This document shows positions 1 through 64,000 of a stretch of DNA of 64,000 nucleotides, piece by piece. The stretch is from Spirochaetia bacterium. Lineage in GTDB: Bacteria; Spirochaetota; Spirochaetia; UBA9216. The position numbers were made by a program, and so were the translations under genes. The stretch's first letter is position 1. Each line of letters opens with the position of its first letter. The notes under the pieces are model-generated. The model had not been told where the DNA came from, did no database searches, and worked only from the letters and a program-made list of their open reading frames with translations. Where the stretch lies: assembly GCA_963675665.1 (NCBI GenBank), contig OY776510.1, forward strand, positions 1,920,001-1,984,000. Reading direction: 5' to 3'.

Positions 1-1
1 G

Positions 2-730
2 TCGTGTACGCTCGATACTGCATGCGCAATTCTTGAAGCGTGCTGGAAAGCCTTGTCCCAGGTGCTTCCCGATCGTGTGCCAGCCGGGTGGAATCGCTGG
101 AACGGCCCCGCAATAGCCGGAGTAGACCCGAGAAGCGAAAACTTCTACGTTATGTTCGCATTCAACGGTTTCGGCGGCGCCGGGGGGATGTCCGGAATGG
201 ACGGCAGGCATTATATCGGCGATGGAATTGATCTGGGCGGCCTGATTGCTCCGAATATCGAAACCAACGAGTCTGATTATCCCCATATAACCGAGTTCAA
301 TGAATTCACGACGGACAGCTGCGGAGCCGGAAAATTCCGCGGCGGATGCGGCGCCGGTTACAGGATTAAAATGTACGATGATGAACCGAACCTGGTAATG
401 TTCGGCGACGGCCGTGATAATCCTCCGTATGGTTTGTTCGGAGGCGGTGAAGGCAGCCCCAATATGGCTTGGCTTAATCAGGGGCTTGAAAACGAACGGC
501 TGTTGAAATCTAAAGAGTCGGTAAACCTGCGTTCAGGCGAGACCTACACATCGTATCCTTCCGGAGGCGGAGGATGGGGTAACCCTGCCGAGCGTGATCC
601 GGAACTTGTACGTCTTGATGCGATGAATGAAATAATCAGCCTCGAGGCTGCCGGGAAGATCTATAAGGTTGCTCTTGAAGGTGAAGACTTGCATATAAAC
701 GAAGAAAAGACTGCTGAATTACGGAGGTGA
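2..730 (+). CDS. Hydantoinase B/oxoprolinase family protein (5'-truncated by window edge)
   Basis: Frame is open from position 2 (SCTLDTACAILEA...). Motifs GGAGG..GMDG, DSCGAGKFRGG, PPYGLFGG and SGGGGWGNP..RDPE.V..D are typical of HyuB/OplA C-termini. Confidence 0.9.
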   Translation, partial: SCTLDTACAILEACWKALSQVLPDRVPAGWNRWNGPAIAGVDPRSENFYVMFAFNGFGGAGGMSGMDGRHYIGDGIDLGGLIAPNIETNESDYPHITEFNEFTTDSCGAGKFRGGCGAGYRIKMYDDEPNLVMFGDGRDNPPYGLFGGGEGSPNMAWLNQGLENERLLKSKESVNLRSGETYTSYPSGGGGWGNPAERDPELVRLDAMNEIISLEAAGKIYKVALEGEDLHINEEKTAELRR

Positions 731-1866
731 GTGTGGAAATAAAAAAAATAGCTGTTCTGGGATCCGGAAACGGAGGGTTTATGAGCGCAGCCGATTTTGC
801 CCTGCAGGGATATGAAGTTGCCATCTACTCCAGGAATGACGAGAAGATCGCAGGGGTTAGGGCTAACGGGGGGATAGATCTTCTGGACATTGACTCAAAC
901 CCGACGGGGCAGAAGGCTGAAATTGCGTGTGCTACCTCCGATATTAAAGAAGCGCTGAAAGGCGCCCAGGTAGTTCTGAACCCGGTTCCAATTTTTGCAA
1001 GCAGTTTTTATGCTGAAAAATGCGCGCCGTATGTTGAAGACGGGCAAATCTTTGTCAGTCTGGGCAAGGGCGGAGCTTCACTTATATGGGCAAAGGTGTT
1101 CAAGGAAAAGGGTGTTTCCAAAAAGGTCTATCTTGCCGATACAAACACTCTGCCGTACGGTGCGTCCAGGATAGATGATCATTCCGTCAGGCTGGAAAAC
1201 AGAACACAGAATCTTCTTGCGGCCTGTTTTCCCGGAAAGGACATCAAATATGTTGGAGAGATACTTGAACAACTCTATACTCCGGACAACTACGATATCC
1301 GCTACGGGCAGAATGCCATAGATTCAATTCTTGTCGATTACAATGCTATAACGCATACGCCCCCGATGATCTGCAATGCGGCACGGATAGAAACCGGAGA
1401 TCCGGATTTTCATCTTTTCGGTAAAGATGAAAACACCCCGGCAGTTGTAAGGCTGATCGAAAGAATTGATCGCGAGCGTATGGCTATAGGAAAAGCACTC
1501 GGGCTGGAGCAGCACACACTTGAAGAAGAAATCCTGATGGTTAAGTGGAACCCGAATCAGGAAGATTATATTCTTCCGCTGTATGATGCCATCCACACCC
1601 CGTTTCTGGAAGTATGCGAAGGTCCGTTCAAACTTGAAACCAGGCACCTGACCGAGGATATACCTTACGGCCTTGTAACATATTCATCTCTCGGAAAGAT
1701 GCTTGGAGTGCCTACGCCGATATCGGATGCTGTAACTGCTATTGCCGGGGTTCTGCTCGATCGCGATTTTACAGCAAAAGGGAGGACTGTTGAACAGCTG
1801 GGAATTAATCCTTCATGGACAACTGAACAGCTGAAGCAATATCTTGAAGACGGAACAATAGAATAA
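727..1866 (+). CDS. NAD/NADP-dependent octopine/nopaline (opine) dehydrogenase family protein
   Basis: Rossmann motif IAVLGSGNGG, TNTLPY, N...H.PPM..NA.RIE, D.ERMAIG.ALG and RHLTEDIPYGL. GTG start overlaps the previous stop (GTGA). Confidence 0.88.
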   Translation: MSVEIKKIAVLGSGNGGFMSAADFALQGYEVAIYSRNDEKIAGVRANGGIDLLDIDSNPTGQKAEIACATSDIKEALKGAQVVLNPVPIFASSFYAEKCAPYVEDGQIFVSLGKGGASLIWAKVFKEKGVSKKVYLADTNTLPYGASRIDDHSVRLENRTQNLLAACFPGKDIKYVGEILEQLYTPDNYDIRYGQNAIDSILVDYNAITHTPPMICNAARIETGDPDFHLFGKDENTPAVVRLIERIDRERMAIGKALGLEQHTLEEEILMVKWNPNQEDYILPLYDAIHTPFLEVCEGPFKLETRHLTEDIPYGLVTYSSLGKMLGVPTPISDAVTAIAGVLLDRDFTAKGRTVEQLGINPSWTTEQLKQYLEDGTIE

Positions 1867-1915
1867 TTCATTAAAACCCCCGCCTTCCATAGCGGGTATT
1901 ATAGAGGAGACGTAA

Positions 1916-2920
1916 ATGTCACATTTGAAAGGAAGAGATTTAAAAGGTATTCTTGATGTTAACCGCGATGAAGTTGAATTTATTCTCGATGTAGCAAAAG
2001 AGCTTAAACGGGAACAGAAGATCGGCCGGCCTCATCGATTACTGGAGGGGAAAAGTCTCGGCGGAATTTTTGAAACACCCAGTACCCGTACGAGTATAAG
2101 TTTCGAAACGGCAATGACGCATCTCGGAGGGCATATGATCTGGCTTGACTCAAGCCGACTCTGGGTAGGCGATGCTGCCGAAGAAGACTGGCGCGATACG
2201 GTTAAAACCATCGACAGGTTCCTCGACGGAGTTGCATACCGCGTAGGCGCCGCCCGCGAGAGGCTGGACAACGCCGCCGAATATGCCGAGATTCCTTTTA
2301 TTAACGCTTCCTGCCCCGTAGAACATCCCTGCCAGGCTTTTGCAGATCTTTTAACTATGCGCGAAAAGAAAGGCGACACCAAAGGGGCAAAAGTTGCATT
2401 TATGTGGGGTTATCGCGATGCCAACCCGCCTGCGGGCCTTACCAATTCGCTTATGATGATGGCCGGCACAATGGGTTTCGACATCTCAGTTGCCTGTCCC
2501 CCAGGTTATGAGCCGCATCCCGATTATATGAAAGAAGCCATGGCACGATCTGAAAAATCAGGCGGAAGCGTAAAGGTTGTTCACGATTATGAATCTGCAG
2601 CAAAGGACGCCGATTTTATCAACGTCTATTCATGGGTTTCTCCGGAAGTCTGGGCAAAGAGCGTAGCAAACCATTTTCAGGCAGATCCGGCATTTCAGGC
2701 AGAGAAGCTGAAACTCAAGGATAAATGGTGTGTTACCCAGGATGTAGTGGATATGGCGAAGAAGGATGTTATGGTAATGCATCCCATGCCGATTGCGCGT
2801 AATGAAGAAGTAACGAACGAGGTTCTTGATTCCGAAAAATGCATAATCTACGATGTAGCCGAGAACAGGCTGCACACCGAGAAAGCAATACTTGCCCTGC
2901 TTCTCGGAGGATACCGATAG
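1916..2920 (+). CDS. Ornithine/aspartate carbamoyltransferase-family protein, divergent substrate site
   Basis: Carbamoyl-phosphate motifs STRT.SFE and HPCQ..ADLLT, C-terminal AENRLH. Has HPMP instead of HCLP and NVYSWVS instead of YTDVWVSMG. Confidence 0.88.
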   Translation: MSHLKGRDLKGILDVNRDEVEFILDVAKELKREQKIGRPHRLLEGKSLGGIFETPSTRTSISFETAMTHLGGHMIWLDSSRLWVGDAAEEDWRDTVKTIDRFLDGVAYRVGAARERLDNAAEYAEIPFINASCPVEHPCQAFADLLTMREKKGDTKGAKVAFMWGYRDANPPAGLTNSLMMMAGTMGFDISVACPPGYEPHPDYMKEAMARSEKSGGSVKVVHDYESAAKDADFINVYSWVSPEVWAKSVANHFQADPAFQAEKLKLKDKWCVTQDVVDMAKKDVMVMHPMPIARNEEVTNEVLDSEKCIIYDVAENRLHTEKAILALLLGGYR

Positions 2921-2935
2921 GTAGAAGGATATATC

Positions 2936-4258
2936 ATGTCTGAAAAGATCAGGATTGTTCATTTCATCAATCAGTTTTTTGCGGGGATCGGCGGTGAAGA
3001 GGAAGCCCATGTCGGCGTATCCTTCGAAGACGGTCCCAAAGGCCCCGGCACGGGTATAGAAGCAAAACTTTCCGATTCAGCTGAAGTGGTACGCACTATC
3101 TGGTGCGGGGATAACTATATAAACGAGAACCAGGAAGAAGCGTCGGCCGAGATTGAAAAACTGATTACGGATGCCAAACCGGATGTTGTGCTGGCAGGAC
3201 CGGCGTTCAATGCAGGCCGGTACGGACTTGCATGCGGGCTTGTAGCAAAAATGTGCCGGGACAAATTGGGAATTCCGGCAATCACCGGAATGTTTCCGGA
3301 GAACCCGGCTGTGGAAATCTACAAAGAAAGTGTCTATATAATGCCTGTAGGCGGAACTGCTGCGGGAATGCGCAAGGCCATACCTATGCTGTCCGAAAAG
3401 GTCCTGAAGCTCGGCCGGAAAGGCAAGCTTGGAAATGCTCTTGAAGACGGGTATATTCAGTCGGGTTACCGGTATAATGAGCTGGTTGAAAAGCCTGCAG
3501 CCGTACGGGCGCTCAATATGCTGATGCAGAGGCTGTCCGGGGAAGACCCGATAACCGAAGTACCGAGACGGACGTTTGAACAGGTTGATCCTGCACCCCC
3601 TGTCGGCAATATGAAGGAGGCTGTTATAGCTATAGTTACCGGCGGCGGAATGGTCCCGGCGGGAAATCCCGATAAACTGAAACAAGCCTTTGCCGATGCC
3701 TTCGGTGTTTACTCGATAGAGGGTCTGGATGAACTTCCTGCCGGAGAGTTCAAGGGAATTCACGGCGGGTTTGATTCAAGCTATGTAGATGAAGATCCGG
3801 ACAGGGTCGTTCCGCTCGACGCGCTTCGGGAGATGGAAAAAGAGGGAACATTTAAAAAGCTGGTTAATGAATATTTTGCGCTTTGCGGAATAGGGACAAA
3901 TGTAGCGATGAGTAAAAAGCTTGGAGCAGAGGTGGCCGAGGAGCTTAAAAGGAGACAGGTAAGCGCGGCAATCTACACCTCTACATGAGGCACCTGTACC
4001 CGTTGCGTGTCAACGATGCAGAAAGAAGCTGAGCGGGCAGGGATACCGTCGGCTTTGATTACAGCTATCCCGTCAGTTGCAAGTTCGGTCGGCGTAAGCC
4101 GAATCATAACAGGCGGAGGCATTCCCTATCCAGCAGGAGATCCGACTCTGCCGGCAGACAGAGAGATGGAGTTTCGTAAACGACTGGTAGAAAAGGCTCT
4201 TGAAGCCGTCAGTACAGCCGTCGACGGGCCGACAATTTTCAATGTCAGCATAGCCTAG
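2936..4258 (+). CDS. grdB: Glycine/sarcosine/betaine reductase selenoprotein B (GrdB/F/H family), Sec at in-frame TGA 3986-3988, 440 aa
   Basis: N-terminal HFINQFFAGIGGEE, GPAFNAGRYG and HGGFD...EDPDRVVPLD. Read-through gives TST-U-GTCTRC, joining ORFs 2936..3988 and 4007..4258 in frame. Confidence 0.95.
3994..4021 (+). promoter_or_regulatory. Candidate bacterial SECIS of grdB
   Basis: Hairpin ctgta-cc-cgttg-[cgtgt]-caacg-a-tgcag starts 6 nt after the UGA. The apical loop contains GU. Confidence 0.6.
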
Positions 4259-4274
4259 GCAATCGGAGGTGGGA

Positions 4275-5585
4275 ATGAAACTTGAACGAGGTTATTTCGA
4301 AATAAAGGATCTGGTCTTCGGCGGCAGCCTGTCGCTGAAAGACGGGGTCCTGACAATTGAGAAAAAGGAACTTGAAAATTATCTTCTTTCCGAGGATGAA
4401 AACGGAAATATAGAGCACATAGAGCTGGAAATCGTCAGGCCCGGCGAGAACACGCGAATTGTGCATATTCTTGATACGGTTATGGCGGGCGTCAAGGTTG
4501 AGGGCGAGAGCGAATTTATGCCCGGACAGATGTGTGATCCTGTAATAGCCGGAAACGGCAAAACCCATTTAATAACAAACCTGGCGATCATGGAATGTGC
4601 CGAACTTCCCTGGGCGGGAAAATCAGCGCTGTTATATCCCCGTGATGCCATTGTCGATATGATGGGGCCGGCTGCCGGTTATTCTCCGTTTTCGGAAACT
4701 TTTAACCTGATCCTGAAAATGGATATGGTTAAGGATTCGTCTGACATCGAATACGACAATTCCGTCAGAAACGCGGGCATAAGATGCGCCAGAAAGATAG
4801 CGGAACTGCTTCGCGATCTTGTACCTGATCGAAGTGAAGTCTTTGATTTTGATCAGGAGGTTGACCCTGAATTGCCCAAAATTGCATATGTAACCCAATG
4901 CCAGAACCAGGGCGTATATTCGAACACATTTTTGTACGGACATGAAGTCTGGAACATTGTTCCGACATATCTGAATCCTACTGAAATGATGGACGGGTGT
5001 GTTGTCAGCGGAAATTATGTATGGCCCTGTTTCAAGGTGCCGTCCTGGATACAGGCAAATATGCCCGCAGTAATGGAGCTTGCACGCGGCCACGGCGTAA
5101 AGTGGAATTTCACCGGTGTGGTTTTTGACCGCGGACATAATGATTCTCATTTTCTTAAACAGAGAGCCGCAAGTCTTGCTTCAAACCTGGTGCGCAGGCT
5201 GGGGGCCGACGGTGTTCTTATCTCGTGGGAAGGCGGCGGAAACGCAGCTACGGATGCAATGCTTACCCTTCAGACTTGCGAAAAGTGGGGGATAAAAGCC
5301 GTGCCCTATACTTTCGAGTTCGGCGGTCCGGACGGCCGCGAGGGGATTCTGCTTGTGGATGATGTTCCGGAGGCTGAATATGTTGTATCAACCGGTTCGA
5401 TAGAGAAGCCGACGACTATTCCCGCTGTTGATCGCGTTGCCGGCGGCGACTGCCTGCGGCTGAGGAAAGAAACAGGGGGAGAGCCTGAACCGGCTGATGT
5501 TGAGCGAACGCTTGATGTAATCACGGCGTTCTACTGCGGTGCAAACCAGAGCGGAATAGGGAGACTGGCGGGAGTTCCCTATTAA
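4275..5585 (+). CDS. Glycine/sarcosine/betaine reductase component B proprotein (GrdE/G/I family), lacking the cleavage Cys
   Basis: MKLE.G.F.IKD..FG, IVRPGE..RI, DM.GPAA.YSPFS, PT.LNP.E.MDG.VVSGN and GADGVLIS.EGGGN...D. ATG at 4275 follows RBS GGAGG. Confidence 0.9.
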   Translation: MKLERGYFEIKDLVFGGSLSLKDGVLTIEKKELENYLLSEDENGNIEHIELEIVRPGENTRIVHILDTVMAGVKVEGESEFMPGQMCDPVIAGNGKTHLITNLAIMECAELPWAGKSALLYPRDAIVDMMGPAAGYSPFSETFNLILKMDMVKDSSDIEYDNSVRNAGIRCARKIAELLRDLVPDRSEVFDFDQEVDPELPKIAYVTQCQNQGVYSNTFLYGHEVWNIVPTYLNPTEMMDGCVVSGNYVWPCFKVPSWIQANMPAVMELARGHGVKWNFTGVVFDRGHNDSHFLKQRAASLASNLVRRLGADGVLISWEGGGNAATDAMLTLQTCEKWGIKAVPYTFEFGGPDGREGILLVDDVPEAEYVVSTGSIEKPTTIPAVDRVAGGDCLRLRKETGGEPEPADVERTLDVITAFYCGANQSGIGRLAGVPY

Positions 5586-5858
5586 AGTTGAGCAATTGGT
5601 TATTGCTCAACTTTAATCTAAAGTAATTATGACAACAAACGGGTGTCATAATTACTTATATAGGTCTAAGGAAGAAAACTGAAACTGAAGTTTCAGTTTT
5701 CAGATTGGCGATTGGTTATCACCAAGTTTCAATTTTAAGTTTAATAACACCCTTCGGTTGTTATTAAACTTCATGAAGCAATGCCGGGAAAAATTAAAAG
5801 TTGAAACTTTTAATTTTAACTTAAACAAATGCTGAAAAAAGTCAAAAGCTTGACTTTT
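5581..5858. repeat. Array of seven consecutive inverted repeats (hairpins) between grdE-like and grdA
   Basis: Stems: 5581-5617 (16 bp, loop TGGTT), 5621-5657 (14 bp), 5674-5701 (12 bp, loop TGAA), 5705-5725 (8 bp with 1 mismatch, loop TGGTT), 5737-5771 (13 bp), 5790-5817 (12 bp, loop TGAA), 5837-5858 (9 bp). Confidence 0.9.
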
Positions 5859-5933
5859 GGTTTTTAAATCCGTCGGTTAATCGGCCATGTTATGGTTCTC
5901 CGGCGGTTGTAATATTTTTTGGAGGTGATTCGG

Positions 5934-6392
5934 ATGCTTGAGGGCAAAAAGGTAATTATTCTCGGTGATCGCGACGGAATCCCGAGCGGCGCAATTGAAA
6001 ACTGCCTTTTGGGAAAAGAGCTGGAAATTATATTTTCCGTTACCGAGTGTTTTGTCTGAACTTCTGCCGGTGCAATGGATCTGGAGAACCAGAAGCGGGT
6101 GAAGGAGCTTGCTGAAAAACACGGGACTGATAATCTGTTTGTTCTGATAGGAGGAGCAGATCCCGAAGCAAGCGGTCTTGCTGTAGAGACAGTTATGGCC
6201 GGAGACCCGGCTTTTGCCGGTCCATTGACAGGAGTCCAGTTGGGACTTCCTGCATATCATATAGTAGAGCCTGAAATAAAGGCTGAAATTGATCCGACAG
6301 TTTATGAAGAAAACATCGGGATGATGGAAATGGTTCTTGATGTTGATGCTATAATTGAAGAAGTATCGACAGTCAGAAAGGATTGTTCATGA
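5934..6392 (+). CDS. grdA: Glycine/sarcosine/betaine reductase selenoprotein A, Sec at in-frame TGA 6057-6059, 152 aa
   Basis: RBS GGAGG and ATG 5934 give [24 protein letters not shown]...[21 protein letters not shown], in frame with ORF 6075..6392 ([21 protein letters not shown]). Confidence 0.96.
6061..6096 (+). promoter_or_regulatory. Candidate bacterial SECIS of grdA
   Basis: cttctg (6061-6066) pairs with cagaag (6091-6096), with an inner ccgg/ctgg stem around an atgga-containing loop, directly 3' of the UGA. Confidence 0.5.
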
Positions 6393-6703
6393 TCGAATTA
6401 GACAAGACAAACTATGACGAAACAGTAAAATCAGCAGAGAAACTGCTTGTCATTGATTTCTGGGGCACGACATGTGCCCCCTGCATGGCCCTGAAACCCT
6501 TTATCGAAAAGTACGAGAAGGAATTCGAGGGCAAAGCGGAATTCGCCGAAGTAAATATTCAGGGAAACCGACGGCTTGCGATACGCGAACAGGTTATGGG
6601 GCTTCCAACGATACTATTTTTTAAAAACGGAGAAAAAATCGACGAGCTTGTAGTTGATTTTTCCCCGCCTCAGCTTAAAAAAAAGATTGAGGAGCTTGTA
6701 TAA
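6389..6703 (+). CDS. trxA: Thioredoxin, Grd-associated type
   Basis: [11 protein letters not shown] active site and [25 protein letters not shown] 6389 overlaps the grdA stop (ATGA). Confidence 0.9.
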
Positions 6704-9267
6704 TGGGCAGTTATTCCGGAATTACTGCATGTTCATATAATCTTCTCCATGTTCCTGAATTAAGTTTCCGCTACGGAAGCACACCTGAAGCGGAACGTGA
6801 AGCACATCCGGATTCCGATTTTATTCGGAATCTGGAAGCTTCTTTCCGTTCCTTCGATGAAGCGGCCGCATATATTCCAAACCAGGTTTTTATCGGCAAT
6901 ATTGATCCTCTGAACATGCCCGAACGGCCGTGGTCCGGCAGGGATTCCGCCGTTGCCAGGAATTCAGGACCGTACGGAGACATCCTGGATGAGGTTTCCG
7001 CGATTGGTTTGCTGAAATTCTCGGACATGTTTGACCTTGTTCTGCTTGAAAGCGGCTTTGCAGCTTCCGCAAAGAAAAACCTTGAGGGCCTCGGGGTTCT
7101 GAAAGGATCCGATCTGTCGAAATTTGATACGGAAGTTTCGATTGATCAGATAAATGAGGCGATAAATACAAAAGCGCTTCCCCTGTATTACAAGAGAAAA
7201 ATTATCGGCTGTGTTAAGGCAGCTCATCCGGATGATCTCAGCCTCAGGGCCCATGTAATTTTTGAAAACCTTGCGTCTAAAGCCGGAGCGGTATATTCCG
7301 TTCTGAAACTCATTGCGTTAAGCGGAACGGACCCGGCTTCTGTTGATTATATTATTGAGACCTCGGAAGAAGCCTGCGGAGATGCAAACCAGCGCGGCGG
7401 AGGAAACTTTGCAAAAGCGATAGGAGAGCTTTCCGGGCTTAAAAATGCAACAGGCAGCGATACCCGTTCATTCTGTGCGGGCCCTGTCCACGGGATTCTG
7501 CAGGCAGCCTCGCTTGTAAAGGCCGGGACTTTCAGAAAGGTAATTGTGGCGGCAGGCGGTACAACCGCAAAGCTTGCCATGAATTCCAGAAAGCATATTG
7601 AAAAAGGCTTTCCCGTGCTTGAAGACTGTATGGGTGCTTATGCGCTGCTGATTGAAGGCGGAGACTCGCTTTCGGCGGGCAAACGGGGCGGAATAATAAT
7701 CAGAAACGATCTGGCGGGAATCCACCGGATAGGATCAGGCTCCTCGCCTCAGAACGTGATTCAGAGCCTTGTTGCCGACCCTCTGGAAAAGGCCGGAAAG
7801 CGATTTGATGAAATCGGTTATTACGCACCGGAGCTGCATAACCCGGAGATTACCGAAGCCGGAGGGGCAGGCAATGTAACCCTTGCCAACCTGAAGATGG
7901 TGGCAGCCATGGCCGTAATGAAAAAGCAGATTGAACGTTCGGATATCAACGACTTTATAGATGCTCACGGATCGCAGGGATGGGCGCCTACCCAGGGCCA
8001 CATCCCGTCAGGAATTCCCGCCCTGGGGTGGATTATGAAATGGTTTGAATCCGGGCGCATTAATAACGCGATGATTATAGGCAAGGGCAGCCTTTTTCTC
8101 GGAAGAATGACGGGACTGTTCGACGGTGTTTCAATAATACTGGAAAGCGGCCGTGTCGGAGGACCGACTTCTGAAAAGACGCCTGCTCACGCAGTTGCGA
8201 AATCTGTTTCGACCCGAAAGGGCGCCGTAAAAGTCGGGTTGACAATTCCCGGATCTGAATCAGGCGCCGGCGAGCTGCTGCGCGCGGCAGCCGAAGCTGA
8301 AACGGTTATGCCCGGGCTTGACGTGGTAACTTTCGGAGATGAATCTTCGGAACCGGGGAAGGCGCATGGAATGATGGAGAAAGCGCTTGAACAGGGTGAT
8401 GTGGATTCCGTGGTAACATTTCACTATCCGTTTCCTGTAGGAACCGCAACCGTAGGGCACACAAAAGCGCCCGGCAGCGGACGTGATATTTTTATCGCGT
8501 CGACTACCGGAATATCGGACACAAACCGAGTTGTCGCCCTGATTAAAAACGCGGTTGCCGGAATTGCTGCTGCAAAGGCCTGGGGAATAGTCTCTCCTTC
8601 TGTCGGAGTGCTTAACCTCGACGGGGCCCGCGCGGCCCTGCAGGGATTAAAACGCCTGAAGAGCTCCGGTTACGGTATAGAATTGGCCGTGTCGGCCCGG
8701 GGCGATGACCTGCTGCGCGGAAACGACATTCTTGCCGGAACAGCCGATGTAATCGTCTGCGATACTCTCAGCGGTAATGCTTTCATGAAACTTTTAACGG
8801 CATATTCTTCCGGCGGAATGCTTGAAGTCAGCGGATCAGGCTACGGGCCGGGGCTCGGCGCTGAGCTGCCACTTGTGAATATCATTTCGCGGGCAGCCGG
8901 AAGCGCCGCAGTTGTAAACGCGATAATTTATTCGGCACGAATGGCTTTGTCGGGTTTACAAACTGTCTATTCCGAAGAGTATGCATCAGCTTTAAAAGCC
9001 GGTCTTTCCGGGATAATCGAAGAAAACAGGCAACCGGAAACCAACGCGGAATCCGGATCTGAGGAGCCTGAAGCAAAGACTGTGGAACATGAGATTGAAG
9101 GAATTGATGTGCTTCAGCTTGAAGATGCCGTTAAACGACTTAAAGCGGACGGGATCTACTGCGAAGCCGGAATGGGCTGTACCGGACCGGTGGTTATGAT
9201 CGCTGTTGAAGATGTTGAACCGGCAAAGAAAATACTGATAAAGCAAGGGTTTATCGAGGAGGCTTAG
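6703..9267 (+). CDS. grdCD: Fused glycine reductase protein C (GrdC beta + GrdD alpha subunits)
   Basis: GrdC motifs YIPNQVFIGN, SEEACGDANQRGGGNFAKAIGE, DTRSFCAGP, PTQGHIPSG and GKGSLFLGRMT. After a low-complexity linker come GrdD motifs VTFHYPFPVG, RGNDIL.GT.DV, GSGYGPG and C-terminal CEAGMGCTGP. Confidence 0.92.
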   Translation: MGSYSGITACSYNLLHVPELSFRYGSTPEAEREAHPDSDFIRNLEASFRSFDEAAAYIPNQVFIGNIDPLNMPERPWSGRDSAVARNSGPYGDILDEVSAIGLLKFSDMFDLVLLESGFAASAKKNLEGLGVLKGSDLSKFDTEVSIDQINEAINTKALPLYYKRKIIGCVKAAHPDDLSLRAHVIFENLASKAGAVYSVLKLIALSGTDPASVDYIIETSEEACGDANQRGGGNFAKAIGELSGLKNATGSDTRSFCAGPVHGILQAASLVKAGTFRKVIVAAGGTTAKLAMNSRKHIEKGFPVLEDCMGAYALLIEGGDSLSAGKRGGIIIRNDLAGIHRIGSGSSPQNVIQSLVADPLEKAGKRFDEIGYYAPELHNPEITEAGGAGNVTLANLKMVAAMAVMKKQIERSDINDFIDAHGSQGWAPTQGHIPSGIPALGWIMKWFESGRINNAMIIGKGSLFLGRMTGLFDGVSIILESGRVGGPTSEKTPAHAVAKSVSTRKGAVKVGLTIPGSESGAGELLRAAAEAETVMPGLDVVTFGDESSEPGKAHGMMEKALEQGDVDSVVTFHYPFPVGTATVGHTKAPGSGRDIFIASTTGISDTNRVVALIKNAVAGIAAAKAWGIVSPSVGVLNLDGARAALQGLKRLKSSGYGIELAVSARGDDLLRGNDILAGTADVIVCDTLSGNAFMKLLTAYSSGGMLEVSGSGYGPGLGAELPLVNIISRAAGSAAVVNAIIYSARMALSGLQTVYSEEYASALKAGLSGIIEENRQPETNAESGSEEPEAKTVEHEIEGIDVLQLEDAVKRLKADGIYCEAGMGCTGPVVMIAVEDVEPAKKILIKQGFIEEA

Positions 9268-9672
9268 ATGGGGTTAAAAGTCGATCCTGAAAAATGCACC
9301 GAATGCGGAAGATGCACGGCAATATGTTCACTTGTCAAAACCGGAAGGATCCAGCCGCAGGCGGCGCGTATTCATATCGAGCGCCAGTGGCCTGAAATCC
9401 CGGTAATAGCTGTCTGCCGGTTTGAGAATTGTCCTGAACATCCCTGCATAGAGGCTTGTCCTTTTGATGCAATCGAAATAATAAACGGCAATGTACAGAT
9501 TATTGAAGATAAATGCCGGGGCTGTACAAAATGTGTAAAGGTCTGTCCGTTCGGCGCAATACAAATGGATAAGGATTCCAGGATAGCGCTCAAATGTGAT
9601 CTTTGCGGAGGAAGCCCTGCCTGCGTTCCGGAATGTGTGACTGAAGCGCTGACCTATTCGGAGGATGTGTAA
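9268..9672 (+). CDS. 4Fe-4S dicluster electron-transfer protein (AOR-associated)
   Basis: CxxCxxCxxxC, CxxxxCxxxxCxxxCP, CRGCTKCVKVCP and KCDLCGG.PACV..C. Confidence 0.9.
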   Translation: MGLKVDPEKCTECGRCTAICSLVKTGRIQPQAARIHIERQWPEIPVIAVCRFENCPEHPCIEACPFDAIEIINGNVQIIEDKCRGCTKCVKVCPFGAIQMDKDSRIALKCDLCGGSPACVPECVTEALTYSEDV

Positions 9673-11495
9673 TGAGCGGAAGTATGTACGACAGAATGTT
9701 AAGAATAAACTGCTCCGCAGCTGAAGCAAAAATCTGGAATGTTCCGGATAATCTTAAACCCTATGTCGGCGGAATGGGTTACGGAACCAAGCTGCTGATT
9801 GACGAGGTTAACCCGGAGATCGACGGTTTGTCTCCTGAAAACAAGCTGATCCTGACCGTCGGTCCTCTTACGGGAACAACTGCCCCGCTTCATGCGCAGT
9901 CGTGTATTGTGACAAAATCTCCGCTGACCAATACAATTTTGAACTGTTATGCAGGCGGCTTTATCGGCGCCGAGATAAAATACTGCGGAATAGACGGTCT
10001 GATCCTTGAGGGGGCTTTCAGCGACTGGAAGATCCTCGTTGTTGATGATGATCATGTCGGTATTGAATCTGCCGAACCTGTAATGGGTTTTGGAACCGAA
10101 GAAACCGAGGAATGGGTAAAGCAGAAATACGGTAAAGACTACAGGACGATTTCGATCGGCCGGGCCGGAGAGAAACTTGTACGAATGGCGGCGGCTTTTT
10201 CCGAAACCCGGACCTACGGCCGGGGCGGAGCGGGAGCTGTGCTCGGTTCAAAGAGAGTCAAGGCAATTGCGTTCAGGGGAACAAGAGGTGCGGGTCTGTA
10301 TGATACTGATGAATTCAGCAGGCTGGTCGGAGAAAACATGAATCTTATTAAAGATTCATGCGGGCAGGAATTTAATCTTGTAGGAATGTTTTCCCGTTTC
10401 GGCACCGGCGCCGGCATGGGGCTTATCCAGTCAAGGGGTGCACTTGCAACCAGGAATTCACAGTACGGAAGTTTCGATCATTCGGAAGAGATCTCCGGGC
10501 AGACATACGAGAAAGATTTTTATACCCGGTGGGTTTCCTGTTACGGTTGCCCGGTACATTGCGGCAGGGTACACAAGTTTCACACCTTTAACGGCGGAGA
10601 AAGCTGGGCCCGGGGGCCTGAATATGAAACAATGTATTCGCTGGGATCACAGCTGTGCAACGGAAATCCGGATGTTCTTGCCGAAGCGAACCGTCTGACT
10701 GAAGTCTATGGAGTTGATTCGCTTACAATCGGGGTTACGCTTGCATTTGCATTTGAATGCGCTGAGAAGGGTTTGCTGAAAGACGACGAACTGAACCTTG
10801 AATTCGGCGATGCGGCTTCCATTCTGGGACTGATAAAGAAAATAGGCGAACGTGAAGGAATCGGCGATATCCTTGCCGAAGGTCCCGCGCTGGCTGCCAG
10901 ACAGATTGGCGGGGGATCGGAAAAATTCGCAATGCAGGTTAAAAACTCGGGATTTGCAGCGTGGATGCCCCGGCGGATGGTCGGTACCGGTCTGGCTTTC
11001 GCGACATCGAACCGCGGGGCATGTCATAAGCGCGCGCCGATAGGCGCAGAGATTACCGGTCAGGTTGATATGCTGAGTTTTGAAGACAAGGCAATAATTG
11101 TTAAAAAGAACCAGGATGTTGTAAATGCCACTTTTACACTGATAAGCTGTCGATTTCATGAGTTTATGACCCCGCATGAGGTTTATCCCGCTTTTATTCG
11201 GGCAGCTACCGGAATTGATATTGACCTCAAAGGGTTTTACAACCTTGGGGAACGGATATGGAACCTTGAAAAGATCTTCAACCTCCGGTCCGGATTAGGC
11301 CGGGAGGATGATATTCTTCCCGAACGCTGTTTCAGGGATCCTGTTCAGGGCGATAATTCCGAGGGATCTGTACTGGACTATGAAAAATGGCAGAACATGC
11401 TTACCGAATATTACAGTCTCCGCGGCTGGGACTACAACGGCGTGCCAACCGGAGAAAAACTGGAATCACTCGGAATAGGGGGCTACGGGATCTGA
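9672..11495 (+). CDS. aor: Aldehyde:ferredoxin oxidoreductase (W-pterin AOR family)
   Basis: GPLTGT, KSPLT, GRGG.GAVLGSK.VKA, CxxCxxxC, GPEYET, ATSNRGACH and EYY.LRGWD.NG.PT.EKL..LG. Confidence 0.92.
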   Translation: MSGSMYDRMLRINCSAAEAKIWNVPDNLKPYVGGMGYGTKLLIDEVNPEIDGLSPENKLILTVGPLTGTTAPLHAQSCIVTKSPLTNTILNCYAGGFIGAEIKYCGIDGLILEGAFSDWKILVVDDDHVGIESAEPVMGFGTEETEEWVKQKYGKDYRTISIGRAGEKLVRMAAAFSETRTYGRGGAGAVLGSKRVKAIAFRGTRGAGLYDTDEFSRLVGENMNLIKDSCGQEFNLVGMFSRFGTGAGMGLIQSRGALATRNSQYGSFDHSEEISGQTYEKDFYTRWVSCYGCPVHCGRVHKFHTFNGGESWARGPEYETMYSLGSQLCNGNPDVLAEANRLTEVYGVDSLTIGVTLAFAFECAEKGLLKDDELNLEFGDAASILGLIKKIGEREGIGDILAEGPALAARQIGGGSEKFAMQVKNSGFAAWMPRRMVGTGLAFATSNRGACHKRAPIGAEITGQVDMLSFEDKAIIVKKNQDVVNATFTLISCRFHEFMTPHEVYPAFIRAATGIDIDLKGFYNLGERIWNLEKIFNLRSGLGREDDILPERCFRDPVQGDNSEGSVLDYEKWQNMLTEYYSLRGWDYNGVPTGEKLESLGIGGYGI

Positions 11496-11783
11496 GTGAA
11501 GGTTGTTGTTGAGTTTATCGGATATTTCCGGATTAAGGCGGGCTGCGAACTGGTTGAGTTTGAGCTGCCGGACGATGTTTCCGCAGCAGAACTGGTTGAT
11601 GCAATTGAGCAGAAATTTGAACGGCAGAAGCTGAAAATCAGTAAAGAAGGTATTCTTCAGGAGGGCGTTCTTATGTTTTACAGGAAAGAAAACGGCGGAC
11701 TTGAACGGATATTTAATCTGTCGTCCGGTCTGAAGGATGCAGGCGAAAGAATTGTGATAGCTAATCTGATGGGTGGAGGTTGA
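11496..11783 (+). CDS. MoaD/ThiS-like sulfur-carrier (ubiquitin-like) protein
   Basis: 95 aa with C-terminal MGGG, directly after AOR as is typical. Confidence 0.8.
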   Translation: MKVVVEFIGYFRIKAGCELVEFELPDDVSAAELVDAIEQKFERQKLKISKEGILQEGVLMFYRKENGGLERIFNLSSGLKDAGERIVIANLMGGG

Positions 11784-11788
11784 GCTGA

Positions 11789-12637
11789 ATGGAATATTAT
11801 CGTCCGCATACTGTTGAAGAAGCGGTTAACCTGAAAGACGGGAACTCTTTATTTATAGCCGGAGGAACCGACCTCGGTGTAATGCTGGCCGACGCTGTAA
11901 AACAGCCGGGAGCATTGATTGATTTAAGTGCCATCGGCAGCCTCGACGGAATCAGGGAAAGAAAAGACGGGCTGGTTATAGGTCCCTGTACAAAAATTGC
12001 CGATATAGCTTCCTCGGATGTTCTCCCGGCAGCCCTTACCCGTGGCGCCGCAGCAATTGGCTCTCCACAGATCCGAAATATGGCCACAATAGGGGGAAAT
12101 ATCTGCAATGCATCGCCGTGCGGCGATACGCTGACCCCGTTAACGGTGTTTCATGCGGTATTTACGCTTCAGGGAAGGGAAGGCTCCAGGACAATCACTA
12201 CCGGTGATTTTTTCAGGGGACCAAAACAAACCGACCTCAGGGAGACGGAGATTCTGACCGAAATTTTTATTCCGGGAACAGCGCTTGCCGGTCTCAGCGG
12301 GTTCAGGATGACCGGGAAACGTAACGGGCAGGCGATATCACAGGTGAATATGGCACTCAGGCTGACGGTTGAAAACGGTACTGTAACCGGAGCGGTAATA
12401 GCCGCCGGGTCCGTAGCCCCGGTTCCAATCCGGCTTGAAAAATGCGAACAGCTTCTTACTGGGGTAAGAACAGCGGACCTTGTTTTCGGGGCCCCGTTTC
12501 TGAAAGAACTGGCGGCAGAGGCAGAGGCTGAAGTAATGCCGATATCTGATATACGCGCCGGGGAAGATTATCGCAGAAGCGTAAGCGGCTCCATACTTTC
12601 AGAGCTGGTTGCCGGGATAATTGCGGAGGGAGTGTGA
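11789..12637 (+). CDS. xdhB: Xanthine dehydrogenase family FAD-binding subunit
   Basis: IAGGTDL, IGSPQIRNMATIGGNICNASP.GD and PISDIRA..DYRR. Confidence 0.92.
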   Translation: MEYYRPHTVEEAVNLKDGNSLFIAGGTDLGVMLADAVKQPGALIDLSAIGSLDGIRERKDGLVIGPCTKIADIASSDVLPAALTRGAAAIGSPQIRNMATIGGNICNASPCGDTLTPLTVFHAVFTLQGREGSRTITTGDFFRGPKQTDLRETEILTEIFIPGTALAGLSGFRMTGKRNGQAISQVNMALRLTVENGTVTGAVIAAGSVAPVPIRLEKCEQLLTGVRTADLVFGAPFLKELAAEAEAEVMPISDIRAGEDYRRSVSGSILSELVAGIIAEGV

Positions 12638-13116
12638 GCGGTATGGAAATCAACTTTGTCATAAATGGGGAAAAACGGACAGAATATGCAGCAGCCGAGA
12701 CGAGGGCTCTTGATCTGCTTCGCGAAGATCTGAATCTTACCGGCACAAAAGAGGGCTGCGGCAAGGGAGAATGCGGGGCCTGTACAATTCTTCTTGACGG
12801 AAAACCCGTTTGTTCTTGTCTTCTTCCGGCCCCGAAGCTTGAGGGATGCAGTATTGTTACAATTGAAGGACTTAAAGGTGACGACGGAGGTCTTCATCCG
12901 ATACAGCAGGCTTTTCTTGATGCCGGCGCTATTCAGTGCGGATTCTGTACTCCCGGAATGATTTTAAGCGCCAAGGCTCTTCTGGATAATAACCCCGCGC
13001 CTGAGACAGCCGAGATAGAAACGGCATTAAGCGGAAATATCTGTCGTTGCACGGGCTACGGTAAAATTATCGAAGCGGTACAGCTTGCAGCTGAAAGGAT
13101 GCGGGTGGCCAAATGA
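12634..13116 (+). CDS. xdhC: Xanthine dehydrogenase family 2Fe-2S subunit
   Basis: GTKEGCGKGECGACT, QCGFCTPG and GNICRCTGY. Confidence 0.95.
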   Translation: MSGMEINFVINGEKRTEYAAAETRALDLLREDLNLTGTKEGCGKGECGACTILLDGKPVCSCLLPAPKLEGCSIVTIEGLKGDDGGLHPIQQAFLDAGAIQCGFCTPGMILSAKALLDNNPAPETAEIETALSGNICRCTGYGKIIEAVQLAAERMRVAK

Positions 13117-15413
13117 CTGATAAAAACAGCGATATGAATTTAAAGGTAGTCGGCAAACCGGCCGTCAAGGTCGACGGTTTGGAGCTTGTTACCGGAAGGG
13201 CCAAATTTTCAGGTGATATGCGGTTTCCGGGAATGGTTTACGGATACGCGGCCCGCGCGGGGGTTCCTGCGGGGAAGCTTAAATCAGTCGATGTTACCGG
13301 GGCATTGGAGGCAGAGGGTGTGCTGGCTGTTTTGACGGCGGAATCATTGCCGGGGCCCAATCTGATGGGTATTCTTCCGCCGTTTGATCAGCCGGTTCTG
13401 GCCGCTGATGAAATCAGGTATGCAGGAGAAAGCGTGGCTTTTGTAGTTGCACGCACAAAACGTGCGGCAAGGCTGGCTTCAAAGCTTGTAAAAATCGAAA
13501 TCGAAGAGTATGCCCCGGTCCTGACAACCGAAGAAGCGCTGAAAACAGGCGCCAGAAAGATTCATCCCGACGGAAATATTACGTATACACGCAAACTGAT
13601 CAAGGGTGATGTTGAAGCCGGTTTTGCCGATGCTGATCTTGTAGTTGAAAATGATTATGAAACATCTTTCCAGGAGCATGCCTACATTGAACCTGAAAGC
13701 GTATGCGCAGTGCCGTCAGGAGATAACAGGGTTACGGTTTACGCAAGCTGCCAGTCTCCGTATCATCTGCGTTCCCACATAGCGGCGAACATCGGGCTTC
13801 CGCATACGAAGGTCAAGGTTATTCAGGCATATACCGGCGGGTCTTTCGGCGGCAAGGATGATGCTGCTGCCGAGATAGGTATTCTTGCTGCGGCTGCCGC
13901 GGTTAAACTGCAACGACCGGTAATGGTTGCCCATGACAGGGAAGAATCGATAATCGGAACAAACCTGCGGCACGCCATGAAGATACACTATAAAACCGGT
14001 CTGAAAAAGGACGGAACAATTACCGCCCGTAAAGCGGAGCTTGTTCTTGACGGCGGGGCCTATGCTTCGGAAAGCCCTTTTGTTGTAATGAAAGCGCTTA
14101 TCCACGCTGCAGGACCGTACATCATTCCGAATGTGATGATTGAATCCACGGCTGTTTATACCAACAAGACTTATTCGGGCGCATTCAGGGGGTTCGGGGT
14201 TCCACAGGTTACCTTTGCCGGTGAAACGCAGCTGCAGGAAGCCGCCGACAGGTTGGGGCTTGATCCGCTTGATATACGGATGAAAAACGCACTTAAACCG
14301 GGAGAAGCCACGGCTACAAGTCAGGTGCTTAATGAATCGGTGGGAATAAGACAGACCATAGAATGCGTGCAAAAGCGGGCAAATGAAATTTCAGTCGAAA
14401 CATACGAAGACGAACGATATCTTTACGGCACCGGATATGCTTCGATGTTGCAGGGAATATCCAACGGGGCCGAAGGCATTGACGTTGTAGGCGCCTCGGT
14501 GCAGATGAGCCAGGACGGTTCTGTCCTGGTCGGCGCGGGGCTTACCGAACTGGGGCAGGGCGCCCGGACGGTGCTTGCCCAGATTGCGGCCGAAGTCCTC
14601 GGCGTGCCGGTTGAAAGGGTAACGGCCAGGCTGGCAGATACCGATTCGGTTCATGATTCGGGGCCTACTGTAGCCTCGCGTACAACAACAACCGGCGGGA
14701 TGGCTGTATACAAGGCCGCAAACGAGGTTAAAAACAGCCTGCTGCAGATGGCGGCGCTGATGTTCAAGACCGAAGCGGAAAATATTGTGCTGAAAGAGGG
14801 ATTCGCAGTGCTTGTTTTTGACGACTCGGCCAGAATTCCAATCAGCGATGTTGCAACTGCGGCATACTGGACCGGGTTCCCGCTGATGAATATGGCGTTT
14901 TCCCGTGCGCCCGATGCCGAATATGATCATGATACTCACCAGGGACGAATCTATATCGCTTATAACTTCGGGACCCATATGATGAGGATAAGAATTGATA
15001 AATCCACAGGCCGTGTAGAGGTTTTAAACCATGTTGCTTCGCATGATGTCGGCAAAGTCATCAATCCTCTTGGATTGACCGGCCAGGTTGAAGGCGCGTC
15101 GCTGATAGGTTTTGGTCTCGGGCATATGGAAAAGATTGAATATGACGGCGGTATTATCAGGAATCCGAATTTTGCTGATTATGCCGTGCCTACGATAATG
15201 GACAGAATTCCGACTGAAGTAATTGCTGTGGAAGAGGCGACTGTAAACGGGCCTTACGGGGCAAAGGGGGTCGGAGAACCGCCGGTTGCAGGAGCAACTG
15301 CAGCATTTGCTAACGCGGTGGCTGATGCGGTCGGCTGCAGATTCAGAAAGATTCCTGTAACCAGAGAGGATATCCTGGCTGCAATTCGCAGCGCAGAGCG
15401 GCAGGGAGAGTGA
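13113..15413 (+). CDS. xdhA: Xanthine dehydrogenase family molybdopterin-binding subunit
   Basis: QEHAYIEPE, GGSFGGK, AFRGFGVPQ, ELGQG, TVASR, GQVEG and GAKGVGEPP. Confidence 0.93.
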   Translation: MTDKNSDMNLKVVGKPAVKVDGLELVTGRAKFSGDMRFPGMVYGYAARAGVPAGKLKSVDVTGALEAEGVLAVLTAESLPGPNLMGILPPFDQPVLAADEIRYAGESVAFVVARTKRAARLASKLVKIEIEEYAPVLTTEEALKTGARKIHPDGNITYTRKLIKGDVEAGFADADLVVENDYETSFQEHAYIEPESVCAVPSGDNRVTVYASCQSPYHLRSHIAANIGLPHTKVKVIQAYTGGSFGGKDDAAAEIGILAAAAAVKLQRPVMVAHDREESIIGTNLRHAMKIHYKTGLKKDGTITARKAELVLDGGAYASESPFVVMKALIHAAGPYIIPNVMIESTAVYTNKTYSGAFRGFGVPQVTFAGETQLQEAADRLGLDPLDIRMKNALKPGEATATSQVLNESVGIRQTIECVQKRANEISVETYEDERYLYGTGYASMLQGISNGAEGIDVVGASVQMSQDGSVLVGAGLTELGQGARTVLAQIAAEVLGVPVERVTARLADTDSVHDSGPTVASRTTTTGGMAVYKAANEVKNSLLQMAALMFKTEAENIVLKEGFAVLVFDDSARIPISDVATAAYWTGFPLMNMAFSRAPDAEYDHDTHQGRIYIAYNFGTHMMRIRIDKSTGRVEVLNHVASHDVGKVINPLGLTGQVEGASLIGFGLGHMEKIEYDGGIIRNPNFADYAVPTIMDRIPTEVIAVEEATVNGPYGAKGVGEPPVAGATAAFANAVADAVGCRFRKIPVTREDILAAIRSAERQGE

Positions 15414-15431
15414 TCTCCTGAAGGAGCTTTT

Positions 15432-16820
15432 ATGGCTGATATTTTTATAAAGAACGCGCTGGTAATGACCTGTGAGCCGAATGTCATCAGCGGAGAAATT
15501 ATCGACGGCGGCGCTGTCGCAGTCAGGGACGACCGGATCATCGCAGTCGGTAAAACTGCGGATCTTGAACCTGAATACGGCAAATCCGAAAGGGTGATTG
15601 ATGCTGCCGGTAAAATCGTAATGCCCGGGTTTATAATTACCCATACTCATATGCCGTATGTGATGGGACATAACCAGCCGGTTGATTTCAGCCAGCTTCG
15701 CTCTTTTTGGGACATGCTTCAGAAAATGGGATGGGAATGGCTGGAAGATCTTATTACCCGGGAAGGAATCTACGCGGCAACCCGCTATGCAGCGGCAAAG
15801 ATGCTGAAAAGCGGTACGACCACGGTATGCGATCTTGTCGAGGCTCCCAATGACATGGACGGCGCCCTTGAGGCAAGTTCAAAAGCGATAGAAGAAATCG
15901 GAATAAGAGCTAACCTCGGGTACGAAGTAACCGAAAGGGTTCCGGGAGTTTCAATTCTCGAAAAACTGGATCCCGCAATGGCCCGAAAGGGGCTTGAAGA
16001 AAATATCCGGCTGATAGAAAAGTATCCGGCCGACGGCAATTCGCTGATAAAACCCCGCCTCGGAGTGCATACCGCCTATACAAACTCGCCTGAAACCCTG
16101 AAACTCGCCCGTGAAACCGCGGACCGCTACGGCTGCGGCATACAGATTCATATTGCCGAGATACCGAGGGCTTTCCTGGTTGAGAAATACGGAAAATCAG
16201 CACCGATGCTGCTTGAGGAATGCGGTCTTCTTGGCCCTGATGTTGTAGCCGCACATTGTATAGATTTAACCGATGAAGATTTGAACATCCTGGCGCGAAA
16301 CAGAGTGAACGTTGCACATACGCCGATGACCAACTCGCTGGGCGGAAACGGCGTTGCAAGGGTTCCCGATATGTTGCAGAGCGGTATGAACGTCACAATA
16401 GGACATGATTGTTTCTTTACTCTCGATACGTCGGAGTATATCCGTTATACATACCTTATTCATAAGGCCCATAATGCAAACCCGGCCCTGATGCCTCCTT
16501 TCATGCCGCTTGATTTTGCTTTGGGTAATGCTGCAAAAGCGTTAGGAATGGAAAAAACAATCGGCAGTATAACCGGAGGTAAAAAAGCGGATCTGCTGAT
16601 AATCAAACCCGATTGCCCGACCCCGCTGACTCCTGCGTCTGTTATGTCGTTTTTTACAATGACTTTTCTCGGCAAGGATGTCGAGACAGTGCTTGTCGAC
16701 GGCAGAATTGTAGTAGACGATAAAAAACTTGCCACAGGGGACGAAGATGCAATAATGGCCGAATGCGTAAGGCAAAGCACCGATCTCTGGGAACGGTGCA
16801 GCAGAAAGGGAGGTAATTGA
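15432..16820 (+). CDS. Metal-dependent amidohydrolase (SsnA/MTA-SAH deaminase-like)
   Basis: MPGFI.THTH (HxH), HTAYT, HIAE, AHC, HTP.TN, GHD and G.I..GKKADL. Confidence 0.88.
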   Translation: MADIFIKNALVMTCEPNVISGEIIDGGAVAVRDDRIIAVGKTADLEPEYGKSERVIDAAGKIVMPGFIITHTHMPYVMGHNQPVDFSQLRSFWDMLQKMGWEWLEDLITREGIYAATRYAAAKMLKSGTTTVCDLVEAPNDMDGALEASSKAIEEIGIRANLGYEVTERVPGVSILEKLDPAMARKGLEENIRLIEKYPADGNSLIKPRLGVHTAYTNSPETLKLARETADRYGCGIQIHIAEIPRAFLVEKYGKSAPMLLEECGLLGPDVVAAHCIDLTDEDLNILARNRVNVAHTPMTNSLGGNGVARVPDMLQSGMNVTIGHDCFFTLDTSEYIRYTYLIHKAHNANPALMPPFMPLDFALGNAAKALGMEKTIGSITGGKKADLLIIKPDCPTPLTPASVMSFFTMTFLGKDVETVLVDGRIVVDDKKLATGDEDAIMAECVRQSTDLWERCSRKGGN

Positions 16821-17995
16821 TGGCCGATATAAAGATTAATTTCTGCGGATTCAAACTGGATAATCCCGTGATTGTCCCCGCAGGGGCCCACGGCAGGGAC
16901 GCCGAGACCATTATCAGCGTCGGTAAAACCGGAGTAGCCGGTGTCTGCACTAAAACAATTACCGCCCAGGCTCCGCCGGATGTACGCCCGTGCTTTACGG
17001 CCGTTAATTCCGGCATGATCAATTCGGTATTCGGTTCGGATAAGCCGGCTGAATACTGGTTTTCGGAAGGTATTTCAAAGGCAAAAAAGACCGGCAGCGC
17101 GCTTGTGATTGCGAACCTGGCCGGTTTTTATCCCGAGCAGGCTGCCGAACTGGCAAAAATGGCGGTAGACTGCGGGGCTGATATGGTTGAAGTACCTACA
17201 CATTGCCCTCATATGGGCGAAATCCTGATGGCCATGTTTCCCGAAATGGAGATGTCCGAACCCAAACTTACGGACCTGGGCCCGATGAAAGCTTCGGTCG
17301 CCCTGATTAAAGAAGCAGTGAATGTTCCGGTAATCGTCAAACTCTCCGGAAGCTTTTCGAATATTGTCCGGGAATGGGCTGCCGGGGTCAGGGATTCGGG
17401 TGCGGATGCAATTGCGTGTTCCGATGCATTCGGACCGGCCCTTTCGATTGATCTCAAGACAGGACAACCGGCGCTCGGCGGACCGAGGGGCGTAGGAGGG
17501 CTGACAGGCCCGGCCATCAAGCCGATTGTACTGCGAATGGTAATGGAAATAGCCGATACGGTTGATTTACCGATAATAGGGGTCGGGGGAGCTTCAAGCG
17601 CTGAGGATGTTCTTGAATACACAATGGCGGGCGCTACCCTGGTAGGCGTATGCACTCACGGGCATATGAAAGGCATAAACGCATATGAAAAGCTTATAAA
17701 CTCCATATCCCCGGCACTTGACAAATACGGCTACGACAGCCTGGATGAGATCCGGGGATTGACTTTGAAACGAATTGAACAACGAAAAACTGAAGGAAAG
17801 CAGGCGGTTACAGAAGCTGTTGTACCTGCGGTTGATCATTCCCGTTGTATCCTCTGTAAAAAATGTGCCCGGGTATGTGCTTATGATGCTATAGTGATTA
17901 GGGACAAGGTTGAAGTATCGTCCGAAAAGTGTTACGGCTGCGGTTTGTGCGTCAGCGTATGCCCTGAAGATGCTTTGAGCCAGAATTATTACTAA
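16820..17995 (+). CDS. Dihydroorotate/dihydropyrimidine dehydrogenase-like (PreA-like) flavoprotein with C-terminal 2x4Fe-4S
   Basis: G.KL.NPVI, KTIT, CPH, PVIVKL, GGLTGPAIKP and PIIGVGG. C-terminal CILCKKCARVC and CYGCGLCVSVCP. Confidence 0.85.
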   Translation: MADIKINFCGFKLDNPVIVPAGAHGRDAETIISVGKTGVAGVCTKTITAQAPPDVRPCFTAVNSGMINSVFGSDKPAEYWFSEGISKAKKTGSALVIANLAGFYPEQAAELAKMAVDCGADMVEVPTHCPHMGEILMAMFPEMEMSEPKLTDLGPMKASVALIKEAVNVPVIVKLSGSFSNIVREWAAGVRDSGADAIACSDAFGPALSIDLKTGQPALGGPRGVGGLTGPAIKPIVLRMVMEIADTVDLPIIGVGGASSAEDVLEYTMAGATLVGVCTHGHMKGINAYEKLINSISPALDKYGYDSLDEIRGLTLKRIEQRKTEGKQAVTEAVVPAVDHSRCILCKKCARVCAYDAIVIRDKVEVSSEKCYGCGLCVSVCPEDALSQNYY

Positions 17996-18060
17996 TACAG
18001 TTTTAAATATGTTATTTATTAGCCGGAAGGCTGTAAAAATAAATAAAAAAGGAGAAAACC

Positions 18061-19149
18061 ATGAAGGATAACAAAAAAATCCTGGCCGCGGCAGTAATTT
18101 TCTTACTGCTGATCACTCCGGTTCTTGTTTTTGCAGGAGGACAGCAGGAAGCTGCCGCTCCGGCAGCTCAGGAAGTCAAGAAGGAAGAACCTGCAAAAAA
18201 GGCTGAACCGTTCAAGCTGGCGGTAGTTGTCCCGGGCGTAACAGCCGGCAGTCCGCTATATGAACAGCTTGTTGAAGGGGCTCAGAAAGCTGTTGATGAA
18301 TATCCGAACGCTTCGATGAAGGTTGTCGAGCTTGGATTCAATCAGGCCGAATGGGCGGAAAAGATGACATCAATAGTTGCAACCTCCATGTATGACGTTG
18401 TTATCACTTCAAACCCGTCAATGCCGTTTGTATGTATGGATCTTGCCGCGCAGTTCCCCGAGCAGAAGTTTATTTTCGTCGATGCGTTTATAGAAGGGCA
18501 TCCCCAGATGGCTTCTTTCCTCTACAACCAGGTAGAGCAGTCCTATATGCTCGGTTATCTTGCCGGACTTATTACTACCAGCAAAATGCCGGGCGCAAAT
18601 GCTGATCTTAAAATCGGAGTTGTTGTAGCACAGGAATATCCCGCGCTTAACAAAATGATGGTTCCCGGTTTTGAACAGGGTGCCAAGGCGGTTAACCCCG
18701 GAATAACTCTTGATTATCGTGTAATCGGAAACTGGTATGATGCAAATAAAGCGGGTGAACTGGCAAAGAGCATGGTTGATTCGGGAGTAGATGTCATCGG
18801 CGTTATCTGCGGCGGAGCAGCCCCCGGTGTATTCGAAGTCTGTAAGGAAAGAAACAAATACGTTATGTACTGGGATGATAATTCCTACTCAAAGGCTCCC
18901 GGGATCATTGCAGGCTGCGGTGCTCTGCACCAGACCAAGCTTGTATATGAAGTTGTAAGCGATGCCATCAATGGAATGGTTGATTACGGAACAGGAACAA
19001 AGCTCTATTCAAGAGACGGATATATTGAATTTGTAAGCGATGATCCTAACTATATCAGCCTGATTCCGGAAGATATCAAGGCGAAGCAGAAGGAAGTTGT
19101 TGACTCAATCATGTCGGGGAAACTGAAACTGGAGATTCCCCAACTGTAA
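18061..19149 (+). CDS. rfuA: BMP-family ABC substrate-binding protein resembling spirochaetal riboflavin-binding RfuA
   Basis: Signal peptide ending FAGGQQE. Motifs VPG...SP.Y, NQA.W.EK, SNP..P, YNQ.EQ.Y..G, NAD.KIG, GNWYDA.K, ICGGA, WDDN.Y..APG and DGY..F...DP.Y match my recollection of Treponema RfuA (needs alignment). Confidence 0.7.
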   Translation: MKDNKKILAAAVIFLLLITPVLVFAGGQQEAAAPAAQEVKKEEPAKKAEPFKLAVVVPGVTAGSPLYEQLVEGAQKAVDEYPNASMKVVELGFNQAEWAEKMTSIVATSMYDVVITSNPSMPFVCMDLAAQFPEQKFIFVDAFIEGHPQMASFLYNQVEQSYMLGYLAGLITTSKMPGANADLKIGVVVAQEYPALNKMMVPGFEQGAKAVNPGITLDYRVIGNWYDANKAGELAKSMVDSGVDVIGVICGGAAPGVFEVCKERNKYVMYWDDNSYSKAPGIIAGCGALHQTKLVYEVVSDAINGMVDYGTGTKLYSRDGYIEFVSDDPNYISLIPEDIKAKQKEVVDSIMSGKLKLEIPQL

Positions 19150-19164
19150 GGTTGAAAATGAACA

Positions 19165-19192
19165 GAGGCCGTGGGCGGAAGTCCACGGCTTC
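19165..19192 (+). terminator. Stem-loop after binding-protein gene (mRNA stabiliser or partial terminator)
   Basis: gaggccgtgggc-GGAA-gtccacggcttc, GNRA loop. Confidence 0.65.
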
Positions 19193-19215
19193 AAATTTTA
19201 TTCAGGAAGGTGTAA

Positions 19216-20760
19216 GTGGAATCCTATCTTGGCATGCAGAACATCTGTAAAACGTTCAGTACAACGGGGCTTAAAGCAAACGACAATGTGAACCTTAATG
19301 TAAAAAAAGGGGAAATACACGCGCTTGTAGGTGAAAACGGCGCCGGAAAGACAACTCTGATGAATATCCTTTACGGGATAGAGCAAATGGATTCCGGGGT
19401 TGTCAGGCTCAACGGCAGGGATGTGAAGATTAACAATCCGATTGATGCAAACCGCCTGGGGATAGGAATGGTCCATCAGCACTTTAAACTAATAAACGAG
19501 TTTACTGTTGCCCAGAATGTGGTTTTGGGAATTGAGCCTGTTAAAGGGGCTGTTTTTTTTGATAACAGGAGGGCAGAGAAGGCTGTAGCCGATGTTATTG
19601 AAAAAAATCATTTCCATATTTCACCGGACGCCAGAATATCAGAGCTTAGCGTAGGACAGATGCAGCAGGTAGAAATAATAAAAATGCTCTACCGAAAGGC
19701 CGAACTGCTGATTCTTGATGAACCCACGTCGGTTCTGACGGAACAGGAGATACAAAGACTATTTGAAACCCTTACCGGACTTATCAAGCAGGATAAAACG
19801 ATTATTATTATCACTCATAAGCTTACCGAGGTTAAGGATATATCGGATCGCATTACCGTAATGAGGCGGGGTCAGGTTGTTGCTGAAAAGGATACGGCCG
19901 ATGTAGATGAAAGCGAAATATCCAGGCTAATGGTAGGAAAGCGCGTGCTGTTTGATTTCGGACAGAAGGTGGACGGCTGCAGGGACGCTGTTCTCAGTCT
20001 TGAAGATGTCACTATCAGCAAAAAAAAGCAGGGACGGCTTGTGCTTGATAGCATTAATTTCAGCGCTTCGACATGCGAGATTGTAGGGATAACCGGGGTA
20101 GCCGGAAACGGTCTTACCGAACTTGAAGATGTTATTGCAGGTTTGCAGAAAATCAGCAGCGGAAAGATATACCATAATGACAGTGATATTACTAATATTT
20201 CACCACGGGAGCGGCGTGACAAGGGCCTTGCGTATGTACCCACAGACAGGCTCAACCGCGGTTCAAGCCTTGAAACTTCAGTAAAGGAAAACCTTATATT
20301 GACCAGTCATCATGAGTTTATGAAATCGGGCGGAATTTTTGACGAAGAAAAGATTACACGTCACAGCAAGCGGCTTATTTCAGAATACATGATTGACGGG
20401 TCGTCCGATGTTGCAATCGGGACATTGTCGGGAGGCAATATCCAGAAAGTTATTCTGGCGCGTGAACTTGACCGGGTTAAGGATTTTGTTTTGTTCTCGG
20501 AACCGACCTGGGGGCTTGATGTTGCAAGCAGCGAGTTTATATACGAAAAGATGCTTGAAATGAGGGCGAGGGGCGTTGCAGTAGTTCTGATATCATCCAA
20601 CATAGATGAAATCCTGTCGCTTTCCGATACAATAATTGTTTTGTACCGGGGCAGAATTGTAACCAGGAAGAACGCCGGATCTGAACTTACGCGTGAGGAG
20701 ATAGGCGAGTATATGCTGGGTATCAAGGATGATTTTAAGGGAGACGCAGATGAAAATTAA
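19216..20760 (+). CDS. ABC ATP-binding protein, nucleoside/riboflavin (NupA/RfuB-like), two NBDs
   Basis: GENGAGKT, GMVHQHF, LILDEPT, THK and LSGGNIQK..PTWGLDV. Confidence 0.92.
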   Translation: MESYLGMQNICKTFSTTGLKANDNVNLNVKKGEIHALVGENGAGKTTLMNILYGIEQMDSGVVRLNGRDVKINNPIDANRLGIGMVHQHFKLINEFTVAQNVVLGIEPVKGAVFFDNRRAEKAVADVIEKNHFHISPDARISELSVGQMQQVEIIKMLYRKAELLILDEPTSVLTEQEIQRLFETLTGLIKQDKTIIIITHKLTEVKDISDRITVMRRGQVVAEKDTADVDESEISRLMVGKRVLFDFGQKVDGCRDAVLSLEDVTISKKKQGRLVLDSINFSASTCEIVGITGVAGNGLTELEDVIAGLQKISSGKIYHNDSDITNISPRERRDKGLAYVPTDRLNRGSSLETSVKENLILTSHHEFMKSGGIFDEEKITRHSKRLISEYMIDGSSDVAIGTLSGGNIQKVILARELDRVKDFVLFSEPTWGLDVASSEFIYEKMLEMRARGVAVVLISSNIDEILSLSDTIIVLYRGRIVTRKNAGSELTREEIGEYMLGIKDDFKGDADEN

Positions 20761-21790
20761 CCGCAGCGAAATGTTTATCTCATTTTCAGCGCTTCTAATC
20801 ACTCTCGGCGCGGCATTTCTGGTTATGCTTTTAATGATTTTTCTGATGAGCGAGACACCGGGTGAAACTATCTGGTTCTTTTTTGCCGGGCCGCTGACAA
20901 ACAGATATTACCTGGGAAACATGTTTAACGCCGCCATCCCCCTGATCCTGACCGGGCTTGGGATTTCGTTTGCATTCAGGGCATCAATGTTTAATCTCGG
21001 GGGCGAAGGCCAGGTATACGCCGGCGGATTGGCCGCCACAGCTGTCTGCCTTGCAATGCCAGCCGCCGCAGGTTTTTTCGGAATCACCGTCAGCCTTCTG
21101 GCGGCAGTTGTTACCGGCTCCGTGATTGCCGGGCTCTCAGGATTTTTCAAGATGAAATGGAGAACGGATGAACTGATATCATCATTTCTTATCTCAAATG
21201 CACTGATATATGTAGTTGACTTTTTCATTACGGGGCCGCTTGATGATCCTGTAAACAACCTGCTTACTACCGGTAAAATTTCCGAGCAGTTTTGGTTTAT
21301 GAAGATCTTTTTACCGTCAAATCTTGATATCAGCATCATTTTTGTAGTTTTAATCGCTGTTCTGGCCTTTTTCTATTTATTCAGAACCCATCAGGGCTAT
21401 GAAATGAGAATGTGCGGTCTTAATTCGGAATTTGCACGGTACGGGGGGATTAATGTAAAAATCTATATGATTCTGCCGATGCTGTGGAGCGGCGCTTTTC
21501 ACGGTCTTGCCGGCGCATTATCAATTCTGGGTACGCACCATATGTGCCTGAAAGGTTTTTCCGGAGGAATGGGCTGGAACGGAATTGCCGTTGCGCTTAT
21601 AGCCAAGAACAATCCTGTGGCTGTAATACCGGCGGCGTTGTTTTTTGCATACCTGGAGGCCGGGGCAAAGTCAGCAATGATTAATGCCGATGTTACAATT
21701 GAAATAGCGTCCGTTGTCCAGTCGGTTGTATTCTTTTTAATAACGGCCCAGGCCATATATAATTTTGTCAGATACAGGAGTGCAAGATGA
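20750..21790 (+). CDS. ABC permease (NupB/RfuC-like)
   Basis: Hydrophobic. FNLGGEGQ, G.EMR..G.N.EFARYGG and GWNGIAVALIA.NNP. Confidence 0.9.
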   Translation: MKINRSEMFISFSALLITLGAAFLVMLLMIFLMSETPGETIWFFFAGPLTNRYYLGNMFNAAIPLILTGLGISFAFRASMFNLGGEGQVYAGGLAATAVCLAMPAAAGFFGITVSLLAAVVTGSVIAGLSGFFKMKWRTDELISSFLISNALIYVVDFFITGPLDDPVNNLLTTGKISEQFWFMKIFLPSNLDISIIFVVLIAVLAFFYLFRTHQGYEMRMCGLNSEFARYGGINVKIYMILPMLWSGAFHGLAGALSILGTHHMCLKGFSGGMGWNGIAVALIAKNNPVAVIPAALFFAYLEAGAKSAMINADVTIEIASVVQSVVFFLITAQAIYNFVRYRSAR

Positions 21791-22689
21791 ACGGCAATGA
21801 GTTCACAATCCCTCTGATACATAATTCAATAAATATAATGACTCCGTTCCTGCTTGCCGGAATCGGCGGCCTGATGACCGAGCTTGCCGGAATGCTTAAT
21901 ATCGCGCTTGAAGGTCTGATCCTTATAGGTGCATTTTTCAGCGTAATTTTCGCAGCTGCCACGGGAAGCCTGTTTCTGGGACTGCTGCTTGGAATTCTTA
22001 TGACAGTGCTTGTTTCATATGTGTTCGGAGCAATTACCCTTTACCTCAAGGCAAATGTATTTATAACCGGGCTGGCAACAAACCTTCTTGCCGGGGGACT
22101 TACAGCTGTTTTGTCTTTCTATTTTTTCGGAACAAAGGGAAACCTGATGTTTAACGATCTCCCTGATCTGCCGCGGCTGAATGTTCCCGCACTTCATGGA
22201 ATCCCGGTGATTGGAGATATTCTTTTCGGTCATAATGTTCTTGTTTACATAGGATGGGTGATTGTAATAATTGCGTGGATAGCCATTTATAAGACCGCGT
22301 TCGGTTTCAGACTTCGGGGGACGGGAAGTAATCCGAAAGCCATGATAGCACTGGGATTGAATCCGAAAAACTACCAGATGATTGGAATCCTTATTTCCGG
22401 GTTTACCTGCGGAATTGCGGGGGCTGTGCTTACGCTTAACCTGGGAGCGTATGTTCCGAACATATCGGCAGGAAGGGGATGGATTGCACTGGTTGTAATA
22501 TACCTCGGCGGGAAAACACCCTTCGGTATTCTCGGGGCTGCTTTTGTGTTCGGACTTGCCGAGAGCCTGTCCAATTACGCGCAGGGGTTTACGGACATAC
22601 CGGCGGATTTCATCCTGGCTTTTCCGTATATAATAACTGTTGTTGCGATGGTGATAATGTCGGTTGTCCGGCATCGGCGGGAGGAATAG
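21787..22689 (+). CDS. ABC permease (NupC/RfuD-like)
   Basis: E.AG.LNIALEG, T.FG.RLR..G.NP, GRGWIAL and FPY..T. Confidence 0.9.
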   Translation: MNGNEFTIPLIHNSINIMTPFLLAGIGGLMTELAGMLNIALEGLILIGAFFSVIFAAATGSLFLGLLLGILMTVLVSYVFGAITLYLKANVFITGLATNLLAGGLTAVLSFYFFGTKGNLMFNDLPDLPRLNVPALHGIPVIGDILFGHNVLVYIGWVIVIIAWIAIYKTAFGFRLRGTGSNPKAMIALGLNPKNYQMIGILISGFTCGIAGAVLTLNLGAYVPNISAGRGWIALVVIYLGGKTPFGILGAAFVFGLAESLSNYAQGFTDIPADFILAFPYIITVVAMVIMSVVRHRREE

Positions 22690-22720
22690 AAGCGTTTTAA
22701 AGTAAAACATCATGTTGTGC

Positions 22721-22785
22721 TTGATAAACCGGAAACTCTAACGTATAATAAACCTAACGTTATACGTAAGAAAAAACAACGTAAG
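22721..22785 (+). promoter_or_regulatory. Sigma70 promoter with candidate MerR-type operator
   Basis: TTGATA(22721)-17 bp-TATAAT(22744). Imperfect palindrome ctaacgt-tat-acgtaag at 22754-22770, with extra half-sites at 22738 and 22779. Confidence 0.6.
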
Positions 22786-22791
22786 GTGTGT

Positions 22792-23235
22792 ATGTACAGG
22801 ATAGGTGATTTGGCAAAGCTTGCGGACGTAACCGTAAGAACCATTCGATATTATGAAGAACTGGGGCTTATTGAGGCCCCGAACAGAAAGGACAGCGGTC
22901 AGAGAAGGTATTCCGAGAAGGATTTAATCTATCTGAAACGAATCATCCAGCTTAAAAGCTACGGGCTGACGCTCGTTGAGATTAAAGAGATTATCGATCT
23001 CGGGAAAACGGACCCTTCCGGTGAAATGCGTAGAATCAGGCTGTTGAAACATTACAGAGAAAAGATGAGCGATGCCATGACCAGGAAAGAGAATCTTGAG
23101 AGTTATATTGATGAGCTTAAATGGCATGTAGAACAGCTTGAGGAGGTCTCTGACTTTCAGGGCTGCCCGGGTCCGGCCTGCGCGGACTGCAAGTTTCTTG
23201 AGAAGTGCCGTTTTGCGGTTAGAGAGGAGGACTAA
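22792..23235 (+). CDS. MerR-family transcriptional regulator with C-terminal 4-Cys cluster
   Basis: MYRIGDLAKLADVTVRTIRYYEELGLI...R.YS. C-terminus CPGPACADCKFLEKC. ATG 22792 follows AAGGTG. Confidence 0.9.
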   Translation: MYRIGDLAKLADVTVRTIRYYEELGLIEAPNRKDSGQRRYSEKDLIYLKRIIQLKSYGLTLVEIKEIIDLGKTDPSGEMRRIRLLKHYREKMSDAMTRKENLESYIDELKWHVEQLEEVSDFQGCPGPACADCKFLEKCRFAVREED

Positions 23236-24257
23236 TGAAATCAGCTGTACTGGTTGATGCCGGTAAAATAGAAATACAGGAAGTTCCTGTTCCCGAATGC
23301 GGAGATAATGACGTACTTGTAAAGATCGCGTACTGCGGAATCTGTACCCTGGAGCAGCGGCTGTTCAGCGGCGATATGAAAATATATTACCCGATAGTGC
23401 CGGGGCATGAGGCGTCAGGCACTGTTGAGGCGGTCGGCAGCGGGGTCAAGTCGTCGATAAAGCCCGGGGACCGGGTTGCTCTTGATATGGTCTACCGCTG
23501 TCATCAATGTTATTACTGCCGCACCGGGCAATCCAATTTATGCGAGAACCGTTTCAGTAAGGGTATCAAGCCTCTTGGGGGGTTTTCGCAATATGTGGCT
23601 GTTGAACCTGCAAGGATCTTCCAGGTCGGCGACAGCCTGCCGCTTGAAGAAGCAGCCTTTGTTGAACCTGTTGCCTGTTGTCTTCGTTCGCTTAAAAAAC
23701 TTAATGTAACTGTCGCCGAAGATGTGCTGATTGTCGGAGCCGGACCGATGGGGCTGATGCATCTTCAGGTTGCGCTTGTTATGGGTGCAAGGGTATTTGT
23801 TTCCGATGTTGATGAATCAAGACTGAAAACGGCCGGGCAGATGGGAGCCGACGGGATAATAAACCCGCTGAAACAGGATGTGGCGGGTGTGCTCAAAGCC
23901 CAAACAGACGGACGGGGTGTTGATGCCTGTGTTGTTACCAGCCCGGCGCTTCCCGCGCTGGATTCTGCGTTTCAGTCGATACGAAAAAACGGCAGGATTA
24001 ATATTTATACTGCATATATGACGGATAAACCGGAAATGCCTATTGATATGAATACGCTTCACAGGAATGAAGTTCTTGTAACCGGTACGGAAGGCCGTAC
24101 CGAGTTTGATTTTCAACAGGCCGCAAGACTGCTTTCTTTCGGAAAAATAAACATTAAGCCGTTGATAAGCAGAATTGCAGGTTTCGGGGATTTGGAAGAC
24201 GGTATAAAAGCCGCTTCAGGAACCGGGACCCAGCGTGTCCTTTTGAGGCTTAACTGA
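23235..24257 (+). CDS. Zn-dependent medium-chain (polyol) dehydrogenase
   Basis: CGICT, GHEASG, C..C.YC..G....C and GAGPMG. Confidence 0.9.
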   Translation: MKSAVLVDAGKIEIQEVPVPECGDNDVLVKIAYCGICTLEQRLFSGDMKIYYPIVPGHEASGTVEAVGSGVKSSIKPGDRVALDMVYRCHQCYYCRTGQSNLCENRFSKGIKPLGGFSQYVAVEPARIFQVGDSLPLEEAAFVEPVACCLRSLKKLNVTVAEDVLIVGAGPMGLMHLQVALVMGARVFVSDVDESRLKTAGQMGADGIINPLKQDVAGVLKAQTDGRGVDACVVTSPALPALDSAFQSIRKNGRINIYTAYMTDKPEMPIDMNTLHRNEVLVTGTEGRTEFDFQQAARLLSFGKINIKPLISRIAGFGDLEDGIKAASGTGTQRVLLRLN

Positions 24258-25717
24258 TGATAATTGCATTTGATATAGGAACGACAGTTCTGAAGGCTGC
24301 GCTTTTAACTGAAGACGGAAAATTCAGGGGACTGACATCAAGATCGATGTCACTCTGCGATACCGTTGAAAGCGGCTGTTATGAGGCGGAATCCCGCGAG
24401 TGGATAGAGGCTTTCGGTTCTGCCGTAAAGGAACTGCTGCAAATCCCAGGGGCGGAAAGTTTGAGGGCCGTCGTGATAAGCGGAAACGGTCCGACCCTTG
24501 TGCCGGTAGCGTCCGACGGGACCTTCCTTGAACCTGTGATGTCGTGGATGGATCGCAGGGGTACTGAACAATCCCGGAAAATCGGGAGCGTGCAGGACTT
24601 TGTAATCGACCCGACATTCTATCTTCCGAAGGCTATGTGGATAGCAGACAACCTGCCCGAAGTTTATAAACAAACGAAATACTTCCTCTCATGTCCTGAA
24701 GCTATGGCTTTCTGGCTGACCGGAGAGGCTGTAACGATTCTTCCCGGGCTGAAATTTGAAAAATATTTCTGGAGTGATACTCTCCTCGAGGCTGTAGGGA
24801 TGGACAAAACCAAATTTCCCGGTTTTGTGAAGCCCGGGCATATAACAGGAAAGATCAGCCGTAGCGGGGCCGTCGAATCAGGGCTGCCCGAAGGGCTGCC
24901 GGTAGTATCCGCAGGCCCTGATTTTGTTGTAACCCAGCTAGGCACTGCGGCTGTATATCCGGGACGGGCCTGCGACAGGGCCGGGACCTCGGAAGGAATT
25001 AACCTGTGTACAGAAAAGTATGTGGAAGATCCGAGGCTTATGGGATACGGACATGTTGTTGAGCCGTGGTTCAATATTTCAGGGATTATCTCCACATCGG
25101 GAAAAGCCTTTGAATGGGCGAAACAGCAGTACGGCGATTTTGATGATGATTATGAAAGTCTTCTGAAAGCTGCAAAAACTGCATCTCCCGGGGCCGACGG
25201 GCTGATTTTCCTGCCTTACCTCGCAGGCGAGCGGGCCCCGCACTGGGACCCTTCCGCACGCGGCGCTTTTATCGGTCTCGGTCTGCACCACGGGCGGGCG
25301 GAAATGATCAGGGCCGTACTGGAGTCGATCGGATTTGCAATGCGTGACGTTATTGATGTGATGGCGGAAAACGACGGCCGTGTCGACGAGTTGAGAATCA
25401 CAGGGGGTCCGTCAAAAAGTCCGCTTTGGAACCAGATAAAAGCCGACGTAACCGGCCGGAGACTGCTGGTCCCCGAATCAACCGAATCGGAACTTCTGGG
25501 TAATCTGGTTATTGCTCTCAGGGCACTGGGCGATACCGATGAACTGGCCGACACGGCAGATCGAATTGTAAGGATCAGGGATGTCTATGAACCCGATCCG
25601 AACAGGCATGCTCTTTATTCGGAATATTTTGAAATATACAGGGATTCGTACAAGAGACTGAAGGATATATTCAGCTCACTGCAGAAAGCAGTCCCCGGCA
25701 GGGGGAAAGGAGAATAG
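24257..25717 (+). CDS. FGGY-family carbohydrate kinase
   Basis: DIGTTVLKA, W.D.RG, FLPYLAGERAPHWD..ARGAFIGL, TGGPSKS.LWNQIKADV. Confidence 0.92.
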   Translation: MIIAFDIGTTVLKAALLTEDGKFRGLTSRSMSLCDTVESGCYEAESREWIEAFGSAVKELLQIPGAESLRAVVISGNGPTLVPVASDGTFLEPVMSWMDRRGTEQSRKIGSVQDFVIDPTFYLPKAMWIADNLPEVYKQTKYFLSCPEAMAFWLTGEAVTILPGLKFEKYFWSDTLLEAVGMDKTKFPGFVKPGHITGKISRSGAVESGLPEGLPVVSAGPDFVVTQLGTAAVYPGRACDRAGTSEGINLCTEKYVEDPRLMGYGHVVEPWFNISGIISTSGKAFEWAKQQYGDFDDDYESLLKAAKTASPGADGLIFLPYLAGERAPHWDPSARGAFIGLGLHHGRAEMIRAVLESIGFAMRDVIDVMAENDGRVDELRITGGPSKSPLWNQIKADVTGRRLLVPESTESELLGNLVIALRALGDTDELADTADRIVRIRDVYEPDPNRHALYSEYFEIYRDSYKRLKDIFSSLQKAVPGRGKGE

Positions 25718-26506
25718 ATGAATTTCGGAAAAACAGTCAGAATGAATAATATATTCAGAAAGGATACCGGCAGATCGGTAATCGTTGCCATTGATCACGG
25801 TGGAATAGCCGGGCCCATGAAGGGTATCAATGAGCCTGCAAAACTGATTCAGGCCTGTGTCGACGGAGGCGCGGATGGGGTTCTCACAACCAGGGGGTTT
25901 CTGAGAGCGGCTGAAGATGGGTTTGACCGAAACCTTTCAATTATCCTTAGACTGACCGGCGGATTCACAGTTCTCGGGGGGATGTTTGAAGAAGAGATGA
26001 TTACCTCTGTTGAAACCGCGCTTCGTTACGGTTCGGCCGGCGCCGCTGTTACCGTAAAATTCGGTCACCAGCGGGAAGGTCATTTTACCAGGCAGGCGTC
26101 GCTTGTTGCAGACAGCTGTGAGGAATGGGGGCTTCCGCTTATGGTTGAAGCAATGGCAAAAGGAAAGGATCTGAAAGCCACTGATCCGAAGGGGATAAAA
26201 CTCGCTGCCCGCGCAGCAGCCGAGATAGGGGCCGATATGGTTAAAACATATTATACCGGTGATCCTGACTCATTTGCCGAAGTTGTTGAAGGCTGCATGG
26301 TTCCTGTTGTGATCCTCGGCGGGGAAAAAAGCGATTCAATCCGTGATGTTTTTGACGATGTGTACTATTCGATTCAGGCAGGCGGTTCAGGTATAGCAAT
26401 CGGCCGGAATATATGGCAGCATGAAAATGTAAAAGCGATGGTTGAAGCCATGTGCGGACTCGTTCATGAAGGATGGTCTGTGGATCAGGCAATGGCCCAT
26501 ATATAA
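25718..26506 (+). CDS. Class I aldolase, DhnA/LsrF/ADH-synthase family
   Basis: AIDHG, AR.AAEIGADMVKTYY (Schiff-base Lys), PVVILGG and GRNIWQH. Confidence 0.9.
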   Translation: MNFGKTVRMNNIFRKDTGRSVIVAIDHGGIAGPMKGINEPAKLIQACVDGGADGVLTTRGFLRAAEDGFDRNLSIILRLTGGFTVLGGMFEEEMITSVETALRYGSAGAAVTVKFGHQREGHFTRQASLVADSCEEWGLPLMVEAMAKGKDLKATDPKGIKLAARAAAEIGADMVKTYYTGDPDSFAEVVEGCMVPVVILGGEKSDSIRDVFDDVYYSIQAGGSGIAIGRNIWQHENVKAMVEAMCGLVHEGWSVDQAMAHI

Positions 26507-26531
26507 ACTGAAGAAAATAAGGCAGGTTTGG

Positions 26532-27668
26532 ATGCCCTGGATTACTTTTATGGCTAACGGTCTGTGGGTCCTTGTTATAGGACTTATGGGACCGTCGGTT
26601 CCGTTTATTATCAATGAATTCTCAATTGATTATTCTCAGGCCGGGTTAATATTTACTCTGCTTTCAATCGCATCTTTCCTGGGCACCTTCGCCGGCGGCT
26701 GGATTTCGGATTACCGCTACCGAAAGTTTTTCTGGATGCTTTTTCTGGTTATGCTGACCGCCGGACTGGTGTTTTTCGGGTTTGCCGCCTCTTTTTCAAT
26801 GATTCTCGTAATTGTATTTGTAATGAGTTTATTCGGCAGTCCAATCGGTGCGGTAGGGCAGAGCATCATGCTTCAGATGTTTCCGGAAAAGAGAAGCTCC
26901 TATCTGTCGCTGTCTACTATGTTCGCCGCCGTCGGAAGTTTTCTTGCGCCGATATTGATTTCTCTTGCCTGCCTGACAGGTTTCGGATGGCGCGGAGCTT
27001 TTTATGCAGCTGCGTTAATAGCACTGGTTCTGTTTACACTTGTATCTTTTTCCGGATTGCCGAAACCGCCGGTCCATCAGGGCGGAGCATTAAGCGTGTT
27101 CAGGCTGTTCGGCGATCGAAGGGTCCTTTTTGCCGGGATTATGATTTTTTTAAGCGTCGGTCTTGATTTGGGATTCTCGTATTGGCTTGCTGAATATTTT
27201 GTAAGTAAAGTTGGAACAGCGGCAGAGTTTTCAGGATTTGCTGTCGGCTGTTATCTTGCCGGAGTCATCTCCGGGCGTTTTGCGAACTCCAGAAAGCCTT
27301 TATCAATCGGTTATGGTAAGCTGTGCGGAACAGGTCTTGTGCTTGCCGCGGTATGGCTTGTATTGTTTCTGAATGTTGAACTTGTATCGATGAAGCTTGT
27401 CTTTTGTTTTCTGTACGGATTATGTATTGCGCCGACCTTTCCTTCAATGATGGCTGTGGGAACGGGGTTTTATCCTAAGCGTTCAGGAGCGGTAACTGCG
27501 GTTCTTTTTTCAATGATGTCTTTAAGCGGAGCAGTATTCCCGGTAGTTATCGGTTCCATCGGCCAGGTAATGGGGATAGAAAAAGCATACTATGCGCTTA
27601 TTCTGATAATGGTTCCTGTTCTCGCAGGACTGCTTTTCAGCGGAAAACTTACCCGGCAGCCTTCCTGA
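26532..27668 (+). CDS. MFS transporter
   Basis: About 12 hydrophobic segments, motif GWISDYRYRK. Start uncertain. The 3' end overlaps selB by 20 bp. Confidence 0.85.
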   Translation: MPWITFMANGLWVLVIGLMGPSVPFIINEFSIDYSQAGLIFTLLSIASFLGTFAGGWISDYRYRKFFWMLFLVMLTAGLVFFGFAASFSMILVIVFVMSLFGSPIGAVGQSIMLQMFPEKRSSYLSLSTMFAAVGSFLAPILISLACLTGFGWRGAFYAAALIALVLFTLVSFSGLPKPPVHQGGALSVFRLFGDRRVLFAGIMIFLSVGLDLGFSYWLAEYFVSKVGTAAEFSGFAVGCYLAGVISGRFANSRKPLSIGYGKLCGTGLVLAAVWLVLFLNVELVSMKLVFCFLYGLCIAPTFPSMMAVGTGFYPKRSGAVTAVLFSMMSLSGAVFPVVIGSIGQVMGIEKAYYALILIMVPVLAGLLFSGKLTRQPS

Positions 27669-29391
27669 CCCTTCTGAGGTTCTCTTCCCGTTCAACAAAA
27701 CCATCCTCTTCCATGCGGTTTAACAGCGGAATTATATATTTGCGGGACAGCCCGGAACGCTCCTTTGCATGCGCTATATCAAAGGTGTCGCCTGAAGTTA
27801 ATCCCCGAAGAATGTCGGCTTTCAGGTTTTCATAGTTTTCCTGCGTCAGAAAAAGGTTTTCCGCAAGCGGTATTATGAGTCCCGCACGCGTAAGGTTCCT
27901 CAGCTCGTTTTTTGCTCCGGGAATCCTTGTTTTATTCAGATCCAGGCCTAATTTACCTTCTTTACCGGCTAGATCAAGGATCTTCCTTGCATTTTCCGAA
28001 AGCTTTGCCCTGGTGTCGGAACTGTCGCCGCTGAACAGCGTGCCGTTCTTTTCAACGAGTTTATCGTCCGACAGAAGCGAGTTGATTATAAAGTCGGCGG
28101 CCCCTGCGGGCATGTCAAGCTTTCCCGAGAGTTCTTCCCGACGCAATCCGCCGGCTCCTGAAGCATGTTCAAGCAGTATCTTTTCCGTTTCTGCTTTTTT
28201 TATCTGATCGAAGACCCATTTCCCGTTATCTGCAGCAAAACCTTTTACTGCAAGCTGCAACTCCGCCCGGGTTACACCTGGCTTTCCGGCAGAGGCTTTG
28301 ATTATGCTTATTCTTTCGTCACGGTTTGTTTTGCCCTTCCAGATAATAATCCCGCTGCCGGTAATAAGGCTGCCGCCCTTTCGGATGATAACGACCGGCT
28401 GGCTGTATCTGAGTGCCATCGCATTGTCGAGAACAACACGTGCACATACCGGAATCCCCGATTCATCTTTTATAAGGTGAATGGTGCCGATTGTATGATC
28501 CGTTCCGGCTGCAAATTCGGCTTCAGAATGGTTTCTTATATTGCTGCAGTCGCCGGTGAGCTTCAAAATCAGTTCTTTTTCAGCCGTGAACCCTGATCCG
28601 GCTGTTGTCAGGCAGCAGCCGCGCCGGACTTCTGAAGCATCTGTTCCGCTGATGTTAAGGGCTGTGCGGCATGCGGGAACCGCCCTGTCGGTTTCGGTAT
28701 CGTATGTCTGAAGCCCTCTTACGCGGACTTCCCGGCCCTCCGGCAGGACCACCAGGCTGTCGCCGCGGCGAACGGCTCCTTCACGGAGGCTGCCGGTTAC
28801 AACAAGGCCTGCGCCTCGTATTGTAAATACCCTGTCGATATAGATTAACGGGTCAGAGGCAGTTCTGTTCTGCAGCCCGTCACTGATCAGCGAAAGCTGC
28901 CTGATAATAAGGTCTTTAAGTTCGGATATACCGCTGTCCGTTACGGAAGAAACAGCAATTAAAGGAGGAACCTGCCCGGTCTTGTCAAGAATTCTCAACT
29001 CGACATCGTCAGCAACCTCTTTTACACGCTCTGCAGGTACAATATCTGTTTTGGTAATCACGGCAATAAGTTGATTTATCCCCATTGCAGACAAAACATG
29101 CAGATGATTTTCGGTTTGATACATCCAGCCGTCGTCCGCGGCAACAACAAGAAGCGCAAGATCTATACCCCAGGCTCCGGCAGTCATGTTGCGGATAAAT
29201 TTTTCATGGCCTGGAACATCCACAACACCGATATCTTCCCCTTCGGTATTTTTAAAATGCGCAAACCCCAGATCTATAGTCAGGCCGCGCTTTTTTTCTT
29301 CAGGCAGCCTGTCGGTATCGATTCCGGTAAGCGCTTTTATGAGACATGTTTTACCGTGATCCACGTGGCCGGCGGTTCCGATTATATGCAT
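27649..29391 (-). CDS. selB: Selenocysteine-specific translation elongation factor
   Basis: IGTAGHVDHGKT, EEKKRGLTIDLGFA, DVPGHEKF and IDRVFT..GAG.VVTG. C-terminal winged helix LSRKYIIPLL. Confidence 0.96.
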   Translation of the reverse strand: MHIIGTAGHVDHGKTCLIKALTGIDTDRLPEEKKRGLTIDLGFAHFKNTEGEDIGVVDVPGHEKFIRNMTAGAWGIDLALLVVAADDGWMYQTENHLHVLSAMGINQLIAVITKTDIVPAERVKEVADDVELRILDKTGQVPPLIAVSSVTDSGISELKDLIIRQLSLISDGLQNRTASDPLIYIDRVFTIRGAGLVVTGSLREGAVRRGDSLVVLPEGREVRVRGLQTYDTETDRAVPACRTALNISGTDASEVRRGCCLTTAGSGFTAEKELILKLTGDCSNIRNHSEAEFAAGTDHTIGTIHLIKDESGIPVCARVVLDNAMALRYSQPVVIIRKGGSLITGSGIIIWKGKTNRDERISIIKASAGKPGVTRAELQLAVKGFAADNGKWVFDQIKKAETEKILLEHASGAGGLRREELSGKLDMPAGAADFIINSLLSDDKLVEKNGTLFSGDSSDTRAKLSENARKILDLAGKEGKLGLDLNKTRIPGAKNELRNLTRAGLIIPLAENLFLTQENYENLKADILRGLTSGDTFDIAHAKERSGLSRKYIIPLLNRMEEDGFVEREENLRRVRKAAG

Positions 29392-29392
29392 C

Positions 29393-30742
29393 TCAGAGTT
29401 TTTCCTCGAGCTCTTTTAATATGTTTTTAAGCTGTTTGATCTCGTCGTCATTAAGAGCCGCAGGATTCAATAATGCTTTATCATGTTTTATTGTTCCTAT
29501 TACAGGCGGGCTGCTTTCCCGAAGAAGCTTGAGAATCTGGTCGGGTTTAAATTTATCCGACTTGATTTCAATTGCCCTGGATTCAAAGAACTGGTCCGGG
29601 GTGCTGCCGCCGCCTATGCACTGCAGATCATCGGCGAGCTGGAATATTTCGGTCGACAGGCCCCTTTTTATTTTCCGGCACTTGTCGGCTGTTTCTTCAC
29701 CGTTAACGGCTGTTTCGGCGTGACGTGAGAAGGCTCCCGGATTGTCCATCCTCTGAATGAGTGTGGATTCAAGAAGAGAATATATCGTTTTTCCCGGTCT
29801 CATGGTTCTAATCAACGGGTGTCTGTCGAGGATTTCGATCAGCTTTTTCCTTCCTGCTATGATTCCGCCCTGAGGTCCTCCCGGCATTTTATCGCACGAG
29901 AAGGTAACAAGATCGGCACCGTCCGTTATGAGCGAACGAGTTTTCTGTTCGCCCGGAAGATTTTCATTCAGAACACCCGAACCCTGGTCCACTACGGTGA
30001 GGACTCCTTCTGGCAGGGCGGACGTAATTTCCTTAAGCGAAGGTTCAGATGTGAACCCCCTCAGGGCAAAATTTGATCTATGAACTTTAAGGACCATTGC
30101 CGTGTTTTCATTTACAGCGTTAATGTAATCCGAAAGGGTTGTTATGTTTGTTGTGCCGACTTCCACAAGTTTTGCTCCCGAAGCCTTAAGAATTTCCGGA
30201 ATCCTGAAGCCTCCGCCGATCTGTACCTGTTCGCTTCTTGATACGATAACTTCTTTGCCTGCGGCAAAAGTGTTGAGAACCAGGTAAACTGCCGCAGCAT
30301 TGTTGTTTACGACAGCACAGCTTTCTGCTCCGCACAGGGTTTTTATCAGAAGAGGGATAAGGCCGTTGCGCTTTCCGCGCTTGCCTGTTTTAAGGGAAAG
30401 TTCCAGGCTGGAGTAGCCGGTATTTATCTCGCGGCAGTCTTCCCATACTTCGGGGCGTATTGGTGAACGCCCCATGTTTGTATGGAGTATAACACCGGTA
30501 GCATTGATTACGGGTCTTATTCTGCGGCTGTACAGGTCGATGCAGATTTTATCAATCAGCTTATAGAGTTCTTTCTCGCTGTACGATTTGCCGGCTTTCA
30601 GTTTTTCCCGGTAATGATCTACAGCCCGTTTTACTGCCGAGGATGTTAACGGCCGGCTGATTCTTTGCGGCCATACTGAAATACGATCGTCTTCCATGAT
30701 TTGTTCTATCTGGGGTATTTTCTTTAATTCGGAATTATCCAT
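29393..30742 (-). CDS. selA: L-seryl-tRNA(Sec) selenium transferase
   Basis: VINATGVILHTNMGRS, VNNNAAAV, IGGGFRIPE, EVGTTN, KVHRSNF, FSCDK..GGPQGG and GGGSTP. Confidence 0.96.
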   Translation of the reverse strand: MDNSELKKIPQIEQIMEDDRISVWPQRISRPLTSSAVKRAVDHYREKLKAGKSYSEKELYKLIDKICIDLYSRRIRPVINATGVILHTNMGRSPIRPEVWEDCREINTGYSSLELSLKTGKRGKRNGLIPLLIKTLCGAESCAVVNNNAAAVYLVLNTFAAGKEVIVSRSEQVQIGGGFRIPEILKASGAKLVEVGTTNITTLSDYINAVNENTAMVLKVHRSNFALRGFTSEPSLKEITSALPEGVLTVVDQGSGVLNENLPGEQKTRSLITDGADLVTFSCDKMPGGPQGGIIAGRKKLIEILDRHPLIRTMRPGKTIYSLLESTLIQRMDNPGAFSRHAETAVNGEETADKCRKIKRGLSTEIFQLADDLQCIGGGSTPDQFFESRAIEIKSDKFKPDQILKLLRESSPPVIGTIKHDKALLNPAALNDDEIKQLKNILKELEEKL

Positions 30743-30833
30743 GGTTACCTTCTTTTTTTAAGAATCGGCCCGGCGGCCGTTAATCTGAAATAATAAAAAA
30801 GGGGAATAAAAAGGAATTATGCAGGATGTTGTA

Positions 30834-30862
30834 TTGACTGAAAAGTATTAATAGGTAATAAT
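30834..30862 (+). promoter_or_regulatory. Candidate sigma70 promoter
   Basis: TTGACT-17 bp-AATAAT upstream of RBS AAGGAG. Confidence 0.45.
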
Positions 30863-30893
30863 AAGGAATATTGAGTGATGTAAGGAGCATAAA

Positions 30894-31355
30894 ATGAACA
30901 AGACATTGTATTCAGTTAATGAAATCGCTGAAATTCTCGGGTTACATCCAAAAACAGTTCAGCGTTTTATTCGCGAAGGGAAACTTAAAGCCCATAAAAT
31001 CGGCCGTGCATGGAAGGTCAGTATTGATGATCTGAAAGAATATTCTCATGCAGAACTGTCGGTTGGAACAGACGGCTCAACCGGAAAAGGTTATCCTGTT
31101 TCAGCAGACAAGCCTCTGGAGGAGCGTATAAACGTTTCGGCAGTAATTGAACTGAAAGATGCCGCCGACAGGGAAGTCTCAAGAATATCAAATACGCTGA
31201 TTGCTGTACTTAACAGCAAAGATCCCGCCTGGGGGAAAACAAGATACGACTATATTTATCAACCTGAGACAGGTACGGCAAGGTTTATCCTGTACGGAAA
31301 ACCGTTGTTTATAAGCAGTATTATAAAAATGCTGGAACCGTTGATGGATGATTAG
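30894..31355 (+). CDS. HTH_17 (excisionase-like/MerR-like) DNA-binding protein
   Basis: LYSVNEIAEILGLHPKTVQRFIREGKLKAHKIGRAWKV. Confidence 0.85.
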   Translation: MNKTLYSVNEIAEILGLHPKTVQRFIREGKLKAHKIGRAWKVSIDDLKEYSHAELSVGTDGSTGKGYPVSADKPLEERINVSAVIELKDAADREVSRISNTLIAVLNSKDPAWGKTRYDYIYQPETGTARFILYGKPLFISSIIKMLEPLMDD

Positions 31356-31375
31356 GTAGGGAACAGGAGAAGGAA

Positions 31376-32251
31376 ATGAATAAAATTGATGTGAAAAAAA
31401 GTGTTTTCCGTTCGGAAGACGGTAAAAAAAGGATACAGGATTATTACGGAAAACTCCTCGAGCAGTGGCCGGGCGGCTGCGAAAGAAAGCTGATACCTAC
31501 TGTATGCGGTGATACTCATGTAATAAGTTCCGGTAATCCGGATCTTCCCCCGCTGCTGCTTCTGCATGGAGCTTCCGGTAATTCCTCGGCATGGATGGGT
31601 TATGCAACGATATGGGCAGAATCGTTCAGGCTGGTGGCGGCTGATATGCCGGGAGAGCCGGGGTTGAGTGAAGATCGCCGGATGAGCCCCTCGGGTGATG
31701 ATTATATTTTATGGCTGGAAAGCCTGCTTGACCGGCTTGGAATTGCGCAGGTTCCAATTGTCGGAATGTCGCTCGGAAGTTTCGTTGCGCTGCGGTTTGC
31801 ATCAGCTTTTCCGGATCGTGTCAGCTCTTTAAGTCTGATTACTGCTTCAGGTCTTGCCCCTGCACGGATCAGCTATCTTTTTAAAGCTCTTCCACTGATG
31901 ATGCTCGGAAAATGGGGAGCCGATCGCAATTACAGGATGATCTCCCATGGGCAGCCCCTTACGGATGAGGTTTTTGAATTCGGAAGGCTTGTTTCAAAAT
32001 ATTACAGGCCTTTGATGGGACCGATTCCGATGCTGACGGATACGGAGCTTGACAGTCTGACGATGCCGGTTCAGTATTTCGGCGGATGTCATGATGTTCT
32101 TTTGAATAGCGAGGCGTCGGCGAATCGGCTGAAAAAATCGGTCCCACAGGCGGAAATTAATCTTCTTCAGGAAACAGGGCACGTTATCCTGGGGCAGGGA
32201 ATGAAGGTTTTGGAGTTTGTAGAGAAAAATTCTTCAGAGTATGTTGTTTGA
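31376..32251 (+). CDS. Alpha/beta-fold hydrolase
   Basis: LLLLHG, D.PGEPGLS, nucleophile GMSLG, GCHDVL and TGH. Confidence 0.9.
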   Translation: MNKIDVKKSVFRSEDGKKRIQDYYGKLLEQWPGGCERKLIPTVCGDTHVISSGNPDLPPLLLLHGASGNSSAWMGYATIWAESFRLVAADMPGEPGLSEDRRMSPSGDDYILWLESLLDRLGIAQVPIVGMSLGSFVALRFASAFPDRVSSLSLITASGLAPARISYLFKALPLMMLGKWGADRNYRMISHGQPLTDEVFEFGRLVSKYYRPLMGPIPMLTDTELDSLTMPVQYFGGCHDVLLNSEASANRLKKSVPQAEINLLQETGHVILGQGMKVLEFVEKNSSEYVV

Positions 32252-32281
32252 TCTGAAAGAAAGCAGTGATGCGTAGAGAGC

Positions 32282-32318
32282 ACGGAGCAGAATTGACTGG
32301 TTGTCAATTCTGCTCCGT
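32282..32318. repeat. Perfect 16-bp hairpin with TGGTT loop (bidirectional terminator or dispersed palindromic element)
   Basis: acggagcagaattgac-TGGTT-gtcaattctgctccgt between convergent genes. Same loop as hairpins at 5581 and 5705. Confidence 0.8.
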
Positions 32319-32422
32319 CACCAGCGAAATTTTTAATTCAAGCATACGGTGATTACGGAAAAAGTTTTACTTCAACGGTTTCAGTCCGGGGGAGGTTTGG
32401 GGCTGATCTTGCCTGATTAATA

Positions 32423-34240
32423 CTATTTAATCAGGGGAAATTTTACAGTAAATCTGGTTCCGCCTTTAGGTATGTTTTCTGCTGTAATTTCCCCTTTAAA
32501 TTTTGTGATGGTATTGTAGCTGATATACAGCCCCATACCCATGCTCTGATTTCTTTTTTTATTGGAGGAGTAGAACGGCATGAATATAGTATTCATTTTC
32601 CCCTCTTCAATACCGGTTCCCGTATCTTCAAAAATGATCGCTACTTTATCATGTTCCTTATCGCTGTATTTGGTGCTGATGAGAAGTTCGCCTCCGTCCG
32701 GCATGGCTTCTATTGCATTGCGGATTAGATTGAGAAATACCTGTCTTATTTCTGTCTTGCTGGCATAAATTTCAAAAATCTGTTTTGAATCATCAACAAT
32801 AATTCTGACATTACTTTTCTTTGCATTGAATGTTAGAAGCATTACAACTCTTAGGAGCAGATCCGTAACATTGAAAACTTCAAGAGGGGCGTTCTCTTCT
32901 GTTGAGAAACCCATCAGGTTGCTGATAGTCTGGGTGATAACCTTGATCTCATCTTCAATTATTTCAATATCAGCTGTAAGTGAAGTTTCATTACAGTTAT
33001 ATTTCATAATCTCAATGATATTTCTGATTATCCCCAGAGGATGATTGATTTCATGAGCAACACCAGCCGCAAGCATCCCGACAGAAGCAAGTTTTTCATT
33101 CTGGATAATATGTTCTCTGAGTGATTCTTCTTCGGTAGTGTCTGTAAGTATAAGAATCTTCCCGATAGAGTTATTATCTTCCATTATCGAAAATGAAGTT
33201 ATATTTGCTATACGTTTGATTCCGTTGAAGAATATCTGGGTTTTAACTGTCTTTGGAGTTGCATCTGAATTCATCAGCGATGTTTCATACTCTTTGGGAA
33301 CGGTAAGAAGCGCCCTCATGGGTCGGTTAAGCAATTGGGAGGTTTTAATCTGAAAGTAATTTTCGGCATGCAGATTCAGAAATTTAATATTGTAGTTATT
33401 GTCGACAGCGATAAGTACTACAGGCAGATCTATCAAAATGGCCTGATTGTATTTTATCAGGTTATAAAAATCTTTATTTGATGTGATCGTATTATGATTC
33501 AGAACATGGCTGTAGAGAATTTTAAGCAGATTATATTTGTCAAGATTGCCGTAAAGATCTGTAAGTATTATTTCACCCTGTCTCAATACAGAAAGATTTG
33601 TCGTAATCGGCGGAATGTAATCAATATGATTTATAAGAAGCAGGATTACGCCTCCGTTTGAAGCGAGTGTCTTTATTATTGCAATAGTCTTGTTGAAATT
33701 ATCAGCTGTCAGTTTGGACAGCACTTCATCAAGTATAAGAACTTTAGGTTTGCAGAAAATGGATATAAGTATTTCCAGAAAAATCTTTTCTGATTCGCTC
33801 AAACTGCCGATTGGCGTCTCTGCAGTAAAATCAGTATCGTAATCTTTAAGAAATTTATTCACCTCTATATTATATGATTTTGAGTCAAAGACCTTGCTGT
33901 ATTTTTTAATCTGGATATAAATGAAAAATTGTTCGCCTACGGTTATGTTTTCAAGAAGAAATCTGCTGTCGGTTATTACTTCAATGCCCAGCCTTCTGGA
34001 TTCTTTTATTGTAAGATTTCTGTAGGATTTGCTGCCGATTCTTATGCGGCCAGTTGATGCTTTCAGACTGCCTTTAAGTATATTGCTGATCAGACTTTTA
34101 CCGGATTCCTTTTCTCCAAGAATTGTATGAATATCTCCGGGGTGGAGTATAATATTTAAAGGTTTGAGCTCTGTTTTTTGAGCGTTCTTTTTTTGTGGTA
34201 TATATGTAATATTTTCTATTGAAATATCGTCTTTGTTCAT
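32423..34240 (-). CDS. Soluble histidine kinase with N-terminal degenerate sugar-ABC ATPase domain, PAS, HisKA and HATPase
   Basis: ILGEKESGKS (Walker A), VLILDE (Walker B), PAS-like segment, LAAGVAHEINHPL (H box), NLIRNA, EDTGTGI and GMGL. No TM segment seen. Confidence 0.88.
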   Translation of the reverse strand: MNKDDISIENITYIPQKKNAQKTELKPLNIILHPGDIHTILGEKESGKSLISNILKGSLKASTGRIRIGSKSYRNLTIKESRRLGIEVITDSRFLLENITVGEQFFIYIQIKKYSKVFDSKSYNIEVNKFLKDYDTDFTAETPIGSLSESEKIFLEILISIFCKPKVLILDEVLSKLTADNFNKTIAIIKTLASNGGVILLLINHIDYIPPITTNLSVLRQGEIILTDLYGNLDKYNLLKILYSHVLNHNTITSNKDFYNLIKYNQAILIDLPVVLIAVDNNYNIKFLNLHAENYFQIKTSQLLNRPMRALLTVPKEYETSLMNSDATPKTVKTQIFFNGIKRIANITSFSIMEDNNSIGKILILTDTTEEESLREHIIQNEKLASVGMLAAGVAHEINHPLGIIRNIIEIMKYNCNETSLTADIEIIEDEIKVITQTISNLMGFSTEENAPLEVFNVTDLLLRVVMLLTFNAKKSNVRIIVDDSKQIFEIYASKTEIRQVFLNLIRNAIEAMPDGGELLISTKYSDKEHDKVAIIFEDTGTGIEEGKMNTIFMPFYSSNKKRNQSMGMGLYISYNTITKFKGEITAENIPKGGTRFTVKFPLIK

Positions 34241-35574
34241 ACATCGACCTTTTTAAGAGAAATCCTGTACCTGGTGATTTTCCTGTAAAGGGTAGTTCTG
34301 CTGATTCCAAGAGCTTTTGCAGTATCGATTTTGTTGTAATTATACTTCTGCAGAGCCAGTTCAATTCTCTCTCTATCAATTTCAGGTTCAGTTTCAATCG
34401 GGTTGAACTCCCTGGTTTTTACAGCAGGTTTCATGAATTCCGGAAGGCTGTCGACCCCTATAGTATCGTTCAGTGAAGTAGCGCAGGAATATGAAATAAT
34501 ATTTATCAGTTCGCGAATATTTCCAGGCCAGTCGTAATCCATCAGCTTGCCGAAGACATCGTCCTTAATGAAGATCTCTTTCTGGTAATCCCTGTTGTAT
34601 TTATCAACAATATTTTTTACCAGAAGCGGAATGTCGTCTTTACGCTCTCGCAGCGGAGGTATTGTGAAGATTCCGGTATTTAACCTGTAGAAAAGATCTT
34701 CCCTGAATGAATTCTGCTGTACCAGGGTATAAAGGTCCTTATTTGTAGCTGCAATAAACCTGACATCAACTTTAATTATTTCCTTGCCTCCGATTCTTCG
34801 CAGTTCCTTGTTTTGTATTGCGCGCAGGATCTTTGCCTGAAGCGCCATCGACATATCGCCAAGCTCATCAAGAAATAATGAGCTGTTATGTGAGCGCTCA
34901 AAAATTCCCTTATACTGTTTGTCTGCGCCGGTAAAAGCGCCTCTGTCATGTCCGAAAAGTTCATTATCAAGCAGTGATTCCGGAAAGGCGGCGCAGTTTA
35001 TTTTCTGCAGCTGCTGATTCCTCCTTAGTGAATTTGAATGAATGAATTCGGCAAGGAGCTCTTTTCCGGTGCCGCTTTCACCGTTAATAAGTGCCGGCAG
35101 ATCTGTGGAAGCATATAAGGAGGCTTTTTCAAGAAGTTCCAGCATCTTCCGGTTTCTGGTAATTATCCCGTGCGTATGCGAGAAGTATTTTTGAAGTTCG
35201 AACTGTTCGATATTATTATTGCAGTACTTCTCAATCAGGCTTACAAGGTGCTCAATTGAAATAGGCTTCTGTATATAGTCTACCGCACCGGCCTGCATGG
35301 ATATTACCGCTGTTGAGATGGTGCCGTAGGCCGTAATCATGATTACAGGAATTCTGGGATATTTGTCGGCAAATTTTAAAAGCAGATCCATTCCTGATTC
35401 TTCACCGAGCATAATATCAAGAAGTATCATATCTATTTGTTTATCCAACAGAATATTAAAAGCCGAACTGCCGTTTAATGCGCTGAAAGCATTATATCCC
35501 CTTATTTTTAATAATCTGGAAAGCGATATATTATGCATCTCCTGATCGTCGACGATGAGTATGTTCTGTTTCAT
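34237..35574 (-). CDS. Sigma54-dependent NtrC-family response regulator
   Basis: REC (ILIVDD, LLDIML, K), GESGTGKE, GAFTGA, LFLDE, WPGNIREL and Fis HTH. ATG 35574 follows CAGGAGG. Confidence 0.95.
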   Translation of the reverse strand: MKQNILIVDDQEMHNISLSRLLKIRGYNAFSALNGSSAFNILLDKQIDMILLDIMLGEESGMDLLLKFADKYPRIPVIMITAYGTISTAVISMQAGAVDYIQKPISIEHLVSLIEKYCNNNIEQFELQKYFSHTHGIITRNRKMLELLEKASLYASTDLPALINGESGTGKELLAEFIHSNSLRRNQQLQKINCAAFPESLLDNELFGHDRGAFTGADKQYKGIFERSHNSSLFLDELGDMSMALQAKILRAIQNKELRRIGGKEIIKVDVRFIAATNKDLYTLVQQNSFREDLFYRLNTGIFTIPPLRERKDDIPLLVKNIVDKYNRDYQKEIFIKDDVFGKLMDYDWPGNIRELINIISYSCATSLNDTIGVDSLPEFMKPAVKTREFNPIETEPEIDRERIELALQKYNYNKIDTAKALGISRTTLYRKITRYRISLKKVDV

Positions 35575-35584
35575 TAAATCCTCC

Positions 35585-35649
35585 TGAAACAATAATGTTT
35601 CACTTTGTGGTACATTATTGTTACGGTTGGTGGTACATTATTGTACCAC
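35585..35649. promoter_or_regulatory. Three tandem palindromic sites (candidate enhancer/UAS of the NtrC-type regulator)
   Basis: tgaaaca-ataa-tgtttca (35585), gtggtaca-ttat-tgttac (35607) and gtggtaca-ttat-tgtaccac (35630). Common ACA-N4-TGT core, about 22-23 bp period. Confidence 0.7.
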
Positions 35650-35774
35650 TTTAACATTGAATTCAAATTTATAAAAGTAAAATGTTTAGCTGTTCCAAAT
35701 AAAAGGTTAAGTAATTTCATAATATATAAGGCATTATAAATTTACTTGTGTATTGTGTTGTATAAAACCGACGA

Positions 35775-35790
35775 TGGCATGTTTGTTGCT
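35775..35790 (+). promoter_or_regulatory. Sigma54 -24/-12 promoter
   Basis: TGGCATGTTTGTTGCT with exact GG-N10-GC spacing, upstream of the SBP gene and divergent from a bEBP. Confidence 0.85.
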
Positions 35791-35877
35791 CTAAGAGGGT
35801 GGGCAGCAATAAGTCGAATAATTCGGCTTCGTCCGTTATAATTAATTTAAGCCTGGAACAGGCTAAAAGGAGAGTTT

Positions 35878-37167
35878 ATGAAATTAAGAAAGCAGTTGGT
35901 TCTTTTATTATGCTTTCTGTTGCTCGGAGCCGTCGTCTTTGCGACCGGTGATCAGGAAAGCAGCTCTGCTGATACAGCAGCAGCCGATTCAGATCTTCAT
36001 GAGATCTACCGGATCCTTCCGAAAGTACCTTTGTCAGGTGTTTTTGATCCTAACATGAAAGACCGATCCGGAATAGAAAAAGCATTTCCTGTTAAACCTA
36101 ATGATCCGGACAACATCGTAATTGGCTGGTCTGAAATAACACTTGCAAATCCCTGGTTTGTAGGCGTTTCGGATGAAGCACATCGTCTGGCTGAAAAATA
36201 CGGATACGAGTTGAAATTTCTTGTTGCTGATTACGATATTCAGAGACAGAGTCAGCACATTGATACTTTCATTACTCAGGATGTTGATATTATTGTTGTT
36301 GACCCGGTTGATATAATGGCTCCTGCTGCAGATATCAAGAGAGCTGTAGATGCCGGTATTCCTACGATATGTATAGGAACAGTACCGGACTATTCTGCTC
36401 CGATTCTCACAACTGTGATTCCCAATCCTTTTGAAAACGGATTTGCATCCGGTGAGTATATCGGTAAAACGTGGAGTGTTAATGAAGAAATCAATGCCGG
36501 GTATATCATCGGCGTTATGGGCAGTTCTACATCTGAAAGTCGGGGTTGTGGAGCAGTTTCCGGTATAGTTTATGGCAGGGCTCAGAAGCTGGGCGTTGAT
36601 ATGAGCAGAGAAGACGCCATGCTTCTGGGCTATAATCTGTTTGAAGAAATAAAAACAAAAGGTAAATTTTCCTATCCTAAACTTAAATTCAATGTTCTCG
36701 CCTGGGGTGTTGGTTCATGGACTGATGAAGGCGGAATGACAGCGGCCGAAGATATGATTACTGCTCATAAGGAAGATATGAATCTTATATTGGGTGGAAA
36801 TGATTTTATGGCAATGGGCGCTCTAAAGGCTGTTACCAACAATGGTCTTAAATCCCAGATTAAAGTAGCCGCCTGTGGGGCTGACGGGTTCAGGGAAGCG
36901 CTTGAACTGATTAAATCGGGAGACCTTATGTGTACTGGTCCATTTGCCGGAACAGCAGTTGGTGCGGCTGCAGTTGAACTGATTCACAAGATATTTGCTG
37001 AAGGTTATGACGCGGGTAATATGCCGATGGGTTCGTATTTCCCTGCTTCCGTAATTTCTCCGGAAACTATTGATGATTATTATGATCCGGACACTTCTAA
37101 TCCGTTTTATAAGCTGCAGCCTGTTCTTTTCAGATCCATTCCTGAAATACTGGCCAGCGGGAAATAA
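35878..37167 (+). CDS. Sugar ABC substrate-binding protein (RbsB/Peripla_BP_4 family), long form
   Basis: Signal peptide, IGWSEITLANPWF, Q.Q.ID.FI..DVD.IVV.P, GGNDFMAMGA and GADG. Confidence 0.88.
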   Translation: MKLRKQLVLLLCFLLLGAVVFATGDQESSSADTAAADSDLHEIYRILPKVPLSGVFDPNMKDRSGIEKAFPVKPNDPDNIVIGWSEITLANPWFVGVSDEAHRLAEKYGYELKFLVADYDIQRQSQHIDTFITQDVDIIVVDPVDIMAPAADIKRAVDAGIPTICIGTVPDYSAPILTTVIPNPFENGFASGEYIGKTWSVNEEINAGYIIGVMGSSTSESRGCGAVSGIVYGRAQKLGVDMSREDAMLLGYNLFEEIKTKGKFSYPKLKFNVLAWGVGSWTDEGGMTAAEDMITAHKEDMNLILGGNDFMAMGALKAVTNNGLKSQIKVAACGADGFREALELIKSGDLMCTGPFAGTAVGAAAVELIHKIFAEGYDAGNMPMGSYFPASVISPETIDDYYDPDTSNPFYKLQPVLFRSIPEILASGK

Positions 37168-37180
37168 TTGCAGTTTTTTG

Positions 37181-37211
37181 GAGTTCCGGCTGTAAATGCC
37201 GGAACTCTTTT
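37181..37211 (+). terminator. Stem-loop plus U tract after SBP gene
   Basis: gagttccggc-tgtaaat-gccggaactc-tttt. Confidence 0.7.
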
Positions 37212-37246
37212 GCAGGCAGGAGATTTTAGTTATGGGAGATTCAGCA

Positions 37247-38752
37247 ATGTACAATGAAACAATCAACTTTGTTGAAATGCGGGACATCTGTAAGCATTTC
37301 GGCGGTGTACAGGCTTTAAATAAGGTTTCATTCAGTGCCGGTAAAGGCGAAGTGCATGCTTTAATGGGAGAGAACGGCGCAGGGAAGTCTACCCTAATGA
37401 AAATTTTATCGGGGGCTCATTTAAAGGATTCCGGAGAGATAAAATTAGACAATGAAGTCGTTGATATCAATAGTCCCAGATGCAGTCACGAAAATGGAAT
37501 ATCCATCATATACCAGGAATTTACCCTTGCAAGGGATTTGACTGTTGCTGAGAATATTTTTATAGACAATCTTGGGAAAGGCCGTTCAATTATCGACTGG
37601 AAAACTCTGAATGCCAAAGCAGCAAAACTGCTTAACAAACTTGGATTCAATGATATTAATGTATCCAGGCCTGTTTCTGAACTGTCGGTCGGATATCAGC
37701 AGGTTGTGGAAATCTGCAAAGCTTTGTCCCGGGATTCCAAAGTAATTATTTTTGACGAACCGACTGCTGTTCTGACGGTAAATGAAGTCACAAAGCTTTT
37801 CGAGATAATCAATACGCTGAAGAAGCATGATGTATGCATTATTTATATCTCTCACAGACTGGAAGAAATATTTGAAATCTGTGATCGTATTACGGTTCTT
37901 AAAGACGGCGGATATGTCGATACAGTTTCAGTTAAAGATACAACCAACAATGCTCTCGTTAGAATGATGATTGGGCGTGACCTTAAAGAGTTTTTCCCAC
38001 CCCGAAATGTAAAAATAGGAGAAACGATCCTTTCGGTAAATAATCTTTCCGCCGGCAAAGCGGTTAGGGACGTATCATTTGAACTTCGCAAAGGTGAAGT
38101 CCTCGGATTTAACGGGCTTGTCGGGGCAGGCCGGACTGAAACAATGCGGGCTATATTCGGAGCAGACAGAATTGATTGCGGAGAAATTTACCTCAGAAAC
38201 AAGCTTGTAAAAATAAAGTCTCCAAAAGAGGCTGTTAAAATGGGTTTGGGCATGCTGCCTGAAGACAGAAAAAATCAGGGAGTTTTATTGGAGCAGTCGG
38301 TACGTGTGAATGCATCATTAAGCTTTCTCAACAGAATCAGCAATTCATTCGGTTTTATTGACGGAAAGAAAGAAAAAGAAATTGTAAATGATTTAATGAA
38401 AAAACTTTCCGTCAAAGCAGAGTCAATCGATATTGAGACTTCAAGTCTTTCAGGCGGAAACCAGCAGAAGGTTTCGCTGATGAAATGGCTCGGTTCAGGC
38501 TGTGATATTTTAATACTGGATGAACCTACACGCGGAGTTGATGTAGGGGCGAAAATAGAAATATATAAAGTAATAAATAAATTAGCTGAAGAAGGAGTGG
38601 CCATAATTATGATCTCATCAGAATTACCTGAAGTTATCGGGATGAGCGACAGGGCAATAATAATGAGACAGGGTGTGGTAATGGGTGAATGTGCTGAAGA
38701 TACTCTTACAGAGCACGGATGCATAGAACTCGCAATGGGAGTAAATGTATGA
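37247..38752 (+). CDS. Sugar ABC ATP-binding protein (RbsA/MglA family)
   Basis: GENGAGKST, FDEPT, SHRLEE, LSGGNQQK and DEPTRGVDVGAK. Confidence 0.95.
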   Translation: MYNETINFVEMRDICKHFGGVQALNKVSFSAGKGEVHALMGENGAGKSTLMKILSGAHLKDSGEIKLDNEVVDINSPRCSHENGISIIYQEFTLARDLTVAENIFIDNLGKGRSIIDWKTLNAKAAKLLNKLGFNDINVSRPVSELSVGYQQVVEICKALSRDSKVIIFDEPTAVLTVNEVTKLFEIINTLKKHDVCIIYISHRLEEIFEICDRITVLKDGGYVDTVSVKDTTNNALVRMMIGRDLKEFFPPRNVKIGETILSVNNLSAGKAVRDVSFELRKGEVLGFNGLVGAGRTETMRAIFGADRIDCGEIYLRNKLVKIKSPKEAVKMGLGMLPEDRKNQGVLLEQSVRVNASLSFLNRISNSFGFIDGKKEKEIVNDLMKKLSVKAESIDIETSSLSGGNQQKVSLMKWLGSGCDILILDEPTRGVDVGAKIEIYKVINKLAEEGVAIIMISSELPEVIGMSDRAIIMRQGVVMGECAEDTLTEHGCIELAMGVNV

Positions 38753-39765
38753 GTACAATAATAAACAGCGAAAGCAAAACAGGCAAAAAAATTGACATTG
38801 GTGCCTTGATAATAAAATATAATGCCTTTTTTATGCTTATAGTATTAATAATTGTATCCAGTTTTTTGTCAAAGTCGTTCCTGACTTCAGGTAATATTCT
38901 GAATATTCTTCGTCAGAACACCCCCCTGATGCTTGCAAGTCTCGGAATGCTTCTGGTAATTCTTACCGGTGGAATTGATCTGGCGGTAGGATCAATTGCA
39001 GCAGTCAGCTGCATGATGGTTTCAATCGCAATAGCCAAATGGAATTTCACGTCGGTTTTCGGACTTGTCCTCGCTATCCTGATTTCGGTATTAGTCGGAT
39101 TCCTTCTGGGTGCAGCCACCGGCTCTCTGGTTGCGTTTATGAGAATGGCTCCTTTTGTCGCTTCACTGTCCATGATGACTATCGGCAGGGGAATTGCATA
39201 CCTTCTGACAAACGGGCAGCCCCTCAGGCTTCCGATGGAACGTACTGCTAGCAATATTCTCAATGCAATAGGAAATTCAAAAGTACCTTTTATAAACCTG
39301 CCGTGGCCTATCCTGATTTCGATTATTGCTATTGTGATTCTGTTTCTGGTGATGAAATACACAACATTCGGCCGGCTGCTGATTGCAACCGGAAGTAATG
39401 AAACAGCCGTCCGCCTGGCAGGAATTACCGTTGAGAAGTATAAATTCTTTTCATATGCAATATGCGGAGGATTGTGTGCAGTATCGGGTATTCTTGTAAC
39501 CAGCCGTGCGGCTATCGGAACGCCTGCAACAGGTTTAAATCTCGAACTTGATGCAATAGCCGCCTGCGTTATCGGCGGGGCAAGCCTTTCCGGAGGAAAA
39601 GGTACCGTTGTAAACACGGTTATAGGCGTGCTGGTTCTGGGTCTGATCGGAAATATTATGAACCTTTTAAGTGTTCCGGCATACCCGCAGCAAATTATCA
39701 AGGGGCTGATAATCATAGTTGCAGTTTTTCTGCAGGGAGTAACTGATAAAAAGACTAGAGTTTAA
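38749..39765 (+). CDS. Sugar ABC permease (RbsC family)
   Basis: ILTGGIDLAVGS, G.NE.AVRLAG and ELDAIAACVIGGASLSGG.G. Confidence 0.93.
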   Translation: MSTIINSESKTGKKIDIGALIIKYNAFFMLIVLIIVSSFLSKSFLTSGNILNILRQNTPLMLASLGMLLVILTGGIDLAVGSIAAVSCMMVSIAIAKWNFTSVFGLVLAILISVLVGFLLGAATGSLVAFMRMAPFVASLSMMTIGRGIAYLLTNGQPLRLPMERTASNILNAIGNSKVPFINLPWPILISIIAIVILFLVMKYTTFGRLLIATGSNETAVRLAGITVEKYKFFSYAICGGLCAVSGILVTSRAAIGTPATGLNLELDAIAACVIGGASLSGGKGTVVNTVIGVLVLGLIGNIMNLLSVPAYPQQIIKGLIIIVAVFLQGVTDKKTRV

Positions 39766-39800
39766 AGACATGATAAAGAGGTAGATAAAGGAAGTTTGTA

Positions 39801-40331
39801 ATGATTCACGAAAAAGAGGTTGTGAAGGATAGATTGATGGCAACTGCCAAAAGGATGGCTGTTGCCGCCAGAACTGCTCCCAAATGCATGGGAGTAGATA
39901 ATATATTTATTTCCATTCTTGAAGAAGACGAAATTACCGCTGTAGCTGAACATATGCAGAAGATGCACCGTGAAAAAATGGTTCCGGATTATTACATCAG
40001 GGATGCAGAGAATATTATGGCGGTTCAGATTATGCTGCTGATAGGCACAGATTATGTTGCTACCGGAGCTCCCTCCTGCGGCGCCTGCGGTTTTAGAGAT
40101 TGCGGACATAAGGAAAAGGCTGTTCCGTGTGCATTCAATACTGCTGATATGGGTCTCGCTGTCGGGTCTGCAGTCTCGATTGCGGCGGACGACAGAATTG
40201 ATAACCGGATAATGTTTTCTGTAGGCCAGGCGGTTATCGATCTGAAACTTATAGATAAAGATTTGAAGTTTATTTACGGAATACCTTTGAGTATAAGTTC
40301 AAAGAATCCGTTCTTTGACAGAGGCAAATAA
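39801..40331 (+). CDS. DUF2148-like ferredoxin-domain protein
   Basis: AARTAPK..G.D, CGACGF..C, C......D.G.AVGSA, DNRIMFSVG and S.SSKNPFFDR. Confidence 0.75.
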   Translation: MIHEKEVVKDRLMATAKRMAVAARTAPKCMGVDNIFISILEEDEITAVAEHMQKMHREKMVPDYYIRDAENIMAVQIMLLIGTDYVATGAPSCGACGFRDCGHKEKAVPCAFNTADMGLAVGSAVSIAADDRIDNRIMFSVGQAVIDLKLIDKDLKFIYGIPLSISSKNPFFDRGK

Positions 40332-40342
40332 CAGAGAGAAAT

Positions 40343-41377
40343 ATGAAGGCATTGGTTCTTGAAAAAAAAGGCGATATCAGGTTGCGGGATATTGATATAG
40401 AAGAAACTCTCGGCCCTGGAGACGTCAGAATATCACCGGTCAGCGTTGGTATCTGCGGCAGTGATATACATTACTATCTCGACGGTGAAATAGGTTCATT
40501 TACTGTCAACGCCCCGATGGTTCTTGGTCATGAGGCTTCCGGTGTAATTATCGAAACCGGTTCGGATGTACATAATCTGAAAGTGGGCGACAGGGTATGT
40601 ATTGAGCCGGGCATTCCTGATTGGTCGGGCAAAGCGTGCAGGGAAGGGTTTTATAATCTCGATCCGGGACTAGTTTTCTGGGCAACTCCGCCGTGGCACG
40701 GTTGTCTACGTGAAAATGTAGTTATGCCTGAATCGCTTGTTTACAGGTTGCCTGATAATGTCGGAAACGAAGAAGGCGCGATGGTTGAACCGCTTGCGGT
40801 CGGGGTACATGCATCGTCAAAGGCGAATATAAAACCGGGCGATATTGCTCTTGTGCTTGGGGCCGGAACAATCGGGTATATGACGGCATTTGCGGCCCTT
40901 GCCTCCGGGTGCAGCCAGGTGATCATTACTGATATTAAACGGGACAGGCTGTCGGCGGCGGAAGAATATGATTCTGTTCTTCCGGTATGCGTTGCCGACT
41001 CGGATCTGTCTGAAATGGTTAACGAAAAGACAGGGAACCGGGGATGCAATATTGTATTTGAAACAACAGGCAGTGCAAGGATTTATGACGATGTTGCTGA
41101 ATATATATGCCCGGGCGGGACATTTATCATAATCGGAACGCCGCCGTGTTCTGTCGGCGTGAATATCGGCGCGCTGCAGGTAAAAGAAGTAACTGTAAAA
41201 CCAATATTCAGGTATGCAAATGTATACGACAGGGCCCTTGCTTTAATCAGCAGCGGACATGTAAACGTTAAACCTCTGATAACCCACCGGTTCGGTTTTA
41301 ATGATAGTGTTGAAGCTTTTAAATTTGCAGCAACCCTGCCTCAGGGTGCAATAAAAACAATGATTAATTTTTCATAA
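40343..41377 (+). CDS. Zn-dependent polyol dehydrogenase (xylitol/sorbitol dehydrogenase-like)
   Basis: [35 protein letters not shown] and FRYAN.Y. Confidence 0.9.
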
Positions 41378-41390
41378 TAAGGAGATTGTA

Positions 41391-42557
41391 ATGAGTCAAT
41401 TCAGTTTTGTAATACCGGGAGAAGTTGTACTGGGCGCAGGTGTGGTAAACAAACTTGCTGAAATAGGAAAATCCTACGGAAGCAAAGCATACCTATGCAT
41501 GGATCCTTTTCTTGAGATCTCAGGAGTAGGGTCCGAGATTGAGGGCCTTCTAAAGAAAGACGGCGTTGATATAGTTAAATTCACGAAGGTTAAACCCAAC
41601 CCGAGTTGCCATGATATTGATGAAGGCGCTGATCTTTGCAGAAAAGAAAAATGTGATTTTATGGTTGCTGTCGGCGGAGGAAGCGCAATAGATACAGCAA
41701 AGGCAATTGCAATCCTCGCAATAAATCCCGGAAACAGCTGGGAGTATATTGCCCGTTCCGATCGTGAATTCAGAACCTTCAGTGAGAGTCTGCCTTTGAT
41801 TGCCGTACCTACTACAGCAGGAACAGGAACTGAAGTAACGCATTATTCAGTAATCAGCAACCCGGACATTCATGAGAAGGGATGTATTCATAACAAGGTC
41901 CTTGTTCCTGACTTCGCACTTGTTGACCCTGAACTTATGGTATCAAAACCCCCGAAACTTACTGCCTATACCGGTATTGATGCAATGTGCCATTCGCTGG
42001 AATCGTTTCTTAATGTAAATTCAACCCCGTTCCCGGATATGATAGCGCTTGAATCAGTAAGCCTTGTAGCAAGATACCTTCCCGAAGCGGTTGCAAACGG
42101 AACAAATATTGTTGCCCGTGAAAAGATGGCTTATGCAAGCACTCTCGGGGGTGTTGCTATTGCTCTGGCAGGAACAATACTGCCGCATGGTCTTGGCCAG
42201 CCGGTAAGCGGTCTTGTTGATATGCCTCACGGTGCAAGTATGGCTGCTTCATTGGGTCATATTATGGAAATATCCTATACAAGTAACATAGAAAAATTTG
42301 CAAGGCTTGCCGAATGTTTCGGAGAACCTCTTGACGGTTTGTCTACCTATGCAAAAGCCGAGATGAGTGTGGAATTTGTGCAGCGTCTGCTGAAAGATAC
42401 CGGCGCAGAAGTGACATTCGGAGAATACGGGCTTACTGAGGCCGATCTGGAAAAGACGGCTGAGATTGCCGTTAATAACTACTCATTTGATTTGAACAAC
42501 AGTCCTCTCAAGGTCTCAAAAGAGGAAATCATTGAAATATACAGAAATTGTCTATAG
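41391..42557 (+). CDS. Iron-containing alcohol dehydrogenase
   Basis: GGGSAIDTAK, PTTAGTGTE, D..CHSLE, H...Q and PHG. Confidence 0.92.
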   Translation: MSQFSFVIPGEVVLGAGVVNKLAEIGKSYGSKAYLCMDPFLEISGVGSEIEGLLKKDGVDIVKFTKVKPNPSCHDIDEGADLCRKEKCDFMVAVGGGSAIDTAKAIAILAINPGNSWEYIARSDREFRTFSESLPLIAVPTTAGTGTEVTHYSVISNPDIHEKGCIHNKVLVPDFALVDPELMVSKPPKLTAYTGIDAMCHSLESFLNVNSTPFPDMIALESVSLVARYLPEAVANGTNIVAREKMAYASTLGGVAIALAGTILPHGLGQPVSGLVDMPHGASMAASLGHIMEISYTSNIEKFARLAECFGEPLDGLSTYAKAEMSVEFVQRLLKDTGAEVTFGEYGLTEADLEKTAEIAVNNYSFDLNNSPLKVSKEEIIEIYRNCL

Positions 42558-42569
42558 GGAGCGTGCAGA

Positions 42570-43646
42570 ATGAAAGCAGCAATGTGGTTTAAAAGAGGTG
42601 ATATCAGGGTTATAGATAATGTTCAGGAACCTGAACCCGGCCCGGGACAGGTGAAAATAAAGGTTAAATGGTGCGGAATCTGCGGTTCGGATATTCATGA
42701 ATATACCGACGGTCCCATCAGTATCCCCGGCGACAAGCCGCATCCTGTAACCGGGGAAAAGGCCCCGGTAATTCTGGGCCATGAGTTTTCAGGCGATGTT
42801 GTTTCAGTCGGCAAAGGTGTTACGAAATTCAAAGCTGGCGACCGTGTTGCCGTAGAGCCGATTGTCAGGTGCGGGAAATGCAAGGCCTGTCTGGAAGGTC
42901 GTTACCACAACTGTATGAACCTTGGCTTTCACGGTATCTCCGGCGGCGGCGGCGGTTTTGCCGATTACACTGTATTCACGGAAGAGTTTATCCATAAGCT
43001 TCCCGACGAAATCAGTTATGAACAAGGCGCTACTATTGAACCTTTTTCGGTCGGAATGCACGCAGTACTGAAGGCGGACTTCAGGGCCGGCGGTGAGGCT
43101 CTTGTTCTGGGGGCCGGTCCGATCGGTATAGGTGTTATAGCATGTCTGAAAGCTGCGGGAGCACGCAAGATTGTATGTATGCAGAGAAAGTCCGTCAAAC
43201 AGCAGTATGCAATAGAGGCCGGCGCGGACGTAGTACTTGATCCGAATGAATGCAATGTAGCTGAAGAAATTAAGAAATTAACCGATGGCAACGGTATTGA
43301 ATATGTCTTTGAAACAACAGCAGCCCCGGTAGGCTTTGAAATGGCGCTGGACAGCGTAATGAAAGCGGGAACCATAACAGTGGTCAGTTTCTGGGATAAG
43401 GAAGTATCTTTCAACCTGAACCGGATGATGCTTACCGAAGTAAAAATAATCGGTTCAATCTGTTTTAATGATAATTTTCCGACTGTAATGAAGATGATGG
43501 CTGACAAGAGGATTAATACAGGATCGTATGTCACCAGGAAAATTCATCTTGATAAAATTATGGAAGAAGGTTTCAGCATCCTGATGGGACCGGAGAAGAA
43601 AGAGAATCTGAAAATTCTTGTAACTCCGGATTTGGCGCTGCTATGA
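42570..43646 (+). CDS. Zn-dependent dehydrogenase, 2,3-butanediol dehydrogenase-like
   Basis: [15 protein letters not shown]...PHP.TG...P..LGHEFSG, CxxCxxC, GGGGF and GAGPIG. Confidence 0.88.
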   Translation: MKAAMWFKRGDIRVIDNVQEPEPGPGQVKIKVKWCGICGSDIHEYTDGPISIPGDKPHPVTGEKAPVILGHEFSGDVVSVGKGVTKFKAGDRVAVEPIVRCGKCKACLEGRYHNCMNLGFHGISGGGGGFADYTVFTEEFIHKLPDEISYEQGATIEPFSVGMHAVLKADFRAGGEALVLGAGPIGIGVIACLKAAGARKIVCMQRKSVKQQYAIEAGADVVLDPNECNVAEEIKKLTDGNGIEYVFETTAAPVGFEMALDSVMKAGTITVVSFWDKEVSFNLNRMMLTEVKIIGSICFNDNFPTVMKMMADKRINTGSYVTRKIHLDKIMEEGFSILMGPEKKENLKILVTPDLALL

Positions 43647-44689
43647 GTAAAAATACTAAATGCATGAAACAGGCAGTAATGATAAAACCCGGGGAAATCC
43701 GGTTCAGGGAAGTAGATATCCCTGAGATAAACAATAACCAGGTGCTGATCAGGATTCATGAAATCGGAATATGCGGCTCGGATGTCCATGTTTATCACGG
43801 AAAACATCCGACAACAGATTATCCGGTTGTGCAGGGGCATGAAGTAAGCGGTGAAGTGGTTGAAACGGGAGCGAACGTTAAAAGGGTTAAACCCGGTGAT
43901 CGGGTAATAATTCGGCCCCAGATCGTATGCGGAAAATGTATGCATTGCCTTGAGGGTAATTATAACATCTGTGAAGAACTTAAGGTTCTTGGATTCCAGG
44001 CAGACGGTGCCGGTTCTGAATATTATGCTTCAGACGAGGAATACCTGATAAAAATGCCGGATGGACTTTCTTATTCAGGGGGTACTATTGCGGAGCCTTT
44101 GGCGGTAGGTATTCATGCTCTTGAAAAAGCCGGCGGTGTAAGCGGGTTGAATATATTGATAATAGGGGCAGGCCCAATCGGGAATTTAACAGCGCAGGCT
44201 GCCGGAGCAAAAGGTGCTTCCGCCGTGATGATTTCCGATATAAGCGCAAATCGTTTAAAACTGGCTGCAGCTTGCGGTATTGATTTCACTCACAACGCTG
44301 AAAGAGAAGAACTGGGTTCAGCGCTTATTAAGAATTTCGGTTATAAAAAGGCTGATATTATATTCGATTGCGTGGGTTCTGAAGCAAGTCTTGGGGTCTG
44401 TATAAAAAATGCAAGAAAAGGTACCGGAATTATTAATGTCGGTGTGTATGAAGGCGAGATCCTGGCCGACATGAGCAAGGTTCAGGACAATGAGTCAAAG
44501 CTGTCGGGCACTCTCATGTATACCGAAAAGGACATGCTTGAGGCGTTAGCCCTTCTTTCGTCGGGTTCAATCGATTATGACAGTTTAATTACCAGTAAGT
44601 TCCCATTTTCCGAATATCCTGAGGCGTATAAACACCTTGATGCAAACCGTGATGCCGAGATGAAAATTATTATCGACTTATTTAATTAA
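43643..44689 (+). CDS. Zn-dependent medium-chain dehydrogenase
   Basis: GICGSDVH, GHEVSG, CGKCMHC..G....C and GAGPIG. Confidence 0.9.
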   Translation: MSKNTKCMKQAVMIKPGEIRFREVDIPEINNNQVLIRIHEIGICGSDVHVYHGKHPTTDYPVVQGHEVSGEVVETGANVKRVKPGDRVIIRPQIVCGKCMHCLEGNYNICEELKVLGFQADGAGSEYYASDEEYLIKMPDGLSYSGGTIAEPLAVGIHALEKAGGVSGLNILIIGAGPIGNLTAQAAGAKGASAVMISDISANRLKLAAACGIDFTHNAEREELGSALIKNFGYKKADIIFDCVGSEASLGVCIKNARKGTGIINVGVYEGEILADMSKVQDNESKLSGTLMYTEKDMLEALALLSSGSIDYDSLITSKFPFSEYPEAYKHLDANRDAEMKIIIDLFN

Positions 44690-44716
44690 TGTACTTTTAT
44701 ATAGGGAGTATATCTG

Positions 44717-45484
44717 GTGATCAGCAAAGAATATAAAGCCGGGTTCAGGCTTGACGGAAAAACAGCAGTAATTACAGGCGGTGCCTCGGGGATTGGATAT
44801 GAAACAGCAAAACTGTTCGTGGAAAACGGGGCAAAAATATATTTGCTGGATTTCCAACGGGAAAAAGCCGCAAAAGCTGCCGGAGAAATAAAAAATGCTT
44901 CTAGTGCTTTCGTTGATGTGACGGATCCTTCTTCCGTAAGCGGGGTAATTGACTCGATAATTGAAAAAACGGGAGGGATTGATATACTTGTTAACTGTGC
45001 CGGAATAGGTGATATAGACAAAGCTGAAAATTTCTCTCCCGACTCATGGCGGCGGGTAATTAATACAAACCTTAACGGCACTTTCTTTATGTCGCAGCGA
45101 GTTGGTAAAGAAATGATCAGAATCGGTAACGGCGGGAAAATAATCTGTCTTGCATCACAGGCCGGAATAGTAGCTATTGATAAACATGCAGCCTACAGCG
45201 CAAGCAAATCCGGTGTTATATCCGTTGTAAAATCGCTTGCATATGAATGGGGAAAATACGGTATACAGGTGAATGCCATATCGCCTACCGCCACCGAGAC
45301 CCCGATGATCAAGGGATACTGGGATGAAGGCGAGGTCCATGAGAATGCAATCAGCAACACACCTGCCGGAAGATATTGCAAGCCGGCTGAAATCGCTGCT
45401 GCTGCACTTTTCCTCGCATCCGACTCGGCAAACATGATCACCGGAGCTAATCTTGTAATCGACGGCGGATTTACGATCCATTAA
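44717..45484 (+). CDS. Short-chain dehydrogenase (GolD/DthD polyol-dehydrogenase-like)
   Basis: TGGASGIG, NCAG, SQAG, YSASK, VNAISPT and IDGG. Confidence 0.9.
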   Translation: MISKEYKAGFRLDGKTAVITGGASGIGYETAKLFVENGAKIYLLDFQREKAAKAAGEIKNASSAFVDVTDPSSVSGVIDSIIEKTGGIDILVNCAGIGDIDKAENFSPDSWRRVINTNLNGTFFMSQRVGKEMIRIGNGGKIICLASQAGIVAIDKHAAYSASKSGVISVVKSLAYEWGKYGIQVNAISPTATETPMIKGYWDEGEVHENAISNTPAGRYCKPAEIAAAALFLASDSANMITGANLVIDGGFTIH

Positions 45485-45544
45485 TTTATCAGTGTACAAA
45501 GATACGAACAATATTCTCAATTTTAATTCAGAAGGGAGAAACAA

Positions 45545-46573
45545 ATGAAAGCGGCAGTATTAACTGAATTTAATAAAATAGAAATAATTGATAAAGTCCG
45601 GCCTTCGATAAGTGACGATGAAGTTCTTGTAAAGGTTAAATACAACGGAATCTGCGGCACAGATCTGCATGTTATGCAGGGACATCACCCTGCGGCCGTT
45701 CCGCCTCTTGTTATGGGACATGAATTCAGCGGGACGGTTGAAAAAAAGGGAAAACATGTCGGTGATGAAATAAAAATCAGAGACCGGGTCGTTGTTCAGC
45801 CGTATGAATCCTGCGGCGAATGTGAGCCGTGTAAATCAGGATGCGAGAACGTCTGCCGTGAGTTGAAGATCTTCGGAGTTCACAGGGACGGTGCATATCA
45901 GGAATATGTTAATGTAAAGGCGTCGCGGCTTTTCAGGCTGGATGATTCAATTTCTGATATTGCAGCTGCACTTATTGAGCCGCTGGCTGTTGCTGTTCAT
46001 GATGTAAAAAAGAGCGGTTTGAAGATTGGCGGTTCAGTTATCGTAATAGGCGGAGGCCCGATCGGTTTGCTTATTGCTGTTGTTGCAGGAATTAATGGCG
46101 CTTCGAAGATCGCTATCAGTGAGATAAATCCGGCACGTATTAAAAAAGCACGGCAACTGGGATTCCAGGTGATTAATCCTGCAGAAGAGAACCTTGCCGA
46201 TAAAGCATATAAGATGACTGACGGCCGAGGTTTTGACGCCGTATTCGAGGTTTCGGGCAGCCGGCCCGGAACAGAAGCGATGACTATGCTTGCCAAAACC
46301 AGCGGAACAATTGTAATTGTCGGGATCCCTCCGGAAAAACATCCTGTTGATACAGACACCGTTTTCAAGAAAGAATTGAATATAGTCGGAGTCAGACTTT
46401 ACTCTAAGGTAGATTTTCAGGCTGCCGTTGATATCATGAAGAATGAAGAAAACCGCAGGAAGCTGATGGAGCTTGTATCGGCTGAGTATCCGCTGGAGCA
46501 GTTGACTGAAGCAATTGCTTACCTGCGGAACAGCAGTGATGCGTACAAGGTCCTGATAAAGATTGGGGAGTAG
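45545..46573 (+). CDS. Zn-dependent medium-chain dehydrogenase
   Basis: GICGTDLH, GHEFSG, CGECEPC..G....C and GGGPIG. Confidence 0.9.
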   Translation: MKAAVLTEFNKIEIIDKVRPSISDDEVLVKVKYNGICGTDLHVMQGHHPAAVPPLVMGHEFSGTVEKKGKHVGDEIKIRDRVVVQPYESCGECEPCKSGCENVCRELKIFGVHRDGAYQEYVNVKASRLFRLDDSISDIAAALIEPLAVAVHDVKKSGLKIGGSVIVIGGGPIGLLIAVVAGINGASKIAISEINPARIKKARQLGFQVINPAEENLADKAYKMTDGRGFDAVFEVSGSRPGTEAMTMLAKTSGTIVIVGIPPEKHPVDTDTVFKKELNIVGVRLYSKVDFQAAVDIMKNEENRRKLMELVSAEYPLEQLTEAIAYLRNSSDAYKVLIKIGE

Positions 46574-46622
46574 TAAGTATTTTTTCCCTTAAAAATCTGA
46601 AATGTTAAAATCTATTTAATTC

Positions 46623-47568
46623 ATGCTTACGATGCAGCGTTTTCCGTGGGAACAGGGAGCAGCCTCCCAGGCGGCGCTTGAAATAGGAGATTTCACGACT
46701 GCAAAACTGCTTGCCCACGACGCTGTTCTCAGGCAGTCGCCTGACGGTCGCCTGAGCACAGCTTTTTACCGCGACGATATCGCTATCTTCGGCGATAATA
46801 TCACGGTTACCGACTCATCGGCAAACGGGGAGGCGGTGCTCTACTTCGCCGATAAAGATAAGGACGACGCCCTTCGCAAAGCTGCCGACTTACAGCCTAC
46901 ATGGCTTGCCGAATGCGCGCCGAGAACTAAAGGCGGGGTACTCTACCATGTTAAAAACAACAGACAAGTTTGGGTAGATTCGATATTCATGGCCCTGCCG
47001 TTCATGGTTTTAATGGGTGCAGACCTCGAAGCAGAGCAGCCGTTTGACGGTTTCTACCGTATTCTGCATGATTCCGAAACAAGCCTGCTCTCACACATCT
47101 GGGATGAGGCAACCGGAGACTTCGCCCACAGGGATTTCTGGGATGTGGGCAACGGATGGGCTGCGGCGGGCATGGCCAAGATAATCCGCTTTCTGCCGGA
47201 CTCCGAAGATTTATTTAAAACAAAGACAATCGGAATGGTAACGGATATAGTAGATGCAGTACTGAAATACAGGAACGACAAATATTTATTCAACAATATC
47301 ATAGATCGTCCTGAAACATTCGTTGAAGTAAACCAGGCTCAAATGATTTGCACACGATCTTTTCCGGTGTTTCGGAGGGCTGGATGAATGATTCCTATGC
47401 CGATGTAGCAATTAAAATCCGGACTGCCGTACTGGAAAACGTCGATGAGCTAGAGTTAGTTCATAACCTCTGAGGCTCGCAACCTTCGCGGAACCGGGGA
47501 CTGCTGTCGAAGGCCAGGCGTTTTTCCTCCTGATGGAAGCGGCCTACGCGAGGTATTCTGAACAGTAA
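46623..47568 (+). pseudogene. Disrupted GH88/GH105-family unsaturated glycuronyl hydrolase
   Basis: MQR..WEQG, WVDSIFM..P and HIWD....FW..GNGWAAAG. Frameshift near 47350 continues as HTIFSGVSEGW...VHNL, then TGA 47471-47473, then a second frameshift to PGTAVEGQAFFLLMEAAY* (TAA 47568). Confidence 0.8.
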
Positions 47569-47804
47569 TTAATCTCAAACCGTTTGCACCATTCACAGAT
47601 TGCCTTAACGCTGGTCTGATACTTGTACTGCAGGTTAATTGCCATGCTTTTTCGAGGTTCAACTATTGCGTTAATAAAGTGTGTAAGTTATTTACATGTT
47701 TCCAGTCTTTATGTTTCTTTACATTGAAAGGTAACACTTTCTTAAATACGGTCTTTTGTATATAATTCTTTACTATGAAAAGATTTAGTTGAATTCGTTT
47801 GGAT

Positions 47805-47820
47805 TGGTACAGGAATTGCA
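47805..47820 (+). promoter_or_regulatory. Sigma54 -24/-12 promoter of the GRE operon
   Basis: TGGTACAGGAATTGCA with GG-N10-GC spacing. Candidate UAS tgtaa-gttat-ttaca at 47682-47696. Confidence 0.75.
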
Positions 47821-47857
47821 TTATATTAAACCGAATAATCAACAGAGGAGGAGAAAA

Positions 47858-48865
47858 ATGTTGAGAAAATCTTTACTTTTCATCCTGGTGCTTCTTTTAG
47901 TCGGCGCGTTTTTTGCAGTAGCGGGCGGCCAGCAGGAAGCAGGCACAAATCCGGACGACGCTGAATTTCTTGTCGGCTTTGCAAACAGTTCAGTTGAACA
48001 CCCATGGAGGATTGCAATTCAGAACGCGATTCTTGATGAAGCTGCAAAGTATGATGATATTGCCATCATTACTACAGAAGCCGGTGAAGACCCGGTTCGG
48101 CAGGTACATAACGTTGAGGATATGCTGGCCAGGGGAATCGATCTCCTACTGGTCTGTACAGTGGAAGGCGAACCTTTCAAACCTGCAGTCGAGATGGTTA
48201 AGGACGCAGGAATCCCGCTTGTTCCTGTTGACAGGGCGATTATCGGAGATGATTATACCTGTTATATCGAACAGAGCAATATTGATATAGGAAAGAGAGC
48301 TGCCGACTGGATTGCCGAGCAGATGGTGAAGAAGTACGGTGAAGCCAGAGGCAAAGTCGTTGAACTTCAGGGGTTTCCCGGAAATATTCCTGCTGAACAC
48401 AGAAGAATCGGTTTTCATGACCAGGTAGAAGCAAAATACCCGAAACTTGAAATTGTTTCCGCACAGCCTACTGATTATACAAGAGCGAATTCATTACAGG
48501 TAATGGAAAATATCATTCAGGGACAACCCGAGATTGACGCTGTATATACTCATGAAGATGAAATTGCTTTCGGCGCAATTGATGCGTTAAAAGAAGCTAA
48601 AAGACTTGATGGCGTTATTATTACCGGTAACGGCGGTTCCGACAGAGCTCTGGAATCAATAAAAAAGGGAGAAATGACAGCATGCTTTACATATTCTCCG
48701 ATTGATTTCGGCCTTGTAGGTATGCAGATGGCCGCAAAGATTCTTCATGGTGAAGAGGTTCCGCGCATAGTCAATCTTCAGGGTGATATAATCACTTCTG
48801 AGAATGTCGACAAGTATATTGCCCAGCTTAAAGCAAACGGTGAAGTTTACGTAACAACAAGATAA
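47858..48865 (+). CDS. Sugar ABC substrate-binding protein (RbsB family)
   Basis: ATG 47858 after GAGGAGG, signal peptide then AGGQQE. VGFAN....HPWR, VDR and H.DE.A.GA. Confidence 0.9.
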   Translation: MLRKSLLFILVLLLVGAFFAVAGGQQEAGTNPDDAEFLVGFANSSVEHPWRIAIQNAILDEAAKYDDIAIITTEAGEDPVRQVHNVEDMLARGIDLLLVCTVEGEPFKPAVEMVKDAGIPLVPVDRAIIGDDYTCYIEQSNIDIGKRAADWIAEQMVKKYGEARGKVVELQGFPGNIPAEHRRIGFHDQVEAKYPKLEIVSAQPTDYTRANSLQVMENIIQGQPEIDAVYTHEDEIAFGAIDALKEAKRLDGVIITGNGGSDRALESIKKGEMTACFTYSPIDFGLVGMQMAAKILHGEEVPRIVNLQGDIITSENVDKYIAQLKANGEVYVTTR

Positions 48866-48885
48866 CAATAAAAAATAATGTTTGT

Positions 48886-48912
48886 ACCTCCCGGATTGCC
48901 GGGAGGTTTTTC
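48886..48912 (+). terminator. Stem-loop plus U tract after SBP gene
   Basis: acctcccgg-attg-ccgggaggt-ttttt. Confidence 0.7.
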
Positions 48913-48927
48913 ACCAAAGGAGACAGG

Positions 48928-50439
48928 ATGTCAAACGATTTCTTTTGTATTGATAAAATTGATAAATCATTCAGTGGAACACAGGTCCTGACTGATGTCA
49001 GTTTTTCCATGAAGAAGGGAGAGGTCCGGGCGCTGGTTGGAGAAAACGGCGCCGGTAAATCTACCCTAATGAAAATACTGTCGGGTGTACATCTTCCCGA
49101 CGGCGGAACAATGACATTGGACGGCAACAATATTCCTTTCGGGCATCTTTTAACAATTCAGGAATTGGGCGTAAGCGTTATATATCAGGAATTCAGCCTG
49201 GTTGAAGAACTTTCGGTAGCAGAGAATATTTTTCTGCGTCAGGCTGCTGAGGAATTTCCCCTGCGTATGATTTCCTGGAAAGATTATAACGAGCGAACTG
49301 TAGAAATACTGAAGGATTTGGGAATAGAAGGGATATTGCCTCAGGCTAAAGTAAAAACCTTAAGTGTAGCGCATAAGCAGATGGTTGAGATTGCCAAGGC
49401 CTTAACGATCGATGCCGGATTGATTGTAATGGACGAACCTTCTGCAACTTTAAATCAGAAAGAAACTGATCACCTTTTGGCAATTATTAAAGATTTAAAA
49501 GCGAAAGGTAAATCAATAATATATATAACACACAGACTTGAAGAGGTTAAACGAATTTGTGATTCGGTAACGATTCTAAAAGACGGCAGGGTCATCGAGA
49601 CAAGGGATATAGATACTATTGATAATGAGGAAATTATTTCATTGATGGTCGGGCGGGAAATGTCTGATTATTTTCCGTCCCGGCTTGATAGAGAGCTTGA
49701 TAAGGATAATCCGATTCTCGAAGTTCATTGTTTAAGAAGCAATAAAATTTCAGCTTCATCGTTCAAACTTTGCCGCGGAGAAATACTCGGCATAGGCGGT
49801 TTAACCGGTTCAGGCAGAACCGAACTTGTTCGCGCATTATGCGGGCTTGACAACAGCAAGGCAGATGAAATGTTTCTTGACGGCAATCCTGTGAATATAC
49901 GTTCTGTAAAAGACGCCATTTCTCACGGAATAGCATATCTGCCGGAAGAAAGAAAGACGCAGGGTCTTATTTTGGGAATGAGTATCAGACATAATGCTTC
50001 ATATACCGCTTTAAGGAAATTTATCAGAACACTTATAATTAATCAGGGAAAAGAAAGAGAAGCGGTTATGAAACAGGTTTCAGCACTTAGAATTAAATGT
50101 TCGGATATTGAACAAAGAGTTAAAGAGCTTAGCGGCGGGAATCAGCAGAAGGTTGTTCTTGCAAAGTGGCTTCTTAATGATCCCAAAATATATATCATGG
50201 ACGAACCTACCCGAGGAATTGATGTAGGAGCAAAAAAAGAAATTTATGAAATAATGCATAAGCTTGCGGTGTCGGGAGCGTCGATAATATTCATTTCATC
50301 CGAAATGCCGGAATTGCTTAACATGAGCGATAAAATTCTTGTTATGGCAAACGGTTCTCTTGTTGATGAAATAGACGCGGAATTTGCAACAGAAGAAAAA
50401 ATACTTACTATGGCAATTAAGGAAAAGGAGGCATGTTGA
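48928..50439 (+). CDS. Sugar ABC ATP-binding protein (RbsA family)
   Basis: GENGAGKST, MDEPS, THRLEE, LSGGNQQK and DEPTRGIDVGAK. Confidence 0.95.
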   Translation: MSNDFFCIDKIDKSFSGTQVLTDVSFSMKKGEVRALVGENGAGKSTLMKILSGVHLPDGGTMTLDGNNIPFGHLLTIQELGVSVIYQEFSLVEELSVAENIFLRQAAEEFPLRMISWKDYNERTVEILKDLGIEGILPQAKVKTLSVAHKQMVEIAKALTIDAGLIVMDEPSATLNQKETDHLLAIIKDLKAKGKSIIYITHRLEEVKRICDSVTILKDGRVIETRDIDTIDNEEIISLMVGREMSDYFPSRLDRELDKDNPILEVHCLRSNKISASSFKLCRGEILGIGGLTGSGRTELVRALCGLDNSKADEMFLDGNPVNIRSVKDAISHGIAYLPEERKTQGLILGMSIRHNASYTALRKFIRTLIINQGKEREAVMKQVSALRIKCSDIEQRVKELSGGNQQKVVLAKWLLNDPKIYIMDEPTRGIDVGAKKEIYEIMHKLAVSGASIIFISSEMPELLNMSDKILVMANGSLVDEIDAEFATEEKILTMAIKEKEAC

Positions 50440-51407
50440 TGTCGGGAGTGATATCGGTTTCAAACAGTTCCAAAGAAAAGGTTATAAAAATTATAAATAT
50501 AAAGGGTTTGCCGATTTTGATCGGTTTTATTGTACTTGTCGTGTTGGCAAGTGTGTTATCGCCGTCTTTCCTGCAACCAACTAACCTGTTTAATATTTTA
50601 AGGCAGGTCTCATCCAATTGCATAATAGCAGTCGGCATGACCTTTGTTATCCTGACCGGGGGCATAGATTTATCGGTTGGTTCGATTGTTGCTCTTGCGA
50701 GTGTTCTTGTTGCGCTTGCACAGAATTACGGAATGAACAGTTTTGTAACCGTTATAATCGGTTTAGGCACCGGAGCTTTTTGCGGTTTGTTTAACGGCTT
50801 TATAATTGTAAACAGAAAACTTCAGCCTTTTATTGTTACTCTCGCAACCATGACCATAGCGCGCGGTTTTGCTTATATAATCTCTGGCGGGCGTCCGATT
50901 ATGGGAATCAGCGACAATTTCAGGGTGATTGCAACCAGTTATATTGGGCCTTTGCCGATACCTGCTGTTTACATGATAGTAATTATTGTCCTTTCCTATA
51001 TAGTATTGACCAGAACCTATTGGGGAAGGGCTTATTTTGCAATCGGAGGCAATGAAGAAGCTGCCAGGCTGTCCGGCACCAGGGTAGATCTCTATAAATC
51101 ACTTGCATATGTGTTATCGGGGATGTTGTGTGGGTTTGTTGCTATCACTGTTGTAGCCAGGGTAACTGTCGGAGAACCTATTATTGGTCAGGGTTGGGAA
51201 CTTGATGCTATAGCTGCAGTTGTAATAGGCGGAACATCGCTGTCGGGCGGAGTCGGGGGTGTAATAGGCACTTTAATAGGGGCCCTGATCCTTGGGGTTT
51301 TAAGCAATATATTTAACCTGCTGAATATTTCCGCTTATGTGCAAATGGTTTTTAAAGGCATAATCATACTTGTTGCTGTTCTGGCATCAACAAAGAAGGA
51401 TTCCTGA
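50433..51407 (+). CDS. Sugar ABC permease (RbsC family)
   Basis: GMTFVILTGGIDLSVGS, GGNEEAARLSG and ELDAIAAVVIGG.SL.GG. Confidence 0.93.
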   Translation: MLMSGVISVSNSSKEKVIKIINIKGLPILIGFIVLVVLASVLSPSFLQPTNLFNILRQVSSNCIIAVGMTFVILTGGIDLSVGSIVALASVLVALAQNYGMNSFVTVIIGLGTGAFCGLFNGFIIVNRKLQPFIVTLATMTIARGFAYIISGGRPIMGISDNFRVIATSYIGPLPIPAVYMIVIIVLSYIVLTRTYWGRAYFAIGGNEEAARLSGTRVDLYKSLAYVLSGMLCGFVAITVVARVTVGEPIIGQGWELDAIAAVVIGGTSLSGGVGGVIGTLIGALILGVLSNIFNLLNISAYVQMVFKGIIILVAVLASTKKDS

Positions 51408-51425
51408 TATATTAATGAGGTTTGA

Positions 51426-53852
51426 ATGGAAAATATAATCAGCAATGAAGCTTATTTTAAATTGAAAACGGAGTTTTCCGTGCCTTCGGAAAGGTTCACT
51501 GAGCTTAGGGCCAGGTTGCTGGCTGTAAAACCCGAATTGTGCCCGGAGCGTGCACGATATTTGACACAGTCGTTTAAAGAAACAGAGGGCGAACCGTATA
51601 TAATCAGACGGGCAAAGGGTTTCTATAATGTCCTTGCCAATATGTCGTTGTTTATAAATGAAAAAGAACTGTTTGCAGGTAACCAGGCAGGTTCGCTCAG
51701 GGCTTGTCCGTTTTATCCTGAAACGGAAAGTGTATACTTTAAGGAAGAAATTGATCTTTTTCCTGTCAGAGAAAACGATCGTGTTCAGATAAATCCTGAA
51801 GTCAGGGAAGAAGTGCTAAATGAAATCATCCCGTACTGGATTGACAAGAACACGGAAAAGATTTCTCTGAAACGTATTCCTCCGGAAACCCTTGAGTTGA
51901 TAAATGCGCCTCACCAGATCTTTTCTCCCCAGATACATATGAGGGGAAGTCTTGCGCATACTATTGCAGATTATTCCATGGTTCTGGATAAAGGCATACT
52001 TAATATCAGGGAAGAGCTTTTACAAAGGCAAAAAGCCCTGGATTTGACGATACCGGAAAACCTTGAACACTATCATTTTTGCGAAGCAGAAATCATAATT
52101 TGTAATGCGCTTATGCTGCTGGCTTCAAGATACTCCGACCTTGCTTATAAAATGGCTGATGAAGAAACCGATCCCGTCCGTTCGGAAGAGCTTCGTACTA
52201 CAGCTGCAGCATGTGCAAGGGTCCCTGCGTATCCCGTAGAAAGTTTCTTTGAAGCGTTGCAATCCTTCTGGCTTGTTCACCTCGGACTTTATATAGAACA
52301 GAACGGTTTGGCCATTTCGGTAGGACGGTTTGATCAGTATATGTATCCTTACCTGAATGCTGATCTTAAAAATAAAAAAATTACTCTTTCAGAGGCTCAG
52401 GAGTATCTGGATATTTTATGGATTAAATTCACGGAAATAATGAGGGCATATGATCTTAAATCCGCCAGATACTACGGCGGGTTTGCCATATCCGAGAATC
52501 TTGTTCTCGGCGGAATCCTTGAAAACGGGAAAGATGCTACGAACATTCTCTCTTATATGTGCCTTGATTCAGAGTTTAAAACGAGGTTGAGCCAGCCGAA
52601 TGTTGCCGTAAGGATGCATCAGAATATTCCCCGCGCCCTTTTGATAAAGGCATGTAAAATTATAAGAGAGGGCGGCGGAAAACCCGAACTGTTCAATGAT
52701 GACGTCGGTATTCCATTGCTTCTCAGGACCGGCGTCACGCTGGAAGATTCACGCAATTATGATATCTCCGGCTGTGTAGAGCCGGTTCCTCCGGGGACTC
52801 TGGGAATCACGAACGCTTCGATGTCCAACCTTGCAAAGGCGCTGGAGCTTGCCCTTAATAACGGAAAATGCCGTCTGAGCGGAACTCAGATGGGTCCCGT
52901 GACCGGCACGCCCGATAAATTCAAATCAATAGAAGACGTAATATACGCTTTCAGGCAGCAGGTCGAAGCGTATGTAGAGCATATGATTATCGCTATTAAT
53001 ACCATTGAGAGTGTCCACAGGGAGTTTCTGCAGATACCTTTTACTTCGCTTACGCTTACAGGATGTTTAGAGAAGTGTCTTGACGCCACCGCCGGAGGAG
53101 CAATTTATAATTACACAGGACCGCAGGGAGTCGGCGTGGCTGATGTAGCTGACTCTCTTGCCGCAATCCAGAAACTTGTTTTTGAGGATCATTTTATTTC
53201 AATGGATGAACTGAATGCTGCTCTTGATAATAATTTCGAATCATTGCCTGAACTTCTCAATATGGCCCGTAAGGTTCCCAAATACGGTAACGATGATGAT
53301 TATGTCGATCAATATGCATCCGTGATTGCAAAAATTTACTGTGATGCTGTAGAAAAGTATAAAAACCCGAGAGGCGGGGCCTACAGGCCCGGGTTATATC
53401 CGGTATCGGCCAATGTGCCTTTGGGGGAAGCTGTAGGTGCGCTTCCTTCAGGCAGGAAAGCCGGAACTCCTCTTGCTGACGGGATATCCCCGGAACATTT
53501 TATGGACACAAACGGGCCTACGGCGGTTATGAGATCGGCTGCAAAAATGGATCATACTATCGTTTCAAACGGCACGCTTCTTAATCAAAAATTTGATCCG
53601 GTTTATTTAAAAACCGATGAGAACATAAACCGGTTGGTGGATATGATCAGGGCGTATTTTGATCTTGGCGGGTGGCACGTTCAATTCAATGTTGTAAACA
53701 AGGAAACACTGTTGAAGGCCCAGGCTAATCCCGGGGAATATTCAGGACTCCTGGTCAGGGTAGCAGGATACAGCGCTTTCTTTGCCGAGTTAAGCGATGT
53801 TATCCAGAATGATATAATCGACCGAACAGAGTTCTCAGAAATTATAAACTAG
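51426..53852 (+). CDS. Glycyl radical enzyme (PFL2/dehydratase-like), substrate unknown
   Basis: 808 aa. ERAR..T, SVGRFDQY, Cys loop SGCVEP, PKYGNDD, GTLLNQKF, HVQFNV and Gly loop LLVRVAGYSAFF. Confidence 0.95.
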   Translation: MENIISNEAYFKLKTEFSVPSERFTELRARLLAVKPELCPERARYLTQSFKETEGEPYIIRRAKGFYNVLANMSLFINEKELFAGNQAGSLRACPFYPETESVYFKEEIDLFPVRENDRVQINPEVREEVLNEIIPYWIDKNTEKISLKRIPPETLELINAPHQIFSPQIHMRGSLAHTIADYSMVLDKGILNIREELLQRQKALDLTIPENLEHYHFCEAEIIICNALMLLASRYSDLAYKMADEETDPVRSEELRTTAAACARVPAYPVESFFEALQSFWLVHLGLYIEQNGLAISVGRFDQYMYPYLNADLKNKKITLSEAQEYLDILWIKFTEIMRAYDLKSARYYGGFAISENLVLGGILENGKDATNILSYMCLDSEFKTRLSQPNVAVRMHQNIPRALLIKACKIIREGGGKPELFNDDVGIPLLLRTGVTLEDSRNYDISGCVEPVPPGTLGITNASMSNLAKALELALNNGKCRLSGTQMGPVTGTPDKFKSIEDVIYAFRQQVEAYVEHMIIAINTIESVHREFLQIPFTSLTLTGCLEKCLDATAGGAIYNYTGPQGVGVADVADSLAAIQKLVFEDHFISMDELNAALDNNFESLPELLNMARKVPKYGNDDDYVDQYASVIAKIYCDAVEKYKNPRGGAYRPGLYPVSANVPLGEAVGALPSGRKAGTPLADGISPEHFMDTNGPTAVMRSAAKMDHTIVSNGTLLNQKFDPVYLKTDENINRLVDMIRAYFDLGGWHVQFNVVNKETLLKAQANPGEYSGLLVRVAGYSAFFAELSDVIQNDIIDRTEFSEIIN

Positions 53853-54779
53853 ATGAATGGTAATTACGGTATAATTTCGGAGATACAACGATTCTGTATT
53901 CATGACGGGAAGGGTTTAAGGACCACAGTATTTTTAAAAGGCTGTCCGCTTAGATGTGCATGGTGTTCAAATCCTGAAACACAGTCAGCAGAAAAAGAAC
54001 TGATGTATTTTCAAAAAAACTGCGTCGGGTGCGGGCGTTGCATTAACAGTTGTCCAAATAATGCCTTAAGTTTCGATAATCAAAGGGTTGTTGTCGAAAA
54101 GGATAAATGCGATCTATGCGGGAAATGTGAAAAAAGCTGTTTTTATAATGCGCTTAAAATCAAAGGCGAAGAAATGGAAGTCTTTGAAATAATTGAGCTG
54201 CTGATGAAGGATTTCAAGTTTTTTGAAAAGAGCGGCGGAGGCCTGACGATTTCGGGAGGCGAACCTACATCACAACCGGAGTTTACAAAAAAGTTATTAA
54301 TCACTGCTGGAAAGCTGGGAATAAATACAGCTATTGAGACCTGCGCCCTGTGCAGGCAGGAAACCTTGCTGGATATTGCTGAATATTGTGATGAAATATT
54401 TATTGATCTGAAAATTGCGGATGCGGTGGCGCACAGCAAATGGACCGGGGCGGATAACAGGACGATTGTTGAAAATATAAGAATATTATTGAAGACTATG
54501 GCATCCAAAGTAAATATTCGAATTCCTGTGATTGAGGGAATAAATACCGGATATAATGATATTTTTCAAATTTCAAAACTTTTGAAAGATCTTTATTGTG
54601 ATCTTTTACCCAAAGAAATTGTTATAGAGTTAATGCCTTATCATCGTTTGGGCAGCGGCAAGTATGATGCTCTTCAGATGAAATATTCCCTGGAAAATCT
54701 TAAGCCGATGAGTATGGAAAGAATTGAAGATATAAAGAATATTTTTAAAGAAAACGGTATTACAGCCATTACCCCGTAA
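53853..54779 (+). CDS. Glycyl-radical enzyme activating enzyme (radical SAM with ferredoxin insert)
   Basis: HDG.GLRTTVFLKGCPLRCAWCSNPE, two CxxCxxC motifs, GGLTISGGEP and MPYH.LG..KY. Confidence 0.95.
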   Translation: MNGNYGIISEIQRFCIHDGKGLRTTVFLKGCPLRCAWCSNPETQSAEKELMYFQKNCVGCGRCINSCPNNALSFDNQRVVVEKDKCDLCGKCEKSCFYNALKIKGEEMEVFEIIELLMKDFKFFEKSGGGLTISGGEPTSQPEFTKKLLITAGKLGINTAIETCALCRQETLLDIAEYCDEIFIDLKIADAVAHSKWTGADNRTIVENIRILLKTMASKVNIRIPVIEGINTGYNDIFQISKLLKDLYCDLLPKEIVIELMPYHRLGSGKYDALQMKYSLENLKPMSMERIEDIKNIFKENGITAITP

Positions 54780-54792
54780 TTTACGGGGTAAT
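54768..54792. repeat. Perfect palindrome formed by the last four codons of two convergent genes
   Basis: attaccccgtaa-t-ttacggggtaat. Both proteins end ITP* with identical codons ATT ACC CCG TAA. Confidence 0.9.
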
Positions 54793-56595
54793 AACAGGGA
54801 GCTCGATCAGAAATTGAGCTCCCTTCCCGATATCCCTGCCGATTGTGATGTTCCCCTCATGTTTTGTGATAATGCTATGGATAATTGACAAACCCATACC
54901 CAGATGGGTCCCGGTTTTTGTTTTTGTCGAGAAAAAAGGAAGAAAAATATCGCTTATAATATCTGTCGAAATTCCGGGGCCATTATCCTCAAATGTTAAT
55001 TTTAGTTTATCATTAGTATTCTCAAGAGTGATATTGATCTCTCCATTTCCTGTCAGAACATCATTACTGTTTCTTATTAAATTTAACATAATTTGTTTAT
55101 ATTCGTTTTGGGTTATCGGACAAAATGCAAGATCCTCAAGTTTATTTAGAAGATTGATTCTCAACCCGTCATATTGCGGATTATGTTTGATAAAGCTTAT
55201 TATTTGGGCTGTTGTTTCATAAATATTGACATAGTCGTTCTTTGTCGGGTTTTTATCCGAAAAGGATATAAGGTTGTCGACTACATTCTCAATGAAATCC
55301 AACTCCTCTCTTATATGATCATACAGTTCAATATCTTCAGACTTTGTTCTTTTAAACAACAGCAGGTTAGAGAAACTGTTCAGGGCCTCGAGAGAGTTGT
55401 TAATTTCATGGGCAATGCCTGCGGACAGAATACCAATTGAGGAAAGATTCTGTGCGAGGATAAGTTTTTCCTGCAAAGTCACAAGTTCAGAAACATCTTC
55501 AATTAAAAAAATATTCCCGATATTCATACTGTCTTCTGTAATCGGTAAAATTTTTATATTTACACTCGTCTGTCTGTTCCCTATTATCATCGGGACATGG
55601 TAAAAACTGTGAATTTGATTTGTATTTGATGATTCTTCAATTATATGAAGAAATGAATTATTATTCTTTGCAAAAAAATCATTAAGCCGGCTTTTCAGGT
55701 AGTCTTCATTTTCAATATTAAAATATTTCTTGAAATAGTTGTTTACCATTATAATTTCCATTTGACGATTTGTAACAATTATATTTGACGGAAGGCTTTC
55801 AAGAATTGCTTCGTTGAATTTCAGGAAATGATAAAATGACTTATTTAATTCTTCCATATTATATGTAAGCGAAGGATTTGTGTATGTAAGTCTGATAAGA
55901 TTAATTTTGTCAATGCTGTCTATTTTATCCGAAAAGATTATTTCGCCGTTTTTTATTATACTGACTCTTTCGGCGATATCGTAAATATAACTTATTTTTG
56001 TTGTAAAGAATAATACTGATCCACCTTTTTGGGAGTAATCCTTAAGTATCTCGTAAACCCTGACAAGATCCGCCGAGTTGATTTTGGAAAACATCTCGTC
56101 AATAATCAGCAATTCAGGAACAGGTTCCAGCTTGTTTAATAATTCAAGAATTGCAATATCTGATTGATTAAGATTTTTAAGCTGTGCAAAGGGGTCGATA
56201 TCAAAACCATACTTGTGAAAGTCTCTTTTTGCCATACTCACAAATCTTTTTCTGCTGCTGAAGCCTATTATATGTTTGCTAAACTTGTTGTGGTACAGAT
56301 ACTCCCCGGCTATAAAGGCCTGATTAAGAATAAGATGCTGGGGTACCATGGTTATTGACGGTTTATTTTTTATTCTGGCAAGTTTAGAATGGGTTTGCCC
56401 CCGGTATGTAAATGTTCCGGAAGAATTCAGCAATTGATTTTTCAGCAGTTTTCCCAGCAATGTTTTTCCGGCTCCGGATTCTCCGATTATTGCATGAACC
56501 TCGCCCCTGTTTAAATCAAGATTTATTATATTCAGATACATTTTATCTTTAAAATGGACTTTTATATTGTTCAGACTTAATAACGGATTAATCAT
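54781..56595 (-). CDS. Soluble histidine kinase with N-terminal degenerate sugar-ABC ATPase domain, PAS, HisKA and HATPase
   Basis: GEVHAIIGESGAGKT, MVPQ, LLIIDE, PAS-like segment, SAGIAHEINNSL, NLIRNS, EDNGPGI and GMGL. ATG 56595 overlaps the regulator stop (ATGA). Confidence 0.88.
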   Translation of the reverse strand: MINPLLSLNNIKVHFKDKMYLNIINLDLNRGEVHAIIGESGAGKTLLGKLLKNQLLNSSGTFTYRGQTHSKLARIKNKPSITMVPQHLILNQAFIAGEYLYHNKFSKHIIGFSSRKRFVSMAKRDFHKYGFDIDPFAQLKNLNQSDIAILELLNKLEPVPELLIIDEMFSKINSADLVRVYEILKDYSQKGGSVLFFTTKISYIYDIAERVSIIKNGEIIFSDKIDSIDKINLIRLTYTNPSLTYNMEELNKSFYHFLKFNEAILESLPSNIIVTNRQMEIIMVNNYFKKYFNIENEDYLKSRLNDFFAKNNNSFLHIIEESSNTNQIHSFYHVPMIIGNRQTSVNIKILPITEDSMNIGNIFLIEDVSELVTLQEKLILAQNLSSIGILSAGIAHEINNSLEALNSFSNLLLFKRTKSEDIELYDHIREELDFIENVVDNLISFSDKNPTKNDYVNIYETTAQIISFIKHNPQYDGLRINLLNKLEDLAFCPITQNEYKQIMLNLIRNSNDVLTGNGEINITLENTNDKLKLTFEDNGPGISTDIISDIFLPFFSTKTKTGTHLGMGLSIIHSIITKHEGNITIGRDIGKGAQFLIELPVITP

Positions 56596-57911
56596 TTTTT
56601 CTCTTGGCATGGAATCTTATATTTATCGATTTTATTGTAAAGGGTTTTTCTGGATATTCCCAATTCTTCTGCTGTCCGTTTCTTGTTAAATTTATTTTTC
56701 CTCAACGAGTTGAAGATTGTATTGTATTCAACATTGGCGATAGGGCTGGGATTAAAATTGGAGTTCTTTAAACTGTATAAATTGTGCGGCAGGTCTGATA
56801 TTTTGATATTATTATCAGTACAAACCGCAGAAGCATATTCAATAACATTTTTGAGTTCGCGAATATTCCCCGGCCAATGATATTTACAAAGCAGTTTTAT
56901 AACTTCCTTGTCAATTGAAATACTATTGTCTGATATTTCAATAAAATGAGTAATCAGCAGCGGTATGTCCTCACGTCTTTCCCTTAAAGGGGGAATCTCA
57001 AATATTACAGTATTTAACCTGAAATATAGGTCCTCCCGGAATGTGTTATTATGCATCATCTGTTGTATATTTTTATTTGTTGCCGCTATAAATCTTGTAT
57101 TTATTTTGATAATTTCATCTCCGCCAAGCCTTCTTATTTCATTGTTTTGCAAAGTTCGTAGTATCTTTGCTTGGATATCCAGAGACATATCGCCTATCTC
57201 ATCAAGAAACAGGCTGCTGTTATCAGCACGTTCGAATACGCCTTTATATTGTCTGTCTGCACCTGTGAAAGCTCCTCTTTCATGTCCGAAAAGTTCATTG
57301 TCGAGCAGGTTCTCCTGAAAAGCAGCGCAATTAATTTTCAGTATTCTGTTTTCTTTTCGGGGAGAATGAAAGTGCAGTTTCTCGGCTATATTTTCTTTTC
57401 CGACACCATTTTCGCCCAAGATAAGGACAGGTAGGTTTGTCGGCCCTATCTTTTCAATCCTGCTGATTATTTCAAGCATTCTTGGGTTCTGGGTAATTAT
57501 CCGGGTTTCAAATGAGTCTTCAGATGTTTTTTTATCAATACTTTTAAAATTGTTTAGTATGGAACTTTTAACTGTATTATAAAGCTGATCGTATTTAATC
57601 GGTTTCTGAATATAATCATATGCCCCGTATTTCATTGCGTCAACAGCAGACACTACAGTTCCAAAGCCGGTTATTATGATGACAGGTACTGACGGAATCA
57701 TTTTTTTTAATTTTTTCAGGACCTCTATGCCGTTCTCATCGCCCAACATTAAATCAAGAAGAATACAATGCGGATTAAATTTGATAATACGATGAAATAC
57801 ACTTTTAGAAGAGAGCGCGTATTCCGCTTGATATCCATTTTTTTCGAAGTTTTTCTTCAGGCCTATACAAATATTTTCTTTATCATCTATAATAAAAAGT
57901 CTGTATTTCAT
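56592..57911 (-). CDS. Sigma54-dependent NtrC-family response regulator
   Basis: REC (IIDD, LLDLML), GENGVGKE, GAFTGA, FLDEIGD, WPGNIREL and Fis HTH. Confidence 0.95.
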   Translation of the reverse strand: MKYRLFIIDDKENICIGLKKNFEKNGYQAEYALSSKSVFHRIIKFNPHCILLDLMLGDENGIEVLKKLKKMIPSVPVIIITGFGTVVSAVDAMKYGAYDYIQKPIKYDQLYNTVKSSILNNFKSIDKKTSEDSFETRIITQNPRMLEIISRIEKIGPTNLPVLILGENGVGKENIAEKLHFHSPRKENRILKINCAAFQENLLDNELFGHERGAFTGADRQYKGVFERADNSSLFLDEIGDMSLDIQAKILRTLQNNEIRRLGGDEIIKINTRFIAATNKNIQQMMHNNTFREDLYFRLNTVIFEIPPLRERREDIPLLITHFIEISDNSISIDKEVIKLLCKYHWPGNIRELKNVIEYASAVCTDNNIKISDLPHNLYSLKNSNFNPSPIANVEYNTIFNSLRKNKFNKKRTAEELGISRKTLYNKIDKYKIPCQEKK

Positions 57912-58090
57912 ATTTATTTTTTCCAGCTGATCAAATCAACCAGATTAATAGAATTGCCTCCGATCTTTTAATAGATCCAATTATTGTACATTGTACACTA
58001 AAATTGAATGGCTGTATATAAATTTCAGTTTATTGATATTATTCTGCTGTGCCGGAAAGTTAATTGGGATGTGTTGTTTGAATTATAGAT

Positions 58091-58129
58091 AAACCTCTGA
58101 TAACACTAAATCAATGTTGTCAGAGGTTT
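58091..58129 (-). terminator. Long hairpin downstream of the minus-strand ABC operon
   Basis: aaacctctgataaca-ctaaatcaa-tgttgtcagaggttt, 15 bp with one mismatch or wobble. Confidence 0.6.
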
Positions 58130-58152
58130 GCTTAATATAAGCAGTTAATAAG

Positions 58153-58677
58153 TTATTCCGGAAAAAATTTCACTTCGCTGGTTTCAGTCCAGGGGATGTC
58201 CGGCGGTGTGCCGAAATTTTTCACCATTTCGATACGTATGTACTTTGCATTTACAGGCTTATCCAGTTTGAAGGTCTGCCAGCTTTCCTCTTTTTTAATT
58301 TTGCATTCTAGGACCTTTGTCCATTCGACCGAATCTATATCATCCAGATCAGATTTAAGCTCCCGCGGAGCTTCTGTATTGCAGATATAGATATTAATGT
58401 CGCTTGCGAGTTCTTCCAGTATGCTTATCGGCAGTCCGACGTTTGTGAAAAACCTGACTGTTTTGACGGGCTGCTCTTCCCCGAAAAAACTCAGAATTAC
58501 GTTTACCGGCCCCATTGTATTGGCGCCGTATGTTCCTCCGCTGCGTTCAATATCATCATCGATTATGTTGAGTACCCAGAAAAGCGGGTTGCTTTCCGTG
58601 TGACTGGCCCATTCAATCCTGGTGTAATAGGAGCCGTCGCGTCTGAGCCCCAGCGGATATAGTTCTTTATTATTCAT
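58153..58677 (-). CDS. Stand-alone discoidin/F5-8 type C (galactose-binding-like) domain protein
   Basis: N.IDDD..., W..V, WQTF.L..PVNAKYIRIE...NFG and C-terminal SEVKFF. RBS GGAGG; no signal peptide. Confidence 0.6.
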   Translation of the reverse strand: MNNKELYPLGLRRDGSYYTRIEWASHTESNPLFWVLNIIDDDIERSGGTYGANTMGPVNVILSFFGEEQPVKTVRFFTNVGLPISILEELASDINIYICNTEAPRELKSDLDDIDSVEWTKVLECKIKKEESWQTFKLDKPVNAKYIRIEMVKNFGTPPDIPWTETSEVKFFPE

Positions 58678-58692
58678 GTCATTCCTCCAATA

Positions 58693-59655
58693 TTATGCGG
58701 CGTTGTCCACGCCGATTCGTTTTTTACGGAATTTTTCAGATTGCGACTGCGCAACAACCACACCGAGCAGCAGAAGGGCAGTGAAGATGTTTATCCACCA
58801 GACCATTACGTTGAAACGGCCCAACAGCGTTTCAATTACTGCATAGATGAGTACGCCGTAAACGGTTCCGCTGCAGTTGCCGCGCCCTCCTGTCAGAAGT
58901 GTGCCTCCGAGAACAACGGATGCTATTGCAGTCAGCTCCCAGCCCTGTCCGGCTGTGTTCTGGGCCGAACTGAGCCTTGCCGTAAGCAGCAGGCCTGCAA
59001 GGCCTGAACAGAAGCCGCTGATCCCGTATACAATCATTTTTACTTTTACAACATTTATGCCCATCATCTTGGCGGCTTCTTCATTGCCTCCGACTGCATA
59101 GACTTCCCGCCCGAATTTTGTGTAGTTCAGAACGATGATCGAAATAAATACAATGACAGCGAAAAGCCAGATCAGAATTGGGAAACCCAGGAAGTTTCCC
59201 TGTCCCAGTCTTGTGAATGAGTCCGAGATTTCTTTCAGTCCCAGTGGTTTCTCGCCGGAGATAATCAGAGATGCGCCTCTTGCTCCCATCATCATTGCAA
59301 GGGTTGCAACAAAAGGCGGAACCTTAAGCTTTCCGACGACAAAACCGTTAAAAAGACCCAGAGCTGCGCCGGCTACCAGCGGTACAATAATGGGCAGAAG
59401 CCAGAAGCTGTCTGTGAGTACTGCGGCGCTGAACCCTGCAACTGCCGCTATTGAGCCGACAGAAAGATCAATTCCGCCGGTAAGAATAATAAATGTCATT
59501 CCGACTGCGACAATTCCCACCATGCTGTAACCTCTTACTATATCCATTGCAACATTAAACGAAAGAAGTGAGGGGAATTTTATGATGCCGAAGAGAATCA
59601 GCAACAGCAAAGCGGATAGTGCCGCCCGCTTTTTGAAAAAATTGAAAATAAACAT
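58693..59655 (-). CDS. Sugar ABC permease (YjfF-like)
   Basis: GMTFIILTGGIDLSVGS, GGNEEAA.MMG and EL.AIASVVLGGTLLTGG. Confidence 0.9.
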   Translation of the reverse strand: MFIFNFFKKRAALSALLLLILFGIIKFPSLLSFNVAMDIVRGYSMVGIVAVGMTFIILTGGIDLSVGSIAAVAGFSAAVLTDSFWLLPIIVPLVAGAALGLFNGFVVGKLKVPPFVATLAMMMGARGASLIISGEKPLGLKEISDSFTRLGQGNFLGFPILIWLFAVIVFISIIVLNYTKFGREVYAVGGNEEAAKMMGINVVKVKMIVYGISGFCSGLAGLLLTARLSSAQNTAGQGWELTAIASVVLGGTLLTGGRGNCSGTVYGVLIYAVIETLLGRFNVMVWWINIFTALLLLGVVVAQSQSEKFRKKRIGVDNAA

Positions 59656-59668
59656 CGCTCAAGCTCCT

Positions 59669-60628
59669 TTAATCTTTTTTACGGTACACGTTGGGTATAA
59701 CTGCCAGAATAAGAATTGCTGCCTTTGCCACCTTTCCCCAGCTGGAGAGTATGCCGTTCATATTTACCGTCATGACTACCAGCTGCATAATCAGGGCGCC
59801 GATTATTGTTCCCCAGAGATATGCCTTGCCTCCGTTCAGGGATGTTCCGCCGACGGCTACAGCGGCTATTGCATTCATCTCCATGTTTATTCCCATCCGG
59901 GCCGCTTCCGCCTGGCTTTCCCGTCCTACTTCGATTACCGATGCAATACCGGCTGCAAAAGCGCTGATAATATAGACAAGGGCTGTAATTTTAAAGGTAT
60001 CTATTCCGGTAAAGTTTGCTGCTGTGCGGTTATTGCCTATGCACTGTATCTGGCTGCCGAAAACTGTTCTTTTAATGATAAAAACAGCTGCGACGGTGAA
60101 AATTAATATCAGTGCAAACTGCAGCGGCATTCCCTGCTTCCAGAAACGGAATGAAGCGATGGTGTTTAACGGTGTGTAGGAGAACGGTACAGGCCTTCCT
60201 GCCGTCACTACCTGGGCAAACCCGCGGATGGCCAGCATGGTCACAAGAGTCATGACTATAGGCTGTACTTCGAATTTTGCAATAAAATATCCGTTTACTG
60301 CGCCGACGAGAATACCGATTGAGAGTGCAACGATTATACAAATAATCAGCGGAATTCCGGATACCATCATCGCGGCCAGGATTGTACCTGTCAGAGCCAT
60401 TGTTGCCCCTACGGAAATATCAATGCCGCCGGAGGATATCACAAAGGTCATGCCGAGACCCACTATAGCAATCGGAAAAGCCTGTACAACCAGAAGCCAG
60501 AGCGTTCTCAGGCTTAAAAAATTATTTGTAAATATACAGTTGAATATTACCATTACCAGCAGAAAAATTGCTGCGCCCCACTTCTGAATAAAAGAAGCAT
60601 CGTAATTATCAGTTTTTATCCCTTTCAT
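59669..60628 (-). CDS. Sugar ABC permease (YtfT-like)
   Basis: GMTFVI.SGGIDISVGA, QPIV.TL..M.A.RG.AQ and EM.AIAAVAVGGTSL.GG. Confidence 0.9.
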   Translation of the reverse strand: MKGIKTDNYDASFIQKWGAAIFLLVMVIFNCIFTNNFLSLRTLWLLVVQAFPIAIVGLGMTFVISSGGIDISVGATMALTGTILAAMMVSGIPLIICIIVALSIGILVGAVNGYFIAKFEVQPIVMTLVTMLAIRGFAQVVTAGRPVPFSYTPLNTIASFRFWKQGMPLQFALILIFTVAAVFIIKRTVFGSQIQCIGNNRTAANFTGIDTFKITALVYIISAFAAGIASVIEVGRESQAEAARMGINMEMNAIAAVAVGGTSLNGGKAYLWGTIIGALIMQLVVMTVNMNGILSSWGKVAKAAILILAVIPNVYRKKD

Positions 60629-62154
60629 TTGTCCCTCTCATGAACTCTGGCCATTGCATTCATCAGGTTCTTTTCGGAAATCTCCTCTCCGATAAACTCT
60701 CCGGCCTTTCTGCCTTCGGAAAGTACTGCAATCCGGTCGCATGCCCTTACCAGTTCTTCAACTTCGGAAGAAATCATCAGGACGCCGATATTATCATCTG
60801 CAAGTCCTTTGATAATTTCTTCAATTTCTTTTTTCGCTCCGACATCTATTCCCCGTGTCGGTTCGTCGAGAATCAGAAGTTCAGGATTAAGACACAGCCA
60901 TCTTGCAAGCAGAACCTTTTGTTGATTTCCTCCGGAAAGGTTTTTTATAAGCTGATTTTCACTGGGGGTCTTGATTCTGAGAATATCAATAAATTTATTA
61001 ACAATTTCATTTATCCTGGTTTCATCTTTAAGCCCGAATTTACTTATCCGCGGCAGAAGTGCAACAATCAGGTTGTCCTTGATGGACATGTCGGGGAATA
61101 TCCCCTCGGCTTTTCTGTCTTCAGAACAGAAGCCCATTCCACTCTTAATGGCTTCCAGTGATTTCTTTAACACAACCTCGTTGCCATGAATACTGACAGT
61201 TCCGGAATCTCTCTCGTCAATACCGAAAAGCACTCGTGCAAATTCAGTTCTGCCGGATCCGAGCAGCCCCGATAACCCTACAACCTCGCCTTTTTTCAGC
61301 TCCAGGCTCAGGTCTCTGAGTTTGATGCCTGACGCTATGCCCTGACTTTTGCAGATGGTTTCTCCGGTAATCGGTTTATAATCTTTTTTATAATCAAGAA
61401 CAGTTGATGCGTTTCTTCCGATCATTCTGGTAACAAGGTCAAGCTTGTCGGTTTCCGAGGTCGGCATGGTCCCAACCATTTTGCCGTCCCTGAGAATGGT
61501 AACCGTATCAGCTATTTCAAAAATCTCATCCAGCCTGTGCGAGACAAAGATTATTGAAATACCGTTTGACTTGAGATCATTTATAATTTTAAAAAGAATC
61601 TTTACTTCATGTTCGTCAAGAGAAGATGTCGGTTCGTCCATGACAACCAGTTTAGCCTGTGTGGAAATAGCACGGGCAATGGCCGTCAGCTGGGAAATCG
61701 CGGTGCTGCATTCTTCAAGGGGTTTCAGGGTATCCATTTCAAGTCCGAAATTATCCAGAAAAATTGCTTTGGATTCTTTCTCCATTAAAGTCCAGTCGAT
61801 TAACCCCGTCTTTTTCCGCGGCTGTCTTCCGATGAAAATATTCTCGGCAATTGAAAGATATGGTATCAGGTTAAGTTCCTGATAGATTGTGCTTATTCCG
61901 ATGTGCTGGGCTTCCAGCGGCGACTGCGGTCTGATCGAGTCTCCGTCAAGCAAAATCGAGCCCTCGTCCATACTGAAAACACCGGTGAGAATTTTGATTA
62001 ATGTTGATTTTCCGGCGCCGTTTTCTCCCATTAAAGCGTGTACTTCATTTCTTTTTACTGTGAAATCGACATTCTGAAGGGCCTGGACGCCGGTGAATGA
62101 TTTTGAAATATTCGACATTTCAAGCAGGTTGTTAGTATCCAATTTAAACCTCAC
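60625..62154 (-). CDS. Sugar ABC ATP-binding protein (YtfR-like)
   Basis: GENGAGKSTLIK.LTG, DEPTSSLD, GLLGSGRTE and LSGGNQQK. Confidence 0.93.
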   Translation of the reverse strand: MRFKLDTNNLLEMSNISKSFTGVQALQNVDFTVKRNEVHALMGENGAGKSTLIKILTGVFSMDEGSILLDGDSIRPQSPLEAQHIGISTIYQELNLIPYLSIAENIFIGRQPRKKTGLIDWTLMEKESKAIFLDNFGLEMDTLKPLEECSTAISQLTAIARAISTQAKLVVMDEPTSSLDEHEVKILFKIINDLKSNGISIIFVSHRLDEIFEIADTVTILRDGKMVGTMPTSETDKLDLVTRMIGRNASTVLDYKKDYKPITGETICKSQGIASGIKLRDLSLELKKGEVVGLSGLLGSGRTEFARVLFGIDERDSGTVSIHGNEVVLKKSLEAIKSGMGFCSEDRKAEGIFPDMSIKDNLIVALLPRISKFGLKDETRINEIVNKFIDILRIKTPSENQLIKNLSGGNQQKVLLARWLCLNPELLILDEPTRGIDVGAKKEIEEIIKGLADDNIGVLMISSEVEELVRACDRIAVLSEGRKAGEFIGEEISEKNLMNAMARVHERDK

Positions 62155-62158
62155 ATAA

Positions 62159-62182
62159 ACAGCCGGGCATTAGCCCGGCTGT
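62159..62182 (-). terminator. Stem-loop after SBP gene
   Basis: acagccgggc-atta-gcccggctgt. Confidence 0.65.
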
Positions 62183-62200
62183 GATAAATCTCTTTTACTG

Positions 62201-63286
62201 TCAGAGTGCTTCGTGGTACAGTTTGGTTACATTTGAAGCGTCGTATACCTTACCCGGCACTACTACCCTCATCGGGACTTCCTTTCCTGCTTCAAGCGCT
62301 TCGATAATATCGAATACAAGTGTTCCGAGAGCTGCGGTACATTCTACGGAAGCTCCGAGTTCTCCGGCTATGATTCCGTCAAAGGCTTCTTTATATCCGC
62401 ACATTGAAACTGTAACAATTTCGCCGTTTTTGATGTCTGTTCCGGGAGTATAACCGGCGGCTTTGAGCGCCTGCGCGGCGGCAATAGCTGCATCATCAAC
62501 ATGTCCGAACACGCAGTTGAACTGGCCGTCATAAGCCTGGATGATGTTTTCCATTGCAGCAAGTGATTCGGCCCTTCCGAAATTCCCGTCTGCTGAGGTT
62601 ACAATATTGAAATTACCGTCATTCTCAGCGAACATCCGGAATCCTTCGCTGAGGTCCCTGGCTACAGATGAACCGGCAGTTCCGGTAATTTCAACAGCGT
62701 TTATTGTCTGGTTGCCGAATTCTGATCTCAGCCATTTGGCTGCATCGTGTCCGACCTGAACAAAGTCTCCGAGAACGCTGCAGACATAATCTTCTCCGCG
62801 TACGCCGGCGGCTTCCCTGTCGGAAAGAATGACAGGCACGCCTTTTTTGGCGGCTTCAGCAAGCGCGGGGCCGAGGCCTTCGTATTCGTACGGTGAGAGA
62901 ACAAGGTAGTCTACGCCTTCATTAAGAATATCAATAACATCCCTGTTCTGTTTTTCTATTGAAGACTGGGCATCCCTGTAAACAAGCTCAATCCCGCGCA
63001 CTTTTGCTGCATGTTGAAAAGATTCGTTGTTAACAATCCTCCATGTATTGTTGACTTCCATCTGTGAAAAGCCTACTTTCAAAGGTCTTCCGGGATTAAC
63101 AGGGTCAATACTAATCTTTCCGTATTTCTCTCCGTTCATCAGTTCAACATCCTGAACATCGTCAAGTGTATACTCAACGCGCAGATATTCGTCTTCTTCA
63201 GAGTCCTGTTGTCCTCCTGCAAATAAAGCAGGTGCGCTCAGTACCAGAATGAGCACGCAGGCAACCAGTAAAAATCTTTTTTTCAT
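62201..63286 (-). CDS. Sugar ABC substrate-binding protein (YtfQ/galactofuranose-type family)
   Basis: Signal peptide then FAGGQQD. VGFSQ.....WR, DAQ, V.LSDR, GTAGSS and H.DD.A..A..AL..AG..PG.DI. Confidence 0.85.
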   Translation of the reverse strand: MKKRFLLVACVLILVLSAPALFAGGQQDSEEDEYLRVEYTLDDVQDVELMNGEKYGKISIDPVNPGRPLKVGFSQMEVNNTWRIVNNESFQHAAKVRGIELVYRDAQSSIEKQNRDVIDILNEGVDYLVLSPYEYEGLGPALAEAAKKGVPVILSDREAAGVRGEDYVCSVLGDFVQVGHDAAKWLRSEFGNQTINAVEITGTAGSSVARDLSEGFRMFAENDGNFNIVTSADGNFGRAESLAAMENIIQAYDGQFNCVFGHVDDAAIAAAQALKAAGYTPGTDIKNGEIVTVSMCGYKEAFDGIIAGELGASVECTAALGTLVFDIIEALEAGKEVPMRVVVPGKVYDASNVTKLYHEAL

Positions 63287-63402
63287 ACAATCCTCCTGAT
63301 ATGTATACTGTGTGTTTAAACAACCCTATCGTAAGCCCACGGATTTTTGAATTAAATATTTTTGGAACAGTTTTAAAACTTTTTGAATTCCCGCTTTTCA
63401 GA

Positions 63403-63449
63403 TTGACATCTGCTATGTCTGAATTTAATGTGCAATGTATACAATGCAC
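63403..63449 (+). promoter_or_regulatory. Sigma70 promoter with overlapping palindromic operator
   Basis: TTGACA(63403)-17 bp-TAATGT. Near-perfect palindrome gtgcaatgtatacaatgcac at 63430-63449 with a TGTATACA core. Confidence 0.55.
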
Positions 63450-63466
63450 TATGTGAGGGAGAGTTG

Positions 63467-64000
63467 ATGGGAAAAATAATCAAGCAGCGTGAGGTTACAT
63501 TATTTCTGGTTGTTGTATTAATGATGATAACCCTTAGCGTTACAAGTCCTATCTTTTTTAAAGTTTCAAATTTCCTGTCTCTGGCCAGGAGTTTTTCCAT
63601 AGAAGGGATTGTCCTGATAGGCATGACAGTTTTACTTGTATCCGGTTACATGGATCTGTCGGCAGGATCGGTTATGGCGCTGTCCGGTGTTTTTGCAGCT
63701 TTACTCATAGAAGCGGGAATGCCGTTTATTATTGCTGTTGCAGGAGCTGTTACCGTCGGACTTTTATGCGGTTTTATAAACGGCTGGATAATTACCAAAT
63801 TCAAAATTCATCCGTTTATTATAACTTTTGGAATGATGTCGATAGCAAGAGGCATTGCCCTGTCAATTACGCAGGGACAGCCCATCAGAATATTTAACGA
63901 GTCATTTGATTTTATCGGTCAGGCGGCAGTGTTCGGAATACCGCTTGTAACCATAATTTTTCTGCTGTTTGTAATTTTCTTTGATTTCTGTATGAGAAAG
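63467..64000 (+). CDS. Sugar ABC permease (RbsC family), 3'-truncated by window edge; absent from ORF track
   Basis: RBS GGGAGAG. MGKIIKQREVTLFL...GMT.LLVSG.MDLSAGS...NG......I.PFI.T.GMM.IARG, open to 64000. Confidence 0.9.
   Translation, partial: MGKIIKQREVTLFLVVVLMMITLSVTSPIFFKVSNFLSLARSFSIEGIVLIGMTVLLVSGYMDLSAGSVMALSGVFAALLIEAGMPFIIAVAGAVTVGLLCGFINGWIITKFKIHPFIITFGMMSIARGIALSITQGQPIRIFNESFDFIGQAAVFGIPLVTIIFLLFVIFFDFCMRK

Follow-up and report, generated by a model that had tools for sequence, protein, structure and literature searches.

A pathway built on a riboflavin-induced gene neighbourhood termed 'fin' was proposed in 2026 for gut Lachnospiraceae (PMC13492142). According to the available part of that report, C. 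scindens converts riboflavin to lumichrome while the fin neighbourhood is induced, and the induced genes encode a RibF-like kinase, a class I aldolase, an alcohol dehydrogenase, an aldehyde dehydrogenase (ALDH) and the Grd-like FinHI. Its authors propose the release of a triose followed by the cleavage of a C2 unit, and also consider overflow and damage-control roles. F. fissicatena, a species without finGHI, forms hydroxyethylflavin, and Muricomes intestini is named as carrier of a long fin variant (PMC13492142). The original prediction for the locus described here, which had called its riboflavin pathway undescribed, has to be corrected on this point, because triose release and subsequent two-carbon cleavage were already proposed in that report, as far as its available text goes.

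The locus lies in a 64,000-nt stretch of DNA from a Spirochaetia bacterium (the window). Judged from its sequence, it is a modular anaerobic flavin-catabolic operon and a spirochaete variant of the fin neighbourhood, a reading to which we assign a probability of about 60%. The operon would most likely import vitamin B2 and, aided by a selenium enzyme, cleave the sugar-alcohol side chain into two pieces that yield energy, and it may dismantle the flavin ring afterwards. It would thus extend the Lachnospiraceae pathway, adding possible flavin-ring breakdown. Compared to fin, an FGGY kinase takes the place of the RibF-like kinase, an aldehyde:ferredoxin oxidoreductase (AOR) that of the ALDH, and RfuABCD is present as importer; the operon also encodes GrdA, thioredoxin and a fused GrdCD. 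Riboflavin is scarce and the energy gain would therefore be small, which speaks against this reading.

As predicted, the locus consists of about 25 co-oriented, mostly abutting genes: positions 2..27668 hold 25 genes, all on the plus strand, most of which overlap or lie less than 30 nt apart. Wider gaps are found at 1866/1916, 5585/5934 (348 nt), 17995/18061 and 19149/19216. The operon is cut by the start of the window, and its true start lies about 3.9 kb upstream, where genes for a GntR/FCD regulator (window -3852..-3130) and HyuA (window -3099..-1024) precede that for HyuB (from window -1027). A MerR-family regulator (22717..23235; PF13411), found at the same place in five related loci (L083, L085, L113, L116, L117), precedes the genes for the MDR dehydrogenase, FGGY kinase and aldolase, and an MFS transporter (26442..27668; PF07690), a candidate product exporter, follows the aldolase gene, as it does in L083-L086, L110, L116 and L117. 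Convergent to the operon are the genes for SelB and SelA (27649..30742, minus strand), which serve selenocysteine insertion and adjoin the cluster in relatives too, including the Grd-less loci L113 and L116. The gene order is repeated in at least five other spirochaete genomes with protein identities of 45-93%, so that chance is excluded.

The importer genes comprise that of a predicted RfuA-type riboflavin-binding lipoprotein of the BMP family (18061..19149) and the RfuBCD equivalents, an ABC ATPase (19216..20760) and two permeases (20729..21790, 21787..22689). The proposed likeness to RfuA was confirmed: the protein matches 4IIL, which is T. pallidum TP0298/RfuA with bound riboflavin, far better (E 2.2e-77) than the purine-nucleoside binder PnrA (2FQW, E 1.4e-19), and it retains the equivalents of Y27, N82, Y157 and W189, which are predictive of riboflavin binding (PMC3573665), as well as S24. 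The four predictive residues, whose RfuA counterparts pack on the isoalloxazine ring, are conserved in 34/34 cluster-associated homologues. Only this one of the five BMP genes in the genome is of RfuA type and RibH (PF00885) was not found in the genome (96% complete), so the cell depends on the importer for its vitamin anyway. Its position in the operon could reflect vitamin supply alone, which counts against a role in riboflavin degradation.

From the enzyme families we infer the substrates, products and order of steps given below, and all ring chemistry. After uptake of riboflavin by RfuABCD, the ribityl chain would be phosphorylated at the 5'-OH by the FGGY-family kinase (24257..25717; PF00370, PF02782) and oxidised at the 4'-OH by the Zn-dependent MDR polyol dehydrogenase (23235..24257; PF08240, PF00107), in either order, yielding a ketose-1-phosphate-like tail. 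The DhnA/MJ0400-type class I aldolase (25718..26506; PF01791) would split this tail into DHAP and 10-formylmethylflavin, which AOR (9672..11495; PF01314 E 7e-113, PF02730 E 2e-61) and a 2x[4Fe-4S] ferredoxin-like protein (9268..9672; Fer4 families) would convert to 10-carboxymethylflavin. The ferredoxin gene is always located immediately 5' of the AOR gene in relatives. A 95-aa ORF 3' of AOR (11496..11783) gave no match in Pfam or NCBIfam; the ORF at this place in L071 matches ThiS (PF02597). The aldolase scored above the cut-off of PRK07226 (260.6 vs 241 bits) and matched 2QJG (E 3e-60) and LsrF (E 5e-36), while the kinase, with gluconate kinase and xylulokinase as closest structures, reached 254 bits with the XylB model (cut-off 380). 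The MDR protein shares 39% identity with the FinD homologue of M. intestini. Against the riboflavin reading, the aldolase and the MDR protein are not reciprocal best hits of FinC and FinD; a second aldolase/MDR pair of the same genome, encoded in a SorC-FGGY-SDR-ABC operon, outscores them in the FinC/FinD comparison (213 vs 156 bits and 275 vs 233 bits).

The Grd genes begin with a GrdB-like selenoprotein B (2936..4258; PF07355 E 1e-133). Read-through across the TGA at 3986..3988, encoding selenocysteine at residue 351, gives ...TSTUGTCTRC..., and 90/90 homologous loci have a stop codon aligned with this TGA. The GrdE-like substrate subunit (4269..5585; PF09338 E 1e-112), the only PF09338 protein of the genome, is followed by a hairpin-rich spacer of 348 nt (5586..5933), a place that in relatives is occupied by a thioredoxin-reductase-like gene: L006 and L032 encode a PF07992 protein of about 390 aa between GrdE and GrdA, and L009 and L017 have ORFs of similar size there. 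GrdA (5934..6392; PF04723; NF040748 167.5 bits, cut-off 130) has its selenocysteine at residue 42 in the CFVU motif (CFV-TGA-TSAGAMD), again with an aligned stop codon in all 33 loci. Thioredoxin (6383..6703; PF00085 E 3e-22) and a fused GrdC-GrdD, the acetyl phosphate-forming protein C (6703..9267; NF040746 619.6 bits for residues 7-482, NF040747 391 bits for 503-851, both above cut-off), complete the set.

In line with the original prediction, the GrdE-like subunit lacks the pyruvoyl cysteine: it reads SGN-Y (Y250), with another cysteine (C244) six residues upstream, whereas the four canonical GrdE paralogues compared read SGN-C. Among 80 rows of the SGN-Y type, the position is occupied by Cys in none and by Tyr in 77 (SGNY 76, GGNY 1). 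These 80 rows, including the window protein and the M. intestini FinI homologue, form a single clade with 100% support, apart from the canonical paralogues. Since the subunit has no pyruvoyl group, no Schiff-base chemistry is expected. The enzyme would instead remove the carboxymethyl group from N10, a good leaving group, as in betaine-type members; GrdA, thioredoxin and GrdCD would turn it into acetyl phosphate, leaving lumichrome or a ring-modified analogue.

It is very unlikely that the Grd is an ordinary reductase of glycine, sarcosine or betaine for Stickland-type energy metabolism and that its neighbours are incidental. Such a role would fit the facts that this is the sole Grd B-type complex in the genome and that GrdA, thioredoxin and GrdCD are complete, but the proteins remained below all substrate-specific cut-offs (GrdF 383/800, GrdB 355/602, GrdH 327/775, GrdG 254/780), and the cysteine required for glycine or sarcosine chemistry is missing. 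The separate clade also argues against it, as does the occurrence of a GrdE orthologue in 6/41 relatives, which are exactly the six with an opine-dehydrogenase orthologue.

Outside the spirochaete clade, the fin-type Grd loci (n=62) contain genes for a RibF-like kinase (35), aldolase (34), MDR (36) and ALDH (53), with kinase, aldolase and MDR together in 32. In M. intestini (L046), the order is aldolase-MDR-SorC-APC-RibF-ALDH-GrdB-GrdE. The replacements seen in the window also occur among fin-type loci, namely AOR instead of ALDH in L071 and L074, and FGGY instead of RibF in L082 and L122. Together with the conserved flavin contacts, these comparisons support the predicted riboflavin side-chain pathway.

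The 24-kb co-inserted block described below also bears a putative ring module. It includes HyuB, the B subunit of an ATP-dependent hydantoinase/oxoprolinase/caprolactamase (3' part at 2..730; PF02538 E 1e-39 for the window part and E 1e-170 for the full gene), an opine-dehydrogenase family enzyme (727..1866; PF02317 E 4e-34; nearest structure CENDH 1BG6, E 6e-41) and a non-canonical OTC-family carbamoyltransferase (1916..2920; PF00185, PF02729) with the motifs STRTS, HPCQ and HPMP, which reached 267.9 bits with TIGR00658 (below the cut-off of 280.85). A three-subunit Mo hydroxylase of the xanthine dehydrogenase (Xdh) family (11789..15413; FAD 11789..12637, 2Fe-2S 12634..13116, Mo 13113..15413) with pucD as best model (558 bits, cut-off 784), an SsnA-like amidohydrolase of the ATZ/TRZ family (15432..16820; PF01979; 253-257 bits with SsnA models, cut-offs 444-455) and a PreA/PydA-like FMN reductase with two [4Fe-4S] motifs (16817..17995; PF01180 and Fer4) follow. 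In the (iso)alloxazine, these enzymes might reduce and hydrolyse the uracil-like ring, convert the ureido group to carbamoyl phosphate, and open the lactam and N-aryl amino acid thus formed. The ring steps assigned in the original prediction are guesswork.

Xdh and the SsnA-like and PydA-like enzymes are a trio that parallels the opening steps of reductive uric-acid breakdown, a likeness that counts against the riboflavin reading; the reductase has the architecture of clostridial PydA and UacX, as described in the available part of the preprint (bioRxiv 10.1101/2025.05.19.654654). The locus could accordingly be a composite of unrelated functions, in which RfuABCD provides the vitamin, a free polyol or sugar is catabolised by MDR, FGGY, aldolase and MFS, and a variant of the reductive uric acid/2,8-dioxopurine pathway is made up of HyuAB, opine dehydrogenase, carbamoyltransferase, Xdh, amidohydrolase and the PydA-like reductase, with Grd as its optional glycine-type end. 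The trio, the hydantoinase and the carbamoyltransferase fit the logic of the published purine pathway, and SsnA-family genes are reported in Spirochaetota, both according to the same part of that preprint. A carbamate kinase encoded elsewhere in the genome and the need for vitamin uptake are also consistent with a composite. However, the ring module failed the tests for membership in the uric-acid pathway (amidohydrolase 256.5 vs 455.5 bits, with another gene of the genome scoring higher; XdhD-type TIGR03313 251 vs 1102; YgeW 84 vs 453), the hydantoinase is of the ATP-dependent HyuAB rather than the HyuA type, and a search of the whole genome gave no diaminopropionate ammonia-lyase above cut-off. 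The membership of Grd in the FinHI clade, with its riboflavin-kinase-like, aldolase, MDR and ALDH neighbours outside spirochaetes, and the shared flavin contacts of the binding proteins likewise make a composite unlikely. Of 30 metagenome loci that extend 3.5 kb or more past the 3' side of the amidohydrolase gene, 16 have an RfuA-type gene 3' of PreA, a linkage that also favours flavin catabolism; other ring-module loci carry MDR-FGGY-aldolase or ALDH-FinHI. On the side of the composite, Grd is present in just one of the 14 ring-module metagenome loci with the upstream side visible and absent from 13, which also counts against the riboflavin reading.

Joint conservation of the modules, as originally proposed, is borne out by the survey of relatives and metagenome loci, which revealed nested forms: Rfu-MDR-FGGY-aldolase, the same with AOR and Grd, and the latter with the ring module. 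An RfuA homologue and an aldolase orthologue lie on one contig at most 8 kb apart in 9/41 relatives. The genomes G317, G322, G349 and G334 have Rfu-(MerR)-MDR-FGGY-aldolase as a lone unit and gave no GrdE, opine dehydrogenase or amidohydrolase match at the thresholds used. In G317 and G322, the upstream OTC gene directly adjoins RfuA; in the window, the 24-kb block occupies this position. G006 shows the order GntR-GrdBE-TrxB-GrdA-Trx-GrdCD-Rfu-MDR-FGGY-aldolase-MFS-Fer4-AOR, which is exactly the side-chain set, and lacks any ring gene; this association of Grd with side-chain genes alone is a further argument against a composite. Against the riboflavin reading, G326 has kept Grd and the ring genes, but MDR and aldolase are gone from the cluster position, and no aldolase orthologue was found in this genome. 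The selenoprotein reductase had been regarded as the core of the pathway. Because Rfu-MDR-FGGY-aldolase exists without Grd and most ring-module loci are Grd-less, Grd is an optional add-on instead.

In addition, three relatives (G318, G322, G343) possess a true short fin cluster, which encodes a RibF-like kinase and an aldolase 60-73% identical to Lachnospiraceae FinC. This redundancy, which counts against the riboflavin reading, could mean two systems with different substrates, and hints that the same chemistry might act here on another N-ribityl heterocycle or flavin analogue, such as 6,7-dimethyl-8-ribityllumazine, 5-amino-6-ribitylaminouracil, deazaflavin FO or roseoflavin. A pteridine or uracil ring would be more natural for Xdh, the PydA-like reductase and the SsnA-like amidohydrolase, as the ring-enzyme families act on purines, pteridines and pyrimidines. 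The spirochaete and fin-type Grd clades, moreover, share about 50% identity and are set apart by long branches. Nevertheless, another substrate is improbable in view of the isoalloxazine-packing residues common to all binding proteins compared, and the sole experimental anchor of the Grd clade is the conversion of riboflavin to lumichrome, as given in the available text of PMC13492142.

Gene calls and family matches bore out the original prediction of about 25 co-oriented, mostly abutting genes: 25 genes lie on the + strand of window 2..27668, and most of them overlap or are less than 30 nt apart. The window start cuts the operon, and on the surrounding contig three further upstream genes belong to the same unit, those for a GntR/FCD regulator (window -3852..-3130) and HyuA (-3099..-1024) and the 5' part of the HyuB gene (from -1027). 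Upstream of these are a divergent class-III aminotransferase gene (-5425..-4097), which is syntenic in four relatives, and a second OTC gene (-6441..-5446). The order of the products is HyuA, HyuB, a protein of the opine dehydrogenase family, an OTC-like carbamoyltransferase, GrdB-like and GrdE-like proteins, GrdA, thioredoxin and a GrdC-GrdD fusion, followed by ferredoxin, AOR, a 95-aa ORF, the FAD, Fe-S and Mo subunits of Xdh, an SsnA-like amidohydrolase and a PydA/PreA-like reductase. The last part comprises a BMP binding protein, an ABC ATPase, two permeases, MerR, an MDR dehydrogenase, an FGGY kinase, a class I aldolase and an MFS protein. The genes for SelB and SelA are convergent with the operon's end. 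At gathering scores, Rfam models had no match in the window or in the 17 kb upstream of it, hence no FMN riboswitch was found, and in promoter and terminator scans of 1..19999 the counts were not above those of shuffled sequences. The sole standout of these scans was a strong terminator-like hairpin at 19165..19192 (12-bp stem, 8 G-C pairs, T-rich tail) in the gap between the genes for the binding protein and the ABC ATPase, immediately after the former.

The binding protein had been recognised as RfuA-like, and alignment supported this assignment: the match to PDB 4IIL (T. pallidum TP0298/RfuA) was far stronger (E 2.2e-77, 263 bits) than that to PnrA (2FQW; E 1.4e-19). The contacts Y27, N82, Y157 and W189 (TP0298 numbering), described in the accessible part of PMC3573665 as differing in PnrA and predictive of riboflavin binding, are all conserved in the window protein when it is aligned by HMMER to 4IIL, as is S24. 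These five residues are kept in 34 of 34 homologues from the fetched loci. As in T. pallidum RfuABCD (4IIL; PMC3573665), one ATPase and two permeases follow the RfuA-type protein, but the predicted importer studied here sits within a catabolic operon, whereas that of T. pallidum serves vitamin acquisition. Its gene is the only RfuA-type gene among the five BMP genes of the genome, and lumazine synthase RibH (PF00885) was not found in this 96%-complete genome. The importer would therefore be needed for the vitamin anyway, which counts against a catabolic reading.

The selenoprotein reductase genes have the hallmarks of a Grd system with an unusual substrate subunit. TGA codons are read through at residue 351 of the GrdB-like protein (…TSTUGTCTRC…) and at residue 42 of GrdA (motif CFV-U-TSAGAMD), and a stop codon is aligned at the Sec position in 90 of 90 homologous GrdB-like and 33 of 33 homologous GrdA loci. 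Protein C is a single fused protein of 854 aa (window 6703..9267) that exceeded the cut-offs of both NF040746 (619.6 bits, cut-off 450) and NF040747 (391 bits, cut-off 350); a Bacillota-type locus (L023) has two genes instead, for 533 and 387 aa. All substrate-subunit equivalogs scored below cut-off, with 355 versus 602 bits for GrdB, 383 versus 800 for GrdF, 327 versus 775 for GrdH and 254 versus 780 for GrdG. Sec in GrdB and GrdA, the thioredoxin, protein C above its cut-offs and acetyl phosphate as the expected product are thus shared with the glycine, sarcosine and betaine reductases and the fluoroacetate reductase FarE, whereas substrate subunits below all named cut-offs, a Tyr replacing the pyruvoyl Cys and the GrdC/GrdD fusion set the window's system apart. 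Between GrdE and GrdA lies a 348-nt spacer (window 5586..5933) dense in short perfect hairpins. The same place is occupied by a thioredoxin-reductase-like gene (PF07992, approximately 390 aa) in loci L006 and L032 and by ORFs of similar size in L009 and L017; this gene appears to have been lost from the window's operon.

The GrdE-like protein is encoded by the sole PF09338 gene of the genome. In an alignment of this protein with paralogues from four named genomes, the four canonical GrdE-type proteins read MDGA-(I/V/L)-SGN-C-VSAC, and the window protein and all fin-type proteins MDGC-..-SGN-Y-VWP (fin, 'flavin induced neighbourhood' of Lachnospiraceae). Two canonical proteins that were scored against the GrdG/E model reached 650-661 bits. 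Across 80 rows of the clade to which the window protein belongs, the pyruvoyl position is Tyr in 77 (SGNY 76, GGNY 1) and Cys in none, compared to SGN-C in all four canonical paralogues, and the predicted absence of the pyruvoyl Cys was accepted on this basis. With the C. difficile sequence lying outside this alignment, we infer that the canonical pyruvoyl Cys is that of SGN-C. In the accessible part of PMC9908766, the pyruvoyl peptide of C. difficile GrdE is described as beginning at residue 242 and as having a second, alkylated Cys, which fits the CVSAC stretch of canonical GrdE. Another candidate was C244 in the DGC motif (window 4998..5000; numbered 242 in 436-aa homologues), six residues upstream of the pyruvoyl position. 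It was rejected because the canonical paralogues have Ala there and Cys at SGN-C; C244 is Cys in 70 of the 80 fin-type-clade rows and Ala in 7/7 canonical or type-B paralogues. The pyruvoyl-forming Cys characterises the glycine and sarcosine types; betaine-type members lack it, too, and their substrates cannot form a Schiff base. The loss of the pyruvoyl Cys is consistent with a substrate whose nitrogen cannot do so.

It was not until 2026 that genes were tied to anaerobic vitamin B2 breakdown, in a study of gut Lachnospiraceae that offered no biochemistry. According to the accessible text of that study (Quiles Perez et al., J Bacteriol 2026; PMC13492142), Clostridium scindens turns riboflavin into lumichrome anaerobically and induces one neighbourhood, finA-K, with genes for a RibF-like kinase, a class I aldolase, alcohol and aldehyde dehydrogenases and the Grd-like finHI. 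F. fissicatena, which lacks finGHI, forms hydroxyethylflavin, and Muricomes intestini is named as having the long form. The authors propose that a triose is freed by finBCD before finHI cut off the two-carbon unit. A term search of the text of PMC13492142 found no spirochaete(s), Treponema, selenium, acetyl phosphate, xanthine (dehydrogenase) or carboxymethyl(flavin).

A pattern scan with one genome per species yielded 80 loci with GrdE relatives. A maximum likelihood tree (quick search, SH-aLRT) built on 87 rows placed the 80 SGN-Y rows in one clade (support 100), separated by a branch of 1.02 from a small outgroup of seven rows from four genomes (three type-B and four canonical paralogues). 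Two fully supported subclades (100 each) lie within the SGN-Y clade, one of 19 spirochaete rows including the window and one of 59 mostly Bacillota rows. The Grd pair of M. intestini falls into the same fully supported SGN-Y clade and shares its motif with the window proteins (identity 49% for GrdE and 47% for GrdB), so that a FinH/FinI-type pair is present in the window. The locus of M. intestini runs aldolase, MDR, SorC, APC permease, RibF-like kinase, ALDH, GrdB-like, GrdE-like. Among the 62 loci outside the spirochaete-type clade, a RibF-like gene was present in 35, an aldolase in 34, an MDR in 36 and an ALDH in 53; kinase, aldolase and MDR occurred together in 32. AOR takes ALDH's place in two fin-type loci (L071, L074) and FGGY that of RibF in L082 and L122, and these non-orthologous swaps support the assignment of the pathway steps. 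In an even sample of the phylum (301 genomes), which is too sparse for a profile, a close GrdE orthologue was found only in the window's own genome and a fin-type one (48%) in two genomes, and the remainder hold canonical GrdE at ≤37%. Hydantoinase, carbamoyltransferase and Grd had also prompted a reading as conversion of creatinine or N-methylhydantoin to sarcosine, which was dropped because this Grd is a fin-clade member without the pyruvoyl Cys. For Amadori compounds, opines and carboxymethyl-lysine, also considered as substrates, no evidence was found.

The window's operon and fin are alike in several respects. Both place a Grd-like pair from the SGN-Y clade next to an aldolase, a kinase, an MDR alcohol dehydrogenase and an enzyme that oxidises aldehydes; for both, the proposed logic is triose release followed by removal of the two-carbon unit from N10, leaving lumichrome; and both occur in a short form lacking Grd and a long form containing it. 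The operon differs from fin in its kinase, which is of the FGGY rather than the RibF-like type, in AOR and ferredoxin instead of the NAD-type ALDH FinG, in RfuABCD instead of an APC-type permease, in GntR and MerR regulators instead of SorC, in the inclusion of GrdA, thioredoxin and fused GrdCD, and in an additional six-enzyme ring module (HyuAB, opine dehydrogenase, carbamoyltransferase, Xdh, amidohydrolase and PydA/PreA-like reductase). PF01687, the RibF-like or flavokinase domain, had no match anywhere in the 96%-complete genome. FinC is a class I aldolase of the DeoC/LacD family, and the window's aldolase and MDR belong to the same Pfam families as FinC and FinD, with 35% and 39% identity, respectively, without being reciprocal best hits. 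The better match in the same genome is an aldolase-MDR pair at G000:C1:4398019-4399833 (G000, the window's genome), within an operon (G000:C1:4389001-4408000, L109) of SorC, FGGY, SDR, ABC transporter, aldolase, MDR, C_GCAxxG and SIS genes. That the window's enzymes are not the best FinC/FinD matches in their own genome counts against a flavin pathway. A further point against it is that three relatives (G318, G322, G343) have a true short fin cluster with SorC, FinC (60-73%), FinD (59-65%) and a RibF-like kinase at a separate locus, in G318 and G322 also with an APC permease, besides an Rfu-MDR-FGGY-aldolase unit, which in G318 and G343 is accompanied by Grd and ring genes. PF01687 occurs in only 7 of 41 relatives, in six of these about 3 kb from a FinC-like aldolase; the three fetched were short fin clusters.

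For the side chain, we propose that riboflavin imported by RfuABCD would be phosphorylated at the 5'-OH by the FGGY kinase and oxidised at the 4'-OH by the MDR dehydrogenase, giving a C5'-phospho-C4'-keto tail. The class I aldolase would cleave C2'-C3' to DHAP and 10-formylmethylflavin, and AOR would oxidise the aldehyde to 10-carboxymethylflavin. The selenoenzyme would then displace N10, and the carboxymethyl group would pass via GrdA to GrdCD, yielding acetyl phosphate and lumichrome. The fuculose and rhamnulose pathways and the LsrK/LsrF pathway operate by pairs of a ketose-1-phosphate kinase and an aldolase, and the window's enzymes resemble them in combining an FGGY kinase with an aldolase expected to yield DHAP and an aldehyde. 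LsrF was the second-best structural relative of the window aldolase. Unlike in these pairs, the window aldolase is a class I enzyme of the MJ0400 type, and the presumed substrate is a polyol chain borne by a heterocycle, for which a prior dehydrogenase step would be needed.

The complete order from GntR to MFS recurs in four relatives (G001, G002, G004, G005) and in pieces in two others (G009, G319) with 39-93% identity, in agreement with the predicted co-occurrence of the modules across genomes. Shorter forms are nested within this order. Genome G006 has GntR, GrdB, GrdE, a TrxB-like gene, GrdA, Trx, GrdCD, Rfu, MDR, FGGY, aldolase, MFS, ferredoxin and AOR and no ring gene. Only the core Rfu-(MerR)-MDR-FGGY-aldolase is present in G317 (same genus, 100% complete), G322, G349 and G334, in which GrdE, opine dehydrogenase and amidohydrolase gave no match at the thresholds used. 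Among 41 relatives including the window's own genome, orthologues of GrdE and the opine dehydrogenase were found in the same six genomes, of the amidohydrolase in seven and of the aldolase in 13, and RfuA and aldolase genes lay within 8 kb on one contig in nine. In the loci of G317 (L113, contig C14) and G322 (L115, contig C1), which lack Grd and ring genes, the second OTC gene, which the window's genome has upstream of the block, is the immediate upstream neighbour of rfuA, so that the approximately 24 kb from aminotransferase to PreA behave as one inserted or deleted block. The locus of G326 (L112, G326:C11:19612-39000) keeps Grd, ring genes, Rfu, FGGY and MFS but has neither MDR nor aldolase at the usual position, and this genome (94% complete) yielded no aldolase orthologue.

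Overall, the side-chain part of the predicted pathway is supported. The claim that it is undescribed did not stand, as a pathway of this kind was already proposed in 2026. Its ring part is plausible but hypothetical. The closest counterpart is the reductive uric-acid or 2,8-dioxopurine pathway, for which the accessible parts of two preprints (10.1101/2025.05.19.654654; 10.1101/2025.04.24.650524) list XdhD, YgfK or the PydA-like UacX, SsnA, HyuA, YgeW, YgeY and YgeX. Shared by the two are enzyme classes for dearomatising and opening a fused uracil-type ring: besides a Mo hydroxylase and a hydantoinase, each has an FMN/Fe-S reductase resembling PydA, an amidohydrolase of the SsnA family and a carbamoyltransferase, from which carbamoyl phosphate would be expected. 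The window's reductase has a DHO_dh domain and two 4Fe-4S motifs, which is the architecture of UacX by description in the accessible part of 10.1101/2025.05.19.654654. However, no component in the window reached its equivalog cut-off: the amidohydrolase scored 256.5 bits versus 455.5 for SsnA, for which another gene of the genome scored 332, Xdh 251 versus 1102 bits for the XdhD-type TIGR03313, and the carbamoyltransferase 84 versus 453 and 75 versus 500 bits for YgeW models. Also in contrast to the uric-acid pathway, the hydantoinase is of the ATP-dependent A/B type, YgeX and YgeY are absent from the cluster with an opine dehydrogenase in their place, and the module is linked to an RfuA-type importer; for the diaminopropionate ammonia-lyase YgeX, the best score in the whole genome was 43.6 bits versus a cut-off of 274. 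The 332-bit SsnA match is one of three further SsnA/ATZ-TRZ-type amidohydrolase matches within 16 kb at G000:C1:3314174-3329549, which may be a separate N-heterocycle locus. The carbamoyltransferase carries STRTS, HPCQ and HPMP, which depart from the ornithine-binding motifs of true OTCases, and a carbamate kinase is encoded elsewhere in the genome.

A metagenome scan anchored on the amidohydrolase yielded 78 loci; in an even sample of 300 Clostridia-class genomes (one unscored), it matched at E 1e-100 only in the seed genome. An RfuA-type gene followed PreA in 16 of the 30 loci with at least 3.5 kb downstream. Among the 14 others, L138 has ABC genes and MDR-FGGY-aldolase, L175 MDR-FGGY-aldolase upstream, L167 and L185 ALDH with fin-type GrdBE, and L179 ALDH; nine have no such link within the visible stretch. 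Upstream of Xdh, at least 6 kb was visible in 14 loci; one of these had Grd, nine ferredoxin-AOR and nine a HyuB, opine dehydrogenase or OTC-like gene, indicating that Grd is optional within ring-module clusters. The tight link to the RfuA-type importer and the failed membership in the uric-acid pathway lead us to view the module as a relative of uricolytic enzymes probably recruited to a flavin-type ring. The PydA-like enzyme would reduce the alloxazine, the amidohydrolase would open the uracil ring, the carbamoyltransferase would release carbamoyl phosphate, HyuAB would open the quinoxalinone lactam, the opine dehydrogenase would cleave the resulting N-aryl alpha-amino acid and Xdh would hydroxylate a ring C-H. 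Since Grd is optional, the ring enzymes may also act on N10-substituted flavins, and Grd may act on a ring-opened N-carboxymethyl compound. The aerobic route, as described in the accessible part of PMC12746152, starts with the riboflavin lyase RcaE followed by lumichrome degradation. It shares with our proposal the lumichrome intermediate and the hydrolytic attack on the pyrimidine ring, but needs O2 (flavin monooxygenase, P450) and takes the ribose off in one step, and no such enzymes are present here.

A full-text literature search found no described pathway for anaerobic flavin-ring degradation. We tentatively suggest, at a probability of roughly 0.3, that the 24-kb block upstream of rfuA constitutes the first anaerobic route past lumichrome, mineralising the (iso)alloxazine ring with three energy-conserving points (DHAP, acetyl phosphate, carbamoyl phosphate), HyuAB and the opine-type dehydrogenase opening the remaining quinoxaline-type ring. 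If this were true, the ribityl tail would supply DHAP, the N10 carboxymethyl group would be turned into acetyl phosphate by way of the selenoprotein reductase that lacks a pyruvoyl group, and the ureido group left by opening of the pyrimidine ring would yield carbamoyl phosphate. Alternatively, the operon might serve overflow or damage control rather than energy gain. The occurrence of the same Grd clade in a differently assembled pathway of another phylum, with kinase, aldehyde-oxidising enzyme and transporter swapped for unrelated proteins, provides strong comparative support for the proposed chemistry, and the lack of a pyruvoyl group would give a mechanistic reason for the Grd step, in which N10 would depart as leaving group with acetyl phosphate as product. 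The stepwise variants (core, with Grd, with ring module) predict formylmethyl- or hydroxyethylflavin, lumichrome or further products as endpoints of individual strains, and the block nominates candidate genes for anaerobic flavin-ring degradation. Riboflavin catabolites are relevant to vitamin cross-feeding and, according to the abstract of PMC13492142, to MAIT-cell and inflammatory signalling.

Three further features of the window lie outside the operon. In two proteins (32423..34240 and 54781..56610, - strand), an N-terminal ABC-ATPase domain is fused to a histidine-kinase domain of the HATPase_c family; one of them also has HisKA and the other PAS, and each has genes for a sigma-54 response regulator and for a sugar-type ABC transporter as neighbours. 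At 40343..46573, six dehydrogenases (four MDR, one Fe-ADH, one SDR) follow in a run after a DUF2148 ferredoxin-domain protein, and a glycyl-radical enzyme and its activase are encoded at 51426..54779 beside sugar ABC transporters.

Follow-up and report, generated by a model that had tools for sequence, protein, structure and literature searches.

Canonical GrdE and GrdG subunits of glycine-reductase-type systems carry an SGN-C motif, where self-cleavage yields a pyruvoyl group. The GrdI/GrdH pair (betaine reductase protein B) of the Peptoclostridium acidaminophilum type resembles the locus described here in its Cys-less PF09338 subunit, which is presumably uncleaved and without a pyruvoyl, in its Sec-containing B subunit with a UxxCxxC motif, and in feeding GrdA and GrdCD. 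FarE, from the fluoroacetate reductase of Cloacibacillus porcorum, is likewise described as an E-type subunit that has no Cys and stays uncleaved; FarB is reported to be without a CxxC, and the substrate is an X-CH2-COOH compound that has a good leaving group but lacks an amine (PMC10838667). The closest described system is the fin pathway: C. scindens turns riboflavin into lumichrome and induces finA-K, and the same publication attributes carriage of finGHI to Muricomes intestini and proposes that finHI remove a two-carbon unit from the flavin to give lumichrome, with induction and product formation as support for this role (Quiles Perez et al., J Bacteriol 2026, PMC13492142). In a word search, the main text of that publication yielded no hit for selenium, pyruvoyl, acetyl phosphate or spirochaetes.

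We found a related putative reductase in a 64,000-nucleotide window, the whole stretch of DNA analysed, from a Spirochaetia bacterium (GCA_963675665.1, contig OY776510.1, positions 1,920,001 to 1,984,000; Table 1). PF09338 spans its GrdE-like subunit, GrdE' (window 4275-5585, + strand; translation holding ...MMDGCVVSGNYVWPCFKVPS...), over the full length (377 bits, residues 1-430). The Asn-Cys self-cleavage site is missing from this protein, which reads VVSGN-Y248-VWPCFK. All four GrdE genes that adjoin selenoproteins passing the GrdB model read SGN-C-VSACDK at the aligned site, and Tyr248 therefore occupies the position of the pyruvoyl-forming Cys. The original observation that this subunit lacks that Cys is confirmed. 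Among its relatives, SGNY[VA]WP is present in 120 of 120 homologues (49-90% identity). A pattern search located the site in 78 of 80 genome loci, of which 77 show the same motif and one carries Ile. Such conservation shows that Tyr248 is neither accidental nor a sequencing error, although Tyr appears to be dispensable, since two clade members (P0122 and L081) have Leu or Ile instead. PF09338 proteins commonly lack the Cys: among representatives of the family, Tyr is the commonest residue at this position, and no more than 7 of 132 have Cys. Databases name the GrdE' homologues 'glycine reductase' or 'sarcosine reductase'. The best NCBIfam model for GrdE' is that of the sarcosine subunit GrdG, at 254 bits and a cut-off of 780; the FarE model NF053623 gives 125.7 bits (cut-off 675), the PrdA model TIGR04480 of D-proline reductase 29.9 bits (cut-off 700), and a PDB sequence search returned no match at E up to 0.01.

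Table 1. Features of the window around grdE' and the riboflavin-type importer
Feature	Position	Strand	Remarks
hyuB 3' end (hydantoinase B / caprolactamase-beta-like)	2..730	+	PF02538
Opine-type dehydrogenase	727..1866	+	PF02317
Ornithine-carbamoyltransferase-like enzyme	1916..2920	+	TIGR00658 267.9 bits, just below cut-off 280.85
GrdB' / FinH-like selenoprotein B, 440 aa	2936..4258	+	Sec351 at TGA 3986-3988; motif U-G-T-C-T-R-C
GrdE' / FinI-like subunit, 436 aa	4275..5585	+	Tyr248 (5016-5018) replaces cleavage-site Cys
Spacer, AT-rich, at least 5 separate palindromes	5586..5933	.	grdE'-grdA interval
GrdA selenoprotein A	5934..6392	+	Sec42 at TGA 6057-6059; NF040748 167.5 bits, cut-off 130
Thioredoxin	6383..6703	+	PF00085
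Fused GrdC-GrdD (component C beta plus alpha), 854 aa	6703..9267	+	NF040746 620 bits, NF040747 391 bits, both above cut-offs
4Fe-4S ferredoxin	9268-9672	+	adjoins AOR
Aldehyde:ferredoxin oxidoreductase (tungsten AOR)	9672-11495	+	PF01314, PF02730
MoaD-like; XDH-family FAD, 2Fe-2S, Mo subunits; SsnA-like amidohydrolase; PreA-like dihydropyrimidine/dihydroorotate dehydrogenase	11496..17995	+	all below equivalog cut-offs
RfuABCD-like ABC importer: Bmp-family binding protein, ATPase, two permeases	18061..22689	+	best PDB match 4iil
MerR regulator, Zn-ADH, FGGY kinase, aldolase, MFS transporter	22717..27668	+	unit with RfuABCD elsewhere
Zn-ADH	23235-24257	+	side-chain module
Xylulokinase-like FGGY kinase	24257-25717	+	side-chain module
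DhnA-type class I aldolase	25718-26506	+	side-chain module
selB and selA (selenocysteine incorporation)	27649..30742	-	PF00009, PF03841

The partner protein GrdB', read through its TGA, forms a single frame with an end-to-end match to TIGR01918 (481 bits), but stays below the cut-offs for GrdF (NF040794, 487 of 800 bits), GrdB (TIGR01917, 454 of 602) and GrdH (NF040795, 423 of 775). The S-T-U-G motif is conserved, and GrdB' has a CxxC, in which it differs from FarB. Folding of the RNA after the two UGA codons of grdB' and grdA, in stretches beginning 3 nt and 1 nt into the post-UGA sequence, respectively, showed no excess over shuffled controls (z 0.01 and -1.18); reading both codons as Sec rests on the in-frame homology on either side and on selA and selB in the window. 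The spacer between grdE' and grdA has no Rfam, promoter or terminator match. With GrdE' as the only PF09338 protein of the source genome, no other Grd system and a single GrdA, the downstream GrdA, thioredoxin and GrdCD would be dedicated to GrdB'E' alone. GrdE' and GrdB' most likely represent the substrate-specific 'protein B' of a pyruvoyl-free glycine-reductase-type system. The two-protein architecture and the downstream GrdA, thioredoxin, GrdC and GrdD are shared with GrdE/GrdB and GrdG/GrdF, whose SGN-C self-cleaves where GrdE' has Tyr.

In a 154-sequence tree, GrdE' lies inside a 17-member VSGNYVWP-type clade with M. intestini FinI (support 0.976; 0.614 for the smallest clade that joins the two), away from a distant clade shared by GrdE and GrdI; the positions of GrdG and FarE are unlabelled in this tree. 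Identity is 49.5% to M. intestini FinI, 34-36% to GrdE and 32% to GrdI. Members of the clade are carried by Spirochaetota, Bacillota, oral Treponema and an Acidobacteria MAG, with Treponema putidum, M. intestini and Alkaliphilus peptidifermentans among the carriers, and the VSGNYVWP stretch is identical in the spirochaete and fin subclades, although these share only about 50% identity overall. GrdI was taken to be the gene next to a GrdH above the NCBI cut-off; identified in this way in three genomes, it reads SGSFMP[CV]SSKW in all three, which bears out the original remark that the GrdE' motif is unlike that of GrdI. Motif, conservation and clade are direct observations, and GrdE' is set apart from GrdE, GrdG, GrdI and FarE. 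The expectation that the substrate is neither glycine nor sarcosine gains support from the position of GrdE' outside the GrdE clade and from a partner that fails the GrdB and GrdF cut-offs, and the position outside the GrdI clade, with a partner below the GrdH cut-off, likewise speaks against a plain GrdI. The reductase specificity suggested as new would not be entirely so, because it is already proposed for Lachnospiraceae homologues (PMC13492142).

The VSGNYVWP site and the order of a selenoprotein gene followed by an E-like gene are common to GrdB'E' and to FinH/FinI of C. scindens and M. intestini, although the window comes from a different phylum. Each system comes with a Zn-ADH, a DhnA-type class I aldolase and an enzyme that oxidises aldehydes, and all three are present in the GrdE' neighbourhood. 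Locus L046 is the M. intestini fin neighbourhood itself. At least one fin gene occurs in each of the 47 non-spirochaete loci of the clade of at least 14 kb: the FinG aldehyde dehydrogenase in 42, an AOR instead in two (L071, L074), a RibF-like kinase in 31, and FinC and FinD in 30 each. The window uses other parts for several of these functions, namely a xylulokinase-like FGGY kinase in place of the RibF-like FinB (the window contains no Flavokinase or FAD_syn domain), tungsten AOR and ferredoxin in place of FinG, an RfuABCD ABC importer in place of APC-type permeases, and MerR/GntR regulators in place of a SorC regulator. The FGGY variant recurs in an Acidobacteria locus (L082), where a clade member occurs with an aldolase, an ADH and an FGGY kinase. 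A further difference to fin is that GrdA, thioredoxin and GrdCD share the grdB'E' operon in the window.

The importer's binding protein matches Treponema pallidum RfuA (4iil) at E 2e-77, compared with 1e-19 for PnrA, and all five named isoalloxazine contacts of RfuA (S24, Y27, N82, Y157, W189) are conserved. The gene series RfuABCD-(MerR)-ADH-FGGY-aldolase is kept as a unit in all five other Spirochaetia genomes examined, and four of five relatives carry the aldolase orthologue on the grdE' contig, some 19-21.6 kb further downstream; in one GrdE'-positive genome, 94% complete (G012), no aldolase orthologue was seen. The window's aldolase and ADH share only 33-41% identity with FinC and FinD, and this Zn-ADH outscores the four other ADHs of the window as a FinD match. 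Their orthology to FinC and FinD is weakened, however, because the M. intestini queries score higher (213 versus 156 bits for FinC, 275 versus 233 bits for FinD) with a second set of paralogues at 4.39 Mb, where an aldolase and an ADH are clustered with a SorC regulator, an FGGY kinase and a sugar ABC transporter. No lumazine synthase was found in the source genome, so that the Rfu importer might serve vitamin salvage only. Riboswitches, including the FMN and glycine types, gave no Rfam match anywhere in the window.

GrdE' is most likely an uncleaved orthologue of FinI and GrdB' an orthologue of FinH, whose role is itself a proposal. Judged by the observed gene content and synteny, the window most likely assembles fin logic from other parts (RfuABCD-type importer, Zn-ADH, FGGY kinase, aldolase, AOR). 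From clade and context, we moderately favour the prediction that GrdB'E' is a carboxymethylflavin reductase yielding lumichrome and acetyl phosphate. This agrees with the original suggestion of an N-carboxymethyl heteroaromatic substrate, for which carboxymethylflavin was one of the compounds named for assay, and to which the clustering with FinI, the riboflavin-type importer and the putative side-chain cleavage module all point. The direct upstream neighbours of grdB'E' are hyuAB and the genes of the opine dehydrogenase and the carbamoyltransferase, and not ADH, kinase or aldolase genes, which counts against the flavin reading; these neighbours accompany GrdE' in 8 of 8 genomes. Also against it stand the missing RibF-like FinB, the low identity of aldolase and ADH to FinC and FinD, the higher-scoring paralogous cluster, G012 with no aldolase orthologue, the lack of a lumazine synthase and the two clade members without Tyr.

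We infer the substrate and every chemical step of the proposed flavin pathway as follows. Riboflavin would enter through the RfuABCD-like importer, its ribityl 4'-OH would be oxidised by the Zn-ADH and its 5'-OH phosphorylated by the FGGY kinase. The class I aldolase would then split off dihydroxyacetone phosphate and leave 10-formylmethylflavin, which tungsten AOR and ferredoxin could convert to 10-carboxymethylflavin. The selenolate of GrdB' would attack the methylene carbon and expel lumichrome; as a stabilised, non-basic leaving group, lumichrome would make a Schiff base unnecessary in this step, and Tyr248 and Trp250 of GrdE' may stack on it or protonate it. The carboxymethyl group would finally be handed to Sec42 of GrdA and be turned into acetyl phosphate by the fused GrdCD, with electrons from thioredoxin.

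A rather unlikely alternative is that the spirochaete enzyme has diverged from FinHI and reduces a different X-CH2-COOH compound, supplied from a purine-, pyrimidine- or hydantoin-type heterocycle by the lactamase HyuAB, the opine dehydrogenase and the carbamoyltransferase, along with XDH, SsnA and PreA enzymes; N-carbamoylglycine or an N-carboxymethyl ureide could then give urea or an amide and acetyl phosphate. The order hyuA-hyuB-opineDH-CTase-grdB'-grdE' is indeed kept in 9 of 18 spirochaete-type loci, most others being too short to tell, and opine dehydrogenase, HyuA and SsnA-like orthologues occur in exactly the eight GrdE'-positive genomes and one more of the 151 sampled (raw counts). 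The low identity between the two subclades also fits such a divergence, and XDH and SsnA flank the clade in 4-6 of the 47 Bacillota loci as well. Yet the active-site stretch is the same in both subclades, and the spirochaete subgroup of L013 and L033 has grdB'E'-trxB-grdA-trx-grdCD without hyuAB, opineDH or CTase, with an RfuA-like transporter after grdCD in L033 (the L013 contig stops within grdC). This chemistry would, moreover, require no aldehyde oxidation, but an aldehyde-oxidising enzyme accompanies the clade in 44 of the 47 non-spirochaete loci and in 8 spirochaete loci. Less probable still is that the same chemistry acts on another N-ribitylated heterocycle (6,7-dimethyl-8-ribityllumazine, deazaflavin FO or roseoflavin) and releases a lumazine or deazaflavin instead of lumichrome. 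ADH, kinase, aldolase, aldehyde oxidation and C-N cleavage would depend only on the ribityl chain, and the neighbouring XDH-family enzymes, judged by family annotation, would suit pteridine-type rings; the conserved isoalloxazine contacts of the binding protein argue against this, as does the only experimental link of the clade, which is to riboflavin and lumichrome.

Reductases of betaine, glycine or sarcosine were rejected as readings on failed cut-offs, a differing motif and distant tree placement. It is very unlikely that GrdB'E' is still a glycine or sarcosine reductase whose carbonyl is made otherwise, by serinolysis at Ser245 or as formylglycine in GrdB', the latter having been speculated for the STUG motif in PMC10838667. 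The sarcosine models GrdG and GrdF do give the best NCBIfam scores (254 and 487 bits), Ser245 and S-T-U-G are conserved, and the organism has no other Grd system. However, both scores are far under the cut-offs of 780 and 800, the clade is far from GrdE in the tree, and the context is one of flavin and aldehyde metabolism. The invariance of Ser245 in GrdE' is, furthermore, no evidence of a new cleavage site, because this residue is equally conserved in canonical GrdE, which is cleaved at Asn-Cys. A betaine reductase with GrdE' as the equivalent of GrdI shares the missing Cys and is highly improbable, considering the 423 bits of GrdB' on the GrdH model (cut-off 775), on which three genuine GrdH score 833-840, the motif SGNYVWP against SGSFMP, and the separation of GrdE' from GrdI in the tree. 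The gene order of B' then E' is, in addition, the reverse of grdI-grdH, the neighbours differ, and the BCCT-type betaine transporter family is absent from the window's Pfam matches.

If carboxymethylflavin is the substrate, a large and widely mis-annotated branch of the glycine reductase family would use no pyruvoyl group to cleave a C-N bond at a heteroaromatic nitrogen, and the side chain of vitamin B2 would allow anaerobes to conserve energy in the form of acetyl phosphate. The proposed fin pathway would then no longer be confined to a few Lachnospiraceae of the gut but would also occur in Spirochaetota, other Bacillota, oral Treponema and an Acidobacteria MAG, in interchangeable versions with a RibF-like or FGGY kinase, NAD-type or tungsten-dependent aldehyde oxidation, and a permease or ABC importer. 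The substrate and the products lumichrome and acetyl phosphate would be directly measurable. Predicting from a genome whether its owner reduces glycine, sarcosine or betaine would have to account for this GrdE'/FinI branch, and predictions of riboflavin cross-feeding and lumichrome formation would likewise be affected.

Unlike FinHI, GrdB'E' is part of a 23.5-kb cassette, whose other genes include those for a hydantoinase, an opine dehydrogenase, a carbamoyltransferase and XDH-type enzymes. Immediately before the start of the window come hyuA and a GntR regulator. Short gaps separate hyuAB and the opine dehydrogenase and carbamoyltransferase genes from grdB'E', and they are therefore probably co-transcribed. 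The full-length HyuA and HyuB of locus L002 reach 738 and 432 bits, respectively, on caprolactamase models that have a cut-off of 1000. The best solved relative of the opine-type dehydrogenase is N-(1-D-carboxyethyl)-L-norvaline dehydrogenase (1bg6, E 6e-41), and the carbamoyltransferase-like enzyme matches ornithine carbamoyltransferases of the PDB at E 2e-71. We consider it possible, though doubtful, that the cassette would also dismantle the alloxazine ring, as the first anaerobic route to do so. The XDH-type hydroxylase, the PreA-like reductase and the SsnA-like amidohydrolase might prepare the ring, whose pyrimidinedione part would be opened by an ATP-dependent HyuAB lactamase; the carbamoyltransferase could then split off the ureido group in the form of carbamoyl phosphate, leaving an N-aryl amino acid for the opine-type dehydrogenase to cleave. 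Such a route would provide ATP in three ways per vitamin molecule, from triose phosphate, acetyl phosphate and carbamoyl phosphate. Two related genomes in which GrdE' gave no hit, from the same genus and the same family, respectively, have the OTC gene immediately next to rfuA, which indicates that the cassette was inserted right beside the riboflavin module.

The GrdE-type subunit examined here, GrdE', carries a tyrosine in place of the pyruvoyl-forming cysteine, as the original prediction had claimed: its translation reads VVSGN followed by Tyr248 (codon 5016-5018), where the aligned GrdE sequence is SGNCVSACDK. PF09338 (glycine/sarcosine/betaine reductase component B subunits) covers the protein end to end with 377 bits in Pfam. 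GrdE' is far under the NCBI cut-offs of every named member of the family, with 254 bits on the GrdG model (cut-off 780), 126 bits on FarE (cut-off 675) and 30 bits on PrdA (cut-off 700). The motif SGNY[VA]WP was present in all 120 homologues of 49-90% identity recovered by a word-indexed search, and in 77 of the 78 genome loci in which a pattern located the site, the remaining one having Ile (2 of 80 loci gave no location). Within the clade that shares this motif, Leu or Ile replaces Tyr in two members. From a 50%-identity representative library, which held 892 family members at E <= 0.001, the best 150 were used, and 132 of these (395-460 aa) were aligned; 65 have Tyr, 16 Phe and 7 Cys at the site. 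Although biased to relatives of the query, this sample shows that the absence of Cys is the rule and not the exception in the family.

Features of the grdE' region and of genes further downstream in the window
Feature	Position	Strand	Remarks
GrdB-type selenoprotein (GrdB')	2936-4258		directly upstream of GrdE'; TGA 3986-3988 read as Sec, 440-aa single frame
GrdE'	4275-5585	+	uninterrupted ORF, 436 aa, contains DGCVVSGNYVWPCFKVPS
Spacer grdE'-grdA	5586-5933		348 bp, AT-rich
GrdA	5934-6392		Sec at TGA 6057-6059
Fused GrdC-GrdD	6703-9267		one ORF; each half above its NCBIfam cut-off
Ferredoxin and tungsten-type aldehyde:ferredoxin oxidoreductase (AOR)	9268-11495		downstream of grdCD
MoaD-like gene			downstream of AOR
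Three XDH-family subunits			downstream of MoaD-like gene
SsnA-like amidohydrolase			downstream of XDH-family genes
PreA-like dehydrogenase			downstream of SsnA-like gene
Bmp-family ABC importer	18061-22689
MerR regulator			between importer and Zn-ADH
Zn-dependent alcohol dehydrogenase (Zn-ADH)	23235-24257
Xylulokinase-like FGGY kinase	24257-25717		XylB model 254 bits, cut-off 380
DhnA-type class I aldolase	25718-26506		shares its five NCBIfam family hits with M. intestini FinC, their order differing slightly
MFS transporter			after aldolase
selA and selB	27649-30742
Glycyl-radical enzyme (PFL-like, 808 aa) and radical-SAM activase	51426-54779

Since no NCBIfam model matched for either GrdE or GrdI, both were defined through their partner selenoproteins. 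Four clade-carrying genomes (Alkaliphilus peptidifermentans, Muricomes intestini, Treponema putidum and Lutispora saccharofermentans) were searched and yielded 2 to 9 PF09338 matches each, and their E-type genes, together with that of the window, fall into three groups. The GrdE group keeps the cysteine-containing sequence, and its partners exceed the GrdB cut-off of 602 (717 and 627 bits); the GrdI group reads SGSFMP[CV]SSKW, with partners over the betaine GrdH cut-off of 775 in three of three cases (833-840 bits). Both have the gene order E then B, whereas the window-type group, with SGNYVWP, has B then E. The window partner stays under the cut-offs of GrdF (487 of 800 bits), GrdB (454 of 602) and GrdH (423 of 775), as do three other window-type partners tested on these models (419-497 bits).

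A FastTree phylogeny (LG+gamma; 417 trimmed columns) was calculated from 154 sequences, comprising the query, the 132 representatives (only those of 395-460 aa being admitted), 10 close homologues and 11 references taken from the four genomes. GrdE' falls into a 17-sequence clade with a support of 0.976, in which 16 members read VSGNYVWP and one VGGNLAWP, and which includes the copies of all four named genomes; the smallest clade uniting GrdE' with M. intestini FinI has a support of just 0.614. GrdE and GrdI cluster together, distant from GrdE', and BLASTP identities of GrdE' are 49.5% to FinI, 34-36% to GrdE and 32% to GrdI. GrdE' thus does not nest in the GrdI clade, and the original prediction was justified in denying a plain betaine reductase subunit and in regarding the motif as unlike that of GrdI, which differed in all three GrdH-linked genes. 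We are highly confident that GrdE' is a non-pyruvoyl subunit of the FinI clade, and not GrdE, GrdG, GrdI or FarE.

Clostridium scindens converts riboflavin anaerobically to lumichrome, and high riboflavin induces its finA-K genes, the 'flavin induced neighbourhood' (PMC13492142, J Bacteriol 2026). The finHI genes therein are homologues of glycine/betaine/sarcosine reductases, proposed to take off the two-carbon unit kept by hydroxyethylflavin; short and long fin forms occur in Lachnospiraceae, and M. intestini, whose neighbourhood is locus L046 of our set, is named as a carrier of the long finGHI form (PMC13492142). This set of genes is what recurs at the 11 non-spirochaete loci of the clade that were annotated: an aldehyde dehydrogenase, a RibF-like riboflavin kinase/FAD synthetase, a DeoC/LacD-family aldolase, a Zn-ADH, an APC-type permease, and SorC or HTH-cupin regulators. 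Searches with the M. intestini proteins detected one or more fin genes in every one of the 47 non-spirochaete loci that span 14 kb or more, namely the aldehyde dehydrogenase FinG in 42 (AOR takes its place in 2), a Fin-type permease in 35, RibF-like FinB in 31, and the aldolase FinC and the alcohol dehydrogenase FinD in 30 each. PMC13492142 was the sole relevant paper found for combinations of riboflavin, lumichrome, selenoprotein and AOR; in a word search, the terms selenium, pyruvoyl, acetyl phosphate, Treponema and spirochaetes did not occur in its main text. The GrdE' system would be a fin-type reductase from a phylum new to fin and with other accessory enzymes in place of the original ones, fin having first been described in 2026 from expression data only.

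The importer downstream of grdE' points to the same substrate class. Its binding protein has as closest solved relative 4iil (E 2e-77; the purine-nucleoside binder PnrA, E 1e-19), which is Treponema pallidum TP0298/RfuA crystallised with riboflavin (PMC3573665, mBio 2013). All five residues that contact the isoalloxazine ring in RfuA (S24, Y27, N82, Y157 and W189; PMC3573665) are kept in the HMMER alignment, after correction for a 22-residue numbering offset. Together with membership in the FinI clade, this riboflavin-type importer indicates that the earlier expectation of an N-carboxymethyl heteroaromatic substrate, rather than glycine or sarcosine, pointed in the right direction. Lumazine synthase (PF00885) was not found in this 96%-complete genome, a single contig of 5.15 Mb, and the same model matched 14 of 14 control genomes; the organism is therefore probably a riboflavin auxotroph, and vitamin salvage may be a further role of the importer, or its only one. 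The Flavokinase Pfam model had no match in the genome; the genome does contain a RibF-like ORF of 264 aa with a FAD_syn domain (cited at G000:C1:3589365-3589868), in which the C-terminal part may represent a divergent kinase.

The Zn-ADH beside the importer is the best FinD match among five window ADHs (34-41% versus 22-35%). At 4.39 Mb on the same contig (G000:C1:4389000-4408999), a cluster that looks Lsr-like combines a SorC regulator, an FGGY kinase, an SDR, a ribose-type ABC transporter, a DhnA-type aldolase and a Zn-ADH. Its aldolase and ADH outscore the window copies against M. intestini FinC (213 versus 156 bits) and FinD (275 versus 233 bits), so that sequence does not establish the window enzymes as orthologues of these proteins; the assignment rests on linkage to the RfuA-like importer.

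By analogy with the fin proposal and with ketose-1-phosphate pathways, we infer the following mechanism. Imported riboflavin would be oxidised by the ADH to the 4'-keto compound, the FGGY kinase would phosphorylate the neighbouring 5'-OH, and the class I aldolase would release dihydroxyacetone phosphate and 10-formylmethylflavin, which AOR could oxidise to 10-carboxymethylflavin. The GrdB' selenolate would then displace lumichrome at the methylene carbon, and the resulting carboxymethyl selenoether, carried by GrdA, would be converted to acetyl phosphate by GrdCD. In glycine reductase, the pyruvoyl group makes the amine a leaving group. The isoalloxazine N10 is non-basic and would depart as a stabilised alloxazine, which would explain why the cysteine is dispensable; this departure would be comparable to that of trimethylamine in GrdI and of fluoride in FarE (PMC10838667). 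The invariant Tyr248-Val-Trp250-Pro may, speculatively, provide stacking or a proton.

The genes that directly accompany grdB'E' in its operon count against a flavin substrate: hyuAB, an opine-type dehydrogenase gene and a gene for an ornithine-type (OTC-like) carbamoyltransferase are not needed by the proposed side-chain pathway. HyuAB is caprolactamase-like (738 and 432 bits, cut-off 1000), and the dehydrogenase has 1bg6 as top PDB match (E 6e-41). We lean slightly towards carboxymethylflavin as the substrate of GrdB'E'. On the boldest reading that the data allow, the lumichrome ring itself would be broken down anaerobically and would yield carbamoyl phosphate as another energy-rich product.

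Of 18 spirochaete-type loci, 9 show the order GntR-hyuA-hyuB-opineDH-CTase-grdB'-grdE'-grdA-trx-grdCD; Fd-AOR-XDH comes next in seven of the nine, and L012 and L079 pass straight to XDH. The other spirochaete-type loci are mostly short contigs, and the upstream region differs in L013, L015 and L033. L033 reads selA-selB-SDR-grdB'-grdE'-trxB-grdA-trx-grdCD with an RfuA-like transporter directly after, and hyuAB, opineDH and CTase are absent from it; L013 matches this gene set up to its contig end within grdC. In four of five relatives, grdE' is followed on its contig, at a distance of about 19-21.6 kb, by an aldolase orthologue (66-85% identity), an arrangement shared with the window.

Of 151 genomes sampled evenly across the class Spirochaetia, 8, the window's genome included, encode a GrdE' orthologue with 73% identity or more, and four further genomes have a 35-36% match. 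Orthologues of the opine-type dehydrogenase, HyuA and the SsnA-like protein are found in the same 8 genomes plus G129, whose assembly is split into 380 contigs and gave no GrdE' match. The aldolase orthologue (at least 59% identity) is commoner, with 20 genomes, among them 7 of the 8 GrdE'-positive ones (the exception is G012). Five genomes with the aldolase and without a GrdE' match were examined, and all show a 'short' form in which the aldolase belongs to the unit rfu(A)BCD-(merR)-ADH-FGGY-aldolase(-MFS); in one of them the contig stops within rfuD. In two of them, one of the same genus and one of the same family, an OTC gene adjoins rfuA, while the corresponding gene of the window's genome lies upstream of a 23.5-kb stretch (G000:C1 about 1,914,555-1,938,060; from about 9555 of L002, the locus reaching upstream, to window 18060). 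This stretch, with aminotransferase and GntR genes at one end and the PreA-like gene at the other, is absent from the same two relatives and therefore behaves as a discrete cassette inserted right beside the riboflavin-importer module. Spirochaetia hold a short/long pair that matches the Lachnospiraceae forms (PMC13492142) and is built from different enzymes. The cassette HyuA is 71-75% identical to copies at Christensenellaceae and other Clostridia loci where this reductase clade is also present, suggesting that the gene has moved between phyla.

The clade also occurs in a third phylum, Acidobacteria (L082, MAG contig RFHM01000199.1), where two adjoining GrdB'/GrdE'-type pairs are accompanied by a TonB-type outer-membrane barrel, an aldolase, a Zn-ADH, an EamA-family transporter and an FGGY kinase; the locus looks like a Gram-negative form of the pathway. 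The oral treponeme T. putidum ATCC 700334 (L062/L090) has a canonical GrdE/GrdB pair plus a FinHI-type pair, which adjoins an aldehyde dehydrogenase, an aldolase, a Zn-ADH, a permease and a RibF-like kinase. Part of the annotated 'glycine reductase' genes of oral treponemes may therefore act on flavins.

GrdB' has the motif S-T-U-G-T-C-T-R-C, and RNA folding gave no support for SECIS hairpins. GrdA, like the PF09338 gene, is single in the genome; downstream of it follow thioredoxin and a fused GrdC-GrdD of 854 aa, the two parts normally being separate proteins. The grdE'-grdA spacer had no Rfam, promoter-pattern or terminator-pattern match and contains no fewer than five distinct palindromes, perfect or nearly so (arms 13-16 nt, loops 2-9 nt); the spacer might act in mRNA processing or stability, or serve as an array for protein binding. 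The glycyl-radical enzyme region of the window, located beside sugar-type ABC transporters and several Zn-ADH genes, is unrelated to the GrdE' finding.

Follow-up and report, generated by a model that had tools for sequence, protein, structure and literature searches.

The span from 32423 to 35574 on the minus strand of the analyzed window (a stretch of 64,000 nucleotides) comprises two overlapping genes, which encode a sigma-54-dependent response regulator and a soluble histidine kinase (HK1). The first-pass annotation had listed this whole span under the kinase; the kinase, of 605 residues, occupies positions 32423–34240 only, and the remainder is the separate regulator gene (34237–35574, minus strand). 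The longest open reading frame of the regulator runs from 34237 to 35592, with the true start likely at the ATG at 35574, which has AGGAGG just 5′ of it, and the stop codon of the regulator and the start codon of the kinase share the letters ATGA. Pfam and NCBIfam place the regulator in the NtrC family, with a REC domain, an AAA+ domain containing GAFTGA and a Fis-type helix-turn-helix (HTH_8); rpoN is present in the genome, as is a −24/−12 promoter at the locus. The HisKA-class kinase and the overlapping regulator gene upstream of it form a putative cognate pair.

A repeat search revealed a set of overlapping inverted repeats at 35588–35649 with the half-site GTGGTACATTATTGT, a candidate activator-binding enhancer located about 125–185 bp upstream of a sigma-54 type −24/−12 element, TGGCATGTTTGTTGCT (35775–35790, plus strand), which has one mismatch to TGGCAC-N5-TTGCW and lies 88 bp from the start codon of a binding protein. 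This codon opens a CUT2 importer (35878–39765, plus strand; Pfam, with NCBIfam matches of the RbsB/AraG/RbsC-like type), comprised of the CUT2 binding protein (35878–37167), a tandem-NBD ATPase (37196–38752), and a single permease gene (BPD_transp_2, 38719–39765), all on the plus strand. The genes that follow on the same strand (39801–47387; Pfam, NCBIfam) encode a DUF2148 protein, four Zn-dependent dehydrogenases, an Fe-dependent alcohol dehydrogenase, an SDR and a GH88-like protein; they probably serve polyol or sugar-alcohol catabolism, and their spacing suggests co-transcription with the importer. The coupling of the kinase to a sigma-54 activator divergent from a sugar ABC operon, as described in the first-pass annotation, is thus borne out by a CUT2 operon with a good −24/−12 promoter at 35775. 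HK1 and its regulator constitute, with high confidence, a two-component system whose output is activation of the divergent sigma-54 promoter ahead of this CUT2 sugar/polyol importer and catabolic operon.

The window contains a second copy of the pair on the minus strand (54781–57911), consisting of a regulator (56592–57911) and an NBD-PAS-kinase, HK2 (54781–56610), in which the Q-loop Gln is present and the H-loop His is absent. Here a sigma-54 type element, TGGTACAGGAATTGCA (47805–47820, plus strand), stands ahead of an operon for a CUT2 importer and a glycyl-radical enzyme (47859–54779), which meets copy 2 tail-to-tail.

HK1 is comprised of an N-terminal ABC NBD, a linker, and PAS, HisKA and HATPase_c domains, as defined from its translation, Pfam, NCBIfam and an AlphaFold2 model with a mean pLDDT of 88.5. 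The NBD (residues 1–245; 33506–34240, minus strand) is a single domain of the CUT2 N-half type by Pfam, NCBIfam, alignment, Foldseek and phylogeny, with pLDDT above 90 across most of its length. Residues 25–173 match ABC_tran (PF00005) with an E-value of 2.3e-17 and 64.3 bits (cut-off 25), and residues 25–256 align to the N-terminal half of YtfR, LsrA and AlsA with E-values of 1.9e-27 to 1e-25 (NCBIfam), in keeping with the earlier proposal of an N-terminal ABC ATPase domain. The similarity of the first ∼245 residues to the NBD of the neighboring RbsA, previously noted by eye, was reproduced in a MAFFT alignment. Foldseek matched the domain to the NBDs of LptB and MJ1267 with TM-scores of 0.74–0.87, normalized to the target. 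HK1 is not a tandem motor ATPase: its NBD is a single domain of ∼245 residues encoded in a regulator operon, as against two fused NBDs of ∼500 residues encoded in a transporter operon.

The NBD is followed by a low-confidence linker (residues 246–255, pLDDT below 50) and a helix at residues 253–271 (together 33428–33505, minus strand), the latter being a conserved N-cap helix with the family consensus FYxLxKYNEAILxxLP. Residues 272–368 (33137–33427, minus strand) adopt a PAS fold with a five-stranded sheet in the model, and the best Foldseek match of this domain is the LOV-kinase YF1 (4gcz); Pfam PAS models match only weakly in HK1 (E 0.017–0.07) and more strongly in its paralogs, and conservation in the family alignment is lowest in the PAS domain. 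The kinase core (32432–33136, minus strand) consists of the DHp/HisKA helices (residues 369–443) and the CA domain (454–603), with HisKA (389–449) and HATPase_c (496–603) both above the Pfam cut-offs. The best NCBIfam match to residues 258–603 is AtoS (E 8.4e-58, below the AtoS cut-off). The residues His396, Asn508, Asp539/Gly541/Gly543 and Gly568/Gly570 are invariant in 141 family sequences, and HK1 is a HisKA-class sensor kinase by its H-box His and its N, G1 and G2 boxes. No membrane segment was identified in HK1, where the most hydrophobic 19-residue windows sit inside the confidently folded cores of the NBD and PAS domains; the order of PAS, HisKA and HATPase domains after the NBD in a protein devoid of membrane segments therefore agrees with the first description.

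Walker A (GEKESGKS, with Lys48) and Walker B (VLILDE, with Asp171-Glu172) are intact in HK1, and the signature is LSESE, with no LSGGQ. The Q-loop Gln and the H-switch His had both been reported as lost in the first-pass annotation. The former is indeed replaced by Asp91, but the His is better described as displaced by one, because the canonical H-loop position is Asn204 and a His follows at residue 205. In the 141 family members used for motif counts, the Walker A Lys is found in 135, the Walker B Asp in 134 and the catalytic Glu in 122 (Walker A and B are kept in about 95% of members), with the Q-loop Gln in 105 and the H-loop His in 88; all five residues occur together in 70. Both Gln and His are present in a paralog of HK1 at positions 593644–595482 of the genome. 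All five are present in each of the 70 N-halves of transporter ATPases in the genome. The GG of the signature is found in none of the 141 kinase NBDs and none of the 70 transporter N-halves. In the 70 transporter C-halves, by contrast, the GG signature is present in 69, while the Walker A Lys is retained by only 8 and the H-loop His by none. Consequently, the degenerate signature is inherited rather than a new impairment, as the C-halves supply the signature in the transporters, and the LSESE of HK1 fits the N-half subtype. The description of the NBD as hydrolysis-impaired thus holds for the HK1 copy, with its Gln-to-Asp replacement and displaced His, but not for the family, half of whose members (70/141) keep all five residues. 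The nucleotide-binding residues of the kinase NBDs are kept far better than expected of a dead domain, and the HK1 NBD is predicted still to bind ATP and probably hydrolyzes little or none. The segment after the Q-loop that lines the coupling-helix groove has a conservation relative to the transporter N-halves of 0.76, with 0.67–1.02 for other regions, and has thus been kept no less well than they have; this region-wise comparison, which revealed no region-specific loss or retention, is a rough one because the N-halves all belong to a single genome and the kinases to many organisms.

Judged from its sequence, the NBD of HK1 descends from the N-terminal half of the ATPases of CUT2 (ribose/xylose-type) importers. 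In the phylogeny, 41 kinase NBDs and one long-branch N-half form a single clade beside the 70 N-halves of the genome, with a support of 99. A recent, repeated fusion from the neighboring ATPase was rejected, because the kinase NBDs constitute one clade and share only 25–29% identity with the genome's transporter ATPases, the neighbor included; a single capture from a CUT2 ATPase N-half, long ago, is the best explanation. The closed, single-contig genome contains eight paralogs, 20 more loci were found in 14 related genomes, and the ABC NBD-PAS-HisKA-HATPase_c architecture recurs in the full-length representatives of at least 131 clusters formed at 50% identity. One family member, P0237, belongs to Oceanispirochaeta sp. 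M1. A search for related loci with the HK1 protein alone returned only two ordinary kinases. In addition, an independent contig of 43,579 nucleotides, obtained from a sequencing run that belongs to another study, covers positions 32314–35700 with 18 substitutions and no gap. The paralogs, relatives, clusters and independent contig together refute, as far as sequence data go, an assembly or annotation artefact, which the first-pass annotation had raised as a danger to its reading; its suggested survey of the architecture found a recurrent one. The database names of family members are generic ("ATP-binding cassette domain-containing protein", "AtoS"), and no published description of an NBD-PAS-kinase was found in the literature searched, consistent with the earlier statement that no characterized kinase of this type was known.

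The regulator gene lies directly upstream of the kinase gene in all eight loci of this genome and in all 19 related loci with sequenced flank. A CUT2 operon adjoins seven of the eight and 16 of the 18 assessable related loci (23 of 26 in all), so that the neighborhood survey likewise favored the association first proposed. All 23 adjoining transporters are of the CUT2 type, and no kinase locus lies beside any of the 55 BPD_transp_1 permease genes of the genome; only eight of its roughly 70 CUT2 systems have such a kinase. A −24/−12 element faces the neighboring operon in seven of the eight loci. Every adjoining transporter has its own ATPase, and none of the 26 loci combines a permease and binding protein with a missing motor ATPase. 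No ABC transporter is encoded within about 9 kb of the members of one orthogroup (HK_4312 of this genome, L034 and L036; 3 of 26 loci), which diverges instead from an operon for a dehydrogenase and a glycyl-radical enzyme, an observation that speaks against docking of the NBD on a permease.

Complex prediction with the permease, put forward in the first-pass annotation as a check on docking, was performed with residues 1–255 of HK1 and two permease copies. The resulting ipSAE was 0.59, compared with 0.00 for the best of three controls; the runs agreed in at least 91% of contacts, with a partner pLDDT of at least 79. Of 157 solved complexes, 116 reach the mark used for such predictions, as do 2 of 215 mismatched pairs; scores of 0.60 or under account for only 18 of the 157 solved complexes and for both passing mismatches. 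The prediction passed but was graded as weak support, and the pass may reflect likeness rather than binding, because NBD-permease complexes have already been solved.

The evolution of the NBD was compared with that of its possible partners in 28 kinase loci, from which L014, L031, L034, L036 and L044 (no ATPase found) and L041 (single-NBD ATPase) were dropped for the cognate comparison; the remaining 22 pairs were collapsed at greater than 60% NBD identity to 16 orthogroup representatives. Mantel correlations of the distance matrices of these 16 were 0.71 for NBD and kinase core, 0.71 for NBD and REC, and 0.62 for permease and ATPase. That of NBD and permease was 0.32, compared with 0.39 for core and permease and 0.31 for REC and permease, and that of NBD and ATPase, 0.11, was the lowest measured. 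These values reveal no excess co-evolution of NBD and permease among the 16 representatives: the NBD tracks the kinase and regulator, not the permease. If a kinase NBD and an ATPase share one permease, they might be more alike than shuffled pairs. No such likeness of the NBD to the ATPase of its own operon was observed among the 16 representatives (p = 0.67 for N-halves and 0.64 for C-halves), with p = 0.002 in the control comparison of N-half with C-half. Limited to the Q-loop and helical region, the test gave p = 0.32 and is underpowered, since its control also fails there (p = 0.15). No permease-specificity determinants for docking were detected in these comparisons.

Taken together, an NBD-PAS-kinase encoded beside an importer operon points, short of proof, to a direct readout of the transporter by the cell. 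We infer that the NBD may dock on the permease; the whole reading, in which the NBD is the input and the transporter the receptor for the kinase, is the best explanation available, held tentatively as one that falls a little short of probable. On a fraction of permeases the kinase dimer would stand in for the motor ATPase, with its two NBDs set against the coupling helices on the cytoplasmic side of the homodimeric permease. Docking of the loaded binding protein would change the conformation of the permease and shift the spacing of the ATP-bound NBDs, a movement that the short linker and the conserved N-cap helix could convey to the PAS dimer and DHp helices, altering the kinase/phosphatase balance such that the regulator is phosphorylated and the importer operon induced. 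The kinase would need to compete for the permease, given that every adjoining transporter has its own ATPase, and specific docking would need specificity determinants, as about 70 CUT2 permease systems coexist in one cell. The linker between the NBD and PAS domains is predicted to be flexible, which counts against docking. In an extended form that is possible but rather doubtful, each cell would contain eight parallel "plugged-in" receptors, each an NBD-PAS-kinase dimer seated in place of the motor ATPase on some of its cognate CUT2 permease dimers. This would make the importer a dedicated transmembrane receptor of sugar that the binding protein holds outside the cell, with ATP, bound and unhydrolyzed at the signature-less sites, as the latch of the signaling state.

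If the NBD touches no transporter, it could be a cytoplasmic ATP-binding module that fixes the geometry of the dimer or lets the adenylate state gate the kinase, with the variable PAS domain binding an imported sugar or metabolite; the system would then sense an intracellular substrate and merely regulate the neighboring importer. The covariation of the NBD with kinase and regulator and not with permease or ATPase, the lack of cognate-specific likeness, and the orthogroup with no transporter nearby all agree with this reading, as does the relaxation of the catalytic Gln and His relative to the transporter N-halves. The low conservation of the PAS domain, the lowest in the protein, is expected of a ligand-specific module, and any regulator of CUT2 operons would be expected to adjoin them. 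What it leaves unexplained is why a CUT2-type NBD has been kept for ATP binding in a kinase that has its own ATP-binding domain, and why 23 of 23 adjoining transporters are CUT2 in the face of 55 BPD_transp_1 permease genes; the complex prediction also points, weakly, to docking. Sensing of this kind is thus a serious possibility, if one that must be called questionable.

The complementary motifs of the transporter halves raise another partner for the NBD, namely the ATPase itself: an N-type half, whose pattern the kinase NBD keeps, could complete a consensus ATP site with the LSGGNQQ-bearing C-type half, and the turnover of ATP by the motor would be read directly. However striking this complementarity, the C-half, covalently joined as it is to its own N-half, is not free to pair; none of the loci examined encodes a C-type half that stands alone, and the NBD-ATPase correlation is the lowest of all, which makes such pairing improbable. 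A candidate for a stand-alone C-type partner, in G040, was rejected, since the ATPase of that operon is a single NBD with a canonical LSGGQ, able to homodimerize alone. The loss of the Q-loop Gln and the displacement of the His in HK1 would also fit an artefactual fusion or a decaying, functionless remnant; set against the paralogs, the related loci and clusters, the independent contig, the retention of Walker A and B across the family and the confident fold of the NBD, this is very improbable indeed.

In the usual view, a histidine kinase senses by means of its own ligand-binding domains, whether periplasmic, membrane or cytoplasmic, or relies on separate accessory transporters (Bce, Pst/PhoU, DctA/DcuS). 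In the MalK-MalT system, the NBD subunit of an importer tells a transcription activator that the transporter is idle; there the working motor subunit sequesters the activator directly, with no kinase and no fusion. The HK1 NBD shares its sequence family, fold, Walker A and B motifs and lack of GG with the N-terminal NBD of CUT2 ATPases (RbsA, XylG, AraG, YtfR, LsrA), but differs from them in being single, fused to PAS and kinase domains, relaxed at Gln and His in the family, and encoded with a regulator, outside the transporter operon. HK1 and its regulator resemble NtrB/AtoS-class kinases and NtrC-type regulators in the PAS-HisKA-HATPase_c core, in the REC, Sigma54_activat and HTH_8 domains and in the −24/−12 promoter with upstream inverted repeats, whereas the input of HK1 is an ABC NBD, neither a transmembrane or periplasmic sensor nor PII-controlled. 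In Bce modules (BceAB with BceS/BceR), an ABC transporter is the sensor for the kinase that controls synthesis of the transporter (PMC4513084; PMC9169098; bioRxiv 10.1101/2020.02.28.969956). The likeness is one of concept, with no homology of the sensing parts: the Bce kinase is a separate, intramembrane-sensing membrane protein with two transmembrane helices that associates with the permease of an exporter-type resistance transporter, a permease bearing a large extracellular domain, and acts with an OmpR-type regulator, in contrast to a soluble kinase with a covalently fused importer NBD, a BPD_transp_2 permease and a sigma-54 regulator. In the PstSCAB-PhoU-PhoR system, a kinase learns the state of an ABC importer through its PAS domain, with PhoU as the bridge between the transporter and the PAS domain of PhoR (PMC13577022, PMC9239213). 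The NBD (PstB), adaptor (PhoU) and kinase are separate proteins there, unlike HK1, in which NBD and PAS-kinase are one polypeptide, and no PhoU was found among the Pfam-annotated neighbors of the kinase loci.

Should the NBD prove to dock on the permease, no known link from a transporter to a kinase would be more direct than this covalently fused importer NBD, which would explain how a soluble kinase with no membrane segment of its own can report on extracellular sugars. It would also supply a natural and modular template by which ABC importers could be connected to gene expression. Should the system instead sense an intracellular substrate, its ABC NBD would still serve, in a way not described before, as a regulatory input domain that binds ATP. 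With its defined parts, the eight natural variants of one genome and a total of at least 131 sequence clusters, the family lends itself to the study of a question of ABC biology, namely how the conformation of a permease reaches its NBDs.

The finding spans two overlapping minus-strand genes. The first encodes a sigma-54 response regulator (34237-35592 (-) as the longest ORF, with the likely start an ATG at 35574, preceded by AGGAGG), which comprises REC, Sigma54_activat (E 1.2e-62), AAA lid and HTH_8 domains in Pfam and has GAFTGA in its sequence. Its stop overlaps the start of the 605-aa kinase HK1 (32423-34240 (-)), in which Pfam identified ABC_tran at residues 25-173 (E 2.3e-17, 64.3 bits vs a cut-off of 25), weak PAS matches at 266-372, HisKA at 389-449 and HATPase_c at 496-603. 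In NCBIfam, residues 25-256 align to the N-terminal halves of YtfR, LsrA and AlsA, ATPases of CUT2 (ribose/xylose-type) sugar importers, and residues 258-603 to AtoS, with none of these alignments reaching the equivalog cut-off. The first-pass annotation had recognized the N terminus as an ABC nucleotide-binding domain (NBD) by eye, and both the match to ABC NBD models and an alignment with the window's three CUT2 ATPases bear this out.

An AlphaFold2 model of HK1, with 141 sequences as input (mean pLDDT 88.5), consists of a compact NBD (residues 1-245), a low-confidence linker (246-255), a helix (253-271), a PAS sheet (275-367), long DHp helices (369-443) and the catalytic domain (454-602). 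In Foldseek, the N-terminal 240 residues match NBDs such as LptB (6mbn, TM 0.86 target-normalised, rmsd 2.8 Å), and the C-terminal two thirds match the LOV-kinase YF1 (4gcz, E 1.8e-24). The helix between NBD and PAS is strongly conserved (consensus FYxLxKYNEAILxxLP) and takes the place that the N-cap helix has in YF1 and other PAS-kinases. HK1 has no membrane segment, its top hydrophobic windows being buried elements of the NBD and PAS cores. A search of the full-text literature, with subscription journals largely outside it, returned no published description of a histidine kinase with a fused ABC NBD; the two closest concepts are Bce flux sensing (PMC4513084) and the PstSCAB-PhoU-PhoR relay (PMC13577022, PMC9239213).

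The closed 5.15-Mb genome encodes eight full-length paralogs, with 26-33% identity to HK1. A profile built from these and searched against 1.84 billion cluster representatives recovered a large family, with at least 150 matches listed, each scoring 378 bits or more, almost all of them 590-650 aa long and matching end-to-end; database names are merely generic ('ATP-binding cassette domain-containing protein [Oceanispirochaeta sp. M1]', 'sensor histidine kinase AtoS'). Of the 41 nearest genomes, 16 (counting that of the window), in several families of the class, gave full matches to an NBD-PAS profile in ~600-aa frames; at E <= 1e-68, so did 12 of a further 400 genomes drawn from across the phylum, where four candidates were scored per genome and copy numbers are thus lower bounds. 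A 43.6-kb contig from a different study's run runs gap-free through 32314-35700, with 18 substitutions; therefore, an assembly artefact can be ruled out as the source of the fusion.

The regulator gene is upstream of the kinase at all eight loci of this genome and at 19/19 loci with upstream sequence in related genomes (one locus is cut there). Six of the eight pairs are divergent from a CUT2 operon that encodes a binding protein, an ATPase and a permease. Copy 2 (54781-57911) sits at the 3' end of one CUT2 operon, tail-to-tail with a second that carries a glycyl radical enzyme, and the locus at genome 4312120-4313949 is divergent from genes for two dehydrogenases, a glycyl radical enzyme and an activase, with no ABC genes within ~9 kb. 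Contig ends truncate two of the 20 related loci; a CUT2 operon is adjacent in 16 of the 18 that could be assessed, the other two being orthologs of the glycyl-radical case, and the neighbourhood survey thus places 23 of 26 loci beside a CUT2 operon. No NBD-kinase was found next to a BPD_transp_1 system, though the genome has 55 such permease matches.

With GG and GC fixed and at least 9 of 11 consensus bases, a -24/-12 element directed towards the neighbouring operon was found at seven of the eight loci; at the eighth, copy 2, the element lies at 47805, ahead of the tail-to-tail operon. The genome contains rpoN. The HK1 element (TGGCATGTTTGTTGCT, at 35775) precedes the start of the binding-protein gene by 88 bp, as expected from the proposal of a sigma-54 activator divergent from a sugar ABC operon, and overlapping inverted repeats of GTGGTACATTATTGT occupy 35588-35649. 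The importer genes are followed by DUF2148, five alcohol/polyol dehydrogenase-like genes, an SDR and a GH88-like gene, and because of these the substrate is probably a polyol or related sugar.

In the operon at 47859-54779, the genes of a CUT2 importer (binding protein, ATPase and permease) precede those for a glycyl radical enzyme of the PFL2/glycerol-dehydratase family (808 aa) and its activase; a paralogous enzyme operon lacking the transporter lies at genome 4315416-4320915, beside another NBD-kinase. Other sigma-54 regulators near CUT2 operons (C1:611201-615000 and 2119000-2123262 of the same genome) are paired with other kinases, which are longer (739 and 680 aa), and some CUT2 operons are therefore controlled by kinases without an NBD. 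Both regulator-kinase pairs of the window are markedly richer in AT than their surroundings, with GC of 0.38-0.39 (32001-36000) and 0.35 (54001-58000) vs 0.42-0.50 in their neighbours and 0.433 in the genome. A 174-aa ORF without Pfam or NCBIfam match (58153-58677 (-)) separates a CUT2 operon from regulator 2. Elsewhere, selB (SelB-type elongation factor) and selA (selenocysteine synthase) at 27649-30742 (-) indicate selenoprotein synthesis; selA and the kinase are separated by genes for an excisionase-family HTH protein and an alpha/beta hydrolase (30894-32251 (+)), which may mark a mobile-element boundary; and 18061-22689 (+) holds a Bmp/PnrA-type (nucleoside-like) ABC importer operon, then a MerR regulator, dehydrogenase, FGGY kinase and DeoC-type aldolase.

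By profiles built for this analysis, the genome has ~70 tandem-NBD CUT2 ATPases, 94 permeases and 88 binding proteins. The N-halves of 70 ATPases all retain Walker A Lys, Q-loop Gln, Walker B Asp, catalytic Glu and H-loop His, which are found in 8 (Arg in 49), 0, 57, 51 and 0 of the 70 C-halves, respectively; the GG signature is present in 0/70 N-halves and 69/70 C-halves (LSGGN). All of these ATPases, including those at 37196-38752, 48928-50439 and 60625-62154, are built for a single consensus ATP site, formed by the N-half Walker side and the C-half LSGGN. A single-NBD CUT2 ATPase of 275 aa adjoins an NBD-kinase in the related genome G040 (L041:5323-6150 (-)) and has canonical LSGGQ and all catalytic motifs, vs the usual tandem. 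A FastTree analysis covered 41 kinase NBDs and both halves of the 70 ATPases. The C-halves fall on one side of a branch (support 100); all 41 kinase NBDs form one clade (support 99) that also takes in one N-half, long-branched and of odd composition, and the other N-halves are sister to this clade. This topology points to an N-type half captured once, long ago, then duplicated; repeated fusion with a neighbour's ATPase does not agree with it. The odd N-half, from the tandem ATPase at C1:2672702-2674216 (-), is either misplaced by long-branch attraction or related to the donor lineage.

In HK1, Walker A (GEKESGKS) and Walker B with the catalytic Glu (VLILDE) are intact and the signature position reads LSESE. 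Both the Q-loop Gln and the H-switch His had been considered lost: Gln is indeed replaced by Asp, but the His is displaced, with Asn at the H-loop position and His at the next residue. Across a family alignment of 141 rows (131 full-length representatives, the eight paralogs and two close homologs), Walker A Lys is kept in 135, Walker B Asp in 134, catalytic Glu in 122, Q-loop Gln in 105 and H-loop His in 88, with all five in 70; the GG signature is found in none. Since GG is equally absent from transporter N-halves, the 'lost' signature is inherited from the N-half ancestor; the change after fusion is a relaxation of the Walker side. By these residue counts, nucleotide binding is under clear selection and hydrolysis less so, and a homodimer of such NBDs would be without a consensus ATP site.

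The first-pass annotation proposed that a hydrolysis-impaired NBD docks on the permease or pairs with RbsA, the transporter acting as receptor. Docking on the CUT2 transporter, which we put at a little short of even, is favoured by the type-specific association with CUT2 systems, the retained ATP-binding residues and the very conserved NBD-PAS helix. A complex prediction with NBD residues 1-255 and two permease copies scored 0.59, with 0.00 the highest score among three controls (agreement between runs in at least 91% of contacts, partner pLDDT at least 79), rated 'weak support': the mark is reached by 116/157 solved complexes and 2/215 mismatches, and at 0.60 or below by only 18 of the 157 together with both passing mismatches. 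Because NBD-permease complexes have already been solved, the score may reflect likeness alone. Against docking, or neutral to it, are the exceptional orthogroup without a transporter nearby, the predicted flexibility of the NBD-PAS linker and the motor ATPase that every adjacent transporter already has. The NBD may instead be an ATP-binding input domain free of any transporter, the ligand being sensed by PAS, a possible but rather doubtful reading. Pairing with the motor ATPase has the complementary N-type and C-type motif patterns in its favour and is considered very unlikely.

Co-evolution analysis gave docking no support. Among 16 orthogroup representatives, the kinase NBD was not more similar to its own operon's N-half (p 0.67) or C-half (p 0.64) than to those of other operons, whereas N- and C-halves of the same ATPase were (p 0.002); the Q-loop and helical subdomain alone gave p 0.32, where the control also fails (p 0.15). 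Distance matrices split into a signalling block (correlations of 0.71 for NBD-core, 0.71 for NBD-REC and 0.72 for REC-AAA) and a transporter block (permease-ATPase 0.62, permease-binding protein 0.46). The NBD-permease value (0.32) is not above core-permease (0.39) or REC-permease (0.31), and NBD-ATPase is 0.11; therefore, the NBD shares its history with the kinase, and this comparison gives no sign of tuning to a particular permease. With ~70 CUT2 systems in the cell, this is a problem for specific docking; it would be none if the interface were generic and specificity came from elsewhere. The NBD-kinase architecture and its regulatory wiring are solidly established, and the conserved NBD-PAS helix could pass altered NBD spacing on to the PAS dimer.
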